A stretch of 64,000 nt of DNA, taken from sequence record MK250021.1; one strand, given 5' to 3'. Made by a program: the position numbers and the translations under genes. Positions 1 to 64,000 of the stretch are shown one piece after another (within the stretch, counting starts at the first letter, position 1; every line of letters starts with the position of its first letter). The notes below the pieces were generated by a model. That model was not told the DNA's origin, did no database searches, and was given only the letters and a program-made list of their open reading frames with translations.

Positions 1-132
1 ATTATTAAGGGAATTAACCGTTGTAACGGTGATTGTCCATGTAATAATGATTCTGATGAAAAACATTGTCCATGTTCAAATTATAGAACAAAGGATAAGT
101 GTTGTTGCAAGTTATATGTTAAGAAAGATTAA
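1..132 (+). CDS. 3' end of small Cys-rich protein, ferredoxin-thioredoxin reductase catalytic-subunit-like (5' end outside window)
   Basis: Frame 1 reads IIKGINRCNGDCPCNNDSDEKHCPCSNYRTKDKCCCKLYVKKD*; the CPC..CPC..CxCxLY spacing resembles FTR-c. Confidence 0.45.
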   Translation: MIKGINRCNGDCPCNNDSDEKHCPCSNYRTKDKCCCKLYVKKD

Positions 133-151
133 TTTTAATTAAATAAGAAAT

Positions 152-874
152 ATGGCAAAACATACAATAGATATAATTAATTCAGATAATTCAACATTGA
201 AGATGTTTTCTATAGAAGATGATATATCAGAACAAGTTACATTTTCAACTGATGGATTATATCCATGTATTGAATTATCAAAAGATATATTGAATAAGTA
301 TAAGGAACAAAATAAACTTTATTATATTCATACATACGGTGATATTTATAATCTTATTGATGATGTAAATATGACAGTTATTGTATATAATAAAGAAGAT
401 GAACAATATCATGTGGGTATTGTTAACATGATTAACAAAAAGCATATAGAATCAAGCGACTATATTAAATTTATTGATTTAACAAAACGAATTAAAAGTG
501 ATGTTGAATACTGGATTCCAAAATATTGTTGCTATAATTATGAGAAGTTCCATACATATCAGACAAGTTTGTTATATTTGTTTGATACAATGAAAGAATC
601 TCAAGTTGATATGTTAAATGATATTATTCAGAGATATAAGTTTAAGATGTCTAAAGAAAAAGCAATAGTTATAACTTTAAATAATAAAGAGTTATACCAA
701 CAGAAATTTGATAAGATATTTAATGAACGAGTAACTGAATTGAAAGAAGAAATTACGGATCAACTTCAAGATGAATTATCTAAAGCAGAATCTAATATCA
801 AAAGTTTGACCAATAAGATTACTTATGTTCAAGAAGATTTAAATAAAGTTGAAAATGGAACTGATAACGTATGA
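152..874 (+). CDS. hypothetical protein with C-terminal coiled coil
   Basis: 240-aa ORF, no internal TAG, TGA stop. Confidence 0.75.
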   Translation: MAKHTIDIINSDNSTLKMFSIEDDISEQVTFSTDGLYPCIELSKDILNKYKEQNKLYYIHTYGDIYNLIDDVNMTVIVYNKEDEQYHVGIVNMINKKHIESSDYIKFIDLTKRIKSDVEYWIPKYCCYNYEKFHTYQTSLLYLFDTMKESQVDMLNDIIQRYKFKMSKEKAIVITLNNKELYQQKFDKIFNERVTELKEEITDQLQDELSKAESNIKSLTNKITYVQEDLNKVENGTDNV

Positions 875-1385
875 TGATTTCAAAAATAATGAATTCAATA
901 CCGTATATGGCGTAATATATACATCAGAATTAAAAGATGGTATATTACCAGTAGCTGATGATATAGCTGTAGGTAATATGAAAATATCTGATTTATTGAA
1001 ACCAGTAAAACCGGCAGAATTCACTATTATAAAGAAAAGTGAAATACTTTTATCTAATAATTTACTTATAAAATATATAATAGATCCTCCATATCATGAT
1101 TGGATGAATAAAGATATTCCATATGAATTTTATCGTGAATGTAGACATTCACCAGATGTTTTTGGAATTATATATAATGTTACGACAAAGGAATTAAAGT
1201 CTCCTACTGAATTTGGTAGAAATAGAGATATTCATTTATTTACTACAAAGGAAGAATGTAATAATTTTATTGATTCATGTAATAAAATTATATTGGATAG
1301 AATAATAAAATATTATAATGAAAAGATTTCACAGTATACTTCTACTGTAAATGAAATTAAAGCAAAATTTGATAGTATTTTATAA
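855..1385 (+). CDS. hypothetical protein
   Basis: ORF with ATG at 855 overlapping the previous gene; TAA stop. Confidence 0.7.
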   Translation: MELITYDDFKNNEFNTVYGVIYTSELKDGILPVADDIAVGNMKISDLLKPVKPAEFTIIKKSEILLSNNLLIKYIIDPPYHDWMNKDIPYEFYRECRHSPDVFGIIYNVTTKELKSPTEFGRNRDIHLFTTKEECNNFIDSCNKIILDRIIKYYNEKISQYTSTVNEIKAKFDSIL

Positions 1386-1520
1386 GAATTTTATTGGGTT
1401 TTACTTAATTTTTCTCAATATTTTTGAAGTTTTATTAAAGTTATAAGAATTTTAATAAAACTTCATTTTTATTTTATATGTGTTTATACTAGATAAATAA
1501 TAAAAATGATTTTTTAATAA

Positions 1521-1796
1521 ATGGAACCAAAGAAACATACTTCACGTGATGGTGGTTTAGACGTAGTAGATGTTAACGATACACCAGAGGACGTATATAT
1601 GGATTCATTCTTAGAAGATGGCGATGACGGTTTTGTAGAGAATTTGGAACCAGATAAGATGCCAGCAGAAGACTTAAGAATTGAAGCATTGAAGAGAGCT
1701 ATAGATATTGCAAAACTTATGAGTAATGTTACTACACAGGATGTTATTAACATTGCGGCTAAAATTGCTGATTATATCAGTAACACACAAATTTAA
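1521..1796 (+). CDS. small acidic protein (paralog of 1821-2216)
   Basis: Shares the EL(R/K)IE(A/S)LK.A..I.KLMSNVTT.D core with the next gene. Confidence 0.8.
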   Translation: MEPKKHTSRDGGLDVVDVNDTPEDVYMDSFLEDGDDGFVENLEPDKMPAEDLRIEALKRAIDIAKLMSNVTTQDVINIAAKIADYISNTQI

Positions 1797-1820
1797 AATA
1801 TACATATTTAATATATAACA

Positions 1821-2216
1821 ATGAATACAACAACATTAAAAGAAAGATTAGGTCTTGATGAAGACGCTGTTTTCGAAGATGGAGCGGCAACTGCAACAGA
1901 TGATGGTATGACTGATGAGGAACTTAAGATCGAATCTTTGAAGATCGCTACAAATATCGGTAAACTTATGAGTAATGTAACAACAGAAGATATTGTTAGT
2001 ATCGCCGAGACAGTTGCCAAGTTTATCAAAGGTGGCGAAGGCGCATCTCTTGAAACATCAAATGATAATTCTTCTGATGAAAGTTCAGATGATACTGAGG
2101 AAGAAGCAGAAGATTTCGATACAAATGATGAAGATACATCTGATAACGGTGGAGAAGAAACAGATGAGACTATTTCTCCGGTTGCTGGTGAAGATGAAGA
2201 AGATTTTGAAGTTTAA
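1821..2216 (+). CDS. small acidic protein with D/E-rich tail (paralog of 1521-1796)
   Basis: EELKIESLKIATNIGKLMSNVTTEDIV core. Confidence 0.8.
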   Translation: MNTTTLKERLGLDEDAVFEDGAATATDDGMTDEELKIESLKIATNIGKLMSNVTTEDIVSIAETVAKFIKGGEGASLETSNDNSSDESSDDTEEEAEDFDTNDEDTSDNGGEETDETISPVAGEDEEDFEV

Positions 2217-2338
2217 TCATAAAGGAATAACATTATTTAACGATTTTGTTATTCCTTATTTTTATAATTTAAGTAAACTATTTCATGTATTCTGTATATA
2301 ATCTTTAAATTGTTTAATAAAAATAAAGAAATAAGTTT

Positions 2339-2863
2339 ATGACAGAAGTAAATGTGAATGGATCTATTGATCTTAATTTGAACCGTGGTAAGAGAGTGAA
2401 TAATGATAAACGTCCACGTATTAAGCGAGAGGAACGTAAGCCACGTGTTAAGACAGATGAAGAGTATATTGCGCAGCTTGAAGCAGCGATGCAGAAAGCG
2501 GGCGGACGTTATGTAAAGTTTGATGATATTGATCATACAGAGGGATTGATGGTTGCTGGTGTGCAATGTAAAAACGGTAATTATATGTTCGCCGTTATGA
2601 ATCGTGATCGTAAGGTACAGCTTGTTGGTAATAATGAGCATTTCTCAGTTATTCGTGATGTTCCAGCAAGTCTTTATGTATTGGATTATGTATATCATCG
2701 TGACCCTGAGATTTTGCTGAATATTGCTGATACATCATTCTATCAGGATGAGATTAAGTTGATCACTAAGATGTATATTAAGGTTGCAAAGAAAGTTAAT
2801 AAGGATAATAAGAAAAACACAAAGAAATCAAAGAAGAACACTAAGAAAAACACAAAGAAGTGA
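2339..2863 (+). CDS. hypothetical protein with Lys-rich KKNT C-terminal repeats (possible nucleic-acid binding)
   Basis: 174-aa ORF, upstream promoter motif at 2274, downstream hairpin terminator. Confidence 0.75.
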   Translation: MTEVNVNGSIDLNLNRGKRVNNDKRPRIKREERKPRVKTDEEYIAQLEAAMQKAGGRYVKFDDIDHTEGLMVAGVQCKNGNYMFAVMNRDRKVQLVGNNEHFSVIRDVPASLYVLDYVYHRDPEILLNIADTSFYQDEIKLITKMYIKVAKKVNKDNKKNTKKSKKNTKKNTKK

Positions 2864-2896
2864 TTAATAGATTTAATTTAGTTTACTTCTAAATAT

Positions 2897-2934
2897 AAAG
2901 AGATATATTCTAATATAGAGTATATCTCTTTTTT
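2897..2934 (+). terminator. intrinsic terminator
   Basis: AAAGAGATATA/TATATCTCTTT stem followed by a T-run. Confidence 0.75.
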
Positions 2935-2991
2935 CATAAACTTAATTTTAATTTTAACATATAATATTTAAAGTTATAATATTTTTAATAA

Positions 2992-3390
2992 ATGGAAAAA
3001 TTAAATTCATTCAAGGAACTGTTTACATGGAATAAAGATGAACAACAAGATTTAGAATTTGAAAATCTGAATCTTATAACTGCTGTTTATTCTGCACAAC
3101 GAATTGATTTGATACGGAGTGAATTTAAACGAACATATAAAGAATTAACAGATTTATTAGATATAAGGAAATCAAATGAATCGCTGAAAACAAGGATTAA
3201 TAATTTTAATTCAGAAGATTGGATACATAAAGTATATTCATTGATGAATGCGTCCGTAAAGAAATATGATGATTTAATGTATGCGATAAATTTTCATAAT
3301 ATATTATTTCCTGATGAACCTGCATTAGGATTAGATGAAGATGAAATAAAAGTTATAAATCAAATAAAAGGAATAGAGTTTATTACATAA
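2992..3390 (+). CDS. hypothetical protein
   Basis: 132-aa ORF. Confidence 0.7.
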   Translation: MEKLNSFKELFTWNKDEQQDLEFENLNLITAVYSAQRIDLIRSEFKRTYKELTDLLDIRKSNESLKTRINNFNSEDWIHKVYSLMNASVKKYDDLMYAINFHNILFPDEPALGLDEDEIKVINQIKGIEFIT

Positions 3391-3398
3391 TAAAAATG

Positions 3399-3430
3399 GG
3401 GATATAACAAATTGTATGTTATATCCCTTT
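3399..3430. terminator. bidirectional hairpin terminator between convergent genes
   Basis: GGGATATAAC/GTTATATCCC stem flanked by A- and T-runs. Confidence 0.7.
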
Positions 3431-3450
3431 ACTTGTTAATAGTTATTTAA

Positions 3451-3786
3451 TCAAAAGATACAATGTAGTATTCCACCTATGCAGATTACCAATGTATATT
3501 TTAACATATCTTTGTGATTGCATACGTCACACTTTTCTGTTTGCATATGATGTACATAACAAGAGTGTACGATCATCGCTAAGATTGAAAATGTAAATCC
3601 AGTTAACAAAGAAATTAATAGCCATGCTATGAACATGATAGCATTCCCGTTATTTGTTTTTACATCATTCCAAACTTCCTTAAGTATTTCCAATATGTAC
3701 AAGCCAAAAGTTATGAAGAACTATTTAACTGAATCAAATGTTAATCCCTTAAGGAAATTAACTAAATTTAAAAAAGAATTTAACAT
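3451..3786 (-). CDS. small membrane protein (111 aa) with one in-frame TAG (codon 22); holin candidate
   Basis: ATG at 3786 gives MLNSFLNLVNFLKGLTFDSVK(Q)FFITFGLYILEIL..., in frame with track ORF 3451-3702; several hydrophobic segments. Confidence 0.6.
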
Positions 3787-3904
3787 ATCAAATTATAAAT
3801 AACTATTTTTAGTATGTTATTAGTAAAACATACCTATATATTTATTAAACTATTTTATTTTATAATCATATAAACAATATGAAGTTAGATTAATTTTAAA
3901 TAAA

Positions 3905-4441
3905 ATGAAAGAGCAAAGATATACAATAAAGGATGCAGAGGAAATGTCTTATAATGAAGATATTATCTGTTTTTGGAAACCATACGGAATAAATGAAATA
4001 GGTCCACATGTATTGTGTCAGTGGTATAAGTCAATATTTAGTGATGATAAGAATACTTATTCTTGCACTGAACAATATATGATGTATCAGAAAGCTATTT
4101 TGTTTGGCGATGATGAAATTGCAATGAAAATTCTTCAAGAAAAACGTCCAGATCAAATGAAGAAATACGGAAGACTTATTAAGAATTTCGATGAAAAAGT
4201 TTGGAATGAAAATAAGTTTATGATTGTATATAATGGTAATTATCTTAAGTTCACGCAAAATAAGAAACTTAAGGATTATCTTAAATCTACAGGAAATTCT
4301 ATATTGGTAGAAGCATCTCCATATGATGCTGTATGGGGAGTAAAAATGTCAATGGATAATGACGATATTTTATATCCAGAAAAGTGGAATGGACAGAATT
4401 TATTAGGATTTGCACTGATGCAAGTAAGAGATGATATTTAA
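3905..4441 (+). CDS. NADAR family protein (YbiA-like)
   Basis: FW...LCQWY...EQYMMYQKAILFGD...K..GR...F.E..W...LVEASPYDAVWG...W.GQNLLGFALMQVR. Confidence 0.93.
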   Translation: MKEQRYTIKDAEEMSYNEDIICFWKPYGINEIGPHVLCQWYKSIFSDDKNTYSCTEQYMMYQKAILFGDDEIAMKILQEKRPDQMKKYGRLIKNFDEKVWNENKFMIVYNGNYLKFTQNKKLKDYLKSTGNSILVEASPYDAVWGVKMSMDNDDILYPEKWNGQNLLGFALMQVRDDI

Positions 4442-4460
4442 TATTTAATTTTATATAACT

Positions 4461-4976
4461 ATGAATATACAAGAGATTTTAGGAGAGATTAAGAAATTAT
4501 CTGATGATGATATTGTAAAGTTTAATAAGGAGTTTTCCACTTTTTATAAGCCATTTAAGAAGAAGGAAGATGAGATTAAAAAAGAGCAGAAAAAGAAAGA
4601 AGATGAATTGAAGCTTGTTCGTGTAAAAGAAATAGGTGATAAAATTTGTGAACTATATGAAATAAATGGATTTCCAGTTTCAAGTGTACATAAGTGTAAT
4701 GATGCACCTTACTCTACATATGAAGATTATGGTGGATATGTATTGGATGACTGTGATATAGAACCATATATTAAAAAAGTAGATGAGGAGACTGATAAAG
4801 AATTAGATAAATTATTTAACGATTTTTATAATAATATGTCTGATAAAGAATATCTTAATGAGAAAAAAGAAGCTGATGATTTATATCCAGGTGATACAAT
4901 ATTTAACTTCTATATGAAAGGTGGAACATTTAAAAAAGTAATGGACAATGAAGTGGAATCTGTTATTACAGTTTAA
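4461..4976 (+). CDS. hypothetical protein
   Basis: 171-aa ORF in a tightly packed + strand run. Confidence 0.7.
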   Translation: MNIQEILGEIKKLSDDDIVKFNKEFSTFYKPFKKKEDEIKKEQKKKEDELKLVRVKEIGDKICELYEINGFPVSSVHKCNDAPYSTYEDYGGYVLDDCDIEPYIKKVDEETDKELDKLFNDFYNNMSDKEYLNEKKEADDLYPGDTIFNFYMKGGTFKKVMDNEVESVITV

Positions 4977-5253
4977 GAATTATATAAAATATAAAACACC
5001 TTGGAAATATTGTCAATATAATAAACAACTATATAAAAATGATAAATTCCGAATAGAATATTTTTGGAGAAGAGAAAATCATTTTGCGATAGGTTTTTAT
5101 TATGATGGAAATTTTCATACAGAAGTATGGTCTAATAATGAAAGTTGGTTTGTAAATAAAATATATATTAATTTTATATATGCATCATTTTTAATTGTTA
5201 CAAAGAAAAAGTTATATTGTAAATATCCAGATGATTATTTTGATTTGAATTAA
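4948..5253 (+). CDS. hypothetical protein
   Basis: 101-aa ORF. Confidence 0.6.
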   Translation: MKWNLLLQFKNYIKYKTPWKYCQYNKQLYKNDKFRIEYFWRRENHFAIGFYYDGNFHTEVWSNNESWFVNKIYINFIYASFLIVTKKKLYCKYPDDYFDLN

Positions 5254-5255
5254 TT

Positions 5256-5456
5256 ATGAAATTATATCAGATTTATACTAAAGGTAATTATTGTAGTGGT
5301 GGATTTAATGAATCTTTTGATGAACCTATGGATGGTCCAGCATATAAAACAATTTTCACTACATATGAAAAAGCAAAAGAACATTTACCAGAAAAACATG
5401 GTGATAGATTTACAGGTTTTTCTGAGTATTATATAAAAGAAGTTGAAATAGAATGA
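5256..5456 (+). CDS. hypothetical protein
   Basis: 66-aa ORF, stop overlaps next start. Confidence 0.65.
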   Translation: MKLYQIYTKGNYCSGGFNESFDEPMDGPAYKTIFTTYEKAKEHLPEKHGDRFTGFSEYYIKEVEIE

Positions 5457-5821
5457 TTGATAATACGAAAGAATATATTGTATGTGCTGCTTATCTACAA
5501 ACTAGAAATACTAGTAATAGACAAAATATGATAGATAAACAAGGTAAAGATCCAAAATCAATATATTATGAACCACATAATCAAGTATTTGATATGAGAT
5601 TGGGGTTTAGACATCCTGATATTATATATCAATATGGTGATGAAATAAACAATAAAGAATCTGATGGTGGATTTATGACATCAAAAGGAAGATATGTAGG
5701 AAGAGTAGAAGCAATGAAAATAGCTTATGAATGTGGTCAAGTATCCAAGGAAAAAGCTATCAGGAATGATAAGTATATAAAGAATGGATATTGGCCATTA
5801 TATTCAGAAGATATTTATTAA
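5453..5821 (+). CDS. conserved phage hypothetical protein
   Basis: G.RH.DI...GGF.TSKGRYV.R.EAM.IA...GQ...LYSEDIY pattern, which I recognise from small phage proteins. Confidence 0.7.
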   Translation: MIDNTKEYIVCAAYLQTRNTSNRQNMIDKQGKDPKSIYYEPHNQVFDMRLGFRHPDIIYQYGDEINNKESDGGFMTSKGRYVGRVEAMKIAYECGQVSKEKAIRNDKYIKNGYWPLYSEDIY

Positions 5822-5833
5822 TTTTAATACAAT

Positions 5834-6088
5834 ATGAAAAAGAATAAAATTACTATTGAACTATCAAATTCTGAAATTAATAGATTAACTAATCTGTTAT
5901 TTAAAGGTACTGCATATGATGAAACTTATTATGATAAACGAACATGCACATTGGATGAAAAATTCAGAGAGAATTTTTGTCAGATGCTTGTAGATGGTTC
6001 AGAAAAATATAAAGATAAAAATATTAAAGTAACAACCTTTAATGGTATATTAAAAGATGTAGATAAAGATTATTACTTGTTTAATTAA
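5834..6088 (+). CDS. hypothetical protein
   Basis: 84-aa ORF. Confidence 0.65.
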   Translation: MKKNKITIELSNSEINRLTNLLFKGTAYDETYYDKRTCTLDEKFRENFCQMLVDGSEKYKDKNIKVTTFNGILKDVDKDYYLFN

Positions 6089-6091
6089 ATT

Positions 6092-6400
6092 ATGAGTATG
6101 ACATTAGATGAAGCTATTAAGCATGCAGATGAAGTATCAGAAACATGTGATAATAGAGATTGTGGATTAGAACATAAGCAACTTGCTAGTTGGTTGAGAG
6201 AACTTAAGGAATTAAGGAATAAACATATTCAAGATGAGTTAGAGAAAGATGCTACATTTTATGCAGATAAAACTATTTACGAAGGGAGTATATATGGATT
6301 TCCATCAGGTGATGTTAGAGAGAAATATAATGCCGTAAAATGTGCATATAAAGAAGGATTCTGCGCATGTTTAAATAAAAATATTAATACAAATGAGTGA
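6092..6400 (+). CDS. hypothetical protein
   Basis: MTLDEAIKHA...C..EHKQLASWLRELKELR, a common phage small-protein pattern. Confidence 0.7.
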   Translation: MSMTLDEAIKHADEVSETCDNRDCGLEHKQLASWLRELKELRNKHIQDELEKDATFYADKTIYEGSIYGFPSGDVREKYNAVKCAYKEGFCACLNKNINTNE

Positions 6401-6704
6401 GATAAGAAAAGGATGCTATATGCATACATCATATAATGGTCCATGTGATGATGAGGAAACATGGATTTTCCCTGATGGATTTGAAGGTGTAGATGATGAT
6501 ACTTATTATGAAATTGAATATGATTATCATTCAGCAGCAGATCCTATGGATCAATCATGTACATATCATGTAACATCTATTAAACCTGTTTCTATATTGA
6601 TGAAGAATGCTTATGAAATTATTCAGAAATATAAATATATGCAAAATCATATAGATGAGTTTGAAAAGTGGTTAAGTGACAATTATGAAATTAAACGAAT
6701 ATGA
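6393..6704 (+). CDS. hypothetical protein
   Basis: 103-aa ORF. Confidence 0.65.
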   Translation: MSEIRKGCYMHTSYNGPCDDEETWIFPDGFEGVDDDTYYEIEYDYHSAADPMDQSCTYHVTSIKPVSILMKNAYEIIQKYKYMQNHIDEFEKWLSDNYEIKRI

Positions 6705-7035
6705 ATTATGTAAAGCTTTCATTATGCCATGTTATTGGTATATCGAAGGTGAAGAACATGAAAAATTTTATGTTGATGAACAAACATGTGATTGGTATAA
6801 TTTCATAGAAAATGATGAGTTTAATAATAACGAAAAAGAAATACGTAAATGGTGGAAAATAATGTTATATAAACCATCAAATATAGAAACAAAGGATCTT
6901 ACAGAAGAACAATGTAAATGGTTGGTTAATGAGTGTTATCATGATATGATTAATATATATGATGATAAAGAAGATGATACAGATTATGAAAAATATGAAT
7001 GGGATTTTAAAAAACATTGTATAAAAAAAGATTAA
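6685..7035 (+). CDS. hypothetical protein
   Basis: ATG at 6685, TAA stop. Confidence 0.65.
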   Translation: MKLNEYELCKAFIMPCYWYIEGEEHEKFYVDEQTCDWYNFIENDEFNNNEKEIRKWWKIMLYKPSNIETKDLTEEQCKWLVNECYHDMINIYDDKEDDTDYEKYEWDFKKHCIKKD

Positions 7036-7065
7036 AGATATTTTTCATATTTAAATTTTAATATG

Positions 7066-7073
7066 TAACTTTG
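7066..7073 (+). promoter_or_regulatory. Bacteroidota-type -7 promoter element TAnnTTTG (TAACTTTG)
   Basis: Intergenic, about 25 nt upstream of ATG 7099. Confidence 0.55.
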
Positions 7074-7098
7074 AATTATAATTTTAATTTAATATTAT

Positions 7099-7329
7099 AT
7101 GAAATATCGTATTACAAAATCAGAAAAAGGTTATCGTGCTGAAATTGGTAAACATAATGCACGAAATGGTGTATTAGAATATATATCCATTGAGAACGAT
7201 AATAATTATTTGTGTAGTTGTGAAACTTATTATGAAACCGAGATTGATGCAATTGAAGCATGTAAGAAACATCATCATGAAAAGGGATATGATAAATTAC
7301 CTAAAGTAGTAGATGAGTTTGAACTTTAA
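7099..7329 (+). CDS. hypothetical protein
   Basis: 76-aa ORF. Confidence 0.65.
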   Translation: MKYRITKSEKGYRAEIGKHNARNGVLEYISIENDNNYLCSCETYYETEIDAIEACKKHHHEKGYDKLPKVVDEFEL

Positions 7330-7340
7330 ATTTATATATT

Positions 7341-7730
7341 ATGTGGTTAGCAAGGGATAAAGGCTTCGAATCATGCGGTAATGGATTTATTCTTGGTGAT
7401 GTTCATCTTTTTTCAAAGAAACCAAAACGTAAAATTAATAAAGATCGTAAGTGGGAGAAAGAACCATCTATATGGGATGGACATTGTGCAAAGATGAAGC
7501 TTAAATCGGATGAATATCCTGATTTAAAATGGGAAGATGAACCATTAGAAGTTGATTTAGATATTAATCATAATAGATGGGATTTAGATATTTGTAAATA
7601 TTTAACTGCTATTGAGAATATTGCAGGATGTTATGAAAATAAATTTACTAATGATAATCAAGGTTCAAAAATCTGTAATGAAATTTATAATAAAGTAAAA
7701 GAGTTAAAACAATTATTAGTTTTAAAATAA
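7341..7730 (+). CDS. hypothetical protein
   Basis: MWLARDK...L...KP...W...L.WEDEP.EV pattern seen in Bacteroidota phage small proteins. Confidence 0.7.
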   Translation: MWLARDKGFESCGNGFILGDVHLFSKKPKRKINKDRKWEKEPSIWDGHCAKMKLKSDEYPDLKWEDEPLEVDLDINHNRWDLDICKYLTAIENIAGCYENKFTNDNQGSKICNEIYNKVKELKQLLVLK

Positions 7731-7766
7731 GTTTAAGAATATCTTTCTTATTCCAATAAAAATATG

Positions 7767-7774
7767 TATCTTTG
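7767..7774 (+). promoter_or_regulatory. Bacteroidota-type -7 promoter element TATCTTTG
   Basis: Intergenic; identical octamer recurs at 11683, 35678, 43304, 45931 and 48190. Confidence 0.7.
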
Positions 7775-7807
7775 TAATAGAGTTTAATAACAATTAAAAG
7801 ATATATT

Positions 7808-8272
7808 ATGGATAAGAAAGATATTCTTTATAATTTAAAGAAGGTTAATAAGTATATTGATTATAAAATAGGCGATTGGGTAGAAACATGTAACATGCTT
7901 CCAGGTATTGTACAAGAAATTCATAATTATTATGATCCAAGAAAAAATATGCAATGCTTTGTAGAAGATGTTATTATTTATTATCCACATTATGCTATTG
8001 ATAATCCAGATTATCATGGTGGTTCATCATGTTCAATTACAGGATGTGGTGTTCATCAGATTTCGCAGGAATATGTAAAGATATTATTTTCATTAGGTTA
8101 TGATAAACTTGTTAATCTGTGGAATGATTATAAATTAAAGGATGATGAAATATCATGGGATGATTTAGTCAAGAAAGAATATGATAAACTTTCTGACGAA
8201 GAGAAATTAAATGGTATTATATTATTTAATATCGGCGAAGAATATTCACGAAAAATTAAAGATATAAAATAA
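7808..8272 (+). CDS. hypothetical protein
   Basis: 154-aa ORF. Confidence 0.7.
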   Translation: MDKKDILYNLKKVNKYIDYKIGDWVETCNMLPGIVQEIHNYYDPRKNMQCFVEDVIIYYPHYAIDNPDYHGGSSCSITGCGVHQISQEYVKILFSLGYDKLVNLWNDYKLKDDEISWDDLVKKEYDKLSDEEKLNGIILFNIGEEYSRKIKDIK

Positions 8273-8689
8273 ATGAATGATAATAAGTCAAATATAACGG
8301 GATTATATTTTGAAGATAATATGGCTGTTTTTAATAAAGCTGTAGTTTATCCTAAAAATTATAATCCTAAAACAGATTCAAAATTCATGCATGATTTGGA
8401 TTATACATCTGAATGGTGTGAACATTCTGAAGAGAGATTATTTTGGAATAATGATCTCATTGAGAATCCATTTATAACAAATGAATTTTATTATGCAGAA
8501 ATTAATCATCCTACAATGGGTAAAGCTATATATAGAAAACGAAAAAATGGTAAATATATATGGCAATTTGAAAATGAAAAAGATGTAAAGGTATCTATGA
8601 GATCATCATTTGGAAGTCAATATAAAGATATGATTAATGATGGTTATATTGTAATTAAGAAGGGACATAATAAAATTACATCAAATTAA
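8273..8689 (+). CDS. hypothetical protein
   Basis: 138-aa ORF. Confidence 0.65.
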   Translation: MNDNKSNITGLYFEDNMAVFNKAVVYPKNYNPKTDSKFMHDLDYTSEWCEHSEERLFWNNDLIENPFITNEFYYAEINHPTMGKAIYRKRKNGKYIWQFENEKDVKVSMRSSFGSQYKDMINDGYIVIKKGHNKITSN

Positions 8690-8700
8690 AATTAAAGCGT

Positions 8701-9219
8701 ATGTATAAAGTAAAGCATATTCCAACAGGTTTGTATTATCAACCTGTTACATCATCAGGAACAAATCTTGGGAAGAAAGGAAAAATATATGAAACATCTT
8801 CATCTTGTTTATCAGGCAGTGAAGATTATATTATTATTGATATTAAGAAAATATCTCCTATATATAGAGATTTTGCTGGTATTCTTGATATGAAATACGG
8901 TTTAAAAAAAGCTGGTGCCAAATTTGGATATGTATATTGTAAAATTCCTAAATCAGATTTTGAAAAAGAATATTTACCTGTTGATATAAATACATTAGAA
9001 AATATTATAAGTAAACAGAGAGAAAAATATATAGATAATGATATTGTTCAAACATGTTTAAATGAAATTATTGAACAAATAACAGGTGAAAAAGTAAATG
9101 TTAAATCAAAAAATAATGTACCTAATATAGATGAACTTGTTAAATCTGTTAGAGAAATAAAAGAATCAAAAGAAAGCGCAGAAGAACTTTTTAAAAATTT
9201 ACATAGTATGTTATCATGA
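8701..9219 (+). CDS. hypothetical protein
   Basis: 172-aa ORF. Confidence 0.7.
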   Translation: MYKVKHIPTGLYYQPVTSSGTNLGKKGKIYETSSSCLSGSEDYIIIDIKKISPIYRDFAGILDMKYGLKKAGAKFGYVYCKIPKSDFEKEYLPVDINTLENIISKQREKYIDNDIVQTCLNEIIEQITGEKVNVKSKNNVPNIDELVKSVREIKESKESAEELFKNLHSMLS

Positions 9220-9419
9220 AAATATTTCAAGATGGTAATACGGATTATGATTATTATGAACATAATAATCATTTTACTGATGAGGAAGAAGATGTGATGA
9301 AAGATTATGAATGGTCTATCATGAGTCATCTATCAAAAGATGAAATAAATGAAATAAATGATTATGAATATAGTCTTTTATCTAGACAAGCAGATGATGA
9401 ATATGATAATTTTTATTAA
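9216..9419 (+). CDS. small acidic hypothetical protein
   Basis: 67-aa ORF. Confidence 0.55.
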   Translation: MKIFQDGNTDYDYYEHNNHFTDEEEDVMKDYEWSIMSHLSKDEINEINDYEYSLLSRQADDEYDNFY

Positions 9420-9424
9420 ATAAT

Positions 9425-9461
9425 AAAAGAGAGTTAAGAAACGAATCTTAACTCTCTTTTT
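9425..9461. terminator. bidirectional intrinsic terminator
   Basis: AAAAGAGAGTTAAGA/TCTTAACTCTCTTTT perfect inverted repeat between convergent genes. Confidence 0.8.
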
Positions 9462-9463
9462 CT

Positions 9464-11599
9464 TTATTCATATGTTTTAATTTCTATTCCTAATTTATTG
9501 GCTTTTTTCATTTTACTAGATGTCGAACATAAATCATCAGTAAATAAAATTTTACATTCATTCCATATAGTAGTTTCTTCATATTCTGGATGTTCTTTTA
9601 GAAACTCTTTTTTTGTATTAAATCCAAAAGATTTTGGAGAACCAGTCATAATAATTTTAATTTTTTCAGAATTTTCATTACTAGAATTACTATTTACTTT
9701 TGTTGTAATATCTATATTAAGTAAATTAACAACTTTCATAACTAAATTATATTCTTCACTATTTTTATCTAATGCCCAGTTATATGCAATAGAACTAAAT
9801 CCAAAAGTAGAATACTCTTCATTTCTAATAATTTTAGCACATAATGAAGATGCTCTATGTCCACATGATTTAAAGCAAAAACTTAATATAATATCTTCTA
9901 ATGTAATATGTTCTCTATATGTTTTTAAGTTATCTACAATATTTTTAATAGATTTACTTGTACCTAAATATTCTGTAATTAATTTTAATCTTTCATCTGA
10001 CATTAAATATACAATATTACGTAAATCATGAATTTCATTATGAAGATTACTATCCCATAACATATTTGCAACAGCAGGTCCAATAGTGTTAATATTTAAT
10101 GCAGTAGCAGAAGCTAAAAAATTATTTTTATTAAACTCATCATGAGATTTAAAAACTTTCATAAGATGCATAGTTCCAGATGATTCAGTTACAACTTCTG
10201 TATCCTCAGGAATATTAATATTGTTTATTCCACCAGGCTTAATAATTTCATAAACAAATGGTATAATATCGCCAGCTAATGAAATTCTTACTTCTGAACC
10301 AATACCACATTGTTTCTTGATAATATAATTATAATTATGTAATGATGCTTTCTTTAATTCTTTACCATCCAAGTATATAGGTTCAATAATAGCTTTAGGA
10401 AAATATTCTCCTGTTTTTTTTACATTCCATTCAATATCTATAATTTTTGTAGTGTTAATCATAGGAATGAATTTCATGGCAACACAATCAAGAGGTCTTT
10501 CTCTATCTTCATTATATAATCTTGATGATGCAGAAGGTTTGAATACAATACCATCTAACGCATATTTAGAATTTTCATTTCTGAATTTTTCATATTCATC
10601 ATAGATATGTTTTAAATCATCTCCTGATATATATCCATTATATGTATGACATTGACAGAAATGTAATTCAGGTAATTCGCCTATATATCCTAAATATGGT
10701 TGTAACATTTCATATGTAGGATCCGTAGGATTCATCCATGATAATTCTGTATATTTTTGTGTATCTTTATTATATATACGATAATCATAACATACGAAAT
10801 GTAAATCATTATCTATCAATAAATTTGGATCAATATCAGTTACTTTCCGACCAAGAAGACCTGCAACATATGATCTAGGATTTGTAAATTTATCAGCAAA
10901 ATTTTCATTAAACACTGATATTGGTACCAATACTTCACCACGAATACATAAAATATCACCTGGTGTTAATATATTGTGACAACATTCATTTATTAATGTC
11001 CATGTATTAAGTTTAGGTAAAAACCAATGTTTAATATCTGTTCCATAATTACCGTCACCTCTTGTGGCACATGAAATTAATTCAACATTATTATTTTTAT
11101 CTAGTGTAAATTCTGTACTAAATGAACATCCATCTAATTTAGGTGTTGTCTCATAGGAAGTCGTATTATGTGATTTATTGATATACTTATTTAACTCGTC
11201 TGCAAAATATTGCCAATTTACATTATTTGTTTCTTTATTTTCCTTAATTTGTACTTTTGATAAAGAACCCATTATAAAACTATGTTTAATAGTATAATTC
11301 ACATGTTTAGATGTATTTTTACTGCCAATATAGTTTTTATTTTCTAATCCTACAAATGATTCTAGTTCATCAAACATAGAATCATTAAGTATTTCCCTTT
11401 GTGAATTATAATACGAATCCTTACATATACGAAGTAATTCCTTTATTTCATCAGTAGATAAATTATTTTTAATATCATCTATATTACTGTTAAATAAATT
11501 TGATTGTATACTTATATACATATCAGATGGATCCATACCTTTGAGTTCATATTGCTTTACTGCATATAACTCATTTTTTAATGTTGTATAATTTGTCAT
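9464..11599 (-). CDS. ligA: NAD+-dependent DNA ligase
   Basis: Y..Y......D..FD N-terminal Ia motif, PKLDG adenylation motif, TRGDG..G.D, RGEV, DGIVFK, OB fold (W.V.KTG...P...L.G...A.LHN), HhH and short BRCT-like tail; no internal TAG in 711 aa. Confidence 0.95.
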   Translation of the reverse strand: MTNYTTLKNELYAVKQYELKGMDPSDMYISIQSNLFNSNIDDIKNNLSTDEIKELLRICKDSYYNSQREILNDSMFDELESFVGLENKNYIGSKNTSKHVNYTIKHSFIMGSLSKVQIKENKETNNVNWQYFADELNKYINKSHNTTSYETTPKLDGCSFSTEFTLDKNNNVELISCATRGDGNYGTDIKHWFLPKLNTWTLINECCHNILTPGDILCIRGEVLVPISVFNENFADKFTNPRSYVAGLLGRKVTDIDPNLLIDNDLHFVCYDYRIYNKDTQKYTELSWMNPTDPTYEMLQPYLGYIGELPELHFCQCHTYNGYISGDDLKHIYDEYEKFRNENSKYALDGIVFKPSASSRLYNEDRERPLDCVAMKFIPMINTTKIIDIEWNVKKTGEYFPKAIIEPIYLDGKELKKASLHNYNYIIKKQCGIGSEVRISLAGDIIPFVYEIIKPGGINNINIPEDTEVVTESSGTMHLMKVFKSHDEFNKNNFLASATALNINTIGPAVANMLWDSNLHNEIHDLRNIVYLMSDERLKLITEYLGTSKSIKNIVDNLKTYREHITLEDIILSFCFKSCGHRASSLCAKIIRNEEYSTFGFSSIAYNWALDKNSEEYNLVMKVVNLLNIDITTKVNSNSSNENSEKIKIIMTGSPKSFGFNTKKEFLKEHPEYEETTIWNECKILFTDDLCSTSSKMKKANKLGIEIKTYE

Positions 11600-11682
11600 A
11601 TTCTATATATAGTTTATCTAATTATTTTATAAAATAATAAGAAAAAAGTCTCATTAAATTTTTTATTTAGGAAATTAATATG

Positions 11683-11690
11683 TATCTTTG
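11683..11690 (+). promoter_or_regulatory. Bacteroidota-type -7 promoter element TATCTTTG
   Basis: In context TGTATCTTTGTATTGTT...AACAATTAAAAATATAA upstream of ATG 11736. Confidence 0.7.
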
Positions 11691-11735
11691 TATTGTTAAT
11701 AAACAAATAAGTTGAACAATTAAAAATATAAGATT

Positions 11736-12125
11736 ATGTTATCATATACAGATTTACAATCAGATGAGTTTCTTTCAAAAGCAATTAAGAAGGCATATTT
11801 AGAGCAATTAGGTTCAGAAATTAAGGAAATGATTCAGACTATTGAATCACAACGTACAAAGATTCAACAGTTAGAAGGCAACCAGAAGGCACTTGAACAA
11901 GAAATAGAAGCTCGTGATGCACAACTTAATACTCCAGAACATAAGGTCGCACTTGCAATTAAGGAAATGATGCATGCAGAAGCTTTAGGTACTGTTGTAA
12001 CAGAAACACCTTCTATCGTACGTTCACAAGTTACAAAGCATCTTGCTATCGATATAGATACCTGTGGATATTATGAGGATGGAGCAAAGCGATATGATTC
12101 AGACGCAACTGTTGAATGGCGTTAA
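11736..12125 (+). CDS. hypothetical coiled-coil protein (early)
   Basis: 129-aa ORF, flanked by a promoter motif and a hairpin terminator (12142-12179). Confidence 0.75.
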   Translation: MLSYTDLQSDEFLSKAIKKAYLEQLGSEIKEMIQTIESQRTKIQQLEGNQKALEQEIEARDAQLNTPEHKVALAIKEMMHAEALGTVVTETPSIVRSQVTKHLAIDIDTCGYYEDGAKRYDSDATVEWR

Positions 12126-12211
12126 ATATCTAAATTATATTAAGAGATAGATAATAAACAAACTTTATCTATCTCTTTTACTATAATAATAAATGATATT
12201 GATCTATACAG

Positions 12212-12832
12212 ATGAAAGTTTATATAGATGTTTACTATTATACAGATAATAAAACTAGTAAAGAGTATGCTCATACAGTAGCGGGACTTTTTAAAGATTA
12301 TACTGATTTAGATTTTGAAAAAGTAATAGTAACAAGAACAGATAATATAGCAGAATATGAACCAGGTAATTTTTATAAGAGAGAATTACCACCTATTATT
12401 GATGTATTAAAAGAAATTAAAAAACAAGGATATAAACTTGATACAATAATAGTTGATGGATATGTTCATATGTGTGAAGACGATGGTANNNNNNNNNNNN
12501 NNNNNNNNNNNNCAAGACTAAAAGATTATTTATTGGATAATAATATAGATATACCTATTATTGGAATTGCAAAGCATCCTTATAAATGGATGTATAAAGA
12601 TACGTATTTTAAATATGATAACAATATAATAAAATATGAAACTTTTGATAAATCTTTGAAATTACCAAAGAAAAATATGTATATAACATTTTCTTTGGAA
12701 TATAAAGATGATGTTAAATTACAAATAGTAAAGGAAATTTATGCAATGAAGAAAGTTCAACGTGATGCTAAATTTAGTTTACTGTTTACAAAAATTGATC
12801 AAATAACAAAAGAGTATAAACATGATAGTTGA
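12212..12832 (+). CDS. endonuclease V family protein (contains an N gap)
   Basis: IDVYY, Y.PG.FYKRELP.I, IIVDGYV and PIIGIAK match EndoV catalytic motifs. Confidence 0.85.
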   Translation: MKVYIDVYYYTDNKTSKEYAHTVAGLFKDYTDLDFEKVIVTRTDNIAEYEPGNFYKRELPPIIDVLKEIKKQGYKLDTIIVDGYVHMCEDDGXXXXXXXXXRLKDYLLDNNIDIPIIGIAKHPYKWMYKDTYFKYDNNIIKYETFDKSLKLPKKNMYITFSLEYKDDVKLQIVKEIYAMKKVQRDAKFSLLFTKIDQITKEYKHDS

Positions 12833-13286
12833 TTTTAAAACATTTATATATGCCGGTTTCTTTGTATCAGATGATGATAAGTAGAAACTTGAAATTGCAT
12901 TTTGTGAGAATGTAGAAAATGGTGCTTCATATCTACAAGATTGGAAAGTGTATATTGATCACNNNNNNNNNNNNNNNNNNNNNNNNNNNNNNNNNNNNNN
13001 NNNNNNNNNNNNTATCATTAATTATTTGAAGGATACTCCGCCTGATACACATATGTATTTAACGGTAGATGGAATTGGTAGATATGAAAATGTATTTGCG
13101 TTTAGAATTAAGAAAACAGAAGTAGTATCTATGTTGATTAAGAATAAACAACCACATATTACATGTGTATTAAATCCTGATACAAATAAACCTGTTGATA
13201 GTAATAAGATTTGTAACTGGATTGATATTAATCCTATTAAGATAGATACAGTTTGTAAGATTTTTAACAAGAAGAAAAAGAAATAA
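12822..13286 (+). CDS. 2H-phosphoesterase / tRNA-ligase phosphodiesterase-like protein with one in-frame TAG (12882)
   Basis: ATG 12822 in frame with track ORF 12948; W....DH(xT in gap) ... PHIT ... KPVDSN.I.NW pattern. Confidence 0.6.
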
Positions 13287-13288
13287 TT

Positions 13289-14011
13289 ATGAATACTTAT
13301 GATTTTACAGATCCATTTGATTATGAAGAATATATGAAATTATTGAATAATTTCTTAGGTCCATCAGTTGAAGAGAAAAATAATATTATATGTAATTCTC
13401 ATTTTACACTACACCCAGTTAATTCTGATACTTATAATAAGTTTAAGGAATATCTTGAATATGAATATGATAAGAATACTTGTTTTTTTATGCATATTTG
13501 TATTGATGGAAAAATTATAAATGATTCTGTTTATTTTTGTAGATTCGATTCTTATGATTATTTATATTCAAAGATAAAGGATTATAATAAGAAGAAACAT
13601 TATTTTGAATTTTTCACTAAATGTGATATAGCGTCATATACAAAAGAAGAAGTTGATAAGTATAATGATGAATATGAGCGTTATCATTATAGAGGAAAAA
13701 AACGAAAGGTTGGTGAGAAATATTTAAAGAAAACAGATGTTATTGTTAATCTTAAATCAGGTAAAGAAGTATCGTTTATTGAAATACCTAAGTATAATAG
13801 AGGATATATTGTATATGAGAAATATTATTCACCAAATGGTGAATATAAAATTATTTCTTTAGAAACAGGTAGAATAATTGAATATGATTATGGTGATAAA
13901 ATTGAAACAGATAATCATGTAATATTTAAAGCGAAACGTAATGATTATAATGATCCTGTTAAAGCTATAGTTCTAGATAAAAGTACAGGTGATTTTATTT
14001 ATATTGATTAA
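13289..14011 (+). CDS. hypothetical protein
   Basis: 240-aa ORF. Confidence 0.7.
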   Translation: MNTYDFTDPFDYEEYMKLLNNFLGPSVEEKNNIICNSHFTLHPVNSDTYNKFKEYLEYEYDKNTCFFMHICIDGKIINDSVYFCRFDSYDYLYSKIKDYNKKKHYFEFFTKCDIASYTKEEVDKYNDEYERYHYRGKKRKVGEKYLKKTDVIVNLKSGKEVSFIEIPKYNRGYIVYEKYYSPNGEYKIISLETGRIIEYDYGDKIETDNHVIFKAKRNDYNDPVKAIVLDKSTGDFIYID

Positions 14012-14025
14012 ATTATAATAAAATT

Positions 14026-14514
14026 ATGTTAGTATTTCATGGTAGTTCACAACGAATAGATTATATTGATATAGATAAATGTCATTTAGGTTGGCATTGC
14101 GGAAATATTTGTCAAGCAATAGATATTACAGACCCTAAAAGACATAATGATAAATTTGATTGGGAAACTACATATATTTATGTATCTGATATATATCCAA
14201 CGCATGATAATACAATTTATATAGAAGATAAATTTAGATATTCTGATAATTTTTTAGATGATATTATTACAGAACTATCAAATAAGTTAATATCAGAATT
14301 TCCTAATATATCATTAAATGATTTATATACATGTGAGTCTGAAAGAGATGTTAGAGACTTCTTACTTTATAATAATATAAAATATATTGCATATGAAAAT
14401 TTAATAGAAAGTAGAGGATTNNNNNNNNNNNNNNNNNNNNNNGGTGAAATAGATAATATACAAGAATATACATTTTATGATTTTTTAACAATAAATTTAA
14501 ATGCTAAAATTTAA
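14026..14514 (+). CDS. hypothetical protein, possible ADP-ribosyltransferase-like fold
   Basis: N-terminal VFHGS...G.H.G...QA and C-terminal Y.N..E pattern; contains an N gap. Confidence 0.4.
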   Translation: MLVFHGSSQRIDYIDIDKCHLGWHCGNICQAIDITDPKRHNDKFDWETTYIYVSDIYPTHDNTIYIEDKFRYSDNFLDDIITELSNKLISEFPNISLNDLYTCESERDVRDFLLYNNIKYIAYENLIESRGXXXXXXXXGEIDNIQEYTFYDFLTINLNAKI

Positions 14515-14731
14515 GAAACAACATAAACATTTCTTTATAACTAAATATAAATCTATGTTTTGTATAGAAGATATTATAAAAATAGCTCGTTATGATGATA
14601 ATTGTACAGGAGGAAAAATATATAAAGCAAGATTAAATGGAATAAATGAAGATTATGATTTTAATATTGATCCAGATGATCAAGAACGATTAGTAAAATA
14701 TATTAAGCAGTTAGGATATGATAAAATTTAA
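14501..14731 (+). CDS. hypothetical protein
   Basis: 76-aa ORF. Confidence 0.6.
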   Translation: MLKFKKQHKHFFITKYKSMFCIEDIIKIARYDDNCTGGKIYKARLNGINEDYDFNIDPDDQERLVKYIKQLGYDKI

Positions 14732-15380
14732 TTTTGATAATAAAGGAGTTTCTATTAGTTCTAAAGATATGAAGGAATTTCAGGAGAATGTAATGACAGT
14801 AGAAGATATTGTTAATAGACTTTTGAAGTTTTATTCAAAGGATAAGACATATATGGGTGAACAGAAACAAATGCTTNNNNNNNNNNNNNNNNNNNNNNNN
14901 NNNNNNNNNNNNNNNNNNNNNNNNNNNNNNNNNNNNNNNNNNNNNNNNNNNNNNNNNNNAGCAGATAATAAATTGCATAAACTTATTATGTGGCGTGATG
15001 ATAACGGTCTTCATAATTTTGCAATGTGGATTAAGAATGAAGATATGCTTGGAGGTAAGCTTGTGAAGATTTATCCAGAAGATGATGATATTTTTACAAA
15101 GAATCAAATGGAAGGTGCAATGTATCTTGCAGAAATTAATAAGATACCATATTTTGAAGGATGTGATGAACATGCGGATAATTATGTATATCAAACAAAG
15201 TTGAAGGAACTTGATGATGAAATTGAAAATATCAAGAATCAACGAACATCTTGTAAGAACGAAATGAAATCTATTCAAGATAGATATGCTGAACTTCTTA
15301 CATATTATGCAAAGATGAAAGTAAAGCAAGTTAAATTGCAAATTGAAAGAGAAACATTAGTTAATAAACATAAGAAGTAA
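14718..15380 (+). CDS. hypothetical protein with C-terminal coiled coil (contains an N gap)
   Basis: Frame is continuous across the gap. Confidence 0.6.
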   Translation: MIKFNFDNKGVSISSKDMKEFQENVMTVEDIVNRLLKFYSKDKTYMGEQKQMLXXXXXXXXXXXXXXXXXXXXXXXXXXXXADNKLHKLIMWRDDNGLHNFAMWIKNEDMLGGKLVKIYPEDDDIFTKNQMEGAMYLAEINKIPYFEGCDEHADNYVYQTKLKELDDEIENIKNQRTSCKNEMKSIQDRYAELLTYYAKMKVKQVKLQIERETLVNKHKK

Positions 15381-15385
15381 TAGAA

Positions 15386-16080
15386 NNNNNNNNNNNNNNN
15401 NNNNNNNNNNNNNNNNNNNNNNNNNNNNNNNNNNNNNNNNNNNNNNNNNNNNNNNNNNNNNNNNNNNNNNNNNNNNNNNNNNNNNNNNNNNNNNNNNNNN
15501 NNNNNNNNNNNNNNNNNNNNNNNNNNNNNNNNNNNNNNNNNNNNNNNNNNNNNNNNNNNNNNNNNNNNNNNNNNNNNNNNNNNNNNNNNNNNNNNNNNNN
15601 NNNNNNNNNNNNNNNNNNNNNNNNNNNNNNNNNNNNNNNNNNNNNNNNNNNNNNNNNNNNNNNNNNNNNNNNNNNNNNNNNNNNNNNNNNNNNNNNNNNN
15701 NNNNNNNNNNNNNNNNNNNNNNNNNNNNNNNNNNNNNNNNNNNNNNNNNNNNNNNNNNNNNNNNNNNNNNNNNNNNNNNNNNNNNNNNNNNNNNNNNNNN
15801 NNNNNNNNNNNNNNNNNNNNNNNNNNNNNNNNNNNNNNNNNNNNNNNNNNNNNNNNNNNNNNNNNNNNNNNNNNNNNNNNNNNNNNNNNNNNNNNNNNNN
15901 NNNNNNNNNNNNNNNNNNNNNNNNNNNNNNNNNNNNNNNNNNNNNNNNNNNNNNNNNNNNNNNNNNNNNNNNNNNNNNNNNNNNNNNNNNNNNNNNNNNN
16001 NNNNNNNNNNNNNNNNNNNNNNNNNNNNNNNNNNNNNNNNNNNNNNNNNNNNNNNNNNNNNNNNNNNNNNNNNNNNNNNN
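15386..16080. other. assembly gap (N run)
   Basis: About 695 N bases. Confidence 0.99.
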
Positions 16081-16081
16081 C

Positions 16082-16312
16082 GAAAGAGAACAAGCGTCTT
16101 ATTCTTCTATTATTAATAATAGTCTTAATCAGACAATGAAGAAGATGACAATTATAACCATATGTTTAATGGTCGCAGCACTTATTCCAGGATTTTATGG
16201 AATGAATTTAAATAATGGAATAGAAACATGGACATATGGATTTCCTTTTGCTGTTTGTTTAACAGGAATATGTGCAGGAATATCTTATTTTTTATGTAAA
16301 CTATTTAAGTAA
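16082..16312 (+). CDS. corA: CorA-family Mg2+/Co2+ transporter, visible C-terminal part (5' part hidden in the gap)
   Basis: EREQASYSSIINNSLNQTMKKMTIITICLMVAALIPGFYGMNLNN...FAVCLTGICAGISYFLCKLFK*: N..N..MK..T, TM1, GMN signature, TM2. Confidence 0.85.
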   Translation, partial: EREQASYSSIINNSLNQTMKKMTIITICLMVAALIPGFYGMNLNNGIETWTYGFPFAVCLTGICAGISYFLCKLFK

Positions 16313-16326
16313 ATATATATATAAAT

Positions 16327-16527
16327 ATGAGTATATGTTTTAGAAATATAGATAAATGTAAATATTCAAAAGAAGAAATAAAACTTCGTATTATTGAAAA
16401 TCTTATAGAAAATAGGTTTAAAAATTACAGTAATAAAGAGTTGAAAGATTCTATGTATGGTACTAATAACGTTTTCCCAAGATTTAATGAAATTTATAAT
16501 TGGATTTGTGAACATGTATTTGAATAA
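16327..16527 (+). CDS. hypothetical protein
   Basis: 66-aa ORF. Confidence 0.55.
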   Translation: MSICFRNIDKCKYSKEEIKLRIIENLIENRFKNYSNKELKDSMYGTNNVFPRFNEIYNWICEHVFE

Positions 16528-16531
16528 TGAT

Positions 16532-16732
16532 ATGATACGATTTAAAAATAAAGATAATAATATAAAACATGAATTAACAAATGAAGAGATAAATCTTAAA
16601 ATTCATGAATTAGTATTAAAAACTATTACTGCAAAAAGAACTTATCTTTCTGATATATGTACAGATATGTCAAAAGAAGATGGATATTATAAAAAAATGG
16701 TATCTATTATAAAAGAACATATACATGATTAA
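16532..16732 (+). CDS. hypothetical protein
   Basis: ATG at 16532 (MIRFKNKDNN...). Confidence 0.5.
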   Translation: MIRFKNKDNNIKHELTNEEINLKIHELVLKTITAKRTYLSDICTDMSKEDGYYKKMVSIIKEHIHD

Positions 16733-17013
16733 GTTATTATATAAATTAAAAATAAACAAAATATTAAAATAAAAGATAATATTTAAATAATAAAATTAAA
16801 TAAATAAAAGTATGTTGATTGGTTCATGTGTATTATCTNNNNNNNNNNNNNNNNNNNNNNNNNNNNNNNNNNNNNNNNNNNNNNNNNNNNNNNNNNNNNN
16901 NNNNNNNNNNNNNNNNNNNNNNNNNNNNNNNNNNNNNNNTATCGTCTATATTATTATTGGACAAAAGAGTGTAAAAGTTAATTATTGATTCACATTTAAA
17001 TAATAATAGAAAA

Positions 17014-17499
17014 ATGGAAAATAATAAACAAGAGGTTAATGAGATTATTGAGAAGTATGATATTCTTATCAAAAATGCAATGAAGGCGCGTGAGAAAGAA
17101 AAACTTAATACTTATAAGTTGGTTAAGGCTCGTCTTCTTGAGTATAAAACAGGTGATAAGGATAAAAATGATAATTATCCAGTATTGGATGAAAAATCTG
17201 AAATGCAGATTCTTAATAAGATGGTAAAGGAACTTCAAGGTGATATTGAGATTCGACAGAAAACAAATAGTCATTTGGATGAAGTTGAGGAATTTACGCA
17301 TCAGATGAACTATATTAAGGATNNNNNNNNNNNNNNNNNNNNNNNNNNNNNNNNNNNTTCAGTAATTGATAAGTATATTTCTGATAATGGAAATTATTCT
17401 CAAAAAGAAATGGGTAAGGTTATCGGTTTTGTTCGTTCATCATTTAAAGCAGTTGATGGTGGAATGGTTGCAAAACTTGTTAAAGCAAAGATGTTTTAA
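17014..17499 (+). CDS. GatB/YqeY domain protein
   Basis: K.AMKA.EK..L..Y..VK..L...K....IL.KMVK......E...K.MGKV......DGG.V..LVK. Confidence 0.88.
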   Translation: MENNKQEVNEIIEKYDILIKNAMKAREKEKLNTYKLVKARLLEYKTGDKDKNDNYPVLDEKSEMQILNKMVKELQGDIEIRQKTNSHLDEVEEFTHQMNYIKDXXXXXXXXXXXXSVIDKYISDNGNYSQKEMGKVIGFVRSSFKAVDGGMVAKLVKAKMF

Positions 17500-17605
17500 A
17501 TAATAACTAAATAAATTATAAAGTGGGTATATTCATGTATATGAAATATATCCGCTTTTTCTATATTTAATAAAATAAATATTAAAAATATGTATATAAT
17601 AAAGA

Positions 17606-18343
17606 ATGACTAGATCTGAATTTATTGAATGGTTAAAATCAGAAATAACAATGAGTAATACTATAAATATTTCTTTATCGGACCGTGAATATGAAAGACT
17701 TGTAGATAGAGAACTAAGAATGGTTTATGAATTGGATAATGATAGCGTGCGTTATGATAAATATATAATCCCACGAGATGTATTTTATTCTCAAGAATTT
17801 AGGAAAACTAGAACTATAAAATTTCCTGATTGCGTTTTATCTGTAGTTAAATTGGAAGAGATGAAAAGGAGAAATTATATGTATGGTGTGAACGACCCAG
17901 ATCTATCATGGAACCGTATGTTTTAGACAGATATGTGGATGGGTCCGTAGATGGCGATGGACACTGTGATGTTTAGGACTATATAGTGGTCTAATTGGGA
18001 TTAGTTAAAATAGTTTAATTTAGTTGATATAAAGCATAAGTGGAATAGACTTACACATTAGTTATTTGTGATGGGACATGATCCATATAATGATGTTTAT
18101 TGTGAAGTAGCTGTAAAGGTAGATGAACAGGAATTATTTGAAGATCCTTGGGTAAGACAATGGATTGCAGCTAAATGTAAGTTATAGGTTGTGAAAAAAT
18201 TAGGAACATTTACAGTGACTGCAATTGGAGGTGTAACTGTAAATACAGGAACATATTCAGAAGAAGCAAATAATGATATAAATGATTGTAAAGAATATTG
18301 GACTAATTTACGTCAAGCAGATTTTTTCGAAACAGGTTGGTAA
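17606..18343 (+). CDS. neck/head-completion protein, T4 gp13-like (245 aa, 7 in-frame TAG=Gln)
   Basis: Frame stays open to TAA 18341 when TAG is read through; C-terminal DPWVRQWIAAKCKL(Q)VVKKLG...IGGVTVN resembles the gp13 W.....A..K.....L......GGV..N motif. Confidence 0.7.
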
Positions 18344-18379
18344 TTAAAGAATTGGTTATTAATAAGTTAAGATATGTTA

Positions 18380-18429
18380 ATAGAGAATGTAATATTTTGT
18401 AATTTATGAATATTGCATTCTCTATTTTT
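18380..18429 (+). terminator. intrinsic terminator
   Basis: ATAGAGAATGTAATATT/AATATTGCATTCTCTAT stem followed by a T-run. Confidence 0.7.
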
Positions 18430-18470
18430 ATAAAATAAATAATGTAAAATTAAGAATAATTTTAGTTAAT

Positions 18471-19895
18471 ATGGGATATAAAAGATACGGATCAAGTATA
18501 TCTATACCACAATTTGAAGAAGAAGAAGGAGAAGCAGTAAGTAGTGAATTAAGTTAGCGTTCACCTAGTAAAACTATATATTTTGGTATTAAAAAACCAA
18601 AAACTGATTCTGATTCAAATAGGTCTTGGCGAGAATTAACTAGTGCAGATTTTAATATATAGATTACAAGTGATACTACTGGATGTAGTGCAACAATAAA
18701 AAAAAATACAACTGATACTACAAATAAAACAGGTATTATTACTTATACATTATCTAAAAACTCTACGGGAAGTTAGAGACTTATAACATTTAAATATAAA
18801 GATACCGAATTATTTAAAATATTGTAGGATCCTGCGGAAGAAGATAATAATATATATGTATATTTAAGATATTGGGTATTTTTTAAAACACCTTATTCCA
18901 ATATTATAACATCAACAAATAATGATACAACTTTATATAGATTTTCATTAGGTATTGATTCAGAAGATCCTGATGCATATATAAGTTATGAAACATGGAA
19001 AGATACAGGTAATATAATATATCATGTAACTAATAATAAAGATTTAACAAGTATATTTAATGCAACGACTTCAATAAAAAAATTAGTAGATAATGGGACA
19101 TTAACATACATAGGAGGGAAAAATTTTGATAATAATACTATATCAAGTATTATAAAATTTCCAATAAAAATGTATAAAAATGAAAATACACTTGTTCCTG
19201 TTAATGATAATAGTACTGTATATATATACTATGGTGGTTTTGAAGCGACAGTTAACGCAAATGATTATGTATATAGTAATGATAGTTTACATAGTATTAT
19301 AAATTGGGGAAATGTTATAGATGGTGATGTAACATCTATTGGAAAGTATAAATATAATTCTGAAACTACTACAACATATACCGTTACATGGAATCTTAAT
19401 AGTGGAACTATAAATGGAAATACTAGTAATCCTAAATAGGTAGGAATTACATCAGGTTCAACAGTATCTTTTGTAAATTATATACCACAACGTACTGGTT
19501 ATACTTTTGAAGGATGGGCAGAAACAAGCACAGCAACTTCTGGTAAAAAAACTGGTAATTCCGAACCTATAACATCAAATAAAACATTTTATGCTATATG
19601 GAAAGTAACTACAAAAAATGTAATATTTAGTATTGGTTCTTCAACAAATTATATTACAATTACTTGGTCTGAACCAGGTTTACCCGATACATCTTTTACA
19701 ATACAAGTAAAAGATGTTACAATTAGTAGTACATATGTAGTAACTATACCAGGAAATATACAAAATAACAGTTATAAAACAAACATAGCATCTATTTCAG
19801 GTCATTCATATGGGTTAGTTAGTTGTTCACCTACAACATATAATAATGTTAATTATAGTGTATTTACTGGTTTAACATTAATAAATGGGTAGTAA
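18471..19895 (+). CDS. adhesin/tail-associated protein (474 aa, TAG=Gln) with BACON-like N-terminal region and a Listeria-Bacteroides (InlB B) repeat
   Basis: Open to TAA 19893 with TAG readthrough; YTVTWNLNSG...P.RTGYTFEGW...T..KTFYAIW matches the Flg_new/InlB-B repeat pattern. Confidence 0.7.
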
Positions 19896-20012
19896 ATATT
19901 TTAATTCGTTATTCAAATCTAATTTTGCGTAACGAATTTTTTATTTATGTATATTAATACATAGGATTTTATATGTCTGTATAGATATTGAAATAATAAA
20001 TTTCATCATTTT

Positions 20013-20705
20013 ATGTCAACATATAAAAAATATACATCATCCATAAATGCAAATATTTCTTCATCTGCTCATACAAATGAAGAATTTAAATGGTATGTAG
20101 GTTCTTCAACATAGTCTACTGTTTATTTCGGCATGGAAGATAATGATAATAACTTTACAGGTAAATTATCAAATTCATCATATACATTATCATCAGATGT
20201 ATCCGGATGTTCTGCAACAGTATCAAATATAGATTCAACAAAAACTGCAGGAATAATATATTTAAATATACCAGCAAATACAAGTACAACTAACAGAACA
20301 ATCGTATTTAAATATAATACAGTTTCATTATTTACAATAATATAGTCAGGTAGCACAACTTCTGTAATTACTATAACATTTAGTATTGGTGGTTTTTAGG
20401 GAAATAATAAAGTTATAATTCACTGGACTGGAACTAATTTTTCATCAGATGGAACTACTGTAAGTTGTGGAATTAATGATAGTACGCCGAATTCAGATGG
20501 TTCATATAATGCACAATTTACTATAACTATACCGTCAGGATATGGACAATCATATGCAACATGTGTTGGTGGATATGTATATAAAGGACATAAATATTTT
20601 TTAATTGAACCATGTACACCATCATCATATGGTAATTATAGATTTAAATGTAATACTACAGAAGTTACTTATACAGATCGTATGACGGGTACTATAACTA
20701 CGTAA
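20013..20705 (+). CDS. adhesin-like paralog 2 (230 aa, TAG=Gln)
   Basis: Shared N-domain VYFG...SD..GCSAT....T.KT..I......N.....R.I.FKY....LF.I.Q; open to TAA 20703. Confidence 0.7.
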
Positions 20706-20764
20706 AGTGAGATATTGTATTTTCTAATTGAGTGTAGATATAAAAATTATTTTTTAATATTTTT

Positions 20765-21547
20765 ATGTCAACATATTAGAAATATCCTTATAGTATACCA
20801 ACGTTTACTATTAGTACACCAGCAAGTTCAGATTTAGTTAATTCTGACGGTGAATATGTATATTTAGGATTTGAAGATGAAGACGGTAATTTTGTTGGAA
20901 ATAATTCAATATCAAGTACAACTTCATTAATAATGTCTCCAAATACTGGAGGCTCTATTATAACGTATTCAACAGATACTACAAAAACTGCATCAAGAAT
21001 ACATTATTCATTTTCATAGAATACATCTAATACTTATACTATTTCATATAATAATACAGATTTATTTAAGATTGTTACACACAGTACAAGCGCAACAAAA
21101 ACATATAATATATATTTAAGTTTAATAAATTTAAAAGATGTTAGTAGTTCTGATAACATTTCATATATATGTATATTTAAAAGCAATGTAGGTAATTTTC
21201 ATGTAACTGATATTAATAGATTTGAATTAATGCAGGTATCAGTTTATAATAATTATATATTTTTTGGATATTCTTCAGATTATACAATGATTTATGATAC
21301 TTATAATGATATGAACCTTACATATAAATCAGGAACTAATTTTAGTAAATCAACATATGGTAATTGTTATATTGTTGATATAACAAATGAAAAAGTTTAT
21401 ATAGATACAAATGGTTATACAACTGAATCTATTACATATACATCTACATATTATATCTTTAGGTATGATGCTGGATATATGCAATACGTTTCATCTTTTA
21501 ATATATATAATGATAATAATATCTATACATTAACAGTTACAACATAA
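20765..21547 (+). CDS. adhesin-like paralog 3 (260 aa, TAG=Gln)
   Basis: Starts MSTY(Q)KY, like paralog 2 MSTYKKY; related N-domain; in frame with track ORF 21230. Confidence 0.65.
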
Positions 21548-21597
21548 AAATAATATCATGAATAAATAATAAAAAGTTATTTTTTGATATTATTTAT

Positions 21598-22011
21598 ATG
21601 AAAAGACATTCTATTCCATTAAATATACTTGATGAATATGCAAAAACAATTTCATCAAAATAGGTAAAAATGCTTTATGAATCAAAATGCAATAAGAAAT
21701 NNNNNNNNNNNNNNNNNNNNNATATGAAATATCAAAATGATAAAAGTTATTCTATATATTTAAATGATTTCACTCTTGATGAAGCACATTCATCAGTAGA
21801 CAAAGCATTAGTACGTTATGTAAATAAATATAAACTTCAATTCAACAAGGTATCGGATGGAGTTTACTTCTATACACCACTTGAAGAGAATTATATTTCT
21901 TTACTTAAAAATCTTGTTCAAGATGGATTTGACATTGAACTCTTAAAGGAAAATGTAGATTCACAAAAAGCAACAGTTTATTTAGAAAAATTAAAGTTAA
22001 ATAAGAAATGA
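21598..22011 (+). CDS. hypothetical late protein(s); N gap may separate two genes
   Basis: ATG 21598 plus one TAG, in frame with track ORF 21670. Confidence 0.45.
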
Positions 22012-22715
22012 TTAAGATAAGAAGACGTAAACCTATTTTCGAGGACGATTAGAATACACAGCAATAGCAACAACCCGCAACAAATACTTAGCAACCAGCT
22101 ACATAGGTGCCAGCTGCACAACCATAGTAGAATACAACTGCTCCATAGCAACCAACAAATAATCAACAACCAAATCAAACGCAAGATTAGAATAATAATC
22201 AACAACCATATGATTAGAATAATCAACAACAATAGCAACAACCAAATCCTAATGCATAGAAAGTATAGGATACATTGAAACAAATGGAGAATACATGGTG
22301 GATGATTTCTGTTAACCTTCCTGATGAAATTCAAAAGAATATTCCTGATTTTAAACAAGGTAATCAACAAGCAGATCCAGCAATTAAAGCATGGAATGAT
22401 TTCAAACAAAATCCATCAGAAGATACATTTAAAAATTTCTTAAATGGATTTAAATCATTTGGCGGATTATCTGGTGATTAGAATGCTAATAATAATCAAC
22501 AACCATAGCAGAATAATGGAACAACAACTCAATAGCAACCTGCTAATAATACACAGCAACCTAATCAACAACCATAGCAGAATGTTAATGCAGGATTAAA
22601 AGCCGCATATTCATTCAGAAAGAATTTAATGGAAAATTTAGCTATTGCAAAATAGAAACAATATTATAATACAGTTTGTGAAGATTATTTTGATAAAAAT
22701 GAATTTACATTATAA
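22008..22715 (+). CDS. Gln/Asn/Pro-rich low-complexity protein (235 aa, TAG=Gln)
   Basis: TAG codons are interspersed among CAA/CAG in poly-Q tracts (e.g. cag caa tag caa caa); open to TAA 22713. Confidence 0.8.
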
Positions 22716-22720
22716 TTATT

Positions 22721-23482
22721 ATGAAGAAATATAAATATGTTTACAACACAAAAACTGGACATTTTATAAAGAAACTTAATGAGGATGATTCAAATGTAAA
22801 AACCGATACAAATCAAGATAATAATAACTCTAATAATTCAACGGATAGTAAAGATGATGCTTCTACTGGAAATACATCTTTTAAATCTGTTGAGTCTGAT
22901 GAAACAATTCAAGACCTTACTGCGAAAGCATAGGAAAATGAAAATAAGTTTCAACAAGACTTAAATACGCAATAGAAATTATTAGACGCAGCCAAAGCTA
23001 CTGCATCAAATAAAACACCAGCAGGACCATATGATCCTGTTATGACAGATTAGAATGTTTTGAATATCATGAAGAAAATAAATGATATGACAAAACAACA
23101 TGCAATAGATTAGGCAAATTTTCAGGATTAGAAATTAGCTTAGCTTTAGAAATTATCACAAACAAATGAATCATATTATAAAATTCCAGAGAAATATAAA
23201 TGGTTGAATGAATCAAATATTCACACAGCGAAAATCTATATGGGTAATCTTATTAAACCTGAAGAAGATGCTCCATTAAAAGGCATGGCTGATTTTAAGC
23301 GAGCGTTTAAAGATACTGACTTACTTTATGGAAAAGATAAGAACGGATACTTCGTTGTTTGTGTGGATTAGGAAGATTTTAATACTTTATATGACACTCT
23401 TGAAGAAAATTCTTATGTTAGAGACGAAATAATTGATACAGTTATGCCTTAGTTATTTGACAGACATGAAATGATCCAATAA
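22721..23482 (+). CDS. hypothetical late protein (253 aa, TAG=Gln)
   Basis: Open to TAA 23480 with TAG readthrough. Confidence 0.7.
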
Positions 23483-23506
23483 AAATAATTACATTAATAT
23501 AAATTT

Positions 23507-24286
23507 ATGCAATATATAAGAACCACAGAAGATTTAGATCAAGATTTAATTTTATATGGAACATATCTGTTATATAATCCAACGACAAATGTAACAAAGT
23601 TAAAAGTTTCAGAAAAACCTATATATATAGGATTAGATGATTTCGTTGAAGTATTAAATAGTCTTAAGAAGATTGCATCTGATTTAAAAATAGTTCCTAA
23701 TGAATATCCTGTATATCAATATATTCGTAGTAACAAATATAATGGTTCGACATGGAATATTGTTGCAGGTGTGGTTAATTCAGAGTTTAAAAAGATTGCA
23801 GATAAAGAATACTCAATGATTCCTAATATATAGAAGTTAATTCTTCCTAATAAGGAATATATTGATTTCCCACATTTTGCCGCTGTTTTCAATGGTCTCA
23901 TTAATAAGCATGGTGACCTTTGTGGATATTGTGGTGATATTGTTCAGTTCGCAAAAGATATAAAAGAAAATCCAATGGTTGAATTTCCATCTGGACATTT
24001 TGGAATCGAAGATTTAAGAACAGATATTGACGCTTATAATATATTTAAGATGAATAATAGCGATACGATAAATTCATTTAAATCTTATTATGAAAATATG
24101 TCTGATAAGAAACGATTTTCATTATTTTTAGAAGATCATCCAAATATACTTGATAGCTTTAATAATTCAACCGATAATTTTTATCTTAATATATTAAAGC
24201 AAACAACAGATAAAGATTTAACAGATGAACATATAAAATTAGCATGTTAGAAAATGCAATTATATTTAGAAAATAATAAAGGTTGA
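23507..24286 (+). CDS. hypothetical protein (259 aa, TAG=Gln), possible cell-wall-related domain
   Basis: Joins track ORFs 23507 and 23975; GDLCGYCGDIVQ...F..EDL.TD.DAYNI motif; TGA stop. Confidence 0.6.
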
Positions 24287-24311
24287 GAATAAACAAAATT
24301 CTCAACCTTTT
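24278..24311. terminator. bidirectional intrinsic terminator
   Basis: AAAGGTTGAGAAT/ATTCTCAACCTTT between convergent genes. Confidence 0.75.
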
Positions 24312-24317
24312 CTTTTA

Positions 24318-24965
24318 TTATAAGCTTTCTATATATTTCTTTATTCCTTCTACATGAATATCAATTATAGTATTCCTGCCTTCGTTACTCAATAGCCAGG
24401 AAGCATCTTCCTTGTTGTCCATAAACATATTCTCTGTTAAACATGCTGGACAATTTGTTTTACTTAATACATAGTAATTTGCTTCTTGATCAGGATCACC
24501 ATCTGAATAATCAGGTCGAAGTTTCTTTCCTAATGGTGTTAGTTTTTCTTCTGCTACTTTATATAATGCAGTTGCTAATTTATCACCTTCTGTTTGACCT
24601 TTACTTGTATATACAGACCATCCTTGTGCTTTATACCACTCACCATTTCCAGCTGCATTTACATGAATAGAAATAAAAATAGCTTTATTTCCAGATTTCT
24701 TTTCTTCTGCATATTTTGCATTAGCACGTTGAACGCGAAGACTTAAATCATGAGACTGACTTGTAATCTCTTCAACTTCAGGATGAACAATATAACATCT
24801 ATAACCTTCAGAAATTAATTTATTATAAACTTCATATCCTATTGCGCGAACATATGCATATTCTTTTAATTTAGTCTATGCATTATCAAACACCGGACTG
24901 GATTTGCCAGGTGTATTTTGTCCGTGACCCATATCAAGCATTACTAAAACTTTACTCTTTTCCAT
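24318..24965 (-). CDS. N-acetylmuramoyl-L-alanine amidase (Amidase_3), probable endolysin; one TAG at codon 30; absent from the ORF track
   Basis: MEKSKVLVMLDMGHGQNTPGKSSP...(Q)TKLKEY...LSLRVQRAN...FISIHVNAAG...GWSVYTS...YVLSKT.CPACLTENMFMDN; Zn ligands H, E, H and the catalytic E are present. Confidence 0.93.
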
Positions 24966-24967
24966 AA

Positions 24968-26431
24968 TCAATAACTTTTATCATATAATTTAAATGTATC
25001 TACTGCTAATTCTTTCAAACAATTATTACTTAAACATACTCCATCATTTCCAGCCGTAGGCGCTAAGAAATTCTTCCATTTGTCTGAAATACTCTTATTT
25101 ACCTTAATTGTTTTCCTATTGCGTTTACCTTGTTTAATTTCATCTTTACATCTCTATAAAGTAGAATTAAGATTATCATATATTTTTTGAATATCTTCCT
25201 TATCCAATATATAAACGATATAATCAATATTACTAGTTCCTATATATCTTGGAAATAATACATATTTTATATTATCATCTGATAATATATCCATTCCGCC
25301 TTTACGAGATATAGGAATTCTGAAATTATCTTCACTTGTACTCTTACGTTCAACAACAGCAAGCTCAAATTTTGCAGGATAATTTGGAACATTTGTTCTA
25401 TTAGCAATATAAAAATCTCTACTACCAATACGCCTAGATGGTTCTCTTAATGATGCATACCCAAATTTATTTTTTAATACACCCTATATTCTCTATTTTA
25501 AATGAGAAGACGGATTATTATGCCCATAATCATATCTATCTTCATTAAGTGATTTCTTCACGCTAACTGCAATGGATTCAATTAAAGATTTATATAGTTC
25601 TTTTTTATTATTCATATTTTCAGTTAACTATAATTTTGATAACATATTTATTATTCGTTTATCAATGACAGCATACTAATCTATATCATCTACCATATCT
25701 GCATTTTCTATAATAGCTTTAAAAAATTCGTTGTTAACCTTATTATACATATAAAATGGAACATTATCTATATAACATGTACTTGTATTAAACAATACAT
25801 ATTTAAATTGCTTAATTAACTATTTAAATAATTCAACCAAACATTTTTCGTTTTCAAACTAACATTGTCTAATATAAACATTATTTGCTAATTGACTTAA
25901 TCCCTAATTTACAATCTAAGGAAAATTCTAAACAAATTTTAAAGTTAATTTATCATCTGTACTAGTTATCTATCTTTTATTTGATGTCTATATAACAAAT
26001 CTTTTTCTTTTATCTTTTAATTCAAATATGATCTTATCTGTTATCATATTATATTCATTAAACAACATATTAGCAAATGGTATCGCACATGCATCATCAT
26101 CTACAATTATATCATTATTTTCATACTATGCAGGATAAACCTATATGTAATTCAAATGTGTAAATGAATCATTAAAACTGAATAAGCATGACAACATATT
26201 ATATGTATACGGTAATATATCACCTTCACGTGTTTTATACTAACCTGAACAATGCTAAGGTTCATCATCTAATATTAATAAATAATGATCCTATACAACA
26301 GGAAACTAATATCTTTCTGTACCTAATTTCTTTATTAGTAACTATCCTATTTCTATAGGTACTGTTGTTCTCATTATAGAATTTGTTAATTCAATATTAT
26401 TACCAAAATCTATGTCATTAAATAAACCCAT
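24968..26431 (-). CDS. hypothetical late protein (487 aa, many TAG=Gln); possible internal start at 25615
   Basis: No TAA/TGA in frame from ATG 26431 to TGA 24968. Confidence 0.65.
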
Positions 26432-26462
26432 TAAATATAAAATAACTATTTATTGTATTTAT

Positions 26463-26804
26463 TTAAAATGGTAATTCTTCACTAGGATCTTGCTGATAGA
26501 ATGGAAGACAATTATTTCCGTAATGTTTCTTGAAATACTTTTTCTGAATCTTTTTTTCTTCACGTGATTGTCTCATTGATTCCCTCGATACTGTGAAACT
26601 TGGACAATTTTCACAAATACCATACATATATTCATGTCTCTCGTTCTCTATATCATCATATGTTCTATTAGTAAAATGAGGTTGACGAGCACAATGGAAC
26701 CATGAAATAAACATAGGATATGGATCATCAGTTACCATATCATCATAAGATTTATCATGCGTACACTGACACATACAATATTTCTTTCTTAATCTACTTT
26801 TCAT
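26463..26804 (-). CDS. hypothetical Cys-containing protein
   Basis: 113-aa ORF with upstream TAAACA-N17-TATAAA on the minus strand. Confidence 0.7.
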   Translation of the reverse strand: MKSRLRKKYCMCQCTHDKSYDDMVTDDPYPMFISWFHCARQPHFTNRTYDDIENERHEYMYGICENCPSFTVSRESMRQSREEKKIQKKYFKKHYGNNCLPFYQQDPSEELPF

Positions 26805-26920
26805 ATTTGTTAAATTTTAAACCATTATTATATAGTTTATATAATAATGTATAACTAATGTTTACTAAACTTTATTTTTATAATTAAATACAATAATTAT
26901 AAAATATTTTATTTATAGTT

Positions 26921-28057
26921 ATGACAGATATAGAATGTTTAGAATTTTATAATAAAAATATTAAATACAAACGATTTCATAAGAATTATTTAATTAAGAT
27001 ATATCCTGAATTTATGAAATATATACAAAATAGATTTTCGAATTTATCTGGTGATGAATCAGTTAAAGAATTAATATATAGAATAAAATATAAATTAGTA
27101 GAAAAACCTAAATGTCCTATTTGTGGTAAATTACTTAAATTTATTAATATTAAAAATAAATACCAAACATTTTGTTCAAGAAAATGTCAATTTTCTGATG
27201 AAGGACAATAGATACAATCTCAACTTAGATTTAATACAAAATTAAAGCGCTATGGAAATGGCACGTTCACAAATAGTGATAAAGCAAAGANNNNNNNNNN
27301 NNNNNNNNNNNNAGTTACAAATGTCGGAGCTGTAAAAGAAGTAAGAGATAAAGTAAAAGAAACATGTTTAAAGAAATTTGGTGTAGATAATCCCATTAAA
27401 AATAAAAATATAAAAGATAAAGTTAAGCAAACATGTTTAATGAAATTTGGTAGTGAAACGCCATTTGAATCAAATGATATATAGAAGAAAGTAAAACAAA
27501 CATGTATAGAAAAGTATGGTGTAAAAAATATAATGCAACTTGAAGAAACGAAAGAAAAAATTAAGCAAACATGTTTAATGAAATATGGTGTAGAATATCC
27601 TATGCAATATAAAGATATAATGTTAAAATCTTTTAAAACATGCTGGCAATTAAAAAAAGGAAATAGAAGNNNNNNNNNNNNNNNNNNNNNNNNNNNNNNN
27701 NNNNNTACATTTATAGATAAAGATACAAAAAGACAATATTATTCAGAATTATATCCCTTTCATTGTGACTTTTATTTACCAAAATATGATCTATATATAG
27801 AATATAATGGAACATGGACACATGGGAAACATCCATATAACAAAGATAATGAAGATGATATAGAATTACTCAATAAATGGAAAATTAAAGCAGAAAATAG
27901 TACATTTTATAAAAATGCAATTAAAAATTGGACTGTTAGAGATCCATTAAAAAGGCAAACAGCAAAATATAATAATTTAAATTATTTAGAAATATTTTAT
28001 AATGATGATTATAAAACATATATATCTAATTATATAAATAGAATAAATGCTAAATAA
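26921..28057 (+). mobile_element. free-standing putative homing endonuclease (Zn finger, TCxxK(Y/F)GV repeats, PD-(D/E)xK-like C-terminal domain), 2 visible TAG
   Basis: CPICG...CS.KC, four TC..K(Y/F)G repeats, PFHCDFYLPKYDLYIEYNGTWTHG; frame is preserved across the N gaps. Confidence 0.75.
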
Positions 28058-28066
28058 TTTAATTAT

Positions 28067-30229
28067 ATGGCAAGACGAAGTTCAACTATTAGAGATATTA
28101 GGGCAAACGCATTAGATAAGTAGTCAGAAAGTGTAAAAATGTCAACTGTCTATACAACTGCAAAAATTAATTAGATATTAGACGATATAAAGAAAGGTAA
28201 AAAACCAGATCTCAACCCATTTTATCATGGTAAAAAAGATTTGAGAGATTCAGGAATTACTTTTGAACGAACAGAAGAGGAAGATGAAGAATATAAAAAA
28301 TGTGCAATGAATTGTATATATTTTGTTTCTAAATATGTGAAGTTTAGAAACGATAAAGGATTTACATTAGTTAAATTAAGAGATTATCAAGAAGATGTTC
28401 TTCATCTTTTTTCTGATGAAATATGGGATGAGTCTTTACAAGATGTCCGTATGAAAAACCGTAGGGTAATCCTCCTGTAGGCACGTCAAACGGCTAAATC
28501 CACAACTTGTGTTGCGTATTTTGTGTGGTATTTGATTTTCCATGCAGACCGTAACTTGATGATCACAGCTAATAAAGAATCAACAACTAAAGAGATCCTT
28601 AAAAAATGTATGGATGTATTCAAAGCATTGCCATATTTCTTAAAACCTGGTATTGAAGAATATAGTAAAACCACATTAAGAACTGAAAATGGTTGTTCGC
28701 TTCGCGCAGTTGCAACTACAGGTGATTCAGCAACAGGTGATTCAATAAATATTTTGCTCATAGATGAATGTGCGTTGATATCACAAAATATAATTAAAGA
28801 ATTCTGGGGTTCTGTATATCCAACTATGTCAAATTTCCAATAGTCTTAGATTATAGTGTTGTCAACACCACGTGGAAGAACAGGACTTTATTATGAGTTA
28901 TGGGAAGGTGCGTAGAACGGAAAGAATGGATTTGTATCTAAACGCGTGGACTGGTGGCAAGTACCTGGACGTGATGAGAAATGGAAATAGGATTAGATTT
29001 CTGTATTCGGACAGGATCTTTGGGAACGTGAGTTTGAATTATCGTTTGATACTAATGAGTCAAGACTTCTTTCTAAAACAGCATTAGAAAAAATAGATCA
29101 TATAAAGAGAAAATTTGAACATGTAGATATATATGGTGTTCCTAAGAGAGTGTCTGATAAGATATATTGGGATCCTGAATTTCATCCTGATTAGTTAACA
29201 TATGAAGATAAGATATAGAGACGATTTGTATGTATAATTGATACAGCAGAAGGTAAAGAAGCTGGTGAATATGGTAAGGAAGACGCGGATTATAATGTCA
29301 TGAATATATTTGAAATGAAATTATTAGATCCTGAAACCATATTGAAGAATCGATTAGGTTATAAAGCGGTTACATATATGAATTGTATATGTTTAGAATA
29401 GGTAGGAATTTATATTGATAATAATTTCGATGAAGAAGCATGCGCAGAAGCAGCGCAACATATAGCATTTGACGTATTCAGTAACGGTGGTGGTTATCAA
29501 GGTGAAATTGATAACATGAGAATATTGTTTGAGAAAAATTTCAATGGTAAGAATTTTTTAAAGACATTTGCAAAGCATGATTAGTATTATGAAACCATTA
29601 TATAGGGATTCTTAACAACAGGTGGAAATCACGGTAAGAAATATTTCTGCGAGTTAGGTTCCAAACTTATAGATTTAGGATAGATTATAGTTAAGTAGGA
29701 TCATGAAATTCCCGTTATGTCAACAGTTGAATAGTTGAAATCATTTGGTAAAGTTAAGAATAGTTATGCAGGTTTATCAATGCATGATGATATTGCAGTT
29801 ACAGTATTATTTGCGAGTAGATTTTTTGATGATGATGCTAATTTTGAATGGTTAGATGAATGGTTTAGTCAACTTCCTAATTATAATTATTCAACGATGG
29901 AAGAGAGAAATAAAGTTAATACTATATTGAATTATCTTCAAATATATGAATATACGAATGAAGATGATGATTAGGAATCATAGAATTATGCAGAATTATC
30001 TAATATTGCTACTTCAGGATTTGGACAGATTACACAGCAGGCATAGGGAACTTATGGTTCATTGATGCATGGACAAAATACATCAAATCCTTATTAGAAT
30101 ATGAATAATAATTATCCTATGATGAATGGTAATAATTATTATCAGTAGAATAACATGCAACCACAATATTCTGGTACATATTCAAGTCTTAGAAATAATA
30201 TTACAAATTCTAGATTTATTCGCAGATAA
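28067..30229 (+). CDS. terL: terminase large subunit, T4 gp17-like (720 aa, about 21 TAG=Gln)
   Basis: LRDYQ (Q motif), (Q)ARQTAKST Walker A, LLIDECA Walker B, STPRG coupling motif, VDWWQVPGRDE.W, IDTAEG and HDD nuclease motifs, all in one frame only if TAG is sense. Confidence 0.95.
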
Positions 30230-30259
30230 AAATAAATAATTAAAATACATTTATTTTTA

Positions 30260-31774
30260 ATGGATAGAAAATTATATAAATCATTAATAGAAGGAATATC
30301 TTAGTCATTGAAGGAAAGTTTGTTTGATGATGAGACTGATGAACTTTTGAATAATGGTGATAATTATGATAATGTTAGTTTAATGGATGATGAGTTAAAG
30401 GAACTTATATTAAATTCATTATGTACAATAGATGATTACCATATTGTAAAATCAGATGAAAATGATGGTTTACCAATGATTAAATAGGATCCTGAAAATA
30501 CATTAAGATATTATATCGCTCCATATAGAACATATAAAACTGAAGGACTTGGACCAAGGAAGAGAAAACGATATACGTTAAATTATTTTTACAGATATAT
30601 ATTAACATTTGATAATAATGGTGGAATGACATTAGATATAACAAAATTTGGAGATAAACCAAACTTTATTATTAATCTTCCATTATATAAATTTATTTGT
30701 AAAACACCATATACAATAAATGAGATAAAGCATCATTATCCATATAATGAATATAAAGAATACGCAGAACATCAATGGGAAAAGATTTGGATATTTGAAG
30801 GAACACCGTATGGAAGTCAAAAACATATACCTAATAGTTTTGTTAAGAATTTTCCAGAAATTATATCTCCTACTTTTTCTGATGAATTTAAAGATGATAT
30901 GAATCCATCCACCAAATCTGTTATATCTAGGAATTGGTTTAAATCAGATGAAATGTTTTTATTATTCATTAAAAAGTTAGTTAATAATCAGGCATGTATT
31001 GCAGATGAAAATTTCTTTGTTTATAATTAGAATACTATAGATGAAAGAGAAAAAGAAATTTTATCTGGTGATTAGGATAAACAAATAGCTAATGAAAATG
31101 ATGAAAAATTAAATTTCAGTAGGGATGTACTCGGCGAAAAATATTATCAAAAATTCTAGCAAATTTAGCAATATTTTTAGCAAAATAATACAAAATTTTA
31201 CTTAAAAACTATAAATACTTTAAGAACATGTAAAATTTGCTTAAAAGATACTATTCTTAATTTAAGGAAAGAAAACGGTTTTATATTTGATGATATTGAT
31301 AATGTAGAAGAACCAAATAGAATAGAACCATTCTTCGAAAAACAACTTTTATATAAAATGTTTTATATAATGAAATCATAGAAACTAAATGATTGGAAAG
31401 TCGATTAGACATATGATGATTGTATTCATGGTGTTGCTAAATCATTTAATTTCTATACAACAACCACAAGTTATTATGATTTAAATTCATTACCTATAAA
31501 GTTTGATAGTGATGATGCAATATATAAATTATATTATGTAATAGGTAAGGCAATAGCAGACAGTAAATCTATATATGATATTGGTTTAAAAGAATTTGAA
31601 AAATATTATTATAAAGATGATATAACATTAGGTCCAACAGAAGTATTAAGATCTTAGGATATAGAGAAAGCGAATAATACATCTTTTGATATACATAATT
31701 TTGATTATACATATTTAACAAATTAGTTAAAAACTATTATTGATAAAACATGTAAAAAATATAAACTAAAGTAA
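30260..31774 (+). CDS. hypothetical late protein (504 aa, TAG=Gln)
   Basis: Open to TAA 31772; N-terminus MDRKLYKSLIEGIS(Q)SLKE. Confidence 0.7.
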
Positions 31775-31785
31775 TTTAATAAATT

Positions 31786-32379
31786 ATGAGGATAACTACA
31801 TTAGAACAATTAAAAGAATATACCACATATACATATTTTAAAAATAATGATCCTGAATATACAAAAAAGAAAAAGGTATATATATGTCAACCTGTTAATT
31901 ATATAGATGAAGGTTTGAAACATATGGATATATGGTCTGGATATATTTTCTATAAGACTAATGCAAATTCTCGTAAAGTCGGTTTTTATGGATTTATGTT
32001 AGATATTGATAATGATCCTACATATAAAAAGAAAACGAAAGGTCAACCTGAATATATGCGAAAATTATCACCTATGTGGTATGTTAATAAAACTTTATAT
32101 AAAACACAAAGTGAAGAAAATGTTAAGTTGTTTCCAGATTTAAAATTAGAAGAAAATTTTTTAATCGAGAAAAATAAAGCTATATTTACATTAAAGAAAG
32201 AAGCAGAACAATATATAAAGGATATTAAAAACAACATTATTAAATTACCTGAGGTTGAACATATAGTTACGATGAAAACATGGTATAAAGATAAAGACGG
32301 TAATAAGATAGAAGAAACTTCTGTAAAACATTTGCCAAGTGGTAGAACTGATGTAACAAGAAAAATAGTTAAAGAATAA
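31786..32379 (+). CDS. hypothetical protein
   Basis: 197-aa ORF followed by a hairpin at 32387-32420. Confidence 0.7.
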   Translation: MRITTLEQLKEYTTYTYFKNNDPEYTKKKKVYICQPVNYIDEGLKHMDIWSGYIFYKTNANSRKVGFYGFMLDIDNDPTYKKKTKGQPEYMRKLSPMWYVNKTLYKTQSEENVKLFPDLKLEENFLIEKNKAIFTLKKEAEQYIKDIKNNIIKLPEVEHIVTMKTWYKDKDGNKIEETSVKHLPSGRTDVTRKIVKE

Positions 32380-32466
32380 TATAAATAAAAGTCTTCATAT
32401 TAGTTTATGAAGACTTTTTCTTTTTTATGACTATATAAATGTTAATTAACTATAATTTAATAATAG

Positions 32467-33621
32467 ATGAATACAGAAAATAAATTTAATTATGTTCTCG
32501 TTGGTGGAACATACAATGATAATAAAGGTAAAGAATCTGGAGTTGTAAATAAATTATATCATGCATTAGGAACATTTAATGCAAAAATGTATAATGGTGG
32601 TAATTACTATGATTTAGTCGGAGAAGCATTATCCGCCATTTCAGAAACAGATCTTATTATATGGATGGCAGATGTTGATAACAAAAAAGAGAAAGTGTAT
32701 CCAAAGAAAAATACCGGTTCTGTTTTGATTTGTTCAAAAGTTATTCGTGATGATTATACTTATAAGGATGCAATAGCACGTATATTCAAAATGCATGGTA
32801 ATGCCGTCATTGCAATTACAAAGGATAATGAAACAAATATGTTTGTATTTGAATTTTGGGACGCATTAGCAAACTGTTGGTATAGAGGAAGTGATATTGA
32901 AAAACTTGCATTAACTATATATCGTTTTTATATATTCAGTAGAGGTAGTATTCGCAGGCAAACATATAGAGATAAATCATTAGTTTCATATAATGATGGA
33001 AGACCAGATGATTTGAATGATTTCATTAAGTTAAACAATGGATTAGCAGATTTTATTCAAACTTCATGCGGAGATAGGTTTTTTGGGAATTTGTCCACAA
33101 GATGTCAGAAGTTATTTCCATCAGAACGAAAAGGTAAATTTATTTATGTAAGTCCAAGAAACGTAGATAAGAATAGATTAACACCATCTGATTTTGTATT
33201 GTTTGATACTGATGATTATTCTTATTATGCAGTAGACGAAAAAATGAAACCTTCTGTTGATTCTCCTGTACAAGCAGAATTATATAAGGAATTCCCGACA
33301 ATTAATTATATGATTCATGGACATGCATTTGTACATGTAATGAAAGATATAGATGAAGCAAATATACCAGTTGCAAGTACAGAGAATTATTTTCCATGTG
33401 GTGATCTCAGGGAATTGTCAGAAGTAAAGAAATTAATGAAGTTCATTATATATGATGAATGTCATAAGAACTATGGTATCATTAATCTTAAAGGACATGG
33501 TTTTTTAATGTTCAGTCAGACTTTTGAACAAATGCAATATATGATTAATGATATACATTCATTTGTTATGAATGATGGTAATAGATTATTTAATTTAAAG
33601 CTAATTGATTATGGGATTTAA
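32467..33621 (+). CDS. protein with C-terminal class II aldolase/adducin-like domain
   Basis: GNLSTR...SPRN.DK...KPS.DSP...IHGHA...NLKGHG metal-binding pattern. Confidence 0.65.
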   Translation: MNTENKFNYVLVGGTYNDNKGKESGVVNKLYHALGTFNAKMYNGGNYYDLVGEALSAISETDLIIWMADVDNKKEKVYPKKNTGSVLICSKVIRDDYTYKDAIARIFKMHGNAVIAITKDNETNMFVFEFWDALANCWYRGSDIEKLALTIYRFYIFSRGSIRRQTYRDKSLVSYNDGRPDDLNDFIKLNNGLADFIQTSCGDRFFGNLSTRCQKLFPSERKGKFIYVSPRNVDKNRLTPSDFVLFDTDDYSYYAVDEKMKPSVDSPVQAELYKEFPTINYMIHGHAFVHVMKDIDEANIPVASTENYFPCGDLRELSEVKKLMKFIIYDECHKNYGIINLKGHGFLMFSQTFEQMQYMINDIHSFVMNDGNRLFNLKLIDYGI

Positions 33622-34294
33622 TATTAAATCATTGTTTGTTGTAGAAGAAGATACTGCAAATAAAGATAAAGTTGAAATTAAGCAGGATAAAGTAGAACCT
33701 ACTGTAAAAAAGCAAGAAGTAAACGTAGAACAACCAGTAAAAACTGAAGATACTAATACAAATGATGAATCAAAATCTCCTACTGATGAAGTGAACCATG
33801 AATTCCTTGATAAACTTTGCAATTATTTGGAAACATGTAAAATTGAAGGTGGCGATTATATGCAATTGAAGAAAGCAGCAAATAGTGAGGGTATGCAATG
33901 TATTCCCGATGAATCGGTTAGGTTCCAAGCTGCATTTGCAACACTTAAGAGTGTAAATCCTAACCTTACAAAGGATATTATTCTTTCTTCTATTGATACT
34001 TATATTAATGAGATGAATAAGCAACGAGATATTGCTATTGATCAAGTTGAAAAGAAACGTAAGATTAATGTAGGAGACAAGTCTAAAGCTATTGCAGATA
34101 AACAAAAACAAATTGCAGATCTTCAAAATGAAATTGTTAAGTTATCTACCGAGGTATCAACAATGAAAGAAGAAGTTGATAAAGCAGATGAAGAATGTAA
34201 TAGAAATGCACGAGAATTTACGAATGCTGTTAATATTATTGTTAACGCATTGGAATCAGATAAGAAAAAGATTTCAGAAAAATTAGTAGGTTAA
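33605..34294 (+). CDS. coiled-coil protein at the start of the envelope/ABC module
   Basis: FQAAFATLK motif and long C-terminal heptads. Confidence 0.75.
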   Translation: MIMGFNIKSLFVVEEDTANKDKVEIKQDKVEPTVKKQEVNVEQPVKTEDTNTNDESKSPTDEVNHEFLDKLCNYLETCKIEGGDYMQLKKAANSEGMQCIPDESVRFQAAFATLKSVNPNLTKDIILSSIDTYINEMNKQRDIAIDQVEKKRKINVGDKSKAIADKQKQIADLQNEIVKLSTEVSTMKEEVDKADEECNRNAREFTNAVNIIVNALESDKKKISEKLVG

Positions 34295-34302
34295 ATTAAT
34301 AT

Positions 34303-34485
34303 ATGAAAGTAATAATTAAGAATTATGATTCTACAAAAGCAAATGATATTGTAATTCCTGTTGAAAATAATATGGATAAACATGTAGACTTTTCTAGCGG
34401 TTATGTAGTATTATCAGATGGAAATAATGTTAAGAAAGTTTATATTGATTTTAACAAATATCCTGAAGTAGAATTAGATTTATAA
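34303..34485 (+). CDS. hypothetical protein
   Basis: 60-aa ORF between module genes. Confidence 0.5.
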   Translation: MKVIIKNYDSTKANDIVIPVENNMDKHVDFSSGYVVLSDGNNVKKVYIDFNKYPEVELDL

Positions 34486-34506
34486 TATATAAAAATATTT
34501 TAAAGT

Positions 34507-35574
34507 ATGTCAGATTATAGTACAACAGATGTTATTAATGTTGCGAAGAATAAAGTATCACGATGGGAGAAACCTGGTGGTACAACGGGTATGATTGTAT
34601 TGGGTGTTGCCGTTGGTGCTATTGCAATTAATATTACACCTATTATGAATTTTATTGCGGCTGCTTGTGCAAGTACACTTAGTGCAATTGGAATGGCTGC
34701 TGCTCTTTTCCTTGTATTATATTGTTTGTTTGACCCACGTATTCGTAATATAGGTTCAACTATCTATTTTATGATTATGAGAAAGGTTGAAGGACTTCTC
34801 GTAGATTATGATCCTATTTCTATTGTGAAAAGAAAGATTGCAGAGATGAATAAGAAAATTCAGGAGATTACTGATAATATGGGTAAACTTCGTGGATTGA
34901 TTGATAAATCAGAGAAACGTATTCAGGAAAAGAGAAAACAATGTGATCATGATTTTCAAATGCTTAATAAGTATAAGCAAACAGGAAAGATGCAAGATGC
35001 TGCTGTTTATGAAAGACAAGTAGCAAGACTTACAGAAGTAATTAAGAATTCTGAAGCGAGACTTACTCAATCAAAGCAGTGGTATGAGATTATGGGCAAA
35101 CTTAAGCATCAGGCAGACCTTACAGTTCTTGATGCAACAAATGAGATTAATGAACGCGTAGAAGAATGGGAAATGATTAAGGCACAACACAAGGCATTCA
35201 CTTCTATTGTCGGTATTATCAACGGTAAGGATGATCAATTCAGTTTGTTTACTCGTGCAATGGATCATATGGCAGATGATATTTCTCAGAAGCTTGGTGA
35301 GATGTCATTTATTATTGAGGAAACTGGAGGTTTGATGTCAAAGATTGATATGGATAATCTTGTGATGTCTGATAAAGCAAATGCTCTTCTTGCTCAATAT
35401 AATGCAGGTGGTTTGGATGCAGTTCTACTTGGTAGTTTTGCAAATCAACCAATTGAACATCAACCATCAGAAACTGTAGAATTTAAGGAAGTAGAATATG
35501 CAAAAACTAATAGTAATGCAAGTTCTATTACAAATAATAAACAACAAACGCTTAGTCAACCTAATTGGTTCTAA
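34507..35574 (+). CDS. membrane-anchored long coiled-coil protein, PspA/IM30-like
   Basis: Two N-terminal hydrophobic helices, then DP.....K.I.......I...M..L..., a PspA-like helical bundle. Confidence 0.6.
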   Translation: MSDYSTTDVINVAKNKVSRWEKPGGTTGMIVLGVAVGAIAINITPIMNFIAAACASTLSAIGMAAALFLVLYCLFDPRIRNIGSTIYFMIMRKVEGLLVDYDPISIVKRKIAEMNKKIQEITDNMGKLRGLIDKSEKRIQEKRKQCDHDFQMLNKYKQTGKMQDAAVYERQVARLTEVIKNSEARLTQSKQWYEIMGKLKHQADLTVLDATNEINERVEEWEMIKAQHKAFTSIVGIINGKDDQFSLFTRAMDHMADDISQKLGEMSFIIEETGGLMSKIDMDNLVMSDKANALLAQYNAGGLDAVLLGSFANQPIEHQPSETVEFKEVEYAKTNSNASSITNNKQQTLSQPNWF

Positions 35575-35677
35575 GAATTATTTTATCATTCATTTCATTA
35601 ATTATATTTTTTATTTAATCTTAGTGAACTATATGGATTTATTTCTATAGTTCACTTTTTATTTAATATTTTATGTG

Positions 35678-35685
35678 TATCTTTG
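35678..35685 (+). promoter_or_regulatory. Bacteroidota-type -7 element TATCTTTG
   Basis: Upstream of ATG 35723. Confidence 0.7.
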
Positions 35686-35722
35686 TATTGTAAATTATTT
35701 AACTAATTAAAATAGAAAAATT

Positions 35723-36064
35723 ATGTTAAAGGTCGTAGATACATCATATTATATAATTAATAATAAAGAAAAGAAAGAATTCTTTATATATTATGATATA
35801 AACCATAAAATAGATTGTAATATGTCATTATGGGATATTATGTTTGATTTAAATATTGAAAATGTAAATGAAGATAATAAAGATTTTCTTTTACAAGAAT
35901 TCTTTAAAAAGAATTGGACACGATTCTTTATGATTAAATCTATTCCTTATGATACTATGGTAAATGTATTACCATGGGATAGTATTTTAAATATGGTAAA
36001 TCAAATTGCGCAAACAATAGTTAAATATGAAGATTTAAAAGCTATTCCATCAAACAATAAGTAG
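35723..36064 (+). CDS. hypothetical protein (ends at TAG, or at TAA 36076 if read through)
   Basis: 113-aa ORF. Confidence 0.65.
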   Translation: MLKVVDTSYYIINNKEKKEFFIYYDINHKIDCNMSLWDIMFDLNIENVNEDNKDFLLQEFFKKNWTRFFMIKSIPYDTMVNVLPWDSILNMVNQIAQTIVKYEDLKAIPSNNK

Positions 36065-36133
36065 TTTTTAAAATAAAAGAATAATAGAAATAAACAAATT
36101 AATTTAATAACTTTAATAAAAGATTAAAAAATT

Positions 36134-37717
36134 ATGGCAAATGTAGTTTTGCGACCTTGGGTAAAGGTTGTAGGAGTTATTGCGGTAGTTGCCGCTATTA
36201 TGTTTGGTGCATCGAAATTCTTCGGTGGTAATAGTGATGATAAGTCATCTTCTAATAGTGGAGGATTGTTCAGTAACATTTTCTCTGGTAGTGATGATAA
36301 CGTTATTACTATTGGTACAAATACATATGCAGGATTCCTTCCATTTATGTATTTGAATAATGGTCTTAATCCTAATGAGGATTGCCCTATTTACAAGGAA
36401 TATGGTATTAAGTTGAAGATTGTCGTACAAGATGATTTTGCTGCAGGTCGAGCCGCATTTAAGAACGGCGATATTGATATTATTTATTGTACTGCAGATG
36501 CTCTTCCTGTTGAAATGAGCGAAGGTTCTGATATGAATGATACAAAATTCTTCAATATTTCTAACTGGTCACGAGGTGCTGATGCCATTGTAGTTAATAA
36601 AGGAATTCAGAATGTAAGCGGACTTATTGGTAAGGTTGTTTGTTGTTCACAGGGTACAGCATCTCATACACTTTTGTTGAATACACTTGAGACAAATGGT
36701 ATTGGAACAGATAAAGTAAACATGAGTAATTCTGTTGATCCAAATAAGGTTAATGTGAAGGTTGTAGATAGTGGCTTGGATGCAGCAAGTGCATTCCGTG
36801 CAGGTTCATGTGATGCAGCAGTTGTATTCTCTCCAGATGATCAGGATTTGGTTGCAACTGTGAAGGGAGCGCATGTATTGATTTCTACAACACAAGCATC
36901 AAATATTATTTGTGATGGTTTGATTGCAAAGCAGAGTTATCTTGATTCTAATAAGGAAAATATAAAGAAACTTATTTCTGCATTGTTGTGGGCAAATAAT
37001 CTTATGAATACTGATAGTAAAGCTGTAGCAACAGCAGCAAAGGCATTTGCAACTGCATATAATACAGATGAGAATTTCGCTATTAATGGTTCAAAGAATA
37101 TTCATTATGTCACATTGGGTGATGCTCAGAATTTCTTTGGGTTGAATAGCTCATATACAGGTGTAAAGGGAGATGAATTGTATTCAAAGATGGCTCGTAC
37201 ATATGAGTCTCTTGGACTTTGTAAGCATCCACTTGCATGGAGGAAAGTATCTTATTCTGATATTATTGAGAGTATTGCATCTGAGCCTGATAAGGTAAAG
37301 GGCGATCAGTCTGCAGAAGCAGGTCCAAAGTTTAATGAAACATCTATATCAGATGCAGAAACGAAGACAGCAATTTCAGACAAGAAGGTAACTATTGAAT
37401 ATGGTGTAAATAGTGATATTCTTGATAACGCAGCACAGAGTATTATTGATAAGGAATTTGCTGGTATTGCAAAACAGTTTGCAGGTTCAAAGATTCGAAT
37501 TATTGGTAATACAGATAATACAGGTAATTATGCATATAATGTAGATTTGTCTCGTAGACGTGCACAGTCTGTTGCTAATTATCTTGTAAAAGAATATGGA
37601 TTTGATAAGAATCGTTTCATTATTATTGGTAATGGTCCAAAGCGTGCTGTTACAGATGGTGTAGTAGGAGATAATAAGTCATATCGTTCTACTGATTTTC
37701 AGTTGATTTCAGAGTAA
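36134..37717 (+). CDS. ABC substrate-binding protein (NitT/TauT/NMT1-like) fused to a C-terminal OmpA-like peptidoglycan-binding domain
   Basis: N-terminal TM anchor; T.D.L...S.GADAIVV...L.GK.V....GT.SH.LL; C-terminal IIGNTDNTG..YNVDLSRRRAQSVANYL...G.G. Confidence 0.88.
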   Translation: MANVVLRPWVKVVGVIAVVAAIMFGASKFFGGNSDDKSSSNSGGLFSNIFSGSDDNVITIGTNTYAGFLPFMYLNNGLNPNEDCPIYKEYGIKLKIVVQDDFAAGRAAFKNGDIDIIYCTADALPVEMSEGSDMNDTKFFNISNWSRGADAIVVNKGIQNVSGLIGKVVCCSQGTASHTLLLNTLETNGIGTDKVNMSNSVDPNKVNVKVVDSGLDAASAFRAGSCDAAVVFSPDDQDLVATVKGAHVLISTTQASNIICDGLIAKQSYLDSNKENIKKLISALLWANNLMNTDSKAVATAAKAFATAYNTDENFAINGSKNIHYVTLGDAQNFFGLNSSYTGVKGDELYSKMARTYESLGLCKHPLAWRKVSYSDIIESIASEPDKVKGDQSAEAGPKFNETSISDAETKTAISDKKVTIEYGVNSDILDNAAQSIIDKEFAGIAKQFAGSKIRIIGNTDNTGNYAYNVDLSRRRAQSVANYLVKEYGFDKNRFIIIGNGPKRAVTDGVVGDNKSYRSTDFQLISE

Positions 37718-37735
37718 TTAAAATAAATTATAAAC

Positions 37736-37785
37736 ATGCGGTTTATAGAAAATAATTTTTATTAAATTCTATAAACCGCATTTTT
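37736..37785 (+). terminator. intrinsic terminator
   Basis: ATGCGGTTTATAGAA/TTCTATAAACCGCAT followed by a T-run. Confidence 0.75.
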
Positions 37786-37789
37786 AATT

Positions 37790-38287
37790 ATGAAATATAA
37801 GCATGAATTAATAGGTAATAAAGTATTAATTATATGTGATTGTGATGGTATAAGTATTCATCGAATATATTGTGCATATATATTGGGTGAAGTTATTGAT
37901 TATAATCCTATTACAAATGAAATAAGTATTAGGATAATTAATAATGATATGAATTACTATAGAATGTACAAATTATTTTATAGTAAATTAGGAACACGTA
38001 CATATTTTGAATTTAAACTTAATACATATGATCCTTTTGATCATAAATACTGTTCAGATAATCGTTTAGGATATATAGATCCAAGGGACTATAATGATTT
38101 ATGGTGGTATGAAGCATATTCAGGTAATGAAGCAATATCATTATTAAAAAATAACCTATTAGAAACAAAAGATAAACCTGTATATAATTATTGTTATCTA
38201 TCTACTGATTGTTATGGTAGTTTTAAATCTAAAAAAGAATATTTAACATATCTTTTAAATGAATTAAGTAATGAAAATACAGAATGA
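37790..38287 (+). CDS. paralog family X member 1
   Basis: MKYKHELIGNKVLIIC...YCAYILGEVIDYNP...DPF...KKEYL..LL.EL. Confidence 0.75.
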   Translation: MKYKHELIGNKVLIICDCDGISIHRIYCAYILGEVIDYNPITNEISIRIINNDMNYYRMYKLFYSKLGTRTYFEFKLNTYDPFDHKYCSDNRLGYIDPRDYNDLWWYEAYSGNEAISLLKNNLLETKDKPVYNYCYLSTDCYGSFKSKKEYLTYLLNELSNENTE

Positions 38288-38711
38288 TTTAATAGGTAAA
38301 AAAGTACTAATTATTCATACATATGTTAGTAAATTCTTTAGGAGTTATTGTACATACCATATAGCAACAATTAAATATTATTATCCATCAGGTAATTTTA
38401 TTATTGTAGAATGTCCGAATATTAATCGCACAAGATTTACATTAATAGATCATGATGATCCATTTATAAATAAAGATTATTCAGATAAAAAATTGGCAAT
38501 GAATTTTTCAACTAATGATGGATGGTATTATGTATTTACAAATAAATCTTCAATCAGACAATTAGAATATAATTTAATACATTATAAAAATAAACGTTCA
38601 TTCAATAGCTGTAGAATGATAGTTTCTACGGGACGTTTAATGACAACAAAAGAACGGAAAAACTGTTTTGAAACATTATTAAGTAAAATACAAGATGAAA
38701 TATCGAAATGA
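38271..38711 (+). CDS. paralog family X member 2
   Basis: MKIQNDLIGKKVLIIH...YC.Y.I..I..Y.P...DDPF. Confidence 0.75.
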   Translation: MKIQNDLIGKKVLIIHTYVSKFFRSYCTYHIATIKYYYPSGNFIIVECPNINRTRFTLIDHDDPFINKDYSDKKLAMNFSTNDGWYYVFTNKSSIRQLEYNLIHYKNKRSFNSCRMIVSTGRLMTTKERKNCFETLLSKIQDEISK

Positions 38712-39153
38712 CTTAATAGATAAGAAAGTATTAATTATATGTAATAGTTCTGGTCCTAACAACTGGAATCATTATTGTAGTTATGTTGTTGGGAAAGTAA
38801 TAAGTTATAATCCATCTATTAATTCTATAATGATTGAATATGGTGATAAAACACGAAACTATTTTTCTTTAATTGATTATAATGATCCATTTAAGAAACA
38901 TAATGATAGTTATAATAGAGGACTATATAAACGATTAGCATATAAAATACCATTGAATAGATATTCAGAAAGTTGGTGGTATGATGTCTTTTCATTACAA
39001 TCTGCAGAAAAATTATTAAATCATAATATTAAACATTCACGAGAAAAATATGTATATGGTGAATGTATATTATCAAAAGTATGTTATAATCATATAAGTA
39101 AAAAGAATTTTTTTGAATTATTATTAAAAGAATTAAAAGATGAATCTAATTAA
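38695..39153 (+). CDS. paralog family X member 3
   Basis: MKYRNDLIDKKVLIIC...YCSYVVGKVISYNP...DPF...KK.F..LLKEL. Confidence 0.75.
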   Translation: MKYRNDLIDKKVLIICNSSGPNNWNHYCSYVVGKVISYNPSINSIMIEYGDKTRNYFSLIDYNDPFKKHNDSYNRGLYKRLAYKIPLNRYSESWWYDVFSLQSAEKLLNHNIKHSREKYVYGECILSKVCYNHISKKNFFELLLKELKDESN

Positions 39154-39973
39154 ACGTTTATTTAAATTTGGAGGAACTTCTGATTTTGGTACGTTAACAA
39201 ATGTAATTATTAGTATCATAGGTGCTGTTATTATCATTATGGGATGGCATTTCATTTCTGCATATGATATTGTATCTAGTAATATTCTTCCAGATCCATT
39301 TAAGGTAATTGGTAGTATTCCTACACTTATTACTGAAAATCATTTGTTTGCAAATATTTGGTATACAGTTAAACTAAATCTTTCATGTTATGTATATGCA
39401 ATTTTACTATCATTTCCAATAGGATTTTTTATAGCATTATATCCTATTAATAATATACTATTTGGAAAATATATTAATTCTGTAAGATTTATTCCATTGC
39501 CTTCTATTACAGGAATTTTCTTAGCAATATTTGGACTTACATTTGGAATGAAAGTATGGTTTCTTACTGTTGCAATTATGATTTACATTATTCCTTCTGT
39601 TGTTAATAAGGTAAATGATTTACAAAATCCTGCTAATGAAAAAGATAATGTATATCTTCAGACCGCACAAACAATGGGTATGTCTGCATGGCAGAAGTTC
39701 AGATATGTATATTTCCCTTATGTAACAGGTGGTGTAGTTGATTCTTGTATTGATTTGCTTGCAATTAGTTATAGTTATGTAGTTATTGCAGAAATGATTT
39801 ATAAGGATGGAACTATAAGTGGTATGGGTGCATTGATTAATACGATGGTAAGACAATCACAAATGTCTTCCGCATATGCATTGTTATTCTTAATTATTAT
39901 TATTGGTTGCGTACAGGATTTCTTGTTTAAGAAAGGTGCAAGACTATTATTTCCTTACAAATATAAAAATTAA
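39140..39973 (+). CDS. ABC transporter permease (NitT/TauT/SsuC-like)
   Basis: ILP.P..V, multiple TM helices, A.TMG.S.WQ.F..V.FP EAA-type loop, .SYVVIAEM. Confidence 0.9.
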   Translation: MNLIKRLFKFGGTSDFGTLTNVIISIIGAVIIIMGWHFISAYDIVSSNILPDPFKVIGSIPTLITENHLFANIWYTVKLNLSCYVYAILLSFPIGFFIALYPINNILFGKYINSVRFIPLPSITGIFLAIFGLTFGMKVWFLTVAIMIYIIPSVVNKVNDLQNPANEKDNVYLQTAQTMGMSAWQKFRYVYFPYVTGGVVDSCIDLLAISYSYVVIAEMIYKDGTISGMGALINTMVRQSQMSSAYALLFLIIIIGCVQDFLFKKGARLLFPYKYKN

Positions 39974-39981
39974 TAAAGATT

Positions 39982-40971
39982 ATGAGTGATTTTAAAACAT
40001 TATTTGGACAAAATAATCAAGAGGATAAGAAAACACCTATCCTGTTAGAACAAGAAAAAAATATTAATTCATCTACAAATGATTCCAGTATTCCTGATGT
40101 AAGTAATAATGTAGATAAGCCAAATACACCAGATGTAAGTTTACCTAATAATCAGAAAAAAGATCGGGGTGATGGTAAAATAGATGTTGTTAATTTTAAA
40201 AATTTAACACAAATATTTAATAAAGGTAAGAAAAATGAATATAAATTATTTGAAAATTTCTCTTTGAATATAAATGATATTCCGAATGATTTTCAATCCG
40301 TGAGTATTATGGGCACATCTGGCTGTGGAAAAAGCAGATTAGTACGTCTTTTATGTGGATTGGATGACGTTCAATCTGGAAGTGTTTCTGTATATGGTAA
40401 ATCATTATCAGAATTTGGTAATATTCCTATGGTATTTCAAAATCATAGTAATAGTAATTATCCTTGGATGAAAATTATAGATAATGTAATGTTACCAATG
40501 ATTATTAGAGGATTTTCTAAAAAAGATGCGTATGAGAAAGCATTACAATTGATTAAGTTAGTTGGACTTGAAGGAAAAGAAAACGATTATCCAAATATGC
40601 TAAGTGGCGGACAAAATCAACGTATAGCAATTAGTAAATGTCTTGCTTCGAATTCTCAAATTATTGTATTAGATGAAGCAACTGGCGCATTAGATATAAA
40701 AATGAAAAAAGAGATTCAAAATATTATTTTAAAAATATTATATGATTCAAACGTAGATCCTACTATTATTAATATTACTCATAGTATTGAAGAGGCTCTA
40801 TATATAAGTAATAAAATTTTTATATTAAAAGCTAACCCTTGCGGTATTGTTAAAGTTATGAATATTCATTATCCAAATGAAGAAAATATGCACCGAGATG
40901 AATGGATTTTTCAAACAGAAGAGTATAAAAAATATTATTTAGAATTATCAAAAACATTATCTAATATTTAA
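39982..40971 (+). CDS. ABC transporter ATP-binding protein (NitT/TauT-like)
   Basis: GTSGCGKS Walker A, MVFQ Q-loop, LSGGQ signature, IVLDEA Walker B, ITHS H-loop. Confidence 0.95.
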   Translation: MSDFKTLFGQNNQEDKKTPILLEQEKNINSSTNDSSIPDVSNNVDKPNTPDVSLPNNQKKDRGDGKIDVVNFKNLTQIFNKGKKNEYKLFENFSLNINDIPNDFQSVSIMGTSGCGKSRLVRLLCGLDDVQSGSVSVYGKSLSEFGNIPMVFQNHSNSNYPWMKIIDNVMLPMIIRGFSKKDAYEKALQLIKLVGLEGKENDYPNMLSGGQNQRIAISKCLASNSQIIVLDEATGALDIKMKKEIQNIILKILYDSNVDPTIINITHSIEEALYISNKIFILKANPCGIVKVMNIHYPNEENMHRDEWIFQTEEYKKYYLELSKTLSNI

Positions 40972-41101
40972 ATAGATAAATATAATGGATTCATAATTAT
41001 TTATGAATTTATATTTTGCAAAGTTGAGCATATTACTAAATTTAGTAATATGCTCTTTTATTTTATAGATAAATATAATGCAAAATATAAATTAAATAAT
41101 T

Positions 41102-42067
41102 ATGAGAAATATTACACATGATGAATTTATCACATGTGCTAGATCTATACACGGTGATAAATATGATTATTCATAGACAAAGTTTATTAATAAATCTACG
41201 TTAATTAAAGTATCTGATAATATACATGGTATTTTTGAAATTCTTCCATTTAAACATTTATTATACGATGGATATAATAAAAATTATTTAAATAGTTATG
41301 CGAATGAATACAAAAAACATTTTATAGAAGTATGTAAATTAGTTCATAATAATAAATATGATTATTCAAAAACAGTATATATACATTCATAAACAAAAAT
41401 GTTAATAACATGTCCTATACATGGTGATTTTTATCAATTACCAATGTCACATATACATGGTAAAGGTTGTAGTAAATGTGGTGATTTATCTACAGCTTAT
41501 AAACAAGCATATACAACTGAAGAATTTATTAATAAATCAAAATAGATACATGGTAATAAATATGATTATTCTAATGTACATTATATAAGTAACAAATATA
41601 AGGTTATTATAGGATGTCCTATACATGGTAATTTTTTATAGTCTCCTGATAAACATTTAAATGGTCATGGTTGTCCAAAATGTGTTTTATATAAATTAGA
41701 AAATACAATATCATTATTACTTGATAACAATAATATTAAATATAATAAAAATTATAAAGAATTTAAATGGTTAATAAATGATATTAATCATTCATTAGAA
41801 TTAGATTTCTATATACCTGAATATAATATTGCTATAGAATGTTAGGGTAAATAGCATTTTGAACCAGTTGAAAAATTTGGAGGAAATGAAGCATATTAAA
41901 TATAGGTTAAAAATGATTAGATAAAATAGACATTATGTAAATAGCATAATATAAAATTATGTTATTTTTGTGACAAATATAACTATATAAATAATTATAA
42001 ATTAGGATATTTAACATATAAAACAGAAAATTTATTAGAATATATACGATTTCATTTATTAGTTTAA
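41102..42067 (+). pseudogene. degenerate homing endonuclease (KYDYS...CPIHG repeats plus nuclease domain); TAG=Gln, with two in-frame TAA stops
   Basis: Three HGxKYDYS-type repeats, CP.HG, G.GC.KC, LDFYIPEYNIAIEC(Q)GK(Q)HF; in-frame TAA at 41390 and 41897. Confidence 0.8.
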
Positions 42068-42072
42068 TATAC

Positions 42073-42420
42073 ATTTCAATAGCCCGTTCACTTGCATGTG
42101 ATTCAAAATTACTTATGTTAGATGAATATTCGTCAGGTCTTGATTATTTCACTAAATTTGAATTACAAGATCTTCTATTAAGTATTTTTAATAATAGAGA
42201 TGTAGATAGAACATTCTTGATAGTTACTCATAATATTTCAGAGGCTGTATATCTTTCAAATCGTATTTATATATTGGAACCAAATCCATGTAGAATCAAG
42301 GATGTAATTGATATTAAATTCAGTCAACCAAGAACACAAGCTATTCGTGAAACAGATGAATTTAAAAATTATCAAGCTAAAGTTCTTAAAGCATTAAATG
42401 AAACAATTAATAATAAGTAA
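42073..42420 (+). pseudogene. C-terminal half of a second ABC ATPase (Walker A and signature missing)
   Basis: ISIARSLACDSKLLMLDEYSSGLD...IVTHNISEAVYLSNRI; in-frame TAA upstream at 42019; no N-terminal half seen. Confidence 0.75.
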
Positions 42421-42431
42421 TTTTAAAAATT

Positions 42432-42767
42432 ATGACAAAACATATTATAACATTTGGTGATCTTAATTCTGGAGATCATATTTTTAGATATAGAATTGTT
42501 AAAGACAAAGCTAAATTAGAAACATTAGTAGTACAAGATATTAAAATTACAAATGATAAAGCTATAATAATTATAAAAGATTCATCCATAATTTATACTT
42601 TTGATAAAGAACGAACATATATTATGGGCGGTAATAATGATGATTGGAGTAGTTCTGTCATTGTCTCCGATTATGAATTAGTGGAATTCATTAAAACTGT
42701 TATTAATATAACAAAACAACCACTTATAAGACAACATGTTAATTTAATAAATTTTATATCAGATTGA
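42432..42767 (+). CDS. hypothetical protein
   Basis: 111-aa ORF followed by a hairpin at 42774-42812. Confidence 0.65.
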   Translation: MTKHIITFGDLNSGDHIFRYRIVKDKAKLETLVVQDIKITNDKAIIIIKDSSIIYTFDKERTYIMGGNNDDWSSSVIVSDYELVEFIKTVINITKQPLIRQHVNLINFISD

Positions 42768-42825
42768 AATATAAAAAGGTGAGATAATATACTAAACTAT
42801 CTCACCTTTTTTCTTTATATATAAT

Positions 42826-43278
42826 ATGAAAATATTAAATGATATAGTTAATAAAAAAGTATTAATAATATATAAATGTAATGGTCCTGCTGGATGGCAT
42901 AGAGATTATTGTGGTTATAAAATTGGGAAAATAGTAGAATATAATATTGAAAATAATACTATTAATATTGAAGATAAAAAGAAAAATATAAAAACATATA
43001 AAATTATAGATAAAAAAGATCCATTTAATTTAAATTTAATACAAAATAATGATAATAGATTCGCATATTATCATATTTCAAAATATAGGCAAATACGTGA
43101 ATGGGAAAATGTTTTTATATATAATGATGCATTAACTATTTTAAAAAATAGTATTAAACAATCACATTCACAATATGTATATAAACTATTTTGTTTATCT
43201 TCATTTTCATATGGTAAAAAAACAAAGAAAAGGTTTTTAAGAGATTTATTAAAGGAATTAGAAGAAAATTATCAATAA
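42826..43278 (+). CDS. paralog family X member 4
   Basis: MKILNDIVNKKVLIIY...YCGYKIGKIVEYN...DPF...KK.FL..LLKEL. Confidence 0.75.
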   Translation: MKILNDIVNKKVLIIYKCNGPAGWHRDYCGYKIGKIVEYNIENNTINIEDKKKNIKTYKIIDKKDPFNLNLIQNNDNRFAYYHISKYRQIREWENVFIYNDALTILKNSIKQSHSQYVYKLFCLSSFSYGKKTKKRFLRDLLKELEENYQ

Positions 43279-43303
43279 TATTTTTTGTTTAAAATAAAAT
43301 GTG

Positions 43304-43311
43304 TATCTTTG
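43304..43311 (+). promoter_or_regulatory. Bacteroidota-type -7 element TATCTTTG
   Basis: Upstream of ATG 43353; downstream AACAATTAAAAATATAA is shared with the 11683 and 45931 sites. Confidence 0.7.
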
Positions 43312-43352
43312 TATTGTTAATAAAATAATGAACAATTAAAAATATAAACAAT

Positions 43353-43679
43353 ATGAAAGCAAATTTTGTAACGGTTATCAAGAAGAGAGCAATCAAGAAT
43401 GTACCAGCATTTCAAGATTTCTCAATGAAACAGATTAAGGTTATTAGTAATTCACCTAATTATCCAAATTCTGTAACTTTATCTATGGACATTTATTGTG
43501 ATAATGTTGATGGTTATATTTTTAATAATGCATCTACAAATGAACAATATGCATTGACATCTGTTCAACTTAGTGACGCATTACGTAAGATGATTAGTAA
43601 TAAAAAGTGTTATAAGCCTAACAGTAAGGAAGATTTACTTAGACTTACATTTGATACTATTGAATCTTTTAAATTTTAA
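43353..43679 (+). CDS. hypothetical early protein
   Basis: 108-aa ORF. Confidence 0.7.
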   Translation: MKANFVTVIKKRAIKNVPAFQDFSMKQIKVISNSPNYPNSVTLSMDIYCDNVDGYIFNNASTNEQYALTSVQLSDALRKMISNKKCYKPNSKEDLLRLTFDTIESFKF

Positions 43680-43691
43680 TTAATTTAAATG

Positions 43692-43720
43692 TAGACAATA
43701 ATACATTATTAATATATAAT
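43692..43720 (+). promoter_or_regulatory. sigma70-like promoter TAGACA-N17-TATAAT upstream of the tRNA
   Basis: Exact 17-nt spacer; second copy TAGACA-N17-TATAAA at 43780-43808. Confidence 0.65.
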
Positions 43721-43928
43721 ATATATAAATTATTTGATTAAACAAATTAATGAAAAATTAAAAATAATTTATTAAAATGTAGACAATATCAAATAAATAA
43801 CATATAAATAATATAATAATTAAAAACAAACGCTTATTTGATTTTCGTAGCGTTATGGATAAGTTGATAGAATTCAGAAATTCCTTTTAAGACGAATACA
43901 CATGGAATGGTCCATTGGTGGAATTGGT

Positions 43929-44237
43929 AAAGTGTTTGCCTGCATTAATTTGTAGAATCCATCAAATTCAGTATCAGTTAGGATTAAATTTTAAATATTA
44001 GTAGTTGCTATTGACGAAAATATTGACAATAATTAATTTATTGTTACCTGAGGAATAAGTGTTTATTTAATAAACAACGAAGAAGCTGACTAAGAAAACC
44101 TAAGGTCTTCATAAGAAGATAGCTTGGTAATACTGAGCCAAGATAATTTTTAATTATAAGGTGCAGAGACTATACGGTGGGAACTAATAGCAAGTTAAGA
44201 TATAGTCCAAACTTTATAGAAATATAAAGAGTTTTTG
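43929..44237 (+). ncRNA. group I intron 1 (309 nt) in the tRNA D-loop
   Basis: Exon ends in U, intron ends in G; P1 GGT|AAA pairs TTTGCC with U-G at the splice site; P10 GTGTTT pairs 3' exon AGACAC; P3 CCATC/GGTGG; P7 GACTA(44168)/TAGTC(44203); S element AAGATATAGTCC. Confidence 0.88.
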
Positions 44238-44252
44238 AGACACGAGGGACTT

Positions 44253-44600
44253 AAAAAATTTGAGTGCTCTATTGAGAAATCATAGAAGTAGAATCTCCCT
44301 AACGAAACGGAAGCCTAATTATTGGTGACAATAATGGTGGTGACGAACTCACTAAGTTGTTATAGAACGTTAATCTATATTAAATGTAAATTGAAGTGTT
44401 ACAGCATAAATAGCGAAGAGACTATAGAGGAGATACCTAAGTTAAAGTACACGAAGAATAATCAATTAGATTATCACTATATATGAAGAGTATATAGTTT
44501 TATAATAAGGAATGCGCATTACTTTAATATGGTAGTAAAATAGTCCAGACTACAACATCTTAATAATTAAGATGGCTTGTATTAAAGCAAGAGTAGTAAG
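44253..44600 (+). ncRNA. group I intron 2 (348 nt) in the anticodon (U^AA)
   Basis: P1 ACTT|AAA pairs TTTGAGT with U-G at the splice site; P3 ATCTCC(44293)/GGAGAT(44429); P7 GACTA(44420)/TAGTC(44541); terminal G 44600. Confidence 0.9.
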
Positions 44601-44656
44601 AAAATCCCTTGGGCAGAAATGCCCGTGCCGGTTCGAATCCGGCATGGACTACATAT

Positions 44657-44700
44657 AAAAGTCTGATAATCAATAGCTTAGATTATCAGACTTTTATTTT
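44657..44700 (+). terminator. intrinsic terminator after the tRNA
   Basis: AAAAGTCTGATAATC/GATTATCAGACTTTT 15-bp perfect stem followed by a T-run. Confidence 0.85.
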
Positions 44701-44736
44701 TATATAGTATATAAAGTATAATTAATATTTTTAATA

Positions 44737-45873
44737 ATGATTACAATTACAGAACAATATATAAAAGAGTACCAAAAGAAATTAGATGATATTTCTAAAT
44801 CATTTGATTTAGAGAAACAACATATTATAGTTGAAGAATTATCAATTAAAGTTTCTGCACCAGATTTTTGGGATGATTTTGAAAGTGCGACATCAATCAC
44901 AAAAGAACTTAATACAGCAAAAGAAAAGATAGATGATGTTGAACATATGAAAATGCTTATTGATGAGTTATCAACTGCATTAATGTATTATAAGGAATTT
45001 GAAGGTAAAGATGAAGAAGAATATATAAATCTAGCGAATTCTGAATTAATTAGTGAATTCAGTAAATTTGAGGATAAGTATAGATTTGTTGATCCTACAG
45101 ATTCATTAGGAGCTGTATTAGACATTAATGCAGGTGCAGGAGGAACAGAAGCAAATGATTGGGCAAATATGTTATTCCGTATGTATGAGATGTGGGCAAA
45201 ATCAAATAATTATAAGTTTAAAGTTTTATATTATTCAGAAGGGGATAAAGTAGGTATTAAAAATGTATCTATTGAAATTACTGGTAATAATGCGTATGGA
45301 ACATTAAAAGGTGAAACCGGTGTTCATAGAATGGTAAGGGTTTCACCATATAATGCACAAGGTAAACGTATGACTAGTTTTGCTGCAGTTTCTGTTGTGC
45401 CTTTAGTAGATAATTCTATCAAGGTTGAAATTGACGATTCTAAATTAACAATAGATACATTTAGATCTTCTGGTGCTGGTGGTCAAAATGTAAATAAGGT
45501 AGAATCTGGTGTACGTGTAAATTATATGTATACAGATCCAGATACAGGTGAAACAGAAAAAATTCAAGTTGCAAATACAGAAACAAGAGATCAACCAAAG
45601 AATAAAGAAAGAGCAATGCAAATTCTTAAATCTATTCTTTATAAGAAAGCATTGGATAAACAATTAGCTAAGAAAAAAGAAATAGAAGATGCAAAACTTA
45701 AAAATGAATGGGGTGCACAAATTAGATCTTATGTATTTGATGATAAGCGAGTAAAAGATCATCGTACAGGTTATCAAACAACTGATGTTGATTCTGTTAT
45801 GAATGGAAATATAAATGGTTTTATAGAATCATATAATAATTGGATTATTGAGCAAGAAAATAATAGACTTTAA
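44737..45873 (+). CDS. prfB: peptide chain release factor 2
   Basis: P.FWDD, GAGGTEANDWA.ML.RMY, GE.GVHRMVRVSPY...R.TSFA (SPF/SPY specificity motif), SGAGGQNVNKVES, WG.QIRSYV; single continuous ORF with no TAG. Confidence 0.96.
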   Translation: MITITEQYIKEYQKKLDDISKSFDLEKQHIIVEELSIKVSAPDFWDDFESATSITKELNTAKEKIDDVEHMKMLIDELSTALMYYKEFEGKDEEEYINLANSELISEFSKFEDKYRFVDPTDSLGAVLDINAGAGGTEANDWANMLFRMYEMWAKSNNYKFKVLYYSEGDKVGIKNVSIEITGNNAYGTLKGETGVHRMVRVSPYNAQGKRMTSFAAVSVVPLVDNSIKVEIDDSKLTIDTFRSSGAGGQNVNKVESGVRVNYMYTDPDTGETEKIQVANTETRDQPKNKERAMQILKSILYKKALDKQLAKKKEIEDAKLKNEWGAQIRSYVFDDKRVKDHRTGYQTTDVDSVMNGNINGFIESYNNWIIEQENNRL

Positions 45874-45930
45874 TTAAATATTTTCTTATAAATAATTAAT
45901 GAAATATTTTCCTATATAAAATAAATTATG

Positions 45931-45938
45931 TATCTTTG
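45931..45938 (+). promoter_or_regulatory. Bacteroidota-type -7 element TATCTTTG
   Basis: Upstream of ATG 45986. Confidence 0.7.
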
Positions 45939-45985
45939 TATTGTTGATAATTAAATTAGTATAAACAATTAAAAATATAAAGGTT

Positions 45986-46207
45986 ATGAAAGTACGTATA
46001 GGAAGAGACGAAAAGTTCATTGAACTTGGTAAGTATGACGATATAACAATTATAGATGATGCTGGTACAGAGTATCGCATTGAAGCAAATGATCCTTGTT
46101 ATCAAGGTAATGGTATAAAAGTTTATGATATTGATGGGTGCATTCTTGTAAAACCATCTACATCAAATCTTGTACAAATTTTCTCGACATCAAAGATTGA
46201 GTTGTAA
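45986..46207 (+). CDS. hypothetical early protein
   Basis: 73-aa ORF. Confidence 0.65.
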   Translation: MKVRIGRDEKFIELGKYDDITIIDDAGTEYRIEANDPCYQGNGIKVYDIDGCILVKPSTSNLVQIFSTSKIEL

Positions 46208-46262
46208 TATCTATAATTGTTTTATATGTTAATATGAAAATTTTAACTATAAAATATATTAT

Positions 46263-46790
46263 ATGGGTTGTCACACATGGGTTTATAAGCTAATCAGTTC
46301 GATGTCTAAAGATGAAATAAACAGAGAAATTGATTGTGTTATTAACGAACGTAAACAGCGTTTTTACATGTCTTCTAATGAGGATGAATATGCAAATAGA
46401 ATGGTAAAACTTACTAAAGATAGTTCTGTTGCACCAATGTCTTATGCAGATGCTATTAAACGTTATAAAGAAGCAAGAGAAGAAACACAACTTATTATAG
46501 ATAAGTTAACACTTGCTAAGCAAACAGGTGATTTATCTGTAATAACATATAAAAATGGATTTGATACATCAGAAGATGATACATATCTTTTCTTATGTAC
46601 AAATACCCCATTTAGATGTTATGAATATACAGATAAACAATTTACAAATAAAGATGAATTGATTTCATATATACATTCAGTTGATCCAAAAAAAATTGAA
46701 GTTTATAATAATGATAAATCATTAGATGAACAGATATATGATTTCTTTAAACTTCATGGTGACAATAATTTATTATTTGAATTCGGTTAA
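46263..46790 (+). CDS. hypothetical protein
   Basis: MGCHTW start, 175 aa. Confidence 0.7.
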   Translation: MGCHTWVYKLISSMSKDEINREIDCVINERKQRFYMSSNEDEYANRMVKLTKDSSVAPMSYADAIKRYKEAREETQLIIDKLTLAKQTGDLSVITYKNGFDTSEDDTYLFLCTNTPFRCYEYTDKQFTNKDELISYIHSVDPKKIEVYNNDKSLDEQIYDFFKLHGDNNLLFEFG

Positions 46791-46792
46791 AA

Positions 46793-47257
46793 ATGAGAAC
46801 AAATAAGTTAAATGAATGTGTACTATCAATGATGTATACAAACATGGATTTAGAAATTGATTCTTATTCATTGTTATGTTGTTTAGATGAAATTGGATTT
46901 ACATATCCGCCCTATCCTAATTCAACTGAATATTTGAATATTGGTGAATCACGGAACCTTAGAGAATTTAATGAAACTAATAAACATGTATTCTATCACA
47001 TGATTTATGATTTTATTAAATGGACATATGGAATATCTGTAAGTTTCTGGGAATCTAAATCAATATCATATAATGAAAGAGGAACAATTGAAAAAGTTGA
47101 TATTGAAGGTATGGATGAAACATCAGATATATATGGTATTATTACAAATATGGTATTTGATGATTTAAATACTGCATATAAAACTGTTGCACATATGATT
47201 GTTTCCGATTTAAATTGGAGACATAAACAAAAGAAAAAATTTTCTAATGTTAAATAA
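46793..47257 (+). CDS. hypothetical protein
   Basis: 154-aa ORF. Confidence 0.65.
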   Translation: MRTNKLNECVLSMMYTNMDLEIDSYSLLCCLDEIGFTYPPYPNSTEYLNIGESRNLREFNETNKHVFYHMIYDFIKWTYGISVSFWESKSISYNERGTIEKVDIEGMDETSDIYGIITNMVFDDLNTAYKTVAHMIVSDLNWRHKQKKKFSNVK

Positions 47258-47318
47258 GACTTTTTTAATAAACAAATATATACATAATAATTAATAATAT
47301 TTTAAATTCTATTTAAAC

Positions 47319-47858
47319 ATGGGATTGTTTGATTTTCTTAATAAGAATAAGTCAGAGGATGTAAGTACATTGTTTACTGACGAAAATAAAGGAAGTTGTG
47401 CTTCTGCAGCTGATGCATATAAGAAGTCTCGTTATGGAATTCTTAAGACTGATAAAATGATGCTTGAGGAATTTTTCACGGATGTTAAGCTTCTTGTAGA
47501 GCAGAAAAATATGGAGCGAAGCTATTGTGGAATGGTTCAAATCGGGGATGATATTATTAAGTACCTTCCTAAGATTAAGGATCGTCTTGGACGTCAGCTC
47601 GGTTATAAAGTAATTGTGTTGGATGATAATACAGTTATTACTAATAATGTATCAAATACAAAAGATATAATTAAGAGTGGACATACGTATCTCCTTCTTA
47701 TTTGGGATAAGTTGTCTGTAGAGGAAGTTGCAGAATATAATGCTACACATCCAGTAAATGATGATTCAGATGATACATCAACTGTTGATTCATTGAAGCA
47801 AGATGAAGATACAAAGAAAGTTGAAACATCTGATACTTCAAAGAAAAACACAAAGTAG
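47319..47858 (+). CDS. hypothetical protein (ends at TAG, or at TAA 47879 if read through)
   Basis: 179-aa ORF. Confidence 0.7.
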   Translation: MGLFDFLNKNKSEDVSTLFTDENKGSCASAADAYKKSRYGILKTDKMMLEEFFTDVKLLVEQKNMERSYCGMVQIGDDIIKYLPKIKDRLGRQLGYKVIVLDDNTVITNNVSNTKDIIKSGHTYLLLIWDKLSVEEVAEYNATHPVNDDSDDTSTVDSLKQDEDTKKVETSDTSKKNTK

Positions 47859-47890
47859 AAGAAACTTAATAAAAAATAATTATCAATTTG

Positions 47891-47919
47891 TAGACAATTT
47901 GTTTATTAAGTAATATAAA
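47891..47919 (+). promoter_or_regulatory. promoter TAGACA-N17-TATAAA upstream of the structured non-coding region
   Basis: Same motif and spacing as 43692 and 43780. Confidence 0.6.
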
Positions 47920-47929
47920 TATTAAGATA

Positions 47930-48155
47930 GAGAAAAAGGTGATAGTAATTATACATTTGATGCTTTTATAATTAACCATTTAATTTGTGTATAATTACTT
48001 TTCTTGTAAATATTTGGTTCGGTTAATTAACGAATATTTACAAACAAAGAAGAGAGAAGTAAAATGTTTTAGAAGAGAAACATTTTACAAATGGAAAAGG
48101 AAAGATAGATATGAGGTGAAAAGTCGTTGTGATAACGGTTTTTCACCATTTTTAT
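47930..48155 (+). ncRNA. putative structured ncRNA (four consecutive hairpins)
   Basis: Perfect stems 47944-55/47988-99, 48004-14/48033-43, 48059-69/48078-88, 48115-22/48140-47 (last followed by a T-run); no ORF. Confidence 0.5.
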
Positions 48156-48189
48156 TTTTATAATATTTTCATAATTTAAAAATTATATG

Positions 48190-48197
48190 TATCTTTG
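48190..48197 (+). promoter_or_regulatory. Bacteroidota-type -7 element TATCTTTG
   Basis: Upstream of ATG 48227. Confidence 0.7.
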
Positions 48198-48226
48198 TAT
48201 TATAATAATTTAAATATAGAACTATT

Positions 48227-49819
48227 ATGAAATATTTGGTTAATTGGATTGAAAAAGAAATGCATCCAGATCAGCATATAAGTTCTAAGTCAACATCTTC
48301 AGAATATTTTTACTTCTATGGTAAAAAGGTTCGACTATCTGATCACTTAAATGGTGAACATAAAGATAATGATTTGGAAATTATATGTGTGCATGATTTA
48401 TTCGGTAAGAATAAACAATACATTGTAAAAGAGGGTTCATCTCCTTCTATCATGTCTGTTCCTGATGTAAAGACTTTAAAAATAGTATTATCTACATTTT
48501 TATTTCAATATAAAAATAGTTATGATAATATACGAATAAAAAATGCTATTACAGAAAGTACGCAAAAAAGTAATTTTGATGTATGCATTGATAAACTCAA
48601 AAATTGTGGAATTCTAAATTCTTCTGATATTGGTTCTATTAACGTATATATGAATACTATTTGTAAACAATGGGGAAGTATGAAAGAAGATCTTCGATTA
48701 ACAATATTACATCTGTTTAATTCTGGTAAAACTATCGAGGAAATAAAAAATATCATTAATGTTGAATTTCCGGTTAATAATGCAAATAATTGGCAAAATG
48801 AAGATATTCAAGATAATATAAACAAGATATATCAATATATTCCATATGATTATAAAATAGATGAGCATATCATTTGTCAAAAATCATTATTAAAGAAAAA
48901 AGTAGAAGATAGTTATAAGAATCTTCTTGTTGAATATGAAAATTATAGACAGCAAACAATAGAGAAATTGTGTCAGCAAGATAAAGACAGATATGTTAAT
49001 ATCTTTGGTTCATTACTTGTAAAAAATACAGATGGACGTTATTCTAAGTTATCTATAGCACAGAGAAAGAAATTTAGAGAACTTGCATACAACAAAGTCC
49101 CTTATGATATATGTCTTAACGTATTTAATCATACATTTAAGATAAAGAAAAATAAAAGATTCTTACCAGAACCTACAGAGCTTGGTAATGTGGTAAATAA
49201 ATTTTTAAAACTATACAACATTGGTATTGTAAAATATCCAGACGAAGAAGATTTTGATAATATATATTCTTCTAACTTTGAAACTAATATTACTACTGTA
49301 GAAAGTAATAATGTAGACGAAGTAGAAAGTAATAATGTAGATGAAGTAGAAACTAATGATAATAATGTTAATGTAGAAGAGATAATCAATCATGATAATG
49401 ATATAATTCATTTTATTCATGATACTGATAAAGTTATAAAGGAATCTTATGAATATGCAAATGCAGAATTTTTGAATATTATTGATATTCATGAAATGTT
49501 TGATAATAATCAGATTAATATTCTTGATGAAGTAATTAAGAAGATTAATGATACAGATAAGTATACATCATTTGAAACTCGTCGTATCACTGATGTATTT
49601 GCAAAGCATTATTCTGATATATGGGATAAGTTAACATGGGGTCAAAAAGGACTTTGTTCAACTATTATTACGGAAGAACGAATGAATCTTAATGAAACAG
49701 ATTTTATTATCAATAAGATATTTGATAAAACATCATTTAATTGGCCTGTAACAGAGCAATGTCGCAAGGATATTAAAATGTATTGTCAACGTATAAAAGA
49801 GAGCCGTATGGCTGCTTAA
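48227..49819 (+). CDS. large early hypothetical protein (N-terminal S.Y......VRLSDH motif; short VESNNVDE tandem repeat at 49298-49345)
   Basis: 530-aa ORF, no TAG. Confidence 0.75.
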   Translation: MKYLVNWIEKEMHPDQHISSKSTSSEYFYFYGKKVRLSDHLNGEHKDNDLEIICVHDLFGKNKQYIVKEGSSPSIMSVPDVKTLKIVLSTFLFQYKNSYDNIRIKNAITESTQKSNFDVCIDKLKNCGILNSSDIGSINVYMNTICKQWGSMKEDLRLTILHLFNSGKTIEEIKNIINVEFPVNNANNWQNEDIQDNINKIYQYIPYDYKIDEHIICQKSLLKKKVEDSYKNLLVEYENYRQQTIEKLCQQDKDRYVNIFGSLLVKNTDGRYSKLSIAQRKKFRELAYNKVPYDICLNVFNHTFKIKKNKRFLPEPTELGNVVNKFLKLYNIGIVKYPDEEDFDNIYSSNFETNITTVESNNVDEVESNNVDEVETNDNNVNVEEIINHDNDIIHFIHDTDKVIKESYEYANAEFLNIIDIHEMFDNNQINILDEVIKKINDTDKYTSFETRRITDVFAKHYSDIWDKLTWGQKGLCSTIITEERMNLNETDFIINKIFDKTSFNWPVTEQCRKDIKMYCQRIKESRMAA

Positions 49820-49825
49820 AATAAC

Positions 49826-49868
49826 AAATAGGATAGATTACTAATTAATAGTATATCTATCCTATTTT
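49826..49868. terminator. bidirectional intrinsic terminator
   Basis: AAATAGGATAGA/TCTATCCTATTT between convergent genes. Confidence 0.75.
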
Positions 49869-49872
49869 ATTT

Positions 49873-52800
49873 TTATATTGCATATCCATTATTACCTTTT
49901 GATTTATTATCAGACTATGCTTCTTGTTTCGCTTGCCATGCTCGCGCTTTAGCATTATCGTCAACGTCAACAAAGTTCTAACCATTAGAAACTAAATATG
50001 TATTTCTATTTCCTTGGTTAATTTTTGTCATTGTCATATGTTTATGTTTAGGAATATCTGGTATATTATCTTGCATCTTCATATGTTGTCTATGTCTATT
50101 TCTTAACTCATCATATGTAGATTCTATTACATCTGCTAATGAAACAAGTTGCTATATATTTGTATCCTTTAATTCATCAGTATTTATGGATGTTAATGCT
50201 TTAATCTTATTAAATAATTGTTTATCTTTTTCCTATGATATTTTAACCATTTTCATTTCTGGATTATAACTAGGATTTTCAATTATATTATCAAATATCA
50301 TAGATGTTGGAACACTTGTACTTGTATTTAATGAAGGCATCTTCATATTAGAAGTGTCATAACTATTATTATAATGATTGTTTACCATTGGAATATTATT
50401 AGTTGAACTATTTAAAATAGGTTGTGTCATTTGCATATCTATTTTACTTTCGTTCAATAATGGTTCAGTCATTACCATATTCTATTGATAATCATTATAT
50501 ACAGGTTGTGTCATTACCATTGATAAACTACTGTCAATTATTTCTGGTGAAAACATTTTCATATCAGGTATTGAAGTATTATCAATAGGTTTAGACATAA
50601 CCATATTTGATAAAGATGTATCATTTATTAATTCAGTCATTACCATATTTGATAAAGATGAACTATCTGTTAATTCAGTAAATTTCATATCAGCTGTAGA
50701 TACATTCATATCTAAATATGTCATATCCATATCTGCTAATGAAATATCTTCATTAGGTTTAACCATAATCATATCAGGTAATGATGTATTCAATTCTGGA
50801 TATGTCATTTTCATATCAGTGGTTGAAACATTCATATCTAAATATGTCATATCCATATCGCCTAATGATGTACTTGTATTTATATATGTCATATCCATAT
50901 CAGGTAATGATATACTTGCATTAAGATATGTCATATCCATATCTGCTGTAGATACATTCTGTTTTATTGAAGTCATTGTCATATCTCCTAATGATGTACT
51001 TGTATTAAGATATGCCATATCCATCTATATTTTTGATGTACTAATATCCATTGGTGTCATCTTCATCTAACCATTCGAAGCACCTGTAATTTCAACTTCA
51101 AACATCTGATTAGTAAATTTAGTATCATCTCCTTTATTTGGTATCATATCCATCTTTGTTTTTGTAAGATACATATCCATTTCTACCATTTGATTATGTG
51201 CTTGTGGTATATCATCACCTTCCAATGGTTGTAAATTATGATGTTCCTTACTAACATTCTATGGATTTGGAATTAAATTCATCTTATTCTTTACTGCATC
51301 CTATGGAACAGAAATAAAATTCATACCATTATGTGAACTATCAATATTGATACCCATGAAATTCATGTCGACTTTACTTGTATCAAAATATGTAGAATCT
51401 TTTTTCATATCCATTTTAGTATGTTCAAGATTCATTTCAGGTTTTACATATGTCATAGAATTATGTGAACTGTCTAACTAAGGTTTAACATATGTCATAG
51501 AATTATGAGATGTATCTATATTTAATTCTACATATGTCATATCTGATTTAGATATATCCATTTCCGGCTTAACATATGTCATAGAATTATGTTCTGTATT
51601 CATATCGGGTGAAACATAATTCATATCAGTATGATCTAAATTCATCTTAGGTTTAACATAATTCATATCTGCATGATCAAGATTCATTTCTGGTTCAACA
51701 TAATTCTAATCATGTTTATCCAAATTCATATCAGGTGAAACATAATTCTAATCAGGTTTATCCAAATTCATTTCTGGTTTAATATAATCCTAATCTGGTT
51801 TATCTAAATTAAATTCAGGAACAACATATGTCATATTATCATGGTCTAGATTCATTTCTGGTTCAACATAATTCTAATCTGGTTTATCCAAATTCATATA
51901 TGGTTTAATATAATTCATAAGATTATGATCAAGATTCATATCTGGGCGAACATAATTCTGTTGAAATTTATCAAGATTCATTTCTGGTTTTATATAATCC
52001 TAATCAGGTTTATCTAAATTAAATTCTGGGATAACATATGTCTAATCTGGTTTATCTAAATTCATTTCAGGTTCAACATATGTCATATCATTATGATTCA
52101 AGTTAAACTCTGGTGATATATAATCATACTATGGTTTATCAAGATTCATATCTAATTCTTGATAATTCTATTTAATCTTATCTAAATTTTCATTAGGTCT
52201 AATATAATTATGTTGAATTTTATCAAGATTCATATTAATACATGGATCTATCAAGATAAAACTTGCATCATCGCCTGTTATTTTTATATTAGGATCTAAT
52301 TGAGCAGCAGATGTATCTATAATTCCTGGATCAACTATATTATAATATGCATCACTTCCAACTACATATGTATTATGTAACATATATTGTATCATTACTT
52401 TGATACGATTTTTCATTTGTTCCTATGCTTTTATAACATCAGGTCCATATAATAATTGTTCATGATCATAAATATAAGATTCTTCATTAGGTCGTTGTAA
52501 ATCATTATAGAATGTATCTCTATCAGGATTTGCGGAATCTCTTACTAATACAGGTCTAGAATGAATAACTTTCTTAAGATATTTCTTCAAATCTTTCCAA
52601 GACTATATAGAATATAAACTATCTCGTACATTTGCCATATGCCATGTATTATCTGGAAGCTGGGGTCCATATACATCTGCCATACCGTATAATCTATCAT
52701 AATCAGAATTATCACCAACTTTATGCGTTATTTCTTTATCAAAATACGCAGTATATTCAGATGGTGTCATGAACATTCTTCTCATCCATCTTGTTCTGAA

Positions 52801-53970
52801 ATTTGCATGATTATCAAAATCAGTTGATGTATAAGAACCTCTTTCTGTAATAGAATCAAAATCAGAAATCCAATTAACTGCGTTTTCAGAAGTTGTACTC
52901 TTTTTAGAATTATCATCCTAATTTGGATCTAATGTATCTATTTTCTTCATCAAACCATTAGAGTAATAAGTCTTTACATTCTTAACACTTATAGTTATCT
53001 TTGTCTCCGCGTCCTTATGTTCATCATATGCAGTAGCGTATTCATTATCCCATATAGATTCTATATCAAACTCACATGGTCCACATTCCAATGCATATAT
53101 AGGAAAATTATTCTAATCAACACTATATACTGCAACTTTATCACCTGTAGATTTATCTAACTTATATCCTGTCTATAATATACGTCTATCAAATACATAT
53201 ATAATCATTTTGAAATATCTGTATATATCAGGTAATATCCATCTTTGCCATACATCATCATATGCTGCTTTCCTATACATCTCCAATAATGTTCTGATTT
53301 TCAAATCAACACCTTCGTAACATTCCAATGTAATCTTTGCATCTTTTAAACGAACACCCTTTGTAGCATCAAATGATGTAAGTTTCTCTAAACCGGATAT
53401 TTTCTTAAATAAATAAGGCATACTTCTTTGAATCTCATACAAACCTTTAACGAATGTTTTTATATAAGAAGCTCTCGCATCTTCATTTCTATTCATTAAA
53501 TAATTATATGTATTATAATGTTCCTGATTACTCCAATTCTCTGTTCTATCAAAATTCAAAAAATTAAGGTTAAGCAACCCCATTGGATATTGATCATAAT
53601 CTTCATAATAGATATTATTGAAAAGACTTGTTTTTTGTTGATTTTTTATTGTTTCTGTATCCAAAACAGAACATCCCCAATCACCAAACTCAACTTTGAA
53701 CATAAGTCTTGTCGGATCTTCAAAACCACTACTGAATATTTCCGAATTCATTTCAGTACCGTATTCATTTCCCATATGAAATCTTTTCATAATTTCATTC
53801 TGTTCCATGAATCTTCCTGATGGTAATGGCCATGTTTCACTATTGGTTACTTTCTCCTCTAATTCATTTGTCTTTGTATCACCAGTAAGTAATGAATTAA
53901 AACCACTTAGGAAATTATATGCTGAATTTGTTCCTTTAACTATATTTTTAACTGCACTAAATAAACTCAT
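49873..53970 (-). CDS. large late protein (1365 aa, TAG=Gln) with two blocks of 13-aa repeats; probably structural
   Basis: Track ORFs 53173-53970, 52603, 52168, 51478, 50482 and 50233 share one frame and are separated only by TAG; TAA at 49873. Confidence 0.8.
50480..51030 (-). repeat. coding tandem repeat, about 14 x 39 nt (MDMTYLNxSTSLxD / MVMTExxxDxSLSN)
   Basis: 13-residue periodicity in track ORF 50482-51024. Confidence 0.8.
51410..52233 (-). repeat. coding tandem repeat, about 21 x 39 nt (MNLDKPDQxYVxPE / MNLDHxDMxYVxP)
   Basis: Recurring forward-strand units such as ATTCATTTCTGGTT..ACATAATTCTAATC..GGTTTATC. Confidence 0.85.
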
Positions 53971-53985
53971 AATTTAAATATCATT

Positions 53986-55536
53986 TTATTTTACTGGTGT
54001 AATGAATGGTGTCTTATTAGGATGATTTGGTGTATCTACCAATATCAATTTACTTTCATTTCTTGTTACTGGTGAATACATATCCAATTTATAATTATCA
54101 CCAATTTCATATTCGTTCTCATATAATCTTATATTACACATCTATAAATTATTTCCCATGTTTTCAATAGTAAATTCATTTATAGAAAAATCAGATATAT
54201 TCCAATCAATAGTTTTATCAGTCTTAAGCACATCTCCTATAACTTTATCATCTATTTCCTTTGGTGAACTTATAACTATTCTCGTTTTATCTGGTGATAT
54301 ATCCAACATTATATAAGACCATATATCAAACTCAAAATTAACAGGTATATGTTTAGATTTATTACCGATCTATATTTGTAATTCATTCTATCTTATAAGA
54401 ACGTCAAACTATATTTTATTATCTTCATCATATCCTCTGATTAATTTATAAATATTAGTCTTATAAATTTTAAGAAACTATGAATTCTCATACCATTTTG
54501 TTAATTTTTTATTTGCTTTAGTCATATCAGATGATTTAATAGCTATACCTAATGAGTCAACACATTCATCTAACTCAACAACGATACCATTAACTTTTAT
54601 TAATGAGCCTCTTGTTATTGTTATATTATCACCTAATTCCAACTATAATGTTGTCGATACTCTGAAATACCAATAATTAGAATCTTTTGAATAATATACC
54701 AATCGAATAACCTAACTATCTAATATATAGCTTGCAAGATTAACCCAACATGAATATATAAGATGATTTCTTTCTGAATTAATTTCATATATTAAATCAT
54801 CATGATATGTAATATTCTTTGTTGCAATAGAAAAATCATAATATGCATTAGATATAAGATTTCCATTAGAACCAAATATTTGATTTGAAATAATAGATTC
54901 TATATCACAGTCTTTCTAAGGATCAACATATGTAGTATTATTATAAGATGTTTCAATAGGTGCATCAACATCTGCAACTTCTTGTGATATTGTATCTCCA
55001 AACAATTCTTCCTATGATGTTGTAAGTTCTTCTACAGAATCTCGGAATTCCTATGTTTCTTGTCTGGAAGCAGATGGACTATATTTAGATAATATGACTT
55101 TATAATATGTTGGAAGTGCTGCTATTGTATAAATTAATTCAGAAGACTATACTTCAAACAATTTGTGATATATCTATACATAAACAATATCTCCTTTCTA
55201 CGGCATTGTATTTACACCAAACATACTTTGCCATTCCTATATTGTTATATTAATTTCCAATGGCTAAACATAATTTAACCCATAAAGATCTATAGTATAT
55301 TCACCAGGATTATAATCAGCGTTAGAAACAATAACTTTAATAGTTTTAGGACATTCCAATCCAACCTATGTTAATGTATATTCCTATAAAACAACATCTT
55401 CAGAATTGATAACAGGTGTTGCTCTTGCCCACAAACAGTCAGTTCCAACAGTCTCTGTTGCTGACTGTTGGATCTCCTTAACTGTTTCATATGCTGATTT
55501 TATAATCTCATTAATATCAATTCCTAAACCTGCCAT
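53986..55536 (-). CDS. neck/head-completion protein, T4 gp14-like N-terminal domain (516 aa, TAG=Gln)
   Basis: W..MFG..TMP(Q)KGDIVYV(Q)IYHKLFEV...Y.V.L.KY resembles the gp14 P.EGDLIY....LFEI motif; open to TAA 53986. Confidence 0.65.
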
Positions 55537-57233
55537 TAGTTATTTAATGTTTCATTTATTTTTGTTTCTATCTATGATATTTCATCGCATATCTTAGATA
55601 AATCATCTATTTGTAATTTTATATTATCCCTTGTATTTTTTAATATATTAACTTGATAAGAACTCATTTGTTTTGTATTTGAATAATCTTTCTTAAATGT
55701 TGCAATATTAACCTAAATTTTCCCATATGATATTAATGAAGATTTTAAAACTTTTGAATATACACCATATAATGTCATTAAAATTTTAAATTTATCTCTA
55801 TCTGTTCTTATAACTTTCTTTATCTCAGAACATAATACCTAACCGGTTTTTGTATATGCTTGTAACTATGGTAATATTTTCTTTAAATCTTCATTAAAAT
55901 TTGAAACACCTATCATAGATCTATTCTTTGCAATTAATGCTTTATATCTCTTTATATTGTTTTCTGCTATTTTATTACAATATTCATCATCACCATATAA
56001 ATCGTTATAATCATACTCTGATAATTTAACACCATAATTAAAATATCTATTCTAATCGCCATTCGCATATGGTTTATATTTACCAAATAAATCTTTTACC
56101 CATTTATATGTCTATCTATTATCAAATGCTTCCCTCTAATCATTCTTACGTTTATTAAAACCATTTTCTGTTTTATAATCATTATAACTTTTTACTGTTG
56201 AATCCGGTAATGTATAATGTTTATCATTAGTTGATCTATATGTAGATACAACAGAACCATTAAAATCCTTATGGACTTCTTCTGGATAATAAATTATTAC
56301 ATAATCATTTAAAGAGGAACCCCAACCTGTACACTTTGATAAATTACTTGCTTTTGATGTTACAGCACCAACAGTTTTTAATTTCATTTTACCATTATGC
56401 TAATTTAAATAAAGATACTTATCAACAAAATCAATACCTACTAAATCTCGTTTATCTCCAATAAATGACATACGTGCAATAGTAGGAAATTTTAATTCAG
56501 TGCCATCATTTAAAGGCATGGCTAATGTATTTACAATAAGATTATCTTTCTTAACAGCATTTTCTATTCTATCTTTAGATATATCATCATTCAAGTACCA
56601 ACGTCTACCTGTTGTCGCAGTAACTAAAGGATTATCATTATCTATTGCAAATAGTTTTAATGTATTATTACAGCTTACAACTAATATTTCTCCTTCTTCA
56701 TTAAACCAAAAACAAAGGTTATCTTTAGATGCTTTATTTACTTTTTCTTTAAGATTTTTATCTTTTTTAATTTCCTATAATGTATATTTTTCAAAATGTT
56801 CATCAGTAAGATTAAATAAATCCATTCTATATTTTGTGAAATAACCATATGTGGCATCAGAAAATGCAATACTTGGGATCAACTATGGATCTGGTTTTAT
56901 AAATAGTTTTGTTGTATAATTTACATATTGGTTAAACAATTCCATATATTTTTTATGTAAAGCACGTTTATCATCATCTGAAACTATACCATCACCTTTA
57001 TAATAAACACTATCTTTAACTTTATTATTCCATGAATTAAATGTATTCTCTATAATAGATTTTAATTCGTTATAACACTATTTTGCTTTATAATACATTG
57101 TACCTGGATAATACATCTTATAATAAATAAACATTCCTCCTTTATCATTCAGAATATCATTAACTAATATATCAGACTAAAGTTTCTCTGTAAGATATTT
57201 TTCTGTTATATATTTCTTTAAACTAAATTGCAT
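55536..57233 (-). CDS. hypothetical late protein (565 aa, TAG=Gln)
   Basis: ATG 57233 (MQFSLKKYITEKYLTEKL(Q)S), open to TAA overlapping the next ATG (TAATG). Confidence 0.7.
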
Positions 57234-57329
57234 AATAATCCTATTTAATATTCTATTTTAATTATTTATTTTGATAATTTGATATATTGCGAAATAAATA
57301 ATAAAACCAATATTTTTATTAATACGGAT

Positions 57330-59951
57330 ATGGGTAGTTTAAATTGGAATAGTATAACAGATCAATATAAAAATCCTTTAAAAAAATACGGCAAAGATAT
57401 ATCGAATGAGAATTTGGATGATGTTATTTCAAAAATGACATCATTAACTGACTCGTCTTTATACTCATAGCAAAATAGTCCATTATATGGTGTATTTAAA
57501 AATGTGCTTGATACTTCTGCAAAGCAAGCTGATGCATTTGAACCAGGTGGATCAATAAATGATGAAATTACTAGTTACCGAGCATGGGATCCTAGGCTTC
57601 ATAGAGTGGACGGATTTGTATCTAGATCTGCGACAAGCGATGATCACCCAACAGTTGTTCCTTTCGCTTCAGAAACAGCAGCAGGAGCATTTTATGATAT
57701 GGTATTTACAATAGAAAAAGGTATCGGTGACAAAATGTCTGAAACTACTGTATATAAAGAAGGAACAAATACTAAAGATTCAAATGACAATGAAAAAACA
57801 TCATCAGATAATACGTTTTATACAGTAGATAAAAATAGTGGTGAAACTATTACAGATGTAAATAAATCAACAAAAAATTTTTATTTACCTAATAAAACAG
57901 GTAGTAATGGAGTAAATGCAGACACAATAAAAAGTTAGATTTTAAATGACGGAGATTCTTATGGTGTGGCTTCTATTGTTAATCCGTATACATTAACAAA
58001 ATTATGTGGAGGCCTTGTAAAAGTCAAAGGAAATAATGATGAAAAAGGTAATAATGCAATAGAAGTAGAAAATCACATGTATGATATTAGAGATTCCCGA
58101 AGATTTTATGGTAATGTAATTGAAGGTGAAAATAATACAGATTTTTTAACCGTTACAAATCCTACGACGACTAATATAATAACATGGAGCAATTAGGATA
58201 GATGGGGACGAACACCATATTATTTTTAGGATTTTGTTTTTTGTAAATATTGGAATATTATACCTAATAACCGTTTAATAACATTAAGAAAGTATCATGC
58301 ACCTGTATATGATAATCTTCAATTTTCAAATATGTTTGATAACAAGAAAACACATCCGTTTGCACCTATTGCTACAGTTGTAACATACTTTGGAGATGAT
58401 ACTGGCAATACATTATCATCATTATTTGGTTTTACCGCCGGTACAAAATGGAGAGAATTAAAATCAGATGTACATGATGTCCAAGGAGATTCTGGTTCAG
58501 ATCCACATGCAGTTATTGATAACATGTTCACAGGCGGTGGCGGATTTTCTACCGGTGAATCTAATATAATGCAACAAGTTATTGGTGGTGCAAATATGCT
58601 TACTGGTAAAATGTTTTCATTAGGTAAATTTGTCGGATTATTAAGTCCAAATGGATATAACATGGGTAAGGATTAGGCAGTATTTGATAAAATCTCATAG
58701 GCGAATGTGGATCCATCAGAACAAATATATGCAAATAAAATTAAAGGCCCTGTTAATAGAATTGAAACGACTAAAGCAAGAGATGCTGGTATTGTATTTG
58801 ATTAGAAATTTAGTTTAACTTGTCAATATGTAGCAAGACCTATTGGTGGTGTTAATACAAAAGCAGCAATGCTTGATATATTATCAAACTGCATGGAAAT
58901 GGCATCTGCTGATGCAGTATTTTGGGGTGGTGGATATAGATTTAATATTAAGCCTCACATGTATCCATTTAAAAATACAGCATTTAAAAATAGAATAATG
59001 GATGATTTATATGCAGGTCGTATATTTGGTAAAGATGGAGCATTATCACATACAGTAGAAGGTATAAAATCATTTGGTACAGATGCATCAGGTAATTTCT
59101 CTTGGAGTGAAATCGGTAAACATTTAAGTGAATATCTTGGTGAGACTTTAGGTGCATTAGGTGAAATGTTCAATACATTACAGAATATGGTTTTTGGTTC
59201 AGGCGGTAGTTCAATTGGAGACTGGTTAAAAGGTAAAGGAAATGATATTGGAGGCGATAGTAGCACAGCTGGTGATAACGGCGCAACAAAACTTAATAGC
59301 TTAGGTAAAAATCTTAATATGATGTGGCGATCAAAAGTTATCCAATCATCAACAATGCCATCCATTACCGGTATGCGTGCATTATTAACAGGTGAAGCAG
59401 TTGGAAACTGGCATTTAACAGTAGGTAATCCTCTAAATCCTATTATGGTAATTGGTAATCTTATCTGTACAGATATGAAAGTAGAAGTCGGAGAAGAATT
59501 AGGTCCTGATGATTTTCCAACAGAATTAAAAGTTGTATATACGTTAGAACATGGTATGCCACGTGATAAATCTGGTATACAATCTATGTTTAATAGGGGT
59601 GGTGGTCGTATATATTAGTTACCTGACTGGATTAGAGCATCTTCTGATTATGAAACAAAAGTTGATAACTATACTGGTGGAAGTAACTTCTATCAACCTT
59701 CATATATGAGTTCGTCAAAACTTATGGCAATATCTGGTGCTCATGGATACTAGACCTTTAAATATGATAAAGGTAAAACACCTGATATAAATGCACATAC
59801 ATCAAATGTTGTTATAGCTAAATTCACACCGCCTGATGTAGATGCAGCTATCAGTAATATAGTTGATAAATCTTCATCATTCTTTGGTTCTAATAATTCA
59901 TCTAGAGCATGGATTAGAGGTACAACAGCTACAAGAAAACTTATGAATTAA
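57330..59951 (+). CDS. putative baseplate / tail-tube initiator protein (873 aa, TAG=Gln)
   Basis: Joins track ORFs 57279, 57504, 57966, 58332 and 58869 in one frame; C-terminal WHLTVGNPLNP..IGNLIC..MKVE....GPDDFPTELKV resembles gp48/gp54-type domains (weak). Confidence 0.6.
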
Positions 59952-59956
59952 TTAAA

Positions 59957-60691
59957 ATGTTTGTATATACAATAGATAAAAAACCAGAAATTACAGATTC
60001 AAAAGGAAATACGATTGTTGATTTTATTAAACCATTATTTAATAATGAATCAACCGGTGTTGCAGATTATCAGATTATGCGTGTAGATGCTGAAAAATAC
60101 CAAATGCGTCCAGATCTCATATCAATGGCAATGTATGGTGATATTGATGAAGCAGAATATATATTAAAATTCTCTGGTATATCAAATCCTTTTTCATTAG
60201 ATAAAGATGATATATTAAAAATTCCTAATGATTAGGAAGTATATGGTATGATGGCGGTTAATTCACCAGATGAAGATACCACAAATACTGTAGATACTGC
60301 AGCTGAAATACGTCATAATTTTAAATATTATGATCCAGAATTAAATCCATATAATAAAGATGGTCAATCATATAGAGATTTGGAAAATAAGAAAATACCA
60401 TCTGGAATTATTGATAAAGGTAAAATTGTCAATAAAACAGGTAATATCATGGTACCATATATATCAGAAGATGGACGAACTGCAGTTACTATCCGAAATG
60501 GTAAAGTATATTTTGGTGAAGATAGTGGTTTAAATATAGCATCATCTGAAAAAATATCACAGGTCGCGAACATTACATCAACCATATAGAATGCAATAAA
60601 TAATACAATGACAAAATTATCAGATTCAAACTGTTTATATAATGGTTCGAACTTAGCAGATTTTGTAAGAACAAATTTTAATAATAACTGA
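59957..60691 (+). CDS. baseplate wedge / LysM-like protein, gp53-like (244 aa, TAG=Gln)
   Basis: RPDLIS..MYG....EYILK.SGISNPFSL..DDIL.IP motif; TGA at 60689. Confidence 0.65.
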
Positions 60692-60698
60692 TTGAAAT

Positions 60699-63600
60699 AT
60701 GAATACAAAATATCCTTTAAATGGTAGACTGGCAACATTAGCAGATTTGGTACATGAATACGGTCCAAATTCTGGATGGCCTAGTAATAAAACATATGAT
60801 CTTTTAACATTAAATGCAGATGACACATAGCCATTTTAGACTTTAATTTTTAAATCTACATTAGATTCTAATAATAAATTTTAGGCGGAAATACCATATG
60901 AAATTGTATATTTTGATGATGTATATTCTAAAAATCAAAAAGATAATAATGGGAAAAATATGAGGCTTATATAGAGAAATGACAGCTCTGTATTTTATAA
61001 TAATGAAGAATATACTACTTATGGTTAGTTAAGTCCATCATCATATATAATTGCAAATATTGTTTCAAATCCTACTAAAATTAAAAATGGTTATTTTGGA
61101 TTCAAATTTATTGGCGCTAATATAGATAAGCAATCACTCAATTATTAGCAATATTATTATAATTATAAGACATCTGATGGAGAAGCTACTGTTATGTATG
61201 CGCTTAGAAATATATTATATATATTAAAAAAGTCAAGTAAGACGAACGATAATTAGAAAAAACATTTTATTAATAGTATTTTTTCAGATTATACTGAATT
61301 AAAAAATTCAGACTATTATAAGAATGAGGAAAATAAACCTATAATGGTAGATGTTATAAAAGATATATTAGATAATACAGATAAAGAATTTTCATCATGG
61401 CAATTAGATACAGATGCATATAAATATTTAGGTGATGCTATATGGACTTCAAAACATATATATTATAAAAATTATACAAGTGAAAAAGATAGTACAAAAA
61501 ATGAATATGAACAAAATATTGTAAAAAAAGCTCGAGCTGCTAAATATTTTACTAATGCCATTGTTAAATTCAATAATTTAAATAATACTATACGTACTAT
61601 ATTAGATATTAATACTACGCAAAAAAATAACTATTATTCATATAATAGTATATTTGATGATTCATTATATAGGAGATTATTATATTTTTTTGACTTATTT
61701 TTAAATTCATAGCGTTTTTTTATAAGTTTTGTAACATCATTTAGATTTTCAAAAATTTCGAATTATTCATATTTATAGAAAGATCCAGTTTTAAGGTGTG
61801 ATTTGGGTGTAATGCAGTTATATGAATATATTATAATATAGAATGCTGTACATGATTGGCAAACAGCATTGCCCGCTGGTGAAATAACATATAATACATC
61901 TATAAATATTATTATACAATATAAAGTAAAATATAAAAATTTAACGCAACTTAGTAATATAATAACAACAACATTAGGACCTATTACATTTGATGATATT
62001 AGAAAATATAGAACACCTACTGTTAAAGATACAAATGGAAATAATGTTGAAAATGATATATGGTATGCATTAAAGACATACCCAAAGAATAGTAGTACGT
62101 TACCTAATGAAATAAATCCTAATTTACATGGTAATTCTATTACACCAGGATTATATAGTACAAATACTATTCTATATGGAACATCGTTTTTCCCAGCTTT
62201 ACCTCATAAAGATTTTGAAAATAATAATGATTATAATATTAGTAAAGTAAATTATTCATTAGGACTATTAAGATGGCCCGTTGGTGAAAACTTAACATTG
62301 TTATCATTAGATGATGTAAAGAATTCAATGAATAATCCTAATTTCATTAGTCCTATAACAAATCAAAAAAACTATGCAGATACAAGTGACGAAAATTTAT
62401 TTGGTGAAAATGATCCTAATGATATTATTAAAAAAAGTGGCATAGCTCCATTTGGTGTATTACGTATACATACTTCATTAGATACATCAGACGAAAATAA
62501 ATACGGTTCATCTATCTATTTTGATATAAAATTATATAGATGTAAAAATTATTATTATATATCTACGGAGAATGCTGATAGTGACGATGCAAATGTTTAT
62601 GCATATTTTATGCCAAAGTATACAGATACAACGCCTTATATATCATTACCAATAATTAAATTAAAAAATGATGAAGACAATAGTATAAATAATATTATCA
62701 CCGAATTAGATAAAAAATTTAAGGATGGATATATTTACTCAATACCATCTCATACAATTATTACATATTTTACAATTCAAAGTGGAACTGCAAAAACAAT
62801 AATATATGCATCTGGTAGAACTGATACTCAAAATAATCTCGGTTCTGATACATATACAAATAAAAATTAGATTACGTTCTATTATTATGTAGAAGATAGC
62901 AATGAATGGGTACAAGTAACTGGCGATTATATAAATATTAATTCAAATCCATCTGGAAATAATATAAGTAAACAATATGAAATAACTTTTAATTTATCAC
63001 AAAATTATCATCAATATTGGCGATTTACATTAAATAATATAAATTAGTATTATTATTTTAGATGTAATTATTATGATAAACCAAAAGATAACACATCATT
63101 TATAAATATGACTATACATCATCTTTTTGTATCTGATGAATCTTTAATATAGGGAATGATAGAATATCAATTAGGTATGAGAAACCAACAGGATAAATCT
63201 ACAAATCAAATATCATTAAAATATGCAGTATATAATACAATTACTGATATTAGAAATGATAATGAAAAACCTAATGATAAGTCATCATTATCAATTATAG
63301 AACATGCAATTAATAACGCTGAACAATAGAATGTTATTATATGTATTGATAAAACAATATACATAGAACCTATTGCTTTTAAATCAACAGAACGATATGT
63401 ATCAGAAAAATTTTATGGAAATATATATAGTCCGTTCCATGTAGCATATGAAACAAAATCATTTGATGGTATCTCAGAGTTTAATATACAAAAACAAATA
63501 TATGGATATAATTTTAATTCATGTGCATTATTTGATAAAACTTCAGAATCACGTGTAAAAATAGAAAAACTATATAAAAAAGAAAGTGTAAATGTATATT

Positions 63601-64000
63601 TAGCATTTGAACCTATTTATATAATTAATAATGGTAATACATTTAAAGACAATAATGCAAAAGATGAAGATATTATAAATGAGTATTCTACTTATTTTAA
63701 TACATGTTCAATAACAAATATAAAATTAAGCAATAATGGTACAGAACAAACTATTTACAAGAATTCTGGTAATTCAAACAATAATTTTATTAAAAGTATA
63801 TTTTCTAAATCTGTATATATTGACGCAACATCAATATGTATAAGTGTTACAAGTAATAAAACAGAACCAATTTCTTCACTTATATATGATACAACCGATG
63901 GTTTAATAAACGCCTATTTGTTCGATTTTGATATAAAATATTACAAATATAAAAATAATACAGAGAAATTTGAAGAAACAAATAGTGTAAATGTAACAAA
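60699..64000 (+). CDS. large late structural protein (>1100 aa, TAG=Gln), runs off the window end
   Basis: No TAA/TGA in frame from ATG 60699 to 64000; includes track ORFs 61344 and 61869. Confidence 0.7.

Follow-up and report, generated by a model that had tools for sequence, protein, structure and literature searches.

The recurrent TA(A/G)AC(A/T)-N17-TATAA(A/T) motif in the genome of Prevotella phage Lak-B2 (MK250021.1) is a real and conserved promoter-like class, termed class E here and one of three such classes in this megaphage, and it probably depends on a phage-encoded sigma factor and switches on the genes that change how the TAG codon is read. The window analysed is a stretch of 64,000 nucleotides corresponding to positions 248001-312000 of the record. 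A first-pass annotation of this DNA had reported the motif with its exact 17-nt spacing just upstream of genes or RNAs, and this observation is confirmed and can be extended to the whole genome. Its interpretation, an E. coli-like middle promoter class that implies a phage sigma factor, is supported only in part.

All exact sites listed previously are present, and two near-matches (44687 and 26866) are real but weaker, whereas strict matches at 16297 and 41927 and matrix matches at 11624-11652(-), 12159, 42793 and 47256 had been missed. The placement just upstream of a gene or RNA holds, as is evident from the features of the window, for which distances are counted from the end of the -10 box and scores are those of the class E matrix:
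2274..2302 (+), class E promoter (TAAACT-N17-TATAAT), strict match, 17.7 bits, intergenic, 37 nt before ORF 2339-2863.
2937..2965 (+), class E promoter, strict match, 18.1 bits, 27 nt before ORF 2992-3390.
3846..3874 (+), class E promoter, strict match, 17.2 bits, 31 nt before ORF 3905-4441, a NADAR domain protein (Pfam NADAR, E = 2e-51).
11624..11652 (-), class E promoter (GAGACT variant), 17.1 bits, 25 nt before the NAD-dependent DNA ligase gene 9464-11599 on the - strand (PHROG NAD-dependent DNA ligase, E = 6e-87).
12159..12187 (+), class E promoter (CAAACT variant), 15.1 bits, before ORF 12212-12832, which spans a 24-nt masked run.
16297..16325 (+), class E site, strict match but weaker (12.9 bits), 132 nt before ORF 16457-16732 and partly overlapping a small called ORF.
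26836..26864 (-), class E promoter, strict match, 16.7 bits, 32 nt before ORF 26463-26804 (- strand), back to back with the next site.
26866..26894 (+), weak class E-like site (TAAACT-N17-TACAAT), 11.3 bits and thus below the 12-bit cut-off, before the TAG-containing ORF 26921-28057, which holds masked runs.
41927..41955 (+), class E site, strict match, 12.7 bits, 160 nt before ORF 42115-42420.
42793..42821 (+), possible class E site (-10 box TATATA), 13.7 bits, ending only 5 nt before the called start at 42826, so that either the site or the start codon is doubtful.
43692..43720 (+), class E promoter, strict match, 15.5 bits, first of a tandem pair ahead of the intron-bearing tRNA, with orthologous sites in Lak-C1 and Lak-A1.
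43780..43808 (+), class E promoter, strict match, 15.2 bits, second of the tandem pair, about 100 nt before the tRNA at 43909, its boxes being conserved in Lak-C1 and Lak-A1 while the spacer changes.
43909..44652 (+), tRNA gene with a long variable arm and a 649-nt intron in the anticodon loop, called Leu(GAG) by ARAGORN, although the anticodon is uncertain. It was found only when introns were allowed and was missed by the default ARAGORN run and by Rfam.
44687..44715 (+), class E promoter (CAGACT variant), 14.4 bits, 22 nt before the release factor gene, conserved in Lak-C1.
44737..45873 (+), class-I peptide chain release factor of RF2 type, TAG-free, with SPY in place of SPF and GGQ present (Pfam PCRF, E = 3e-48, and RF-1, E = 2e-30).
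45864..45892 (+), class E promoter, strict match, 14.5 bits, upstream of a class H promoter (45907-45946), both preceding ORF 45986-46207. The Lak-C1 and Lak-A1 orthologue reads TAAACT...TATAAG with a diverged spacer.
47256..47284 (+), class E site (AAGACT...TATACA), 12.8 bits, 35 nt before ORF 47319-47858, conserved in Lak-C1 and Lak-A1.
47891..47919 (+), class E promoter for a small structured RNA, strict match, 17.7 bits. The orthologue in Lak-C1 scores 18.2 bits with a diverged spacer.
47926..48162 (+), candidate non-coding RNA of about 230 nt, ending in an intrinsic terminator (stem 48115-48147 plus a T run), with a minimum free energy of -56.3 kcal/mol (z = -6.2; 0 of 200 shuffles fold as well).
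48166..48205 (+), class H (Bacteroidota-type, TAtcTTTG) promoter before ORF 48227-49819. The other class H sites in the window are 7042-7081, 7743-7782, 11659-11698, 35654-35693, 43280-43319 and 45907-45946.
57284..57309 (+), class L (T4-late-like, ATAAATA) promoter before the TAG-recoded ORF 57330-59951. The other class L sites in the window are 1483-1508, 17565-17590, 18425-18450, 21552-21577 and 41059-41084 on the + strand and 57254-57279 on the - strand.
Both RF2 and tRNA introns have been reported for Lak phages before (PMC6784885). The runs of N in the window are masks and not gaps of estimated length, as motif hits keep one constant offset of 248000 between window and record coordinates on both sides of them (3846 maps to 251846, 16297 to 264297, 26836 to 274836, and 41927 to 289927). 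The N runs together therefore have the true length of the complete circular record, and continuity and reading frame are preserved. No listed site touches an N run, and the window counts leave out whatever lies under the 1089 masked bases.

Enrichment over shuffled sequence had been named beforehand as a test of the motif, and the window holds 10 strict hits whereas dinucleotide shuffles give a mean of 1.14, with 0 of 100 shuffles reaching 10. In the 550-kb genome the strict motif occurs 80 times, compared to 19 times for the backwards pattern, and 70 of these hits are intergenic although only about 11% of the genome is non-coding. The spacing is rigid, as N16 and N18 give 8 hits each and every spacer length from 10 to 25 other than 17 gives 4-20. 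With half-site matrices in intergenic DNA, N17 gives 100 pairs whereas N16 and N18 give 5 each. Expectation-maximisation seeded only with TAGAC or TAAAC, i.e., with the -35 half alone, recovers TATAA at exactly 17 nt in about 135 of 342 upstream regions, and the resulting matrix finds 138 sites at 12 bits or more, against 19 in a reversed-genome control, and 93 against 1 at 14 bits or more. Of the 138 sites, 123 are intergenic, the median distance from the -10 box to a same-strand start codon is 36 nt, and 90 of 121 sites lie within 150 nt of one, although the gene calls were made in this study and distances as well as TAG counts carry some error.

The class is also conserved in related phages. 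Lak-C1 has 77 strict hits against 13 in the control and Lak-A1 has 75 against 18. At five promoters of the window the boxes are 93% and 87% identical to Lak-C1 and Lak-A1, respectively, whereas the spacers are 69% and 61% identical and coding sequence 75% and 77%. In four distant megaphage loci, N17 gives 21 hits, against 1-6 at other spacers.

Two further putative promoter classes emerged. Class H is of the Bacteroidota type (TGTATCTTTGTATTG, i.e., TAnnTTTG) and has 57 sites, 7 of them in the window, all before TAG-free genes; the matrix scores of the sites in the window are 27-42 bits and the reversed-genome control gave no hit. Class L is T4-late-like (ATAAATA) and has about 90 sites, mostly before TAG-recoded structural genes. 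In-frame TAG occurs in the first downstream gene in 0 of 50 cases for class H, 27 of 88 for class E, and 70 of 93 for class L, the classes having been compared by Fisher tests. TAG-containing genes, for which the endonuclease gene at 26921 had been singled out as an exception to the class, are therefore no exception, since 27-30 of about 90 class E genes carry in-frame TAG. Class H genes include tRNA nucleotidyltransferase and polynucleotide kinase, class E genes include DNA ligase, a helicase, and NAMPT, and class L genes include tail sheath and major head protein. However, class E also heads some clearly late genes, such as the portal gene (14 TAG codons, 19.2 bits), and is therefore not a clean temporal class. 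The earlier proposal that it includes RF2, a tRNA, and a putative non-coding RNA holds.

A search for sigma-family genes shows that three are encoded in the genome, all outside the window. An ECF-type protein (genome 340823-341758) possesses Sigma70_r2 and r4_2 domains, and its only PDB match is SigW of Bacillus subtilis (E = 3e-12). An RpoD/RpoS-like protein (genome 199451-200464, - strand) has regions 1.2, 2, 3, and 4. A gp55-like protein matches phrog_234 (E = 4e-11), and its only PDB match is T4 gp55. A class E site lies directly in front of the ECF sigma gene and another one, of 17.6 bits, heads the gp55-like gene, and class E probably also drives the TAG-suppressor tRNA. The arrangement of a class H promoter, a gene, a class E promoter, and then the ECF sigma gene is seen in Lak-B2 and in A/C-type contigs. 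In more distant relatives the ECF sigma gene is headed by a class H-type promoter, and in the 73%-identical relative (L041) no good class E site precedes it, and autoregulation is therefore not universal. Searches with the multisubunit RNA polymerase families Rpb2_6 and Rpb1_2 gave no hit in the genome. A search for a T7-like RNA polymerase gave none either, but as that family matched none of the control genomes, this shows nothing about its absence.

Class E sits between a host-type and a T4-late-like class, both in its TAG usage and in which class drives which sigma gene, and a middle class read by a phage sigma factor is therefore the best reading. Its core is (T)A(A/G)AC(A/T), followed by T-rich sequence, a rigid 17-nt spacer, and (a)TATAA(A/T), with about 90-140 copies in Lak-B2. 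In the programme that we propose, unmodified Prevotella RNA polymerase carrying its own primary sigma factor would start at the approximately 57 class H promoters (TTTTT..N..TGTATCTTTGTATTG), and one class H unit would run into the gene for the ECF-type sigma factor. This sigma would redirect host core polymerase to class E promoters, including the one in front of its own gene. Class E units would then express replication and nucleotide-metabolism genes, some tRNAs and small RNAs, RF2, probably the TAG-suppressor tRNA, and the gp55-like late sigma factor, which in turn would read the class L promoters before the TAG-recoded structural genes. The analysis demonstrates the motif with its spacing, position, orientation, and conservation, the three classes with their TAG bias, and the sigma genes, whereas it is inferred from sequence alone that these sites fire as promoters, in which order they do so, and which sigma reads which class. 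We are highly confident that the sites are promoters and moderately confident that class E is a middle-type class read by a phage-encoded sigma factor. That this factor is specifically the ECF-type sigma is the reading we favour, but it remains tentative. In its favour, the -35 box, AAC plus a T tract, resembles the ECF consensus tGAAACnTTTt, and ECF sigma factors typically have autoregulatory promoters and adhere closely to consensus (PMC5758882). In contrast, the -10 box TATAAW is sigma-70-like and not the CGT-type box of characterised ECF sigma factors, and TTGACA-like geometry with a 17-nt spacer fits an RpoD-like sigma equally well.

It is possible, though we consider it unlikely, that class E is read by the RpoD/RpoS-like protein and that the ECF sigma serves a smaller, undetected regulon. 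TARACW-N17-TATAAW has exactly the geometry of a group-1 sigma promoter with a TATAAT-like -10 box, and the protein keeps the aromatic melting residues of region 2.3. However, its region 4.2 has E, T, and L where E. coli sigma-70 has the -35 contact residues R584, E585, and R588, N16 and N18 are essentially absent, and no class E site lies in front of its gene, which instead follows a terminator hairpin and a class L motif, suggesting late synthesis. Less likely still, class E might be read by a host factor, either a Prevotella alternative or ECF sigma or the host primary sigma remodelled by a phage activator that binds the TARAC box in the manner of T4 MotA/AsiA. A conserved box at about -35 combined with a generic AT-rich -10 box is what T4 middle promoters look like, and as most Lak proteins have no known function, an unrecognised activator could exist. 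On the other hand, no credible MotA DNA-binding domain was found (best hit 13 bits), the Bacteroidota primary sigma requires TAnnTTTG (PMC6847099), which class E lacks, and the phage carries three sigma genes of its own.

A phage RNA polymerase too diverged for detection by Pfam seems very unlikely. Jumbo phages such as phiKZ carry highly diverged multisubunit polymerases, and Pfam searches can miss such enzymes, but besides the lack of hits to the two multisubunit families, a bipartite motif with a 17-nt spacer is typical of sigma-dependent promoters and three sigma genes imply that a bacterial core enzyme is used. That the motif is no promoter at all, but a chance product of AT-rich DNA or a site for some other DNA-binding protein, is a remote possibility. 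Although TATAA-like words are common in a genome of 26% G+C, this reading is contradicted by a spacing peak 10- to 20-fold above neighbouring spacers, by the far fewer sites in the reversed-genome control, by the orientation of the sites towards same-strand start codons about 36 nt away, and by boxes that are more conserved than coding sequence.

Among known systems, ECF (group 4) sigma-dependent promoters, e.g., those of B. subtilis SigW, SigV, SigX, and SigM (tGAAACnTTTt ... CGTA/CGTC; PMC5758882), share with class E a -35 box centred on AAC and followed by a T-rich tract, close adherence to consensus, a rigid spacer, and a site directly before the sigma factor's own gene, and SigW is also the best structural match of the phage sigma. 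If the TA of CGTA is aligned with the first TA of TATAA, the spacer is 16 nt, as for SigW. However, the -10 box of class E is TATAA(A/T) without CG, G replaces A at the third position of the TARACW box in about 30% of sites, the regulon is very large (about 100 or more promoters), the sigma has an acidic N-terminal extension of about 100 residues, and no anti-sigma factor was identified. With E. coli-type sigma-70 promoters (TTGACA-N17-TATAAT), class E shares two hexamers, a 17-nt spacer, and a TATAAT-like -10 box, but it is not simply E. coli-like as previously suggested, because the second -35 position is A and not T, the third is A more often than G, the last -10 position is A or T equally often, N16 and N18 are not tolerated, and a generic TTGACA/TATAAT scan is not enriched (39 found against 50.7 expected). 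The -35 box, (T)A(A/G)AC followed by T-rich sequence, is closer to ECF-type AAC boxes (PMC5758882).

The three-tiered layout resembles the temporal promoter classes of phage T4 (early sigma-70, middle MotA/AsiA, and late gp55 with TATAAATA) and the sigma cascade of Bacillus phage SPO1, with strong host-like early promoters of extended conservation, a middle class depending on a phage factor, late promoters carrying only an ATAAATA-type -10 box, and a gp55-like protein being encoded. In contrast, the middle class appears to use a complete replacement sigma factor, as in SPO1, rather than sigma appropriation, the host consensus is of the Bacteroidota -33/-7 type, and the cascade is interlaced with TAG stop-codon recoding. 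Bacteroidota primary promoters (-33 TTTG / -7 TAnnTTTG; PMC6847099) lie in the same genome and at the same distance from start codons, and the phage uses them as well, its class H matching this consensus (TAtcTTTG), whereas class E has no TTTG element and is a separate class.

The motif TARACW-N17-TATAAW, here called class E, occurs 10 times in the window against 1.14 expected, and none of 100 shuffles reaches 10, these counts leaving aside 1089 masked bases. Motif hits on both sides of the N runs keep the same offset of 248000 to the record, so that the N runs are masks of true length and continuity and reading frame are intact. For analysis of the whole genome of Prevotella phage Lak-B2 (MK250021.1), a complete circular record of 549,839 bp from baboon faeces, to which the window is 100% identical and of which it covers positions 248001-312000, the sequence was reassembled from the remainder of the record plus the window, and 591 genes were called with a simple codon-usage caller of our own. 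The genome is 26% G+C, and TAG is read as a sense codon in part of it. Reading TAG as Q opens long frames at 17606-31774 and 49873-64000 of the window, while 152-17499 and 31786-49819 are TAG-free, in agreement with published work on Lak phages (PMC6784885). In the whole genome the motif occurs 80 times, against 19 for the backwards pattern. The decisive control is spacer length, as N17 gives 80 hits, 70 of them intergenic, whereas the other spacers from N10 to N25 give 4-20, N16 and N18 giving 8 each. With half-site matrices in intergenic DNA, N17 gives 100 pairs, N16 gives 5 and N18 gives 5. The two conserved elements therefore lie at a fixed helical distance, as in bipartite promoters of the sigma-70 family.

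Expectation-maximisation on 342 upstream regions, seeded only with TAGAC or only with TAAAC, converged on the same model, (t)A(A/g)AC(w)(w)Ttt, a gap and then aTATAAw, with about 135 occurrences. Scanning the genome with this matrix gives 138 sites at 12 bits or more, against 19 in a reversed-genome control, and at 14 bits or more the counts are 93 against 1. Of the 138 sites, 123 are intergenic, the median distance from the end of the -10 box to a same-strand start codon is 36 nt, and 90 of 121 sites lie within 150 nt of one. They are thus located upstream of predicted transcription units and oriented towards them. The window holds about 15 credible sites, including all those listed in the first-pass annotation and six more. 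The observation made there, a recurrent motif with exact 17-nt spacing just upstream of genes or RNAs, is confirmed, and enrichment over shuffled DNA, which had been set as a test beforehand, was found.

The motif is also conserved. Lak-C1 and Lak-A1, which are about 80% identical to Lak-B2 in DNA, show the same excess, with 77 against 13 and 75 against 18 hits, respectively. The window promoters at 43780, 44687, 45864, 47256 and 47891 have positional orthologues in which the boxes are 93% and 87% identical, whereas the spacers are 69% and 61% and coding DNA is 75% and 77% identical. Four loci from more distant megaphages, whose ECF sigma is 42-73% identical, give 21 hits at N17 and 1-6 at other spacers, the signal being strongest in the 62% and 73% relatives.

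The proposal of the first-pass annotation that this is an E. coli-type promoter class, different from the Bacteroidota primary promoter and read as a middle class by a phage-encoded sigma factor, is partly supported. The E. coli sigma-70 consensus has TTGACA at -35 and TATAAT at -10 with an invariant T at -7, and tolerates spacers of 16-18 nt. In contrast, the class E matrix shows A (0.91) at the second -35 position, A (0.68) or G (0.29) at the third, and A or T at the last -10 position, N16 and N18 are not tolerated, and a generic E. coli sigma-70 scan is not enriched (39 found against 50.7 expected). The matrix has no TTTG and does not fit the -7 element TAnnTTTG of the Bacteroidota primary (sigma-ABfr) promoter either. 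Its -35 element, with A 0.91, A/G 0.68/0.29, A 0.88 and C 0.79 followed by T-rich positions (0.57-0.68), does have the AAC core and proximal T tract of ECF sigma-dependent promoters (PMC5758882), but the -10 box, aTATAAw with almost no C or G, is not of the CGT/CGTC/CGTA type. Class E also differs from the T4 late promoter, which consists of a single TATAAATA-type -10 element without a -35 box, as class E requires the -35 box.

Within the window, the class E sites would drive an RF2-type release factor, a tRNA, a structured RNA, a NADAR-domain protein, the NAD-dependent DNA ligase and several small genes of unknown function, which includes the tRNA, RF2 and putative ncRNA that the first-pass annotation had assigned to the class. 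The features of the window with bearing on this are as follows.

9464-11599: NAD-dependent DNA ligase gene, headed by a class E site.
26836-26894: two class E-type sites standing back to back on opposite strands, with -35 boxes one base apart that form an inverted repeat (TGTTTA C TAAACT).
43909-44652: tRNA with a long variable arm and a 649-nt intron, behind a tandem pair of class E sites.
44737-45873: RF2-type release factor, with a class E site at 44687, carrying SPY where bacterial RF2 has the SPF stop-codon recognition tripeptide.
47926-48162: candidate small RNA of about 230 nt between a class E site and a strong terminator, folding with z = -6.2 and followed immediately by a class H promoter for the next gene.
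7042-7081, 7743-7782, 11659-11698, 35654-35693, 43280-43319, 45907-45946 and 48166-48205 (+ strand): class H sites.
1483-1508, 17565-17590, 18425-18450, 21552-21577, 41059-41084 and 57284-57309 (+ strand) and 57254-57279 (- strand): class L sites, of which the divergent pair at 57254-57309 would serve the two large recoded operons.

The tRNA at 43909-44652 is found by ARAGORN only if introns are allowed, as the default run found no tRNA in the window, and Rfam searches at gathering and at E <= 1 gave nothing useful and recognise no intron family here. The intron segment at about 44250-44555 is about 80% identical to DNA annotated inside the 'DNA primase' gene of crAss-like phage cr116_1, and a shorter piece matches IAS virus, which suggests a mobile RNA element shared between Lak and crAss-like phages. 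Nine sequencing runs on record as RNA, all kept as contigs, each hold only 5-7% of the sampled words of 43000-48900. About 20 gut, pig, dog and wastewater RNA-type runs likewise each hold only 5-7% of the sampled words of this stretch, suggesting that one short part of it is widely present or expressed.

Two further promoter classes emerged. The most over-represented words in upstream DNA belong to class H, which consists of TTTTT, a gap and then (a/g)TGTATCTTTGTATTG. Class H has 57 sites in the genome and none in the control, 56 of them intergenic and a median 39 nt from the ATG. The core TGTATCTTTGTATTG is nearly invariant, its TAtcTTTG being the Bacteroidota -7 element TAnnTTTG (PMC6847099), and a T run lies at about -33. 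In the 160 upstream gaps with neither motif, expectation-maximisation found class L, (a/g)ATAAATA..AA with no -35 box, 21-31 nt from the ATG. The class L matrix, which carries little information in an AT-rich genome, gives 87 sites at 11 bits or more, against 17 in the control, and only 8 class L sites overlap a class E site. Class L resembles the T4 late promoter TATAAATA. Together the three classes cover 210 of the 323 genes with an upstream gap of 45 nt or more.

The three classes differ in the TAG content of the first gene downstream, when TAG codons in the last 7% of a frame, which may be true stop codons, are ignored.

In-frame TAG codons in the first gene downstream of each promoter class, given as numbers of genes that are TAG-free, have one TAG, and have two or more TAG.
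Class H: 50, 0, 0
Class E: 61, 10, 17
Class L: 23, 9, 61
All genes: 382, 51, 158

Fisher tests on the first, unfiltered TAG counts give p = 2e-7 for H against all genes, p = 4e-13 for L against all genes, and p = 1e-9 for E against L. Among subtypes of class E, TAGAC against TAAAC, TATAAA and TATAAATA showed no significant link to TAG content, and TATAAT alone showed a nominal excess before TAG-containing genes (p = 0.011, uncorrected for five tests). Annotated class L genes include tail sheath and major head protein, whereas class H genes include tRNA nucleotidyltransferase and polynucleotide kinase. Class E genes include the DNA ligase, a DNA helicase, homing endonucleases and NAMPT, but also the portal protein. 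Outside the window, a sub-family of class E promoters, TAGACTTTTT(C/T)..AAA.....AGTATAAT, is found at Lak-B2 genome positions 222582(+), 543725(+), 94863(-), 335824(-), 337196(-) and 384919(-). Each sits in a repeated element of about 300 nt with conserved downstream sequence and no ORF for 200-1500 nt, and copies occur in tandem clusters in Lak-C1 and Lak-A1. They may be the 'highly expressed intergenic regions' reported in PMC6784885. In addition, ARAGORN calls a tRNA with anticodon TTA, which would read TAA, at genome 346127-346199, and a class E site lies about 320 nt upstream of it.

The search for sigma-70-family genes identified three sigma-family genes in the genome, all outside the window.

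340823-341758: ECF-type sigma, TAG-free.
199451-200464 (- strand): RpoD/RpoS-like sigma.
405724-406110 (positions 13724-14110 of the Lak-B2 locus L019): gp55-like sigma.

The only PDB match of the ECF-type sigma is B. subtilis SigW. In Lak-B2 a 16.7-bit class E site lies directly in front of its gene and follows a gene headed by a class H promoter, a layout that is kept in A/C-type contigs, where the sites score 19.1 bits. Among loci from distant relatives, a 12.3-bit site is present in L043 and no good site is present in L041 or L042, and in distant relatives the gene is headed by class H-type promoters. The RpoD/RpoS-like sigma gene follows a terminator and a class L motif, and region 4.2 of its product lacks the E. 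coli -35 contact residues. A scan of genome contigs for its origin gave one 26%-identical hit, which is uninformative. The gp55-like sigma matches phrog_234, has T4 gp55 as its only PDB match, and its gene has a 17.6-bit class E site in front. Three in-frame TAG codons within the region homologous to T4 gp55 are conserved in Lak-B2, Lak-C1, Lak-A1 and a further Lak-like IMG/VR genome (G001, the contig behind locus L034). The nearest recognisable promoters upstream of the TAG-suppressor tRNA(CTA) at 415547 are tandem class E sites at genome 414205 and 414300, and two ORFs lie between them and the tRNA.

In our model, host polymerase with its own sigma factor would fire class H promoters early and under the standard genetic code, and read-through from a class H unit would make the ECF-type sigma, which would activate class E promoters including its own. 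Class E would supply replication functions, RF2, the suppressor tRNA and the late sigma, and the gp55-like sigma would fire class L promoters before the TAG-rich structural genes. The motif, its spacing, placement and conservation, the three classes with their TAG bias, and the presence of the sigma genes follow directly from the sequences, whereas transcription from these sites, its timing, and the assignment of a sigma factor to each class are inferred.

With regard to the factor that reads class E, the AAC-plus-T-tract -35 box, the rigid spacer and the site before its own gene favour the ECF-type sigma (compare PMC5758882), whereas the TATAA -10 box is unlike known ECF -10 boxes and points the other way. 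The RpoD-like sigma is the main rival. A fourth sigma factor seemed possible from a weak region-4 hit at genome 166.7 kb, but this hit is an HNH endonuclease with helix-turn-helix domains. With regard to sigma appropriation as at T4 middle promoters (MotA/AsiA), a search of the genome for a MotA-like activator gave no credible hit (best PF09158 hit 13.3 bits, E = 0.03). There is no recognisable multisubunit RNA polymerase gene either, since Pfam Rpb2_6 and Rpb1_2 gave no hit, whereas the T7-like family, also without a hit, matched none of the control genomes and is uninformative.

A more far-reaching reading, which we consider possible but tentative and rather less likely than not, is that class E is the switch tier of a transcription cascade gated by the genetic code. 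In this view, class E promoters would turn on together RF2, the TAG-suppressor tRNA(CTA) and a late sigma gene whose own reading frame carries in-frame TAG codons. Late transcription of the TAG-rich structural genes from class L promoters could then begin only after TAG has been reassigned, which would be a feed-forward lock coupling a sigma cascade to stop-codon recoding.

Lak megaphages are uncultivated, about 550 kb long and widespread in gut microbiomes, and most of their genes have no known function. The three-class promoter map offers a first predicted expression programme, a way to sort hundreds of unknown genes into provisional early, middle and late sets, and a testable link between sigma switching and TAG recoding. 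The class E and class H elements are also candidate orthogonal promoter and sigma parts for Bacteroidota. In the papers that could be searched (PMC6784885, bioRxiv 10.1101/2021.08.26.457843 and PMC11165621), Lak sigma factors are mentioned once and promoters never. Recoding was proposed as a post-transcriptional timer in bioRxiv 10.1101/2021.08.26.457843, where no promoters or sigma factors were analysed. Sigma-switch cascades and class-specific phage promoters as such are established, for example in T4 and SPO1, and the programme inferred here for Lak-B2 would be a further case of such a cascade.

What the first reader, a model, noticed from the sequence alone, without database searches (positions are those of the whole stretch)
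17606..64000. TAG is reassigned to Gln, but essentially only in late (structural, packaging, lysis) genes
TerL, neck-like, baseplate-like, adhesin and amidase genes are intact only if TAG is sense. The amino acid is shown directly in three places. TAG alternates with CAA/CAG in the poly-Q tracts of 22008-22715. TAG fills both Q positions of the nuclease motif IEC(Q)GK(Q)HF near 41840. In the 13-aa repeats a CAG (51958-60) occupies the position that is TAG in sister units. By contrast, ligase (711 aa), RF2 and the 32467-40971 block have no internal TAG. This matches the established code-15 pattern of Lak-like and some crAss-like phages, where recoding is proposed to act as a late-gene timer.
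Basis: partly seen in the sequence, partly recalled or inferred. Interest (0 to 1): 0.8.

Follow-up and report, generated by a model that had tools for sequence, protein, structure and literature searches.

The report
Known Lak megaphage TAG-to-glutamine recoding
The window is a piece of the published Prevotella megaphage Lak-B2, where the stop codon TAG is read as glutamine in a conserved subset of genes (particle, packaging, lysis), as already reported; what seems new is that these genes also sit behind a T4-late-like promoter motif.

Summary
The window is 100% identical to Prevotella phage Lak-B2 (MK250021.1, bases 248001-312000). The three N runs have exactly the length of the record, and the reading frame stays open across them.

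Reading TAG as sense raises ORF coverage from 67% to 91% in the window and from 66% to 90% in the genome. TAG behaves as a Gln codon in Lak-A/C orthologue alignments and in table-11 homologues of the DUF723-family nuclease and TerL. The genome has a Gln-like tRNA(CUA), an RF2 and no GlnRS.

TAG use is bimodal: 0% or 12-79% of Gln-type codons per gene. This status is conserved gene by gene across Lak-A, B and C.

Corrections: the repeats are 14 aa, not 13. A nuclease gene also uses TAG. Elsewhere in the genome a DnaB-like helicase, a DNA polymerase piece and a gp55-like late sigma factor carry TAG, so "only late genes" is too strict.

Not found in the Lak papers searched: TAG-free genes follow a Bacteroidetes sigma-A type motif (TAnnTTTG), while TAG-using genes follow a T4-late-like ATAAATA 20-32 nt before the start. 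This replicates in Lak-A2.

The parts
17606..26431 (.). First TAG-using block: 11 genes, 2-19 TAG each except two with a single TAG. Includes the poly-Q protein 22008-22715 (17 TAG), 24968-26431(-) (19 TAG, 79% of its Gln-type codons) and the amidase.
   Evidence: ATAAATA motif 24-29 nt before 17606, 18471, 21598 and 24968(-).
21701..21721 (.). N run of 21 nt inside ORF 21598-22011. Length-exact, frame continuous.
24318..24971 (-). N-acetylmuramoyl-L-alanine amidase endolysin. One TAG at codon 32, inside the homologous domain.
   Evidence: phrog_435 E 4e-41; CwlD-like
27291..27312 (.). N run of 22 nt inside ORF 26921-28057. Length-exact, frame continuous.
27670..27705 (.). N run of 36 nt inside ORF 26921-28057. 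Length-exact, frame continuous.
28067..30229 (+). Large terminase, T4 gp17 type, with 21 in-frame TAG.
   Evidence: phrog_5989 E 9e-47; PDB 3ezk gp17 E 1e-35; Q at conserved TAG columns
30260..31774 (+). 504-aa gene of unknown function with 11 TAG. ATAAATA lies 21 nt upstream and is conserved in Lak-A/C.
31786..35574 (+). TAG-free block of five genes of unclear function, with no TAnnTTTG motif. A near-late motif (TATAAATG) lies about 25 nt before 32467. Timing class unresolved.
35678..35685 (+). TATCTTTG (TAnnTTTG) early-type promoter motif, 37 nt before 35723, heading the ABC-transporter genes.
35723..40971 (+). Block with no TAG except one, 4 codons before the end of 35723-36076. Holds a substrate-binding protein fused to an OmpA-like domain (36134-37717), a permease (39140-39973) and an ABC ATPase (39982-40971).
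   Evidence: The TAG-free state is conserved in Lak-A/C even at 40% aa identity.
41102..41899 (+). Two genes absent at this place in Lak-A/C: a 96-aa ORF (1 TAG) and a DUF723-family nuclease (top PHROG hit named HNH endonuclease) at 41399-41899 (4 TAG, three at near-invariant Q positions).
   Evidence: phrog_559 E 2e-38; ATAAATA 40 nt upstream
42115..49819 (+). Block with no TAG except one, 7 codons before the end of 47319-47879. TATCTTTG motifs start at 43304, 45931 and 48190.
43909..44652 (+). Class-II tRNA gene (ARAGORN with introns: Leu, GAG) split by a 649-nt intron with a group-I-like core at 44055-44229. Lies just upstream of RF2.
   Evidence: (RF00028, 40.5 bits, below gathering 50, E 1.4e-8)
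44737..45873 (+). Release factor 2. One ORF with no frameshift, GGQ present, SPY in place of SPF, no TAG.
   Evidence: TIGR00020 403 bits, above the 370 cut-off; E. coli RF2 263 bits against RF1 150
49873..57233 (-). TAG-using minus-strand operon of three genes (23, 17 and 12 TAG). ATAAATA lies 29 nt before 55536-57233(-). 14-aa repeats lie at 51573-52161.
57279..64000 (+). TAG-using plus-strand genes (9, 3 and 14 TAG), the last running off the window. Weak sheath-like hit in 59909-60691.
9464..11599 (-). NAD-dependent DNA ligase, 711 aa, no TAG. Control outside the stated span.
   Evidence: phrog_3869 E 6e-87
3451..3786 (-). Small membrane-protein gene in the otherwise TAG-free early region. 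One TAG at codon 22, where orthologues have AAA. ATAAATA lies 52 nt upstream.

Best explanation
The window is bases 248001-312000 of Prevotella phage Lak-B2. In this phage TAG is a glutamine codon (genetic code 15).

Decoding machinery. TAG is read by a phage-encoded tRNA with anticodon CUA. That tRNA resembles the phage's own tRNA-Gln and is presumably charged by the host GlnRS, as the E. coli supE tRNA is (inferred). A phage RF2 can end every phage gene, because all stops are TAA or TGA.

Two gene classes. TAG is used in a conserved class of genes: 168 of 579 genome-wide have two or more TAG. In those genes it makes up a third to four fifths of Gln-type codons. It is selected against in the rest.

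Link to transcription. The two classes largely coincide with two upstream motif classes.
- TAG-free genes often follow a Bacteroidetes sigma-A type -7 box (TAnnTTTG, here TATCTTTG). They should therefore be readable by the unmodified host.
- TAG-using genes follow a T4-late-like ATAAATA box 20-32 nt before the start codon.

What is shown and what is inferred. The sense reading, the Gln identity, the bimodality and its conservation, the tRNA, the RF2 and the motif association are shown. It is inferred that the motifs are promoters, that TAG-free means early and TAG-using means late, and that recoding delays or locks late-gene translation (the published hypothesis).
For: - Identity with Lak-B2.
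- ORF coverage 67% to 91% in the window and 66% to 90% in the genome.
- Gln identity.
- tRNA(CUA) with a clean cloverleaf, closest (73%) to the phage tRNA-Gln(CUG).
- No GlnRS in the genome.
- RF2. All 579 called genes end in TAA (507) or TGA (72).
- Bimodal TAG use.
- Conservation and selection. In TAG-using genes 21 of 110 window CAA/CAG align to TAG in Lak-C1. In TAG-free genes the figure is 1 of 206, at the same 40% non-synonymous change (Fisher p 1e-9).
- Functions. TAG-using: TerL, amidase, portal, sheath, baseplate wedge. TAG-free: ligase, RF2, topoisomerase II, NAMPT, DHFR-TS, homing endonucleases, ABC transporter..
- Motifs. ATAAATA precedes 57 of 100 TAG-using genes against 18 of 163 TAG-free genes (p 2e-15). 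TAnnTTTG precedes 1 of 100 against 36 of 163 (p 2e-7). Replicated in Lak-A2 (p 2e-19 and 2e-7). Conserved before window orthologues.
- Consensus sequences taken from PMC7366714 and PMC1524935.
- Published for these genomes: PMC6784885, PMC8346664 and preprint 10.1101/2021.08.26.457843.
Against: - There is no protein-level evidence for Gln at TAG in Lak, and no time-resolved expression. The RNA runs found hold at most 7% of the sampled words and are kept only as contigs.
- Most TAG-rich window genes have no recognisable function.
- TAG also occurs in the nuclease, a DnaB-like helicase, a DNA polymerase piece and the late sigma factor.
- The major-head-like gene has only one TAG, at codon 11.
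- 40% of TAG-using operon heads lack the ATAAATA box, and two thirds of TAG-free ones lack TAnnTTTG.
- Block 31786-35574 is TAG-free without an early motif.
- No promoter motif was found near the tRNA(CUA), so when it is made is unknown.
- 34 of 46 single-TAG genes have the TAG in the first 30 codons. This is probably start-codon over-extension by my ORF caller, so only the class with two or more TAG is robust.
Confidence: 0.88

Rival explanations
1. TAG is still a stop. The TAG-rich genes are then pseudogenes, or are made by occasional read-through.
For: Table 11 gives many ORFs of 90-330 aa inside these genes. The host is expected to use the standard code.
Against: - 115 or more TAG lie inside long single frames whose orthologues stay open in Lak-A and Lak-C at 36-88% aa identity.
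- TAG sits at near-invariant Q positions of essential motifs in TerL and the nuclease.
- TAG is up to 79% of Gln-type codons in a gene.
- A tRNA(CUA) is encoded in the genome.
Confidence: 0.01
2. TAG is sense but stands for another residue (Lys, Glu, Tyr, Leu or Ser).
For: - Lys and Glu are the next most common partners of TAG.
- ATG replaces TAG in six repeat units.
- Some TerL TAG columns are Y, N or E in homologues.
Against: - Gln leads by about 100 log-likelihood units.
- The TAG:TAG plus TAG:Q share (0.61-0.63) equals the self-conservation of Q (0.57-0.58).
- The K/E/N/D partners are the same ones CAA/CAG show.
- The tRNA(CUA) is class I and closest to tRNA-Gln.
Confidence: 0.03
3. TAG-free genes lack TAG because they were acquired recently from standard-code donors, not because of timing.
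For: The TAG-free set includes host-like genes (ABC transporter, RF2, NAMPT, DHFR-TS) and mobile homing endonucleases.
Against: - The TAG-free state is shared by orthologues in Lak-A, B and C, even for genes only 38-50% identical.
- The CAA/CAG-to-TAG exchange is about 40 times rarer than in TAG-using genes at equal divergence.
- GC3 of these genes (0.07-0.25) matches the rest of the phage.
- The one clearly recent insertion, the nuclease gene, does use TAG.
Confidence: 0.05
4. TAG use follows tolerated translation cost rather than timing. Genes needing very high or very reliable output avoid TAG because suppression competes with host RF1.
For: The major-head-like gene has 1 TAG against 26 CAA/CAG. 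RF2 and the early genes have none.
Against: - Abundant virion proteins such as sheath (8 TAG) and portal (14 TAG) use TAG freely.
- TAG class follows the promoter motif class.
- This may be a second factor rather than a true rival.
Confidence: 0.15

Closest known systems
Lak megaphages, code 15 (Devoto et al. 2019, PMC6784885; Crisci et al. 2021, PMC8346664)
   Same: It is the same genome. Those papers report TAG read as Q, large TAG-free regions, structural genes in TAG regions, a tRNA with anticodon CTA, a further tRNA for TAA, and RF2 in every genome.
   Different: Nothing differs for the finding as given. Promoter motifs and a gp55-like sigma factor are not mentioned in the Lak papers held in the library.
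Recoding as a regulator of late and lysis genes (Borges et al., preprint 10.1101/2021.08.26.457843)
   Same: Early genes are compatible with the standard code. Structural and lysis genes are recoded. Code-change factors (suppressor tRNA, RF) are proposed to be made first. Lak is listed with several recoded modules spread over the genome.
   Different: That paper notes that in Lak the DNA replication genes are mostly in alternative code. This agrees with TAG in the helicase and polymerase here, and it weakens 'late only'.
crAss-like phages using code 15, with proteomic proof (Peters et al. 2022, PMC9523058)
   Same: TAG read as Gln in gut phages of Bacteroidetes (abstract).
   Different: A different phage order. 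Peptide evidence exists for them and not for Lak.
T4 late transcription: gp55 sigma factor and the TATAAATA box (PMC1524935)
   Same: T4-type TerL. A gp55-like protein (phrog_234, 29% identical to T4 gp55). An ATAAATA box at a fixed short distance before late-type genes.
   Different: No gp45 homologue was found with phrog_223, and gp33 was not searched. No transcription starts are mapped. The sigma gene itself contains three TAG codons.
E. coli supE (glnV44) amber suppressor (my own knowledge)
   Same: A tRNA-Gln-like body with anticodon CUA. It keeps U35, the main GlnRS anticodon determinant.
   Different: Here the tRNA is phage-encoded and serves hundreds of codons. Charging by the host GlnRS is inferred, not shown.

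Membership tests
Code 15 (TAG=Gln) Lak phage | Near-identity to a published Lak genome | tested here: met
   100% identity over 19.9 kb and 12.5 kb to MK250021.1
Code 15 (TAG=Gln) Lak phage | Reading TAG as sense restores long conserved ORFs | tested here: met
   Coverage 67% to 91% in the window and 66% to 90% in the genome. Orthologues stay open in Lak-A/C.
Code 15 (TAG=Gln) Lak phage | TAG aligns with Gln in homologues | tested here: met
Code 15 (TAG=Gln) Lak phage | Suppressor tRNA with anticodon CUA | tested here: met
   Record 415547-415618, 61.7 bits against RF00005, ARAGORN anticodon cta. It lies outside the window; the window itself yields no tRNA by default ARAGORN.
Code 15 (TAG=Gln) Lak phage | RF2 encoded, and TAG not needed as a stop | tested here: met
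   prfB above the curated cut-off. Stops are 507 TAA and 72 TGA.
Code 15 (TAG=Gln) Lak phage | Gln found at TAG positions in peptides | not testable with these tools
   No proteome data are at hand.
Late-gene-restricted recoding model | TAG use is bimodal among genes and conserved | tested here: met
Late-gene-restricted recoding model | TAG-using genes are structural, packaging or lysis genes | tested here: inconclusive
   True for all nameable virion and lysis genes. Most TAG-rich genes are unnamed. The nuclease, helicase, DNA polymerase piece and sigma factor also carry TAG.
Late-gene-restricted recoding model | Code-change factors are readable in the standard code | tested here: met
   RF2 has no TAG. 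It lies in a TAG-free block, about 1.4 kb downstream of an early-type motif starting at 43304.
Late-gene-restricted recoding model | TAG-free genes are expressed before TAG-using genes | not testable with these tools
   Only a proxy is available: two promoter-motif classes. The RNA runs were unusable.
T4-type late transcription | gp55-family sigma factor | tested here: met
   phrog_234 E 6e-10. BLASTP against T4 gp55 E 3e-7, 29% identity.
T4-type late transcription | TATAAATA-like box before late genes | tested here: met
   ATAAATA 20-32 nt before start codons of TAG-using genes
T4-type late transcription | gp45 clamp and gp33 co-activator | tested here: inconclusive
   phrog_223 gave no match, but the control rang nowhere either. 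gp33 was not searched.

The most novel reading that the evidence does not exclude
In Lak phages the genetic-code switch and the transcription switch may be wired in series. TAG-free genes carry host-type (TAnnTTTG) promoters and TAG-using genes carry T4-late-like (ATAAATA) promoters. The gp55-like late sigma factor itself needs three conserved TAG codons (20, 33 and 46 of 128) to be read. Late transcription could then start only after the tRNA(CUA) is working. On this reading, recoding would be the trigger of the late programme rather than a parallel brake on it. I found no mention of promoters or of gp55 in the Lak and recoding papers held in the library.
Probability: 0.3. Interest if true: 0.6.

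Novelty: already known. Interest (0 to 1): 0.25.

Why it matters
The finding itself adds nothing new. Code 15, TAG-free regions, the CUA tRNA and RF2 were all described for these very genomes in 2019-2022.

Its practical value is as a check. A reader working from raw sequence recovered a true recoding and the right amino acid. Such windows must be annotated with table 15, or two thirds of the late genes are fragmented.

The added observations turn the untested 'late-gene timer' idea into something concrete for an uncultivated phage. These observations are the two promoter-motif classes that follow the code classes in two Lak lineages, and a late sigma factor gene that itself contains conserved TAG codons. 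They predict specific transcription starts and a specific dependency: no suppressor tRNA means no late sigma factor. Both can be tested with metatranscriptomes or in a Bacteroides or E. coli reporter system.

Tried and rejected
- PHROG and NCBIfam scans named few TAG-rich window genes.
I therefore sent these proteins to no fold or atlas tool.
- T4 gp17 is too distant to inform TAG columns; it has L, R and K at three of them.
- Many TerL homologues in the protein database are themselves translated with TAG=Q (for example P0193). I therefore relied on a table-11 homologue (P0236) and on codon alignments.
- GlnRS (TIGR00440), DnaE (TIGR00594), phrog_12791 and the gp45 clamp (phrog_223) gave no match in Lak-B2.
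- Rfam at gathering threshold found nothing in the window.
- No whole genome is held for the window. I rebuilt Lak-B2 from record loci plus the window, so the masked letters were never fetched.
- RNA runs hold at most 7% of the sampled words and are contigs only.
- No promoter motif was found near the tRNA(CUA).
- Reading TAA as sense also raises coverage (94%). But it gives 229 overlapping ORFs, and TAA is the main stop, so I rejected this as an artefact of 26% GC.
- The 5' bias of TAG is weak (mean relative position 0.465 against 0.504, p 8e-4) and not significant in the window alone.

Full report
WHAT THE WINDOW IS

A 19.9-kb and a 12.5-kb stretch of the window are 100% identical to Prevotella phage Lak-B2. 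That record is MK250021.1, from baboon faeces, 549,839 bp and circular. They are 99.0-99.7% identical to the other eight Lak-B genomes. Window base 1 is record base 248001. No whole genome is held for the window. I therefore rebuilt the record from loci on both sides plus the window itself, and the masked letters were never fetched.

THE GAPS

Window 21000-28100 holds the three N runs of the finding. It maps to exactly 7101 bases in Lak-B2 and in five sister genomes. The N runs are therefore length-exact. On both sides of every run, only the frame of the spanning ORF is free of TAA and TGA. The other two frames hold 3 to 21 stops. ORFs 21598-22011 and 26921-28057 are thus continuous and in frame. 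Their three TAG codons lie outside the N runs.

THE OBSERVATION

The window is 26% GC.
- With table 11, stop-to-stop ORFs of at least 100 aa cover 67% of it. With TAG read as sense they cover 91%, and the longest ORF grows from 712 to 1366 aa.
- For the whole genome, a greedy ORF set covers 66% with table 11 and 90% with TAG as sense.
- In 17606-64000 there are 188 in-frame TAG and 355 CAA/CAG.

TAG use is bimodal. Among genes with at least eight Gln-type codons the TAG share is either zero or 12-79% (chi-square 106, 19 df, p 5e-14). The 21 TAG-free genes of the span hold 139 CAA/CAG, which under the pooled share has probability 2e-26. Off-frame TAG is equally frequent in both classes, at 37 and 41 per 1000 codons. 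The pattern therefore concerns the codon, not the trinucleotide.

- Poly-Q protein with 17 TAG.
- Nuclease motif with two TAG.
- CAG at 51958-51960 where seven sister units have TAG.
- No TAG in the ligase or RF2, and none in 32467-40971 apart from one four codons before the end of 35723-36076.

There is one correction. The repeats are 14 aa (42 nt), and six alternate units carry ATG at that place.

WHICH AMINO ACID

I aligned 50-52 window genes codon by codon with their orthologues in Lak-C1 and Lak-A2, with TAG masked as X.
- Window TAG pairs with TAG 49-51 times, with CAA/CAG 16 times, and with no other single codon more than 6 times.
- The reverse direction gives 20-22 CAA/CAG.
- Using the substitution table from the same alignments, Gln is the best assignment by about 100 log-likelihood units over Lys.
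- The share of TAG columns that are TAG or Q in the partner (0.61-0.63) equals the self-conservation of Q (0.57-0.58).

In 119 homologues of the DUF723-family nuclease, three of the four TAG columns are Q in 110 of 119, 71 of 85 and 77 of 97 sequences. A homologue whose gene translates by table 11 has CAA at all three.

In 72 distant TerL homologues, 35% of residues at TAG columns are Q against a 4.4% background. Part of these proteins were themselves translated with TAG=Q. A table-11 TerL has CAG at four of the most conserved columns.

THE MACHINERY

The window holds no tRNA by default ARAGORN. Lak-B2 has 34 tRNA matches. Among them:
- one with anticodon CUA at record 415547-415618;
- one with anticodon UUA at record 346127-346198;
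- tRNA-Gln with anticodons UUG and CUG.

The CUA tRNA folds into a clean cloverleaf. It is closest to the phage tRNA-Gln(CUG) at 73% identity, with the next best at 68%. It shares the U1-A72, G2-C71, G3-C70 acceptor end and A73 with both tRNA-Gln genes (read).

No GlnRS is encoded. Charging by the host enzyme is therefore inferred, by analogy with E. coli supE (my own knowledge).

Gene 44737-45873 is RF2. It scores 403 bits against TIGR00020 (cut-off 370), and 263 bits against E. coli RF2 compared with 150 against RF1. It is one ORF without the usual frameshift. It has GGQ, and SPY where RF2 has SPF. SPY is present in 119 of 120 Lak RF2 clusters.

All 579 called genes end in TAA (507) or TGA (72), both read by RF2.

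IS THE SPLIT SELECTED

The TAG-free or TAG-using state of every window gene is the same in Lak-C1 and Lak-A2. This includes genes only 38-50% identical.

In TAG-using genes 21 of 110 aligned window CAA/CAG are TAG in Lak-C1. In TAG-free genes the figure is 1 of 206. Both classes show the same 40% non-synonymous change at these codons (Fisher p 1e-9; Lak-A2 p 3e-8). The single exception is the second-to-last codon of a 91-aa gene.

GC3 of the TAG-free genes matches the rest of the phage. TAG is thus kept out of one gene class by selection, not by lack of time.

The lone TAGs of 35723-36076 and 47319-47879 lie 4 and 7 codons before the end, where either reading is harmless.

WHICH GENES

Nameable TAG-using genes:
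- TerL and the amidase in the window;
- portal (14 TAG), tail sheath (8) and baseplate wedge (13) elsewhere.

Nameable TAG-free genes:
- ligase, RF2 and an ABC-transporter set in the window;
- topoisomerase II subunits, homing endonucleases, NAMPT, DHFR-thymidylate synthase and a nucleotidyltransferase elsewhere.

Exceptions:
- The DUF723-family nuclease 41399-41899 has 4 TAG. Together with its 96-aa neighbour it is missing at this place in Lak-A/C.
- A DnaB-like helicase has TAG at codons 35, 61 and 143, inside the aligned part.
- A T4-type DNA polymerase piece has TAG at codons 7 and 185.
- The major-head-like gene has a single TAG at codon 11.

Borges et al. already note that Lak replication genes are mostly in alternative code.

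One caveat applies to my counts. 34 of 46 single-TAG genes have the TAG in the first 30 codons. This is probably because my ORF caller takes the most upstream start. Only the class with two or more TAG (168 genes) is robust.

TWO UPSTREAM MOTIFS (NOT PART OF THE FINDING)

I ran a k-mer comparison of the regions upstream of genes with an intergenic gap, 92 TAG-using against 159 TAG-free. It gave two motifs.
- TGTATCTTTGTA, preceded by a T run, lies 19-53 nt before 36 TAG-free genes and before no TAG-using gene. Its core TATCTTTG fits TAnnTTTG, the -7 consensus of the primary sigma factor of Bacteroidetes (PMC7366714).
- ATAAATA, usually preceded by A, lies mostly 20-32 nt before the start of 63 of the 92 TAG-using genes. 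The T4 late promoter is TATAAATA, read by gp55 (PMC1524935).

With positional windows the counts are as follows.
- ATAAATA alone: 57 of 100 TAG-using genes against 18 of 163 TAG-free genes (p 2e-15).
- TAnnTTTG alone: 1 of 100 against 36 of 163 (p 2e-7).

Lak-A2 gives 57 of 93 against 11 of 146 (p 2e-19), and 2 of 93 against 38 of 146 (p 2e-7). For that fetch I left out the stretch homologous to the masked part of the window.

In the window, the early-type box starts at 7767, 11683, 35678, 43304, 45931 and 48190. The late-type box stands before 17606, 18471, 21598, 24968(-), TerL, 30260, 41399, 55536(-) and the small membrane-protein gene 3451-3786(-). All those in the parts compared with Lak-C1 and Lak-A2 (window 1-12488 and 28067 onwards) are conserved before the orthologues there.

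Lak-B2 encodes a gp55-like protein of 128 aa at record 405724-406110 (phrog_234 E 6e-10; 29% identical to T4 gp55). Its gene has TAG at codons 20, 33 and 46, and these are conserved in all Lak-B genomes, Lak-C1 and Lak-A2.

The Lak and recoding papers held in the library do not mention promoters, gp55 or a late sigma factor.

HOW IT MOST LIKELY WORKS

Shown:
- TAG is a Gln codon.
- It is used in a conserved gene class.
- A Gln-like tRNA(CUA) and an RF2 are encoded.
- All stops are readable by RF2.
- The code classes follow two upstream motif classes.

Inferred:
- Host RNA polymerase with its own sigma factor first transcribes TAG-free genes, which the unmodified host ribosome can read.
- Once the tRNA(CUA) has accumulated, TAG-containing genes become translatable. 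Among them is the gp55-like sigma factor.
- That sigma factor then turns on the ATAAATA promoters of particle, packaging and lysis genes.

When the tRNA itself is made is unknown, because no motif lies near it. Block 31786-35574 is TAG-free without an early motif. It has a TATAAATG about 25 nt before 32467, so it does not fit neatly.

COMPARISON AND VERDICT

Code 15 in Lak, the TAG-free regions, structural genes in TAG regions, the CUA tRNA, the extra UAA-reading tRNA and RF2 are all published for these genomes. The finding is therefore correct and already known. The promoter and sigma factor observations may be new. They rest on sequence statistics in two related genomes, without any transcript data.

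Noticed in passing
window starts 7767, 11683, 35678, 43304, 45931, 48190 (TATCTTTG); 17574, 18434, 21561, 26447(-), 30231, 41351, 57263(-), 3839(-) (AATAAATA): Two upstream motif classes follow the code classes. A Bacteroidetes sigma-A type box (TAnnTTTG) precedes TAG-free genes, and a T4-late-like ATAAATA box lies 20-32 nt before TAG-using genes. Genome-wide Fisher p is 2e-7 and 2e-15. The result replicates in Lak-A2 and is conserved before orthologues.
   Followed up: yes
L056:13724-14110 (+) = Lak-B2 record 405724-406110: A gp55-like late sigma factor of 128 aa has three in-frame TAG (codons 20, 33, 46), conserved in Lak-A, B and C. The protein is at least 98% conserved apart from these. 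Its synthesis would depend on TAG suppression.
   Followed up: yes
window 43909-44652 (+): The 1-kb 'empty' spacer before RF2 is a class-II tRNA gene (ARAGORN with introns: Leu, GAG), split in the anticodon loop by a 649-nt intron. The intron has a group-I-like core at 44055-44229 (40.5 bits, below the gathering score, E 1.4e-8). The exact splice sites, and so the anticodon, are not certain. Default ARAGORN and Rfam at gathering threshold miss it.
   Followed up: partly
L016:1501-1573 (+) = record 346127-346198: A tRNA with anticodon UUA, which would read TAA, although TAA ends 507 of 579 genes. Crisci et al. report such a tRNA in 51 of 51 Lak genomes, without evidence that TAA is recoded. Its role is unexplained.
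   Followed up: no
window 44737-45873: The phage RF2 has SPY where RF2 has its codon-recognition tripeptide SPF. SPY is kept in 119 of 120 Lak RF2 clusters. There is no programmed frameshift.
   Followed up: partly
window 41102-41899: The DUF723-family nuclease gene and a 96-aa ORF have no orthologue at this place in Lak-A2 or Lak-C1. This is probably a mobile insertion in the Lak-B lineage. It uses TAG at conserved Q positions and has an ATAAATA box.
   Followed up: partly
window 35678-40971: A phage-borne ABC-transporter set sits behind an early-type motif: a substrate-binding protein fused to an OmpA-like peptidoglycan-binding domain, a permease and an ATPase. It has no TAG apart from one 4 codons before the end of the first small gene, and its GC3 matches the phage.
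   Followed up: no
Lak-B2 record 54796-56799 (-), L041:14799-16799: The major-head-like gene (phrog_138) has 26 CAA/CAG and a single TAG at codon 11. An ATAAATA-containing box lies about 52 nt upstream. This could be a one-codon gate or a mis-called start.
   Followed up: partly
Lak-B2 record 510655-512205 (-) and 522024-522836 (-): The T4-type DNA polymerase is in at least two separate pieces about 10 kb apart. By eye only, the second piece continues after its DTDS motif into what looks like an intein-like (Hint) sequence.
   Followed up: no
whole Lak-B2 genome: TAG codons lie slightly nearer the 5' end of genes than CAA/CAG in the same genes. Mean relative position is 0.465 against 0.504. 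The TAG share falls from 52% in the first tenth to 38% in the last (p 8e-4). This is not significant in the window alone.
   Followed up: partly
window 12489-17357: Seven further N runs (22 to 695 nt) lie in the TAG-free region before the finding. ORFs called across them (for example 15305-16093) are mostly N and were left out of all counts.
   Followed up: no

What the first reader, a model, noticed from the sequence alone, without database searches (positions are those of the whole stretch)
33605..42420. Phage-encoded envelope module: PspA-like protein + SBP-OmpA fusion + ABC permease + ABC ATPase(s)
A TAG-free, co-oriented block encodes a coiled-coil protein, a membrane-anchored PspA/IM30-like protein, an inner-membrane-anchored substrate-binding protein fused to an OmpA-like peptidoglycan-binding domain, a NitT/TauT-type permease and an ATPase. 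A remnant of a second ATPase follows. A near-complete importer-like apparatus tethered to the cell wall and paired with a membrane-remodelling protein is unusual cargo for a phage. It could be a nutrient importer (AMG), an envelope-stress/PMF maintenance system during a long infection, or a superinfection-exclusion device that senses periplasmic signals. Function is inference.
Basis: partly seen in the sequence, partly recalled or inferred. Interest (0 to 1): 0.75.

Follow-up and report, generated by a model that had tools for sequence, protein, structure and literature searches.

The report
Phage copy of PspA-like/ABC envelope cassette
This megaphage of Prevotella carries an intact, selected copy of a five-gene cell-envelope cassette (a membrane-anchored PspA-like protein, its partner, and an ABC importer whose binding protein is tied to the cell wall); many large phages and some Bacteroidales chromosomes share it, so it is real and conserved but not unique, and nobody has yet tested what it does.

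Summary
The window is Prevotella phage Lak-B2 (100% identity to MK250021.1).

The core order A–C–E–permease–ATPase is collinear in about 40 other large-phage loci. A more distant phage clade (including Bacillus phage G) has it rearranged. It also lies in Bacteroidales chromosomes (24 of 401 species genomes), flanked by housekeeping genes. C, E and the permease are under strong purifying selection between Lak-B and Lak-C (dN/dS 0.06–0.15).

The remnant is the tail of the ancestral ATPase. A 2-kb cassette carrying a foreign ATPase (40% identical to the Lak-A/C one) and a decayed homing endonuclease replaced the rest.

The operon type was already noted in bacteria (Ravi et al. 2024). PspA next to ABC transporters in huge phages was noted in an October 2026 preprint. 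This is a divergent new member of a known, experimentally untested kind. Function and ligand remain inference.

The parts
32387..32418 (.). Terminator-like hairpin (13-bp stem, T-runs on both strands). Probable upstream limit of the transcription unit.
32467..33621 (+). Upstream 384-aa gene, found only in Lak phages. Its C-terminal half weakly resembles class II aldolases (AraD/MtnB type). Its end overlaps the start of A by 17 nt, so it is probably co-transcribed. It is not part of the conserved core.
   Evidence: (E 1e-8)
33605..34294 (+). Gene A (229 aa; likely start ATG at 33611). It has a short N-terminal hydrophobic-then-acidic motif, a low-complexity linker, and a conserved helical domain with a coiled coil. 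It is always immediately upstream of C. Function unknown.
   Evidence: no library or PDB match; dN/dS 0.29
34303..34485 (+). Small 60-aa ORF, found only in Lak-A/B/C.
34507..35574 (+). Gene C (355 aa). Two N-terminal TM segments followed by a cytoplasmic PspA/IM30 (ESCRT-III-like) helical domain: a hairpin of helices 103-159 and 162-238, then helices 244-271 and 277-301.
   Evidence: dN/dS 0.059
35723..36064 (+). Small 113-aa ORF that ends on TAG. Found only in Lak phages.
36134..37717 (+). Gene E (527 aa). N-terminal TM anchor (residues 12-30), a linker, an SsuA/TauA-type substrate-binding domain (about residues 55-400), a second linker, and an OmpA-like peptidoglycan-binding domain (about residues 407-520). 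The TD..G...N..LS..RA motif is kept.
   Evidence: dN/dS 0.153
37790..39153 (+). Three tandem paralogous genes with overlapping ends (165, 146 and 152 aa; 29-36% identical to each other). Lak-A/C has a single copy; other phages and bacteria have none. Function unknown.
39140..39973 (+). ABC importer permease (277 aa, six hydrophobic segments, EAA-like coupling loop at residues 174-193). NitT/TauT type.
   Evidence: 94% identical to Lak-C1, dN/dS 0.070
39982..40971 (+). ABC ATPase (329 aa, all catalytic motifs intact). Only the first ~50 nt are orthologous to the Lak-A/C gene; the rest is a xenolog from a homologous cassette of another phage lineage.
40032..42075 (+). A 2.0-kb segment with no DNA homology to Lak-C1. 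It replaces 0.55 kb of the ancestral ATPase gene.
41026..41055 (+). Terminator-like hairpin (13-bp stem followed by a T-run), 55 nt after the ATPase stop. Probable end of the operon.
41102..41899 (+). Decayed homing endonuclease gene. It is a single reading frame with 5 in-frame TAG codons, broken by a TAA at 41390-41392. It covers only part of the phrog_559 profile.
42115..42420 (+). C-terminal remnant (Walker B to the end) of the ancestral Lak ATPase. It is 93% identical to the C-terminus of the Lak-A/C ATPase.
42826..43278 (+). Fourth paralog of the small-gene family at 37790-39153.

Best explanation
The stretch holds the Lak-B2 copy of a conserved five-gene envelope cassette: A, then TM-anchored PspA-like C, then TM-anchored SBP-OmpA E, then a permease, then an ATPase. 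Large phages and Bacteroidales bacteria share this cassette and have exchanged it repeatedly.

Shown:
- The domain identities.
- The strict collinear co-conservation.
- Intact catalytic and peptidoglycan-binding motifs.
- Purifying selection on the core genes.
- The position of the cassette in the standard-code (TAG-free) part of a TAG-recoded genome.

Inferred mechanism:
- E sits in the periplasm, held to the inner membrane by its N-terminal helix and to peptidoglycan by its OmpA-like domain.
- E captures a small solute, probably anionic or zwitterionic, and hands it to a type I ABC importer.
- C, with A, forms ESCRT-III-like assemblies on the cytoplasmic face of the same membrane and keeps it sealed or shaped.
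- The phage expresses the set before the switch to TAG decoding, to keep the host envelope, proton motive force and solute balance working through a long megaphage infection.

In the Lak-B lineage, a homing-endonuclease cassette overwrote most of the original ATPase gene and supplied a working foreign ATPase. The old 3' end was left behind as the 'remnant'.
For: Identity:
- The stretch is 100% identical to Lak-B2.

Domains:
- The binding-domain model has pLDDT 90.9; its best matches are TauA and SsuA, at E 1e-17 to 1e-15.
- The motifs were checked directly.

C as a PspA relative:
- The model has pLDDT 79.7.
- The Foldseek PDB top ten are all Vipp1/PspA, and a phage PspA/IM30 protein is in the BFVD top four.
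- The C family aligns with the TM-anchored family that sits next to E in the distant clade: hhalign 95.8%, E 6.5e-9.
- That distant-clade family aligns with a diverse PspA profile: 89.6%, E 1.9e-6, over 203 columns.
- C itself aligns with the PspA profile at 66%, E 5.6e-5, over helix 1, in the same register.
- The PDB profile hits to Vipp1 are also in a consistent register.

Co-conservation:
- Across 83 phage loci, the permease is present in 80, the ATPase in 73, C in 41 and A in 38. The order is collinear.
- Bacterial chromosomes carry the same order, with housekeeping flanks.
- 24 of 401 Bacteroidales genomes carry it.

Selection:
- dN/dS is 0.059 for C, 0.070 for the permease and 0.153 for E.

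Operon limits:
- Terminator-like hairpins bracket the unit.

ATPase replacement:
-.

Literature:
- PMC11237479 (section 18) describes the same operon type and the same proposed link between membrane remodelling and solute transport.
Against: - No library HMM (NCBIfam TIGR02977, precomputed Pfam) recognises C as PspA.
- The wide structural search does not separate ESCRT-III/PspA from BAR-type helical hairpins; all score near Z 10-12.
- The link from C to PspA is transitive, and the direct score is modest.
- The ligand is unknown. Hits to named transporter families are all far below their curated cut-offs.
- No RNA data were found, so early expression is inferred only from the absence of TAG codons.
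- No evidence of physical contact between C or A and the transporter; the one complex prediction gave no verdict.
- C-family proteins also occur without the transporter, for example next to an AAA ATPase or fused to an ATPase fragment. The coupling is therefore not obligatory.
Confidence: 0.6

Rival explanations
1. A plain nutrient-uptake auxiliary gene set. The ABC importer brings in a limiting nutrient, such as a sulfonate like taurine, a pyrimidine or thiamin precursor, urea, nitrate or bicarbonate, to feed phage replication. A and C are unrelated neighbours, and the OmpA-like domain only positions the binding protein.
For: - The binding domain, permease and ATPase all fall in the NitT/TauT group.
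- The closest folds are TauA, SsuA, ThiY-type and CmpA.
- A type I permease with an EAA-like loop implies import.
- Phage-borne ABC transporters are usually filed as auxiliary metabolic genes (phrog_293).
Against: - A and C keep their place next to E across phages and bacteria, in two deeply split clades, even where gene order is rearranged.
- C is the most strongly constrained gene of the set (dN/dS 0.059).
- The double tether of the binding protein is invariant over 23-99% identity. A simple nutrient importer does not need it.
Confidence: 0.15
2. A membrane-building device. The TM-anchored ESCRT-III-like protein, powered or guided by the ABC system and pinned to the wall by E, bends or buds the inner membrane to make a phage-specific structure, such as vesicles or a replication or assembly compartment. 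It does not repair the membrane.
For: - ESCRT-III/PspA/Vipp1 proteins remodel membranes (established knowledge; PMC11237479).
- Some C relatives sit beside AAA ATPases, as Snf7 does with Vps4 (PMC11237479 section 18).
- The cassette is enriched in very large phages.
Against: - The same cassette lies in ordinary bacterial chromosomes with no phage genes around it. Its basic role is therefore cellular.
- No AAA ATPase is present in the Lak locus.
- There is no imaging or structural evidence.
Confidence: 0.1
3. A sensing or exclusion device. E reports a periplasmic signal or the distance between membrane and wall. The system blocks superinfection, or times lysis, rather than carrying solute in bulk.
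For: - A binding protein fixed at both ends is an odd design for free shuttling of solute.
- The system lies in the standard-code, presumably early, gene set.
Against: - There is no signalling output domain in any of the five proteins.
- The ATPase and permease keep every catalytic and coupling motif.
- Presence in bacterial chromosomes argues for a housekeeping-type role.
Confidence: 0.1
4. A recently captured host importer that is now decaying and gives the phage no benefit.
For: - A truncated ATPase copy and a broken homing endonuclease lie at the 3' end.
- Homologous cassettes exist in Bacteroidales chromosomes.
Against: - All five core genes are intact, and C, E and the permease have dN/dS of 0.06-0.15 over dS of about 0.6-1.0.
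- The cassette is present in Lak-A, B and C and in very distant large phages.
- The nearest chromosomal copy is only about 55% identical.
- The disrupted ATPase was replaced by a complete one with all motifs.
Confidence: 0.03

Closest known systems
Bacterial operons of TM-bearing PspA/Snf7 homologs with an ABC ATPase, a permease and a PBPb-OmpA solute- and peptidoglycan-binding protein (Ravi et al., mSystems 2024, PMC11237479, section 18; example OGG56892.1)
   Same: The components are the same: a TM-anchored PspA-superfamily protein, an ABC ATPase, a permease, and a binding protein fused to an OmpA-like domain. The inferred logic, membrane remodelling linked to solute transport, is also the same.
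   Different: That paper describes these as occasional extensions of loci that also hold an AAA+ ATPase; the Lak locus has none. The paper does not mention the fifth conserved gene (A), the occurrence in phages, or the Bacteroidales distribution. I could not compare OGG56892.1 directly.
Huge-phage PspA loci adjacent to complete ABC transporters (bioRxiv 10.64898/2026.10.24.761521, October 2026; 15 of 189 loci)
   Same: A phage-encoded PspA sits next to a binding protein, a permease and an ATPase, and is read as membrane-stress management during infection.
   Different: That survey required a Pfam PF04012 hit on proteins of 200-300 aa. Lak C is 355 aa and carries no PF04012 hit, so it would not have been counted. 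The text I read does not mention the OmpA fusion or chromosomal homologs.
PspA / Vipp1(IM30) / LiaH with their membrane anchors (PspBC, LiaI)
   Same: A long helical hairpin followed by shorter helices. A 'DP' motif opens helix 1 in the same register. The domain lies on the cytoplasmic face of the inner membrane.
   Different: The N-terminal amphipathic helix is replaced by two covalently attached TM segments (one in the distant clade). There is no PspF-, PspBC- or LiaFSR-type partner. The family models do not recognise the sequence.
NitT/TauT-family ABC importers (TauABC, SsuABC, ThiXYZ, CmpABCD/NrtABCD; TC 3.A.1.16-17)
   Same: The binding-protein fold, a six-TM permease with an EAA-like loop, and the ATPase family.
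   Different: The binding protein is TM-anchored and carries a C-terminal peptidoglycan-binding domain. All scores are far below the curated cut-offs of the named transporters, so the substrate cannot be transferred from them.
MotB / Pal / YiaD-type OmpA-like peptidoglycan anchors
   Same: The OmpA-like domain has the conserved Asp and Arg motif. As in MotB, an N-terminal TM helix tethers the inner membrane to the wall.
   Different: A whole substrate-binding domain is inserted between the TM helix and the OmpA-like domain.

Membership tests
PspA/IM30 (ESCRT-III superfamily) | Recognised by the family's sequence models (Pfam PF04012 / NCBIfam TIGR02977) | tested here: not met
   - C has no TIGR02977 hit at E<=0.1, nor do any of the 71 family members.
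- Its close relatives carry no precomputed Pfam domain.
PspA/IM30 (ESCRT-III superfamily) | Remote sequence homology to PspA/Vipp1 over the helical core | tested here: inconclusive
   - Direct comparison: hhalign of the C family against a diverse PspA profile gives 66%, E 5.6e-5, over 60 columns.
- Profile against PDB: Vipp1 at E 0.027, in a consistent register.
- Transitive chain: C family against the distant-clade family gives 95.8%, E 6.5e-9. That family against PspA gives 89.6%, E 1.9e-6, over 203 columns, and against Synechocystis PspA gives E 0.006.
PspA/IM30 (ESCRT-III superfamily) | ESCRT-III-like fold: a long helix 1 / helix 2+3 hairpin followed by helices 4 and 5 | tested here: met
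   - The AF2 model (pLDDT 79.7) has helices 103-159, 162-238, 244-271 and 277-301.
- The Foldseek PDB top ten are all Vipp1/PspA, at E 3e-3 to 4e-2.
- 6zvs_A aligns with rmsd 2.6 Å over 136 columns.
- PspA 4whe scores Z 10.5, rmsd 2.6 Å.
- Caveat: BAR-type hairpins score as high.
PspA/IM30 (ESCRT-III superfamily) | N-terminal amphipathic helix for peripheral membrane binding | tested here: not met
   It is replaced by two hydrophobic TM segments at residues 27-52 and 57-75. The distant clade has one TM.
PspA/IM30 (ESCRT-III superfamily) | Assembly into rings, rods or carpets on membranes | not testable with these tools
   This needs purified protein and electron microscopy.
Type I ABC importer, NitT/TauT group | ATPase with Walker A, Q-loop, LSGGQ signature, Walker B and H-loop | tested here: met
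   GTSGCGKS at 111, LSGGQ at 207, IIVLDE at 227 and ITH at 265. Best family hit is SaoA at 4e-45, with TauB and NtrCD next.
Type I ABC importer, NitT/TauT group | Permease with about six TM helices and an EAA coupling loop | tested here: met
   Six hydrophobic segments, and an EAA-like loop (with Q in place of E) at residues 174-193. Hits to SaoP at 5e-19 and TauC at 2e-8.
Type I ABC importer, NitT/TauT group | Binding protein of the NMT1/SsuA fold | tested here: met
   PF13379 and PF09084 on relatives. Model pLDDT 90.9; best matches TauA 6ssy at E 1e-17 and SsuA 2x26 at E 5e-16.
Type I ABC importer, NitT/TauT group | Equivalence to a named transporter (score above the curated cut-off), which would allow the substrate to be transferred | tested here: not met
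   All hits are far below cut-off, for example SsuA_fam 67.9 against 163.5 bits and SaoA 154 against 360 bits.
OmpA-like (OmpA_C/MotB/Pal) peptidoglycan-binding domain | Domain model match, with the conserved Asp and Arg of the TD..G / LS..RA motif | tested here: met
   PF00691 on relatives. YiaD, Pal and OmpA models at 1e-16 to 1e-9. OprF C-terminal domain 5u1h at 4e-10. The motif lies at residues 460-477. The Arg-Ala is invariant across the family, but the Asp is not kept in the phage G / MT835556 clade.
OmpA-like (OmpA_C/MotB/Pal) peptidoglycan-binding domain | Actual binding to peptidoglycan | not testable with these tools
   This needs a pull-down with purified sacculi.
Free-standing homing endonuclease (phrog_559 / Hef-like type) | Complete, uninterrupted endonuclease reading frame | tested here: not met
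   One frame is interrupted by a TAA at 41390-41392. The second part covers only positions 214-370 of the 607-position profile.

The most novel reading that the evidence does not exclude
The cassette is one machine. The binding protein is pinned to both the inner membrane and the wall, so it reports the gap between them (turgor or plasmolysis). It gates import of a compatible solute, while the covalently anchored ESCRT-III-like protein, together with A, seals or reshapes the same patch of membrane. This would be a turgor-coupled envelope-homeostasis device. Megaphages switch it on early, under the host's genetic code, to keep a doomed cell intact for a very long replication cycle. It would stand in for the classical Psp response in Bacteroidales that lack PspA.
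Probability: 0.15. Interest if true: 0.8.

Novelty: new member of a known kind. Interest (0 to 1): 0.5.

Why it matters
Lak megaphages are widespread in human and animal guts, and almost none of their accessory genes have a known role. This cassette is one of the few Lak accessory modules with three useful properties: recognisable parts, strong selection, and a chromosomal counterpart in cultivable bacteria (Prevotella sp. 10(H), Dysgonomonas sp. 521). The counterpart means its function can be tested genetically without a cultured megaphage.

The cassette also links a bacterial ESCRT-III-like protein to an ABC importer and to the cell wall in a fixed gene order. That makes it a concrete handle on how PspA-type proteins are recruited and used outside Proteobacteria.

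The ATPase replacement shows a homing endonuclease swapping a core subunit for a 40%-identical foreign one without loss of the operon. This is a clear example of how modular these cassettes are among phages.

Tried and rejected
- Library HMMs for PspA on C and on 71 relatives found nothing.
- hhalign of the C family against E. coli PspA alone, or against a low-diversity enterobacterial profile, aligned only the DP motif at low probability. It improved only with a diverse Bacteroidota PspA set.
- The wide structural search (VIA-align) did not discriminate between helical hairpin families.
- The ESM Atlas fold search was uninformative, with TM below 0.3.
- The Atlas feature search gave only unnamed clusters and a weak PspA lead at 0.75.
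- Gene A has no significant match in NCBIfam, PHROGs, PDB profiles or the Atlas. It is not PspA-like by hhalign.
- A complex prediction of the helical domain of A with the cytoplasmic domain of C gave no verdict (score 0.00), which is evidence neither for nor against binding.
- The sequencing-run search found only DNA holders and no RNA run, so expression could not be checked and read laying was not used.
- The search for related loci with the C-family alignment failed because no stretch was conserved enough.
- No whole genome is held for the window.
- The last word-based homolog search, run on E. coli PspA, returned only near-identical enterobacterial sequences.
- I considered ligand assignment from the TauA and SsuA matches and dropped it. 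Identity is only 15-18%, and no residue-level superposition was available.
- The sigma-70 promoter scan found fewer sites than in shuffled sequence, and it does not cover Bacteroidota-type promoters.

Full report
**What the window is.** The stretch 33605-42420 is 100% identical to Prevotella phage Lak-B2 (MK250021.1, positions 281605-290420). It is 98-99.5% identical to Lak-B1 to B9 and about 82% identical, in pieces, to Lak-A and Lak-C. The window has 26% G+C. Long reading frames appear in blocks 17.6-31.8 kb and 49.9-64 kb only when TAG is read as a sense codon. The block 31.8-41.0 kb is open under the standard code. No tRNA gene lies in the window.

All the following genes are on the + strand.
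- A (33605-34294) has no TM segment and a C-terminal coiled coil.
- C (34507-35574) has two hydrophobic segments and then long helices.
- E (36134-37717) has one N-terminal TM helix, an SsuA/NMT1-type binding domain and an OmpA-like domain. The evidence is NCBIfam SsuA_fam at 8e-19 and YiaD/Pal/OmpA models at 1e-16 to 1e-9, full-length phrog_25518 at 2e-49, and Pfam PF13379, PF09084 and PF00691 on relatives. The OprF C-terminal domain matches at 4e-10, with the TD..G/LS..RA motif kept.
- The permease (39140-39973) has six hydrophobic segments and an EAA-like loop.
- The ATPase (39982-40971) has every catalytic motif.
- The 101-aa ORF at 42115-42420 starts at Walker B and is an ATPase tail only.

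'TAG-free' is true for 33605-40971. It is not true for 41102-41899, which is a homing-endonuclease frame with five in-frame TAG codons and a disrupting TAA.

**Is C PspA-like?** No library model says so. The family is large: 756 clusters at 50% identity, with typical lengths of 320-360 aa.

An AlphaFold model built on 71 diverse members (pLDDT 79.7) shows TM helices. These are followed by a hairpin of helices 103-159 and 162-238, and then two shorter helices.
- Foldseek against the PDB puts Vipp1/PspA structures in all ten top places, at E 3e-3 to 4e-2.
- A phage PspA/IM30 protein is fourth in the viral library.
- The exhaustive structural search is not discriminating. ESCRT-III, PspA and BAR hairpins all score Z 10-12.

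Sequence evidence came from a second family. In a distant clade of the same cassette, the gene just upstream of E encodes a 245-276-aa protein (phrog_33389) with one TM helix.
- This family aligns with the C family at 95.8% probability, E 6.5e-9.
- It aligns with a diverse PspA profile at 89.6%, E 1.9e-6, over 203 columns.
- One member hits Synechocystis PspA at E 0.006.
- C itself aligns with the PspA profile at 66%, E 5.6e-5. The match covers helix 1 and starts at the shared 'DP' motif, in the same register as the weak PDB profile hits.

I read C as a divergent, covalently membrane-anchored member of the PspA/ESCRT-III superfamily, with a probability of about 0.75.

**Conservation.** E-like fusions occur in the 735-kb phage LR756501 (39% identity), in Bacillus phage G (gp249 and gp250) and in a human-gut phage contig. 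A scan of IMG/VR gave 137 confirmed relatives, and 78 loci were fetched.

In 83 phage loci, a permease lies within 7 kb in 80, an ATPase in 73, a C-family gene in 41 and an A-family gene in 38. In every locus where E is at least about 32% identical, the order is A-C-E-permease-ATPase, tightly packed. The distant clade has the order permease, ATPase, an unknown gene, the TM-PspA-like gene, then E. The five-gene core is thus a unit. The Lak-specific genes (the 60-aa and 113-aa ORFs and the paralogs) are insertions into it.

Between Lak-B2 and Lak-C1 the dN/dS values are as follows.

| Gene | dN/dS |
|---|---|
| C | 0.059 |
| Permease | 0.070 |
| E | 0.153 |
| A | 0.29 |

**The cassette is also bacterial.** A scan of species-representative genomes found it in the cultured isolates Prevotella sp. 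10(H) (on an 875-kb contig) and Dysgonomonas sp. 521, with all five genes in order. In Prevotella sp. 10(H), the flanks are TsaC (above its curated cut-off), an acetyltransferase, a TarF-like transferase, a rhomboid-like protein and a GT4 glycosyltransferase. The G+C content is even across the region.

Full-length E fusions were found in 24 of 401 sampled Bacteroidales genomes and in 3 of 170 genomes of one family. One lies at 2.07 Mb in a 4.86-Mb contig. Its order is the same, and its neighbours are CstA, superoxide dismutase and a two-component system.

A maximum-likelihood tree of E interleaves phage and bacterial rows. At least eight switches are forced by well-supported branches. This indicates repeated exchange; the direction is not resolved. 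Several 'MAG' rows inside the Lak clade are probably mis-binned phage contigs.

Canonical PspA (TIGR02977) was found in 53 of 301 Bacteroidota genomes. It was not found in Prevotella sp. 10(H), nor in Lak-C1, LR756501 or phage G.

**The 'second ATPase'.** The Lak-B2 ATPase is only 40% identical to the Lak-A/C ATPase, although the adjacent permease is 94% identical. The remnant, in contrast, is 93% identical to the C-terminus of the Lak-A/C ATPase.

DNA homology with Lak-C1 stops at 40031, about 50 nt into the ATPase gene, and resumes at 42076. So 2.0 kb replaced 0.55 kb of the ancestral gene. The insert holds an ATPase body and the endonuclease. The ATPase body is 55% identical to that of another phage's cassette (L046).

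The remnant's dN/dS against Lak-C1 is 0.079 at dS 0.85. It was therefore under selection for most of the divergence, and the event is recent, within the Lak-B lineage. A strong terminator-like hairpin at 41026-41055 follows the working ATPase, and another at 32387-32418 precedes the upstream 384-aa gene. This suggests a single transcription unit from 32467 to 40971.

**Mechanism.** Shown: the parts, their order, their motifs and the selection on them. Inferred: E is a periplasmic solute receptor fixed to both the inner membrane and peptidoglycan. It feeds a type I ABC importer, while C, together with A, maintains or shapes the same membrane from the inside.

The binding-domain model (pLDDT 90.9) is closest to TauA and SsuA, followed by thiamin/pyrimidine-type and bicarbonate-type binders. 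Identity is only 15-18%, and all family scores are far below the curated cut-offs. The ligand is therefore open.

The cassette lies in the TAG-free part of a TAG-recoded genome. It is established for recoded phages that recoded codons concentrate in late genes (Borges et al. 2022; cited from memory, not checked here). This fits expression before the code switch, but no RNA data were available.

C relatives also occur without the transporter, so the coupling is frequent but not obligatory.

**Comparison with what is known.** Ravi et al. (PMC11237479, section 18) already reported that TM-bearing PspA/Snf7 homologs occur in operons with an ABC ATPase, a permease and a PBPb-OmpA protein. They proposed the same link between membrane remodelling and transport.

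A preprint of October 2026 (10.64898/2026.10.24.761521) reports complete ABC transporters next to 15 of 189 huge-phage PspA genes. Its filters (a PF04012 hit on proteins of 200-300 aa) would miss Lak C.

I found no paper on the Lak locus itself. Four points appear to be new:
- The Lak member, with its unrecognised PspA-like protein.
- The fifth conserved gene (A).
- The chromosomal Bacteroidales counterparts in cultivable strains.
- The endonuclease-linked ATPase swap.

**Verdict.** This is a divergent new member of a known, experimentally untested kind of system. It is conserved and selected, and its function is still inferred.

Noticed in passing
window 17600-31800, 41100-41900 and 49900-64000: Block-wise TAG recoding. 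Long frames of up to 1366 aa, with 2-23 in-frame TAG codons each, are open only if TAG is read as sense. The blocks 1-17.6 kb and 31.8-49.8 kb are mostly open under the standard code. No suppressor tRNA gene lies in this window.
   Followed up: partly
window 40032-42075, compared with L004 8292-8841: An endonuclease-linked xenologous replacement of the ABC ATPase. A foreign ATPase body and a decayed, TAG-containing homing endonuclease overwrote two thirds of the ancestral gene, whose tail survives. In Lak-B4, B7 and B8 the match spans about 200 more bases of the record than of the query and is split into two pieces; I did not look at this.
   Followed up: yes
window 37790-39153 and 42826-43278: A Lak-specific family of small proteins (146-165 aa, Cys-rich N-terminal half). 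Lak-B has three tandem copies and a fourth downstream, while Lak-A/C has one copy. There is no match in PHROGs or NCBIfam.
   Followed up: partly
window 32467-33621: A 384-aa Lak-only gene whose C-terminal half weakly resembles class II aldolases and epimerases (AraD/MtnB, E 1e-8). Its stop overlaps the start of gene A, and it lies inside the same terminator-bounded unit.
   Followed up: no
L006 8001-9332 (protein P0244): In a relative, a C-family protein is fused in frame to a fragment of an ABC ATPase. An A-family gene lies just upstream, but there is no binding protein or permease nearby. This looks like a cassette that lost its transporter and kept the A-C pair.
   Followed up: partly
L008 1426-3293 (protein P0247 and its neighbour): Another C-family member sits directly upstream of a 277-aa AAA ATPase. 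This recalls the Snf7-Vps4 pairing noted by Ravi et al.
   Followed up: no
L001 7824-11029 (Bacillus phage G gp249, gp250); L091 3447-6194; L092 5607-8422: Some cassettes carry two tandem copies of the binding-protein/OmpA-like fusion. In the phage G / MT835556 clade, the conserved Asp of the OmpA-like 'TD' motif is replaced while the Arg-Ala is kept.
   Followed up: no
L089-L109 (genome-contig hits labelled as MAGs): Many 'Bacteroidales', 'Paludibacteraceae' and even 'Mycoplasmatota' MAG contigs carry E proteins that are 63-71% identical to Lak. One of these contigs is 387 kb long. They fall inside the Lak-like phage clade of the tree and are likely megaphage contigs mis-binned into bacterial genomes.
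   Followed up: partly
window 12489-27705: Ten runs of N (1089 bases in all; the longest is 15386-16080) interrupt the window. They were left as they are and lie outside the finding.
   Followed up: no

Follow-up and report, generated by a model that had tools for sequence, protein, structure and literature searches.

A leucine tRNA gene of Lak megaphages interrupted by two group I-type introns, one of them in the D-loop

Introduction

How does a giant gut phage read its most used leucine codons when no matching tRNA gene is annotated? In the long ORFs of the analysed window (64 kb of Prevotella megaphage Lak-B, MK250021.1, GC content about 26%), TTA accounts for 56% and TTG for 15% of the leucine codons, and TTA is the 8th commonest codon. 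The published Lak tRNA table lists an 86-nt Leu-TAA gene only for Lak-A1 and A2 and none for C1 or B1 to B9 (PMC6784885, Table S2B); the only leucine gene listed for Lak-B is Leu-AAG. ARAGORN detects no tRNA in the window, and Rfam at gathering thresholds finds neither a tRNA nor an intron. An initial annotation of the sequence had proposed a tRNA-Leu(UAA) cut into three exons by two self-splicing group I introns, one in the D-loop. The analysis confirmed the gene, and its coordinates are exact.

Gene structure and insertion sites

The gene spans 743 nt and comprises the following parts, all on the + strand:

43909..43928 (+), exon 1: acceptor 5' strand, U8 G9, D-stem 5' strand and D-loop through G18 G19 U20.
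43929..44237 (+), intron 1: 309 nt, IC3-type group I, without ORF.
43974..44089 (+), peripheral insertion of about 116 nt inside intron 1, between the P4 5' strand and J4/5, closed by UCAG/CUGA.
44238..44252 (+), exon 2: 15 nt with the end of the D-loop, D-stem 3' strand, position 26, anticodon stem 5' strand and C32 U33 U34; bases 1-6 form P10 of intron 1 and bases 12-15 form P1 of intron 2.
44253..44600 (+), intron 2: 348 nt, group I by topology, without ORF.
44601..44651 (+), exon 3: A35 A36 of the anticodon, the rest of the anticodon arm, long variable arm, T arm, acceptor 3' strand and discriminator A, without encoded CCA.
44655..44697 (+), a 17-bp hairpin followed by a U run, the likely intrinsic terminator of the tRNA transcription unit.

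The joined exons (20 + 15 + 51 nt) yield an 86-nt sequence which ARAGORN calls tRNA-Leu(taa), a class II tRNA with a 7-bp acceptor stem, G18 G19 in the D arm, a long variable arm and discriminator A73. The acceptor 5' strand pairs with 44644-44650. A natural control was provided by Lak-A1, which has an uninterrupted 86-nt tRNA-Leu(TAA) at the syntenic place (L006, the Lak-A1 locus, 1138-1223; 52 bits with the Rfam tRNA model). It lies behind the same upstream sequence as in the window and aligns without a gap to the joined exons. Hence, the inserts are real insertions, at GGT|AGAC in the D-loop and at CTT|AAAA in the anticodon loop. From sequence alone, the junctions are ambiguous by 1 nt for intron 1 and by up to 4 nt for intron 2 (an A run); the group I rule (U before the 5' splice site, G as last intron base) selects the boundaries given above. 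The initial annotation described a perfect cloverleaf. The only blemish is a G1.U72 wobble in this strain; two other Lak-B contigs have G1-C72.

The split gene is not an assembly artefact. It occurs in Lak-B1 to B9, Lak-C1, four IMG/VR contigs and two metagenome contigs. The 851 bases around the gene are 100% identical in Lak-B1, B2, B5 and B9, 99.8-99.9% in the other Lak-B genomes and 92.4% in Lak-C1. The two metagenome contigs were obtained with an intron 1-specific motif, which also matched by chance one unrelated intron with an HNH endonuclease ORF. Exact-pattern scans of IMG/VR found no allele with only one of the two introns.

The terminator hairpin has a predicted fold of −20.3 kcal/mol (z −7.3 against shuffles). 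It was missed by a simple terminator scan because its loop is 9 nt; the one hit of that scan (44123-44142) is P4'/P6 of intron 1. A class I release factor gene with PCRF and RF-1 domains starts 85 nt downstream of the tRNA gene.

Selection on the tRNA

Lak-B and Lak-C1 both carry both inserts, yet their acceptor stems differ: G.U G-C U-A C-G C-G A-U U-A in Lak-B and G.U G-C C-G G-C A-U G-C G-C in Lak-C1. The five acceptor pairs 3-7 are changed on both sides, and all stay Watson-Crick across 743 nt. One variable-arm pair is also compensated (G-C to A-U), and one T-stem pair becomes G.U. Lak-A1 has a third fully paired acceptor stem. The split gene is thus under selection as a tRNA, which is not expected of a dead gene and implies that the inserts are removed from the RNA, although splicing itself is inferred. 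No second tRNA-Leu(UAA) was seen among the Rfam tRNA hits of Lak-B1 that were examined: of five long hits (83-127 nt), ARAGORN called three (Cys, Tyr, Trp) and made no call on two.

Intron 1

A short-range Rfam search matched RF00028 over 44055-44229 with 40.5 bits (E 1.1e-8), below the gathering score of 50. The alignment captures P5, P6, the AGAGACUAUACGG and AAGAUAUAGUCC motifs and a terminal GAAA hairpin, but loses P3 and P4 where the 116-nt insertion lies. Compact relatives score 53-68 bits. A search of four whole Lak genomes with RF00028 returned nothing, not even this locus; the stricter filters used for long records lose it, and the result is uninformative about other introns. The missing strands were located by hand further upstream, and a script confirmed that every helix is fully paired:

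43932-43940 (+), guide, with the P10 part at 43932-37 and the P1 part at 43938-40.
43941-44/43951-54 (+), P2.
43958-63/44176-81 (+), P3, UCCAUC with GGUGGG.
43964-66 (+), J3/4, AAA.
43967-73/44131-37 (+), P4, UUCAGUA with UACUGAG.
44099-104/44123-27 (+), P5, and 44106-10/44115-19, P5a.
44138-39/44160-61 (+), P6, and 44143-48/44152-57, P6a.
44168-74/44201-07 (+), P7.
44182-85/44193-96 (+), P8.
44212-18/44223-29 (+), P9 with a GAAA loop.
44237 (+), terminal G.

This order is also seen in compact relatives such as L126, an IC3 intron in the anticodon loop of a viral tRNA-Thr (65 bits). The P1, P10, P3, P7 and terminal G proposed in the initial annotation are all present. The guide GCC pairs with G18 G19 U20, with U43928.G43938 at the splice site, and the adjoining GUGUUU pairs with AGACAC of exon 2. 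P1 has only 3 exon base pairs, and the hexamer AUUGGU occurs twice in exon 1, so a cryptic site exists. P3 differs in sequence yet stays paired among three relatives, read by eye: UCCAUC/GGUGGG here, GGAAUC/GGUUCC in L126 and CAUCC/GGAUG in another relative, L127. The 3' half of the core is 70-78% identical to viral tRNA-Leu introns that pass the Rfam threshold. More distant relatives are located in phage nrdD and dnaE genes beside homing endonucleases.

The 116-nt insertion next to J4/5 is unusual. It is absent from compact relatives such as L126, and its internal fold is only a prediction. Six of the seven differences between Lak-B and Lak-C1 in intron 1 fall within the insertion and the seventh in the P6a loop; the core is invariant.

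Intron 2

Intron 2 has no RF00028 match at E up to 10 in the window, and its relatives have none at E up to 0.01 or at the gathering score. Its assignment rests on topology and on comparison with relatives. The following elements were identified, and the helices are fully paired:

44249-52/44262-65 (+), P1, with U44252.G44262 at the 5' splice site.
44259-61/44601-03 (+), P10.
44268-72/44282-86 (+), P2.
44293-98/44429-34 (+), P3.
44299-44417 (+), P4-P6 region, only partly assigned.
44420-25/44540-45 (+), P7.
44435-37/44531-33 plus 44442-49/44520-27 (+), P8.
44549-53/44593-97 (+), P9 closing helix.
44557-63/44567-73 (+), P9a, and 44576-79/44588-91, P9b.
44600 (+), terminal G.

A motif scan of IMG/VR returned 55 loci. 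Most are in phage tRNA genes, and many of those are tRNA-Leu(UAA) split at the same U34|A35. Other hosts are tRNAs with the anticodons CAU, UCU and UUU and the primase gene of crAss-like phages. Covariation of P1, P2, P7 and P9 was observed across 34 unique relatives. The guide changes with the host exon: GAG with CUU, GUG with CAU and GGA with UCU. P2 occurs as 13 different, fully complementary stems. P7 has three or four pair sets (GACUAU/AUAGUC, GACUG/CAGUC or ACUUU/AAAGU), and the P9 closing helix is ACCAC/GUGGU or, as here, ACUAC/GUAGU. P3 was fixed by the search pattern and contributes no covariation.

The splice rule was validated independently. Removal of a 563-nt relative from cr116_1 at U|...G| fuses two annotated primase fragments into one ORF of 342 amino acids. 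Group I introns in crAss-like primase genes are published (PMC7886860). The sister subfamily shows a canonical P3-UAA-P4-P5-P4'-P6 order, and the first 44 nt of intron 2 (P1-P2-P3) are about 85% identical to Rfam-positive IC3 introns of viral tRNA-Leu(UAA) genes. Intron 2 is therefore an expanded, diverged relative of the classical tRNA-Leu(UAA) intron lineage. The two introns are not similar to each other beyond the shared 10-nt core motifs. Neither has an ORF over 62 amino acids, and the upstream ORFs have no Pfam match.

Splicing model and alternatives

The evidence is best explained by a working tRNA-Leu(UAA) gene of Lak-B and Lak-C that is interrupted by two unrelated group I introns (probability about 0.8). 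In this model, a precursor of about 760 nt ends at the hairpin. Each intron folds separately because exon 2 gives different bases to each. A free guanosine attacks intron 1 at the U43928.G43938 splice site, P10 forms, and the exons are joined after G44237. Intron 2 does the same at U34|A35, with GAGU pairing to ACUU and UUU pairing to AAA. The joined RNA folds as a class II tRNA-Leu, is trimmed, given CCA and charged, and reads UUA/UUG, about 70% of the leucine codons. That splicing happens, that it needs no protein, and any order of the two reactions are inferred from sequence and comparative evidence. Assembled contigs from four RNA or possibly RNA libraries (three on record as RNA) cover Lak-C1-like unspliced exon-intron junctions and many relatives of intron 2 with different peripheral inserts, but show no 43928>44238 or 44252>44601 joint. 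This neither supports nor refutes splicing, since contigs cannot show absence and such libraries rarely capture mature tRNA.

Removal of the introns may depend on a host or phage protein, such as a maturase-like or chaperone factor, or only one of the two may be autonomous; tRNA output would then depend on that factor. The short P1 and the insertion in intron 1, the weak or absent covariance model scores and very AU-rich helices, which may be unstable alone, point in this direction. However, compact IC3 tRNA introns also use 3-bp P1 helices, as L126 does with CUU/GAG, the Azoarcus tRNA intron probably splices alone with a P1 of this length, and no maturase or endonuclease ORF lies in or beside the introns. 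Protein dependence is possible but unlikely. Even less likely is a gene inactivated by insertion of intron 1 at a site where it cannot splice, or by decay of either intron, with the phage relying on host tRNA. The lack of spliced RNA in the contigs, the absence of a precedent for the D-loop site in the literature searched and the sub-threshold scores would fit. But the compensated stem pairs between two intron-bearing lineages are not expected in a pseudogene, the catalytic cores, P1 and P10 are intact and identical in both lineages, the gene keeps its terminator, and it serves the most used leucine codons.

The introns are most simply selfish mobile elements. Intron 2 comes from a family widespread in gut-phage tRNA anticodon loops, and intron 1 has an IC3 core, of the kind found in those loops, that has settled at a new site. 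Between Lak-B and Lak-C1, the block from the D-stem to the anticodon stem, introns included, is far better conserved (97.7% and 93.4% for the introns) than the distal exon parts (81% over all exons) or the flanks. Lak-B/C share the anticodon stem AGGGA/UCCCU with other intron-bearing phage tRNA-Leu genes, whereas Lak-A has CUAGA/UCUCG. This fits spread by recombination with short co-conversion tracts, though selection on the ribozymes could give the same picture. The initial annotation suggested that double splicing could gate tRNA supply or shield the precursor from host anticodon nucleases. Such an adaptation is very doubtful. Only circumstantial observations favour it, namely the intron conservation and the proximity to a release factor gene in a recoded phage, and Lak-A manages with an uninterrupted gene at the same place.

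Occurrence of introns outside the anticodon loop

The initial annotation considered a D-loop group I intron, and two such introns in one tRNA, unusual. This holds, whereas the anticodon-loop intron is not unusual: of 112 unique IC3-motif loci from a partial IMG/VR scan, about 70 sit in tRNA anticodon loops, mostly Leu-UAA. ARAGORN calls span the motif in 72 loci. Three of these are the Lak locus, mis-parsed as tRNA-Leu(gag) with a 640-649-nt intron; all the others inspected have an intact 5' half with the intron in the anticodon loop. None of the 40 remaining loci had a convincing split tRNA in this crude screen; L293 is an anticodon-loop case with a poor acceptor stem and L236 a 3' tRNA fragment. 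Literature searches, which did not cover most subscription journals, found no D-loop or D-arm group I intron, no tRNA with two group I introns and nothing relevant on Lak tRNA-Leu introns.

The D-loop intron shows that the anticodon-loop site rule is not absolute, and it offers a natural substrate for asking how a ribozyme and a tRNA body fold around each other at a different junction. Two independent group I introns flanking a 15-nt exon are an extreme architecture for so small an RNA. A missing and probably important tRNA is restored to the published Lak-B and Lak-C genomes, and tRNA inventories of large phages are undercounted when introns lie outside the anticodon loop or come in pairs. 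It is conceivable, though unlikely on present evidence, that the D-loop intron is the first visible member of a hidden class of multiply split phage tRNA genes, with guides pairing to the universally conserved G18 G19 and the D-stem. Inventories and the code predictions built on them for recoded megaphages would then be systematically incomplete, and Lak might additionally use the two splicing steps to time the tRNA-Leu(UAA) supply or to shield the tRNA.

Comparison with known systems

The cyanobacterial and plastid tRNA-Leu(UAA) intron (subgroup IC3, e.g., Anabaena) resides in the same tRNA and, for intron 2, at the same insertion point, with a short P1 that uses the anticodon loop. Intron 2 is expanded and diverged enough to escape RF00028. 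Intron 1 shares the IC3 core sequence (J3/4 AAA, P4, CCAAG at P6, AGAGACUAUACGG, AAGAUAUAGUCC) but sits in the D-loop. In Lak-B and Lak-C, two introns lie in one gene of a phage genome.

The tRNA-Ile(CAU) intron of Azoarcus and other bacterial tRNA group I introns (tRNA-fMet, tRNA-Arg) are likewise small, ORF-less IC3 ribozymes with a 3-bp exon part of P1, a P10 and GAAA tetraloops, of which intron 1 has one in P9. All cases described in two reviews lie in the anticodon loop (PMC4033280, PMC8450103), whereas intron 1 uses G18 G19 U20 and the D-stem 3' strand as P1 and P10 partners.

Intron 2 is about 80% identical over its core to the intron that splits the primase gene of cr116_1 and IAS virus, where the target is the same short sequence, ACUU|AAAAU (Yutin et al. 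2021, PMC7886860). Those introns interrupt protein genes. The tRNA-hosted members of the family and its failure to match Rfam, which matters for the annotation of gut viromes, are not described in the papers searched.

Archaeal tRNAs with several introns at non-canonical positions and the plastid trnG-UCC group II intron in the D-stem are probably precedents for tRNA genes interrupted outside the anticodon loop and more than once (PMC4033280). Their mechanisms differ, with a protein endonuclease acting at bulge-helix-bulge motifs and group II splicing, respectively; neither is group I.

Within the same phage group, enigmatic tRNA introns were reported that are also missed by bacterial-mode finders (Devoto et al. 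2019, PMC6784885). These were found with eukaryote-mode tRNAscan-SE, and that study stated that phage tRNA introns had not been reported before. It lists only one intron, in tRNA-Tyr, for Lak-B. The enigmatic introns are 79-114 nt long, sit one base 3' of the anticodon, contain tRNA-like hairpins, have no Rfam match and are of unknown type. The introns of the tRNA-Leu(UAA) gene differ in length, position and sequence. Relative to the literature searched, what is new is the D-loop site and the pair of introns, not a phage tRNA intron as such.

Sequence context of the tRNA-Leu(UAA) gene

A phage-encoded class I peptide release factor of 378 aa with PCRF and RF-1 domains starts 85 nt downstream of the tRNA. 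The phage has 171 in-frame TAG codons in the long ORFs of the window. The strain has a T at position 44650, giving a G1.U72 wobble in the acceptor stem. Contigs L181 and L124, which are otherwise identical, have C at this position, giving G1-C72, while Lak-C1 and Lak-A1 also have G1.U72. The GC content is about 0.26 but falls to 0.158 in one segment. The features of the window are:

44650, T, giving G1.U72 in the tRNA
44737-45873, class I peptide release factor (PCRF and RF-1 domains, 378 aa)
14001-16000, segment with a GC content of 0.158

One contig from an RNA library (run X8) joins a Lak-C1-type tRNA 3' end plus TAAAAG to the middle of intron 2, with the joint leading from 44636 back to 44413. 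It may be an assembly-graph artefact or another locus.

Compact group I introns in viral tRNA genes

Compact IC3 group I introns, with 53-68 Rfam bits where tested, are common in anticodon loops of tRNA genes on viral contigs (IMG/VR loci, e.g., L217, L299, L241 and L276). They often lie within long tRNA arrays, two of which also hold a tmRNA gene. The hosts are mostly Leu-UAA, but also Arg-UCU, Lys, Thr, Met, Ser, Ala and Pro. ARAGORN mislabels many of them, for example as 'Tyr(ata)' or 'Phe(gaa)', because it puts the intron in the wrong register.

On the 179-kb IMG/VR contig L236, at about 700-1110 of the oriented region, an IC3 intron sits in what looks like only the 3' two-thirds of a tRNA-Lys(UUU). 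It lies directly after an intact intronless tRNA-Lys(UUU) and an ORF that, judged by reading the translation rather than by a search, resembles a DUF559-like endonuclease. The arrangement could be a relic of intron-associated duplication.

Relatives of intron 2

tRNA-Arg(UCU) genes host the intron-2 family either after U34 with the guide GAG or after U36 with the guide GGA (loci L134, L158 and L179 versus L168 and L132). The family shifts its insertion point within one loop by changing three guide bases.

Lak-A and Lak-C1 carry a relative of intron 2 in an odd 62-nt tRNA-like gene. The gene has the acceptor AGCUUAG/CUAAGCU and a good T arm, but no D arm. After intron removal, it is called only by the mitochondrial mode of ARAGORN, as Asn(att). 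A convincing P1 pairing could not be found, so the 5' splice site is uncertain. The loci are:

L003 about 1113-1540, Lak-A1 (525.9-526.3 kb)
L005, Lak-A2
490376-490395, Lak-C1

Several relatives of intron 2 carry a tRNA-like module inside their P9 insertion, which scores 33-34 bits with Rfam tRNA. This is a tRNA-like element inside an intron inside a tRNA-Leu gene. The modules lie in the P9 region of the following loci, with L142, L150, L156 and L165 as further cases:

L144 2078-2182
L172 115-219 (-)

Many other members have T-arm-like hairpins (GGTTCGAATCC) in peripheral P6 or P9 insertions. The published short Lak introns contain similar hairpins.
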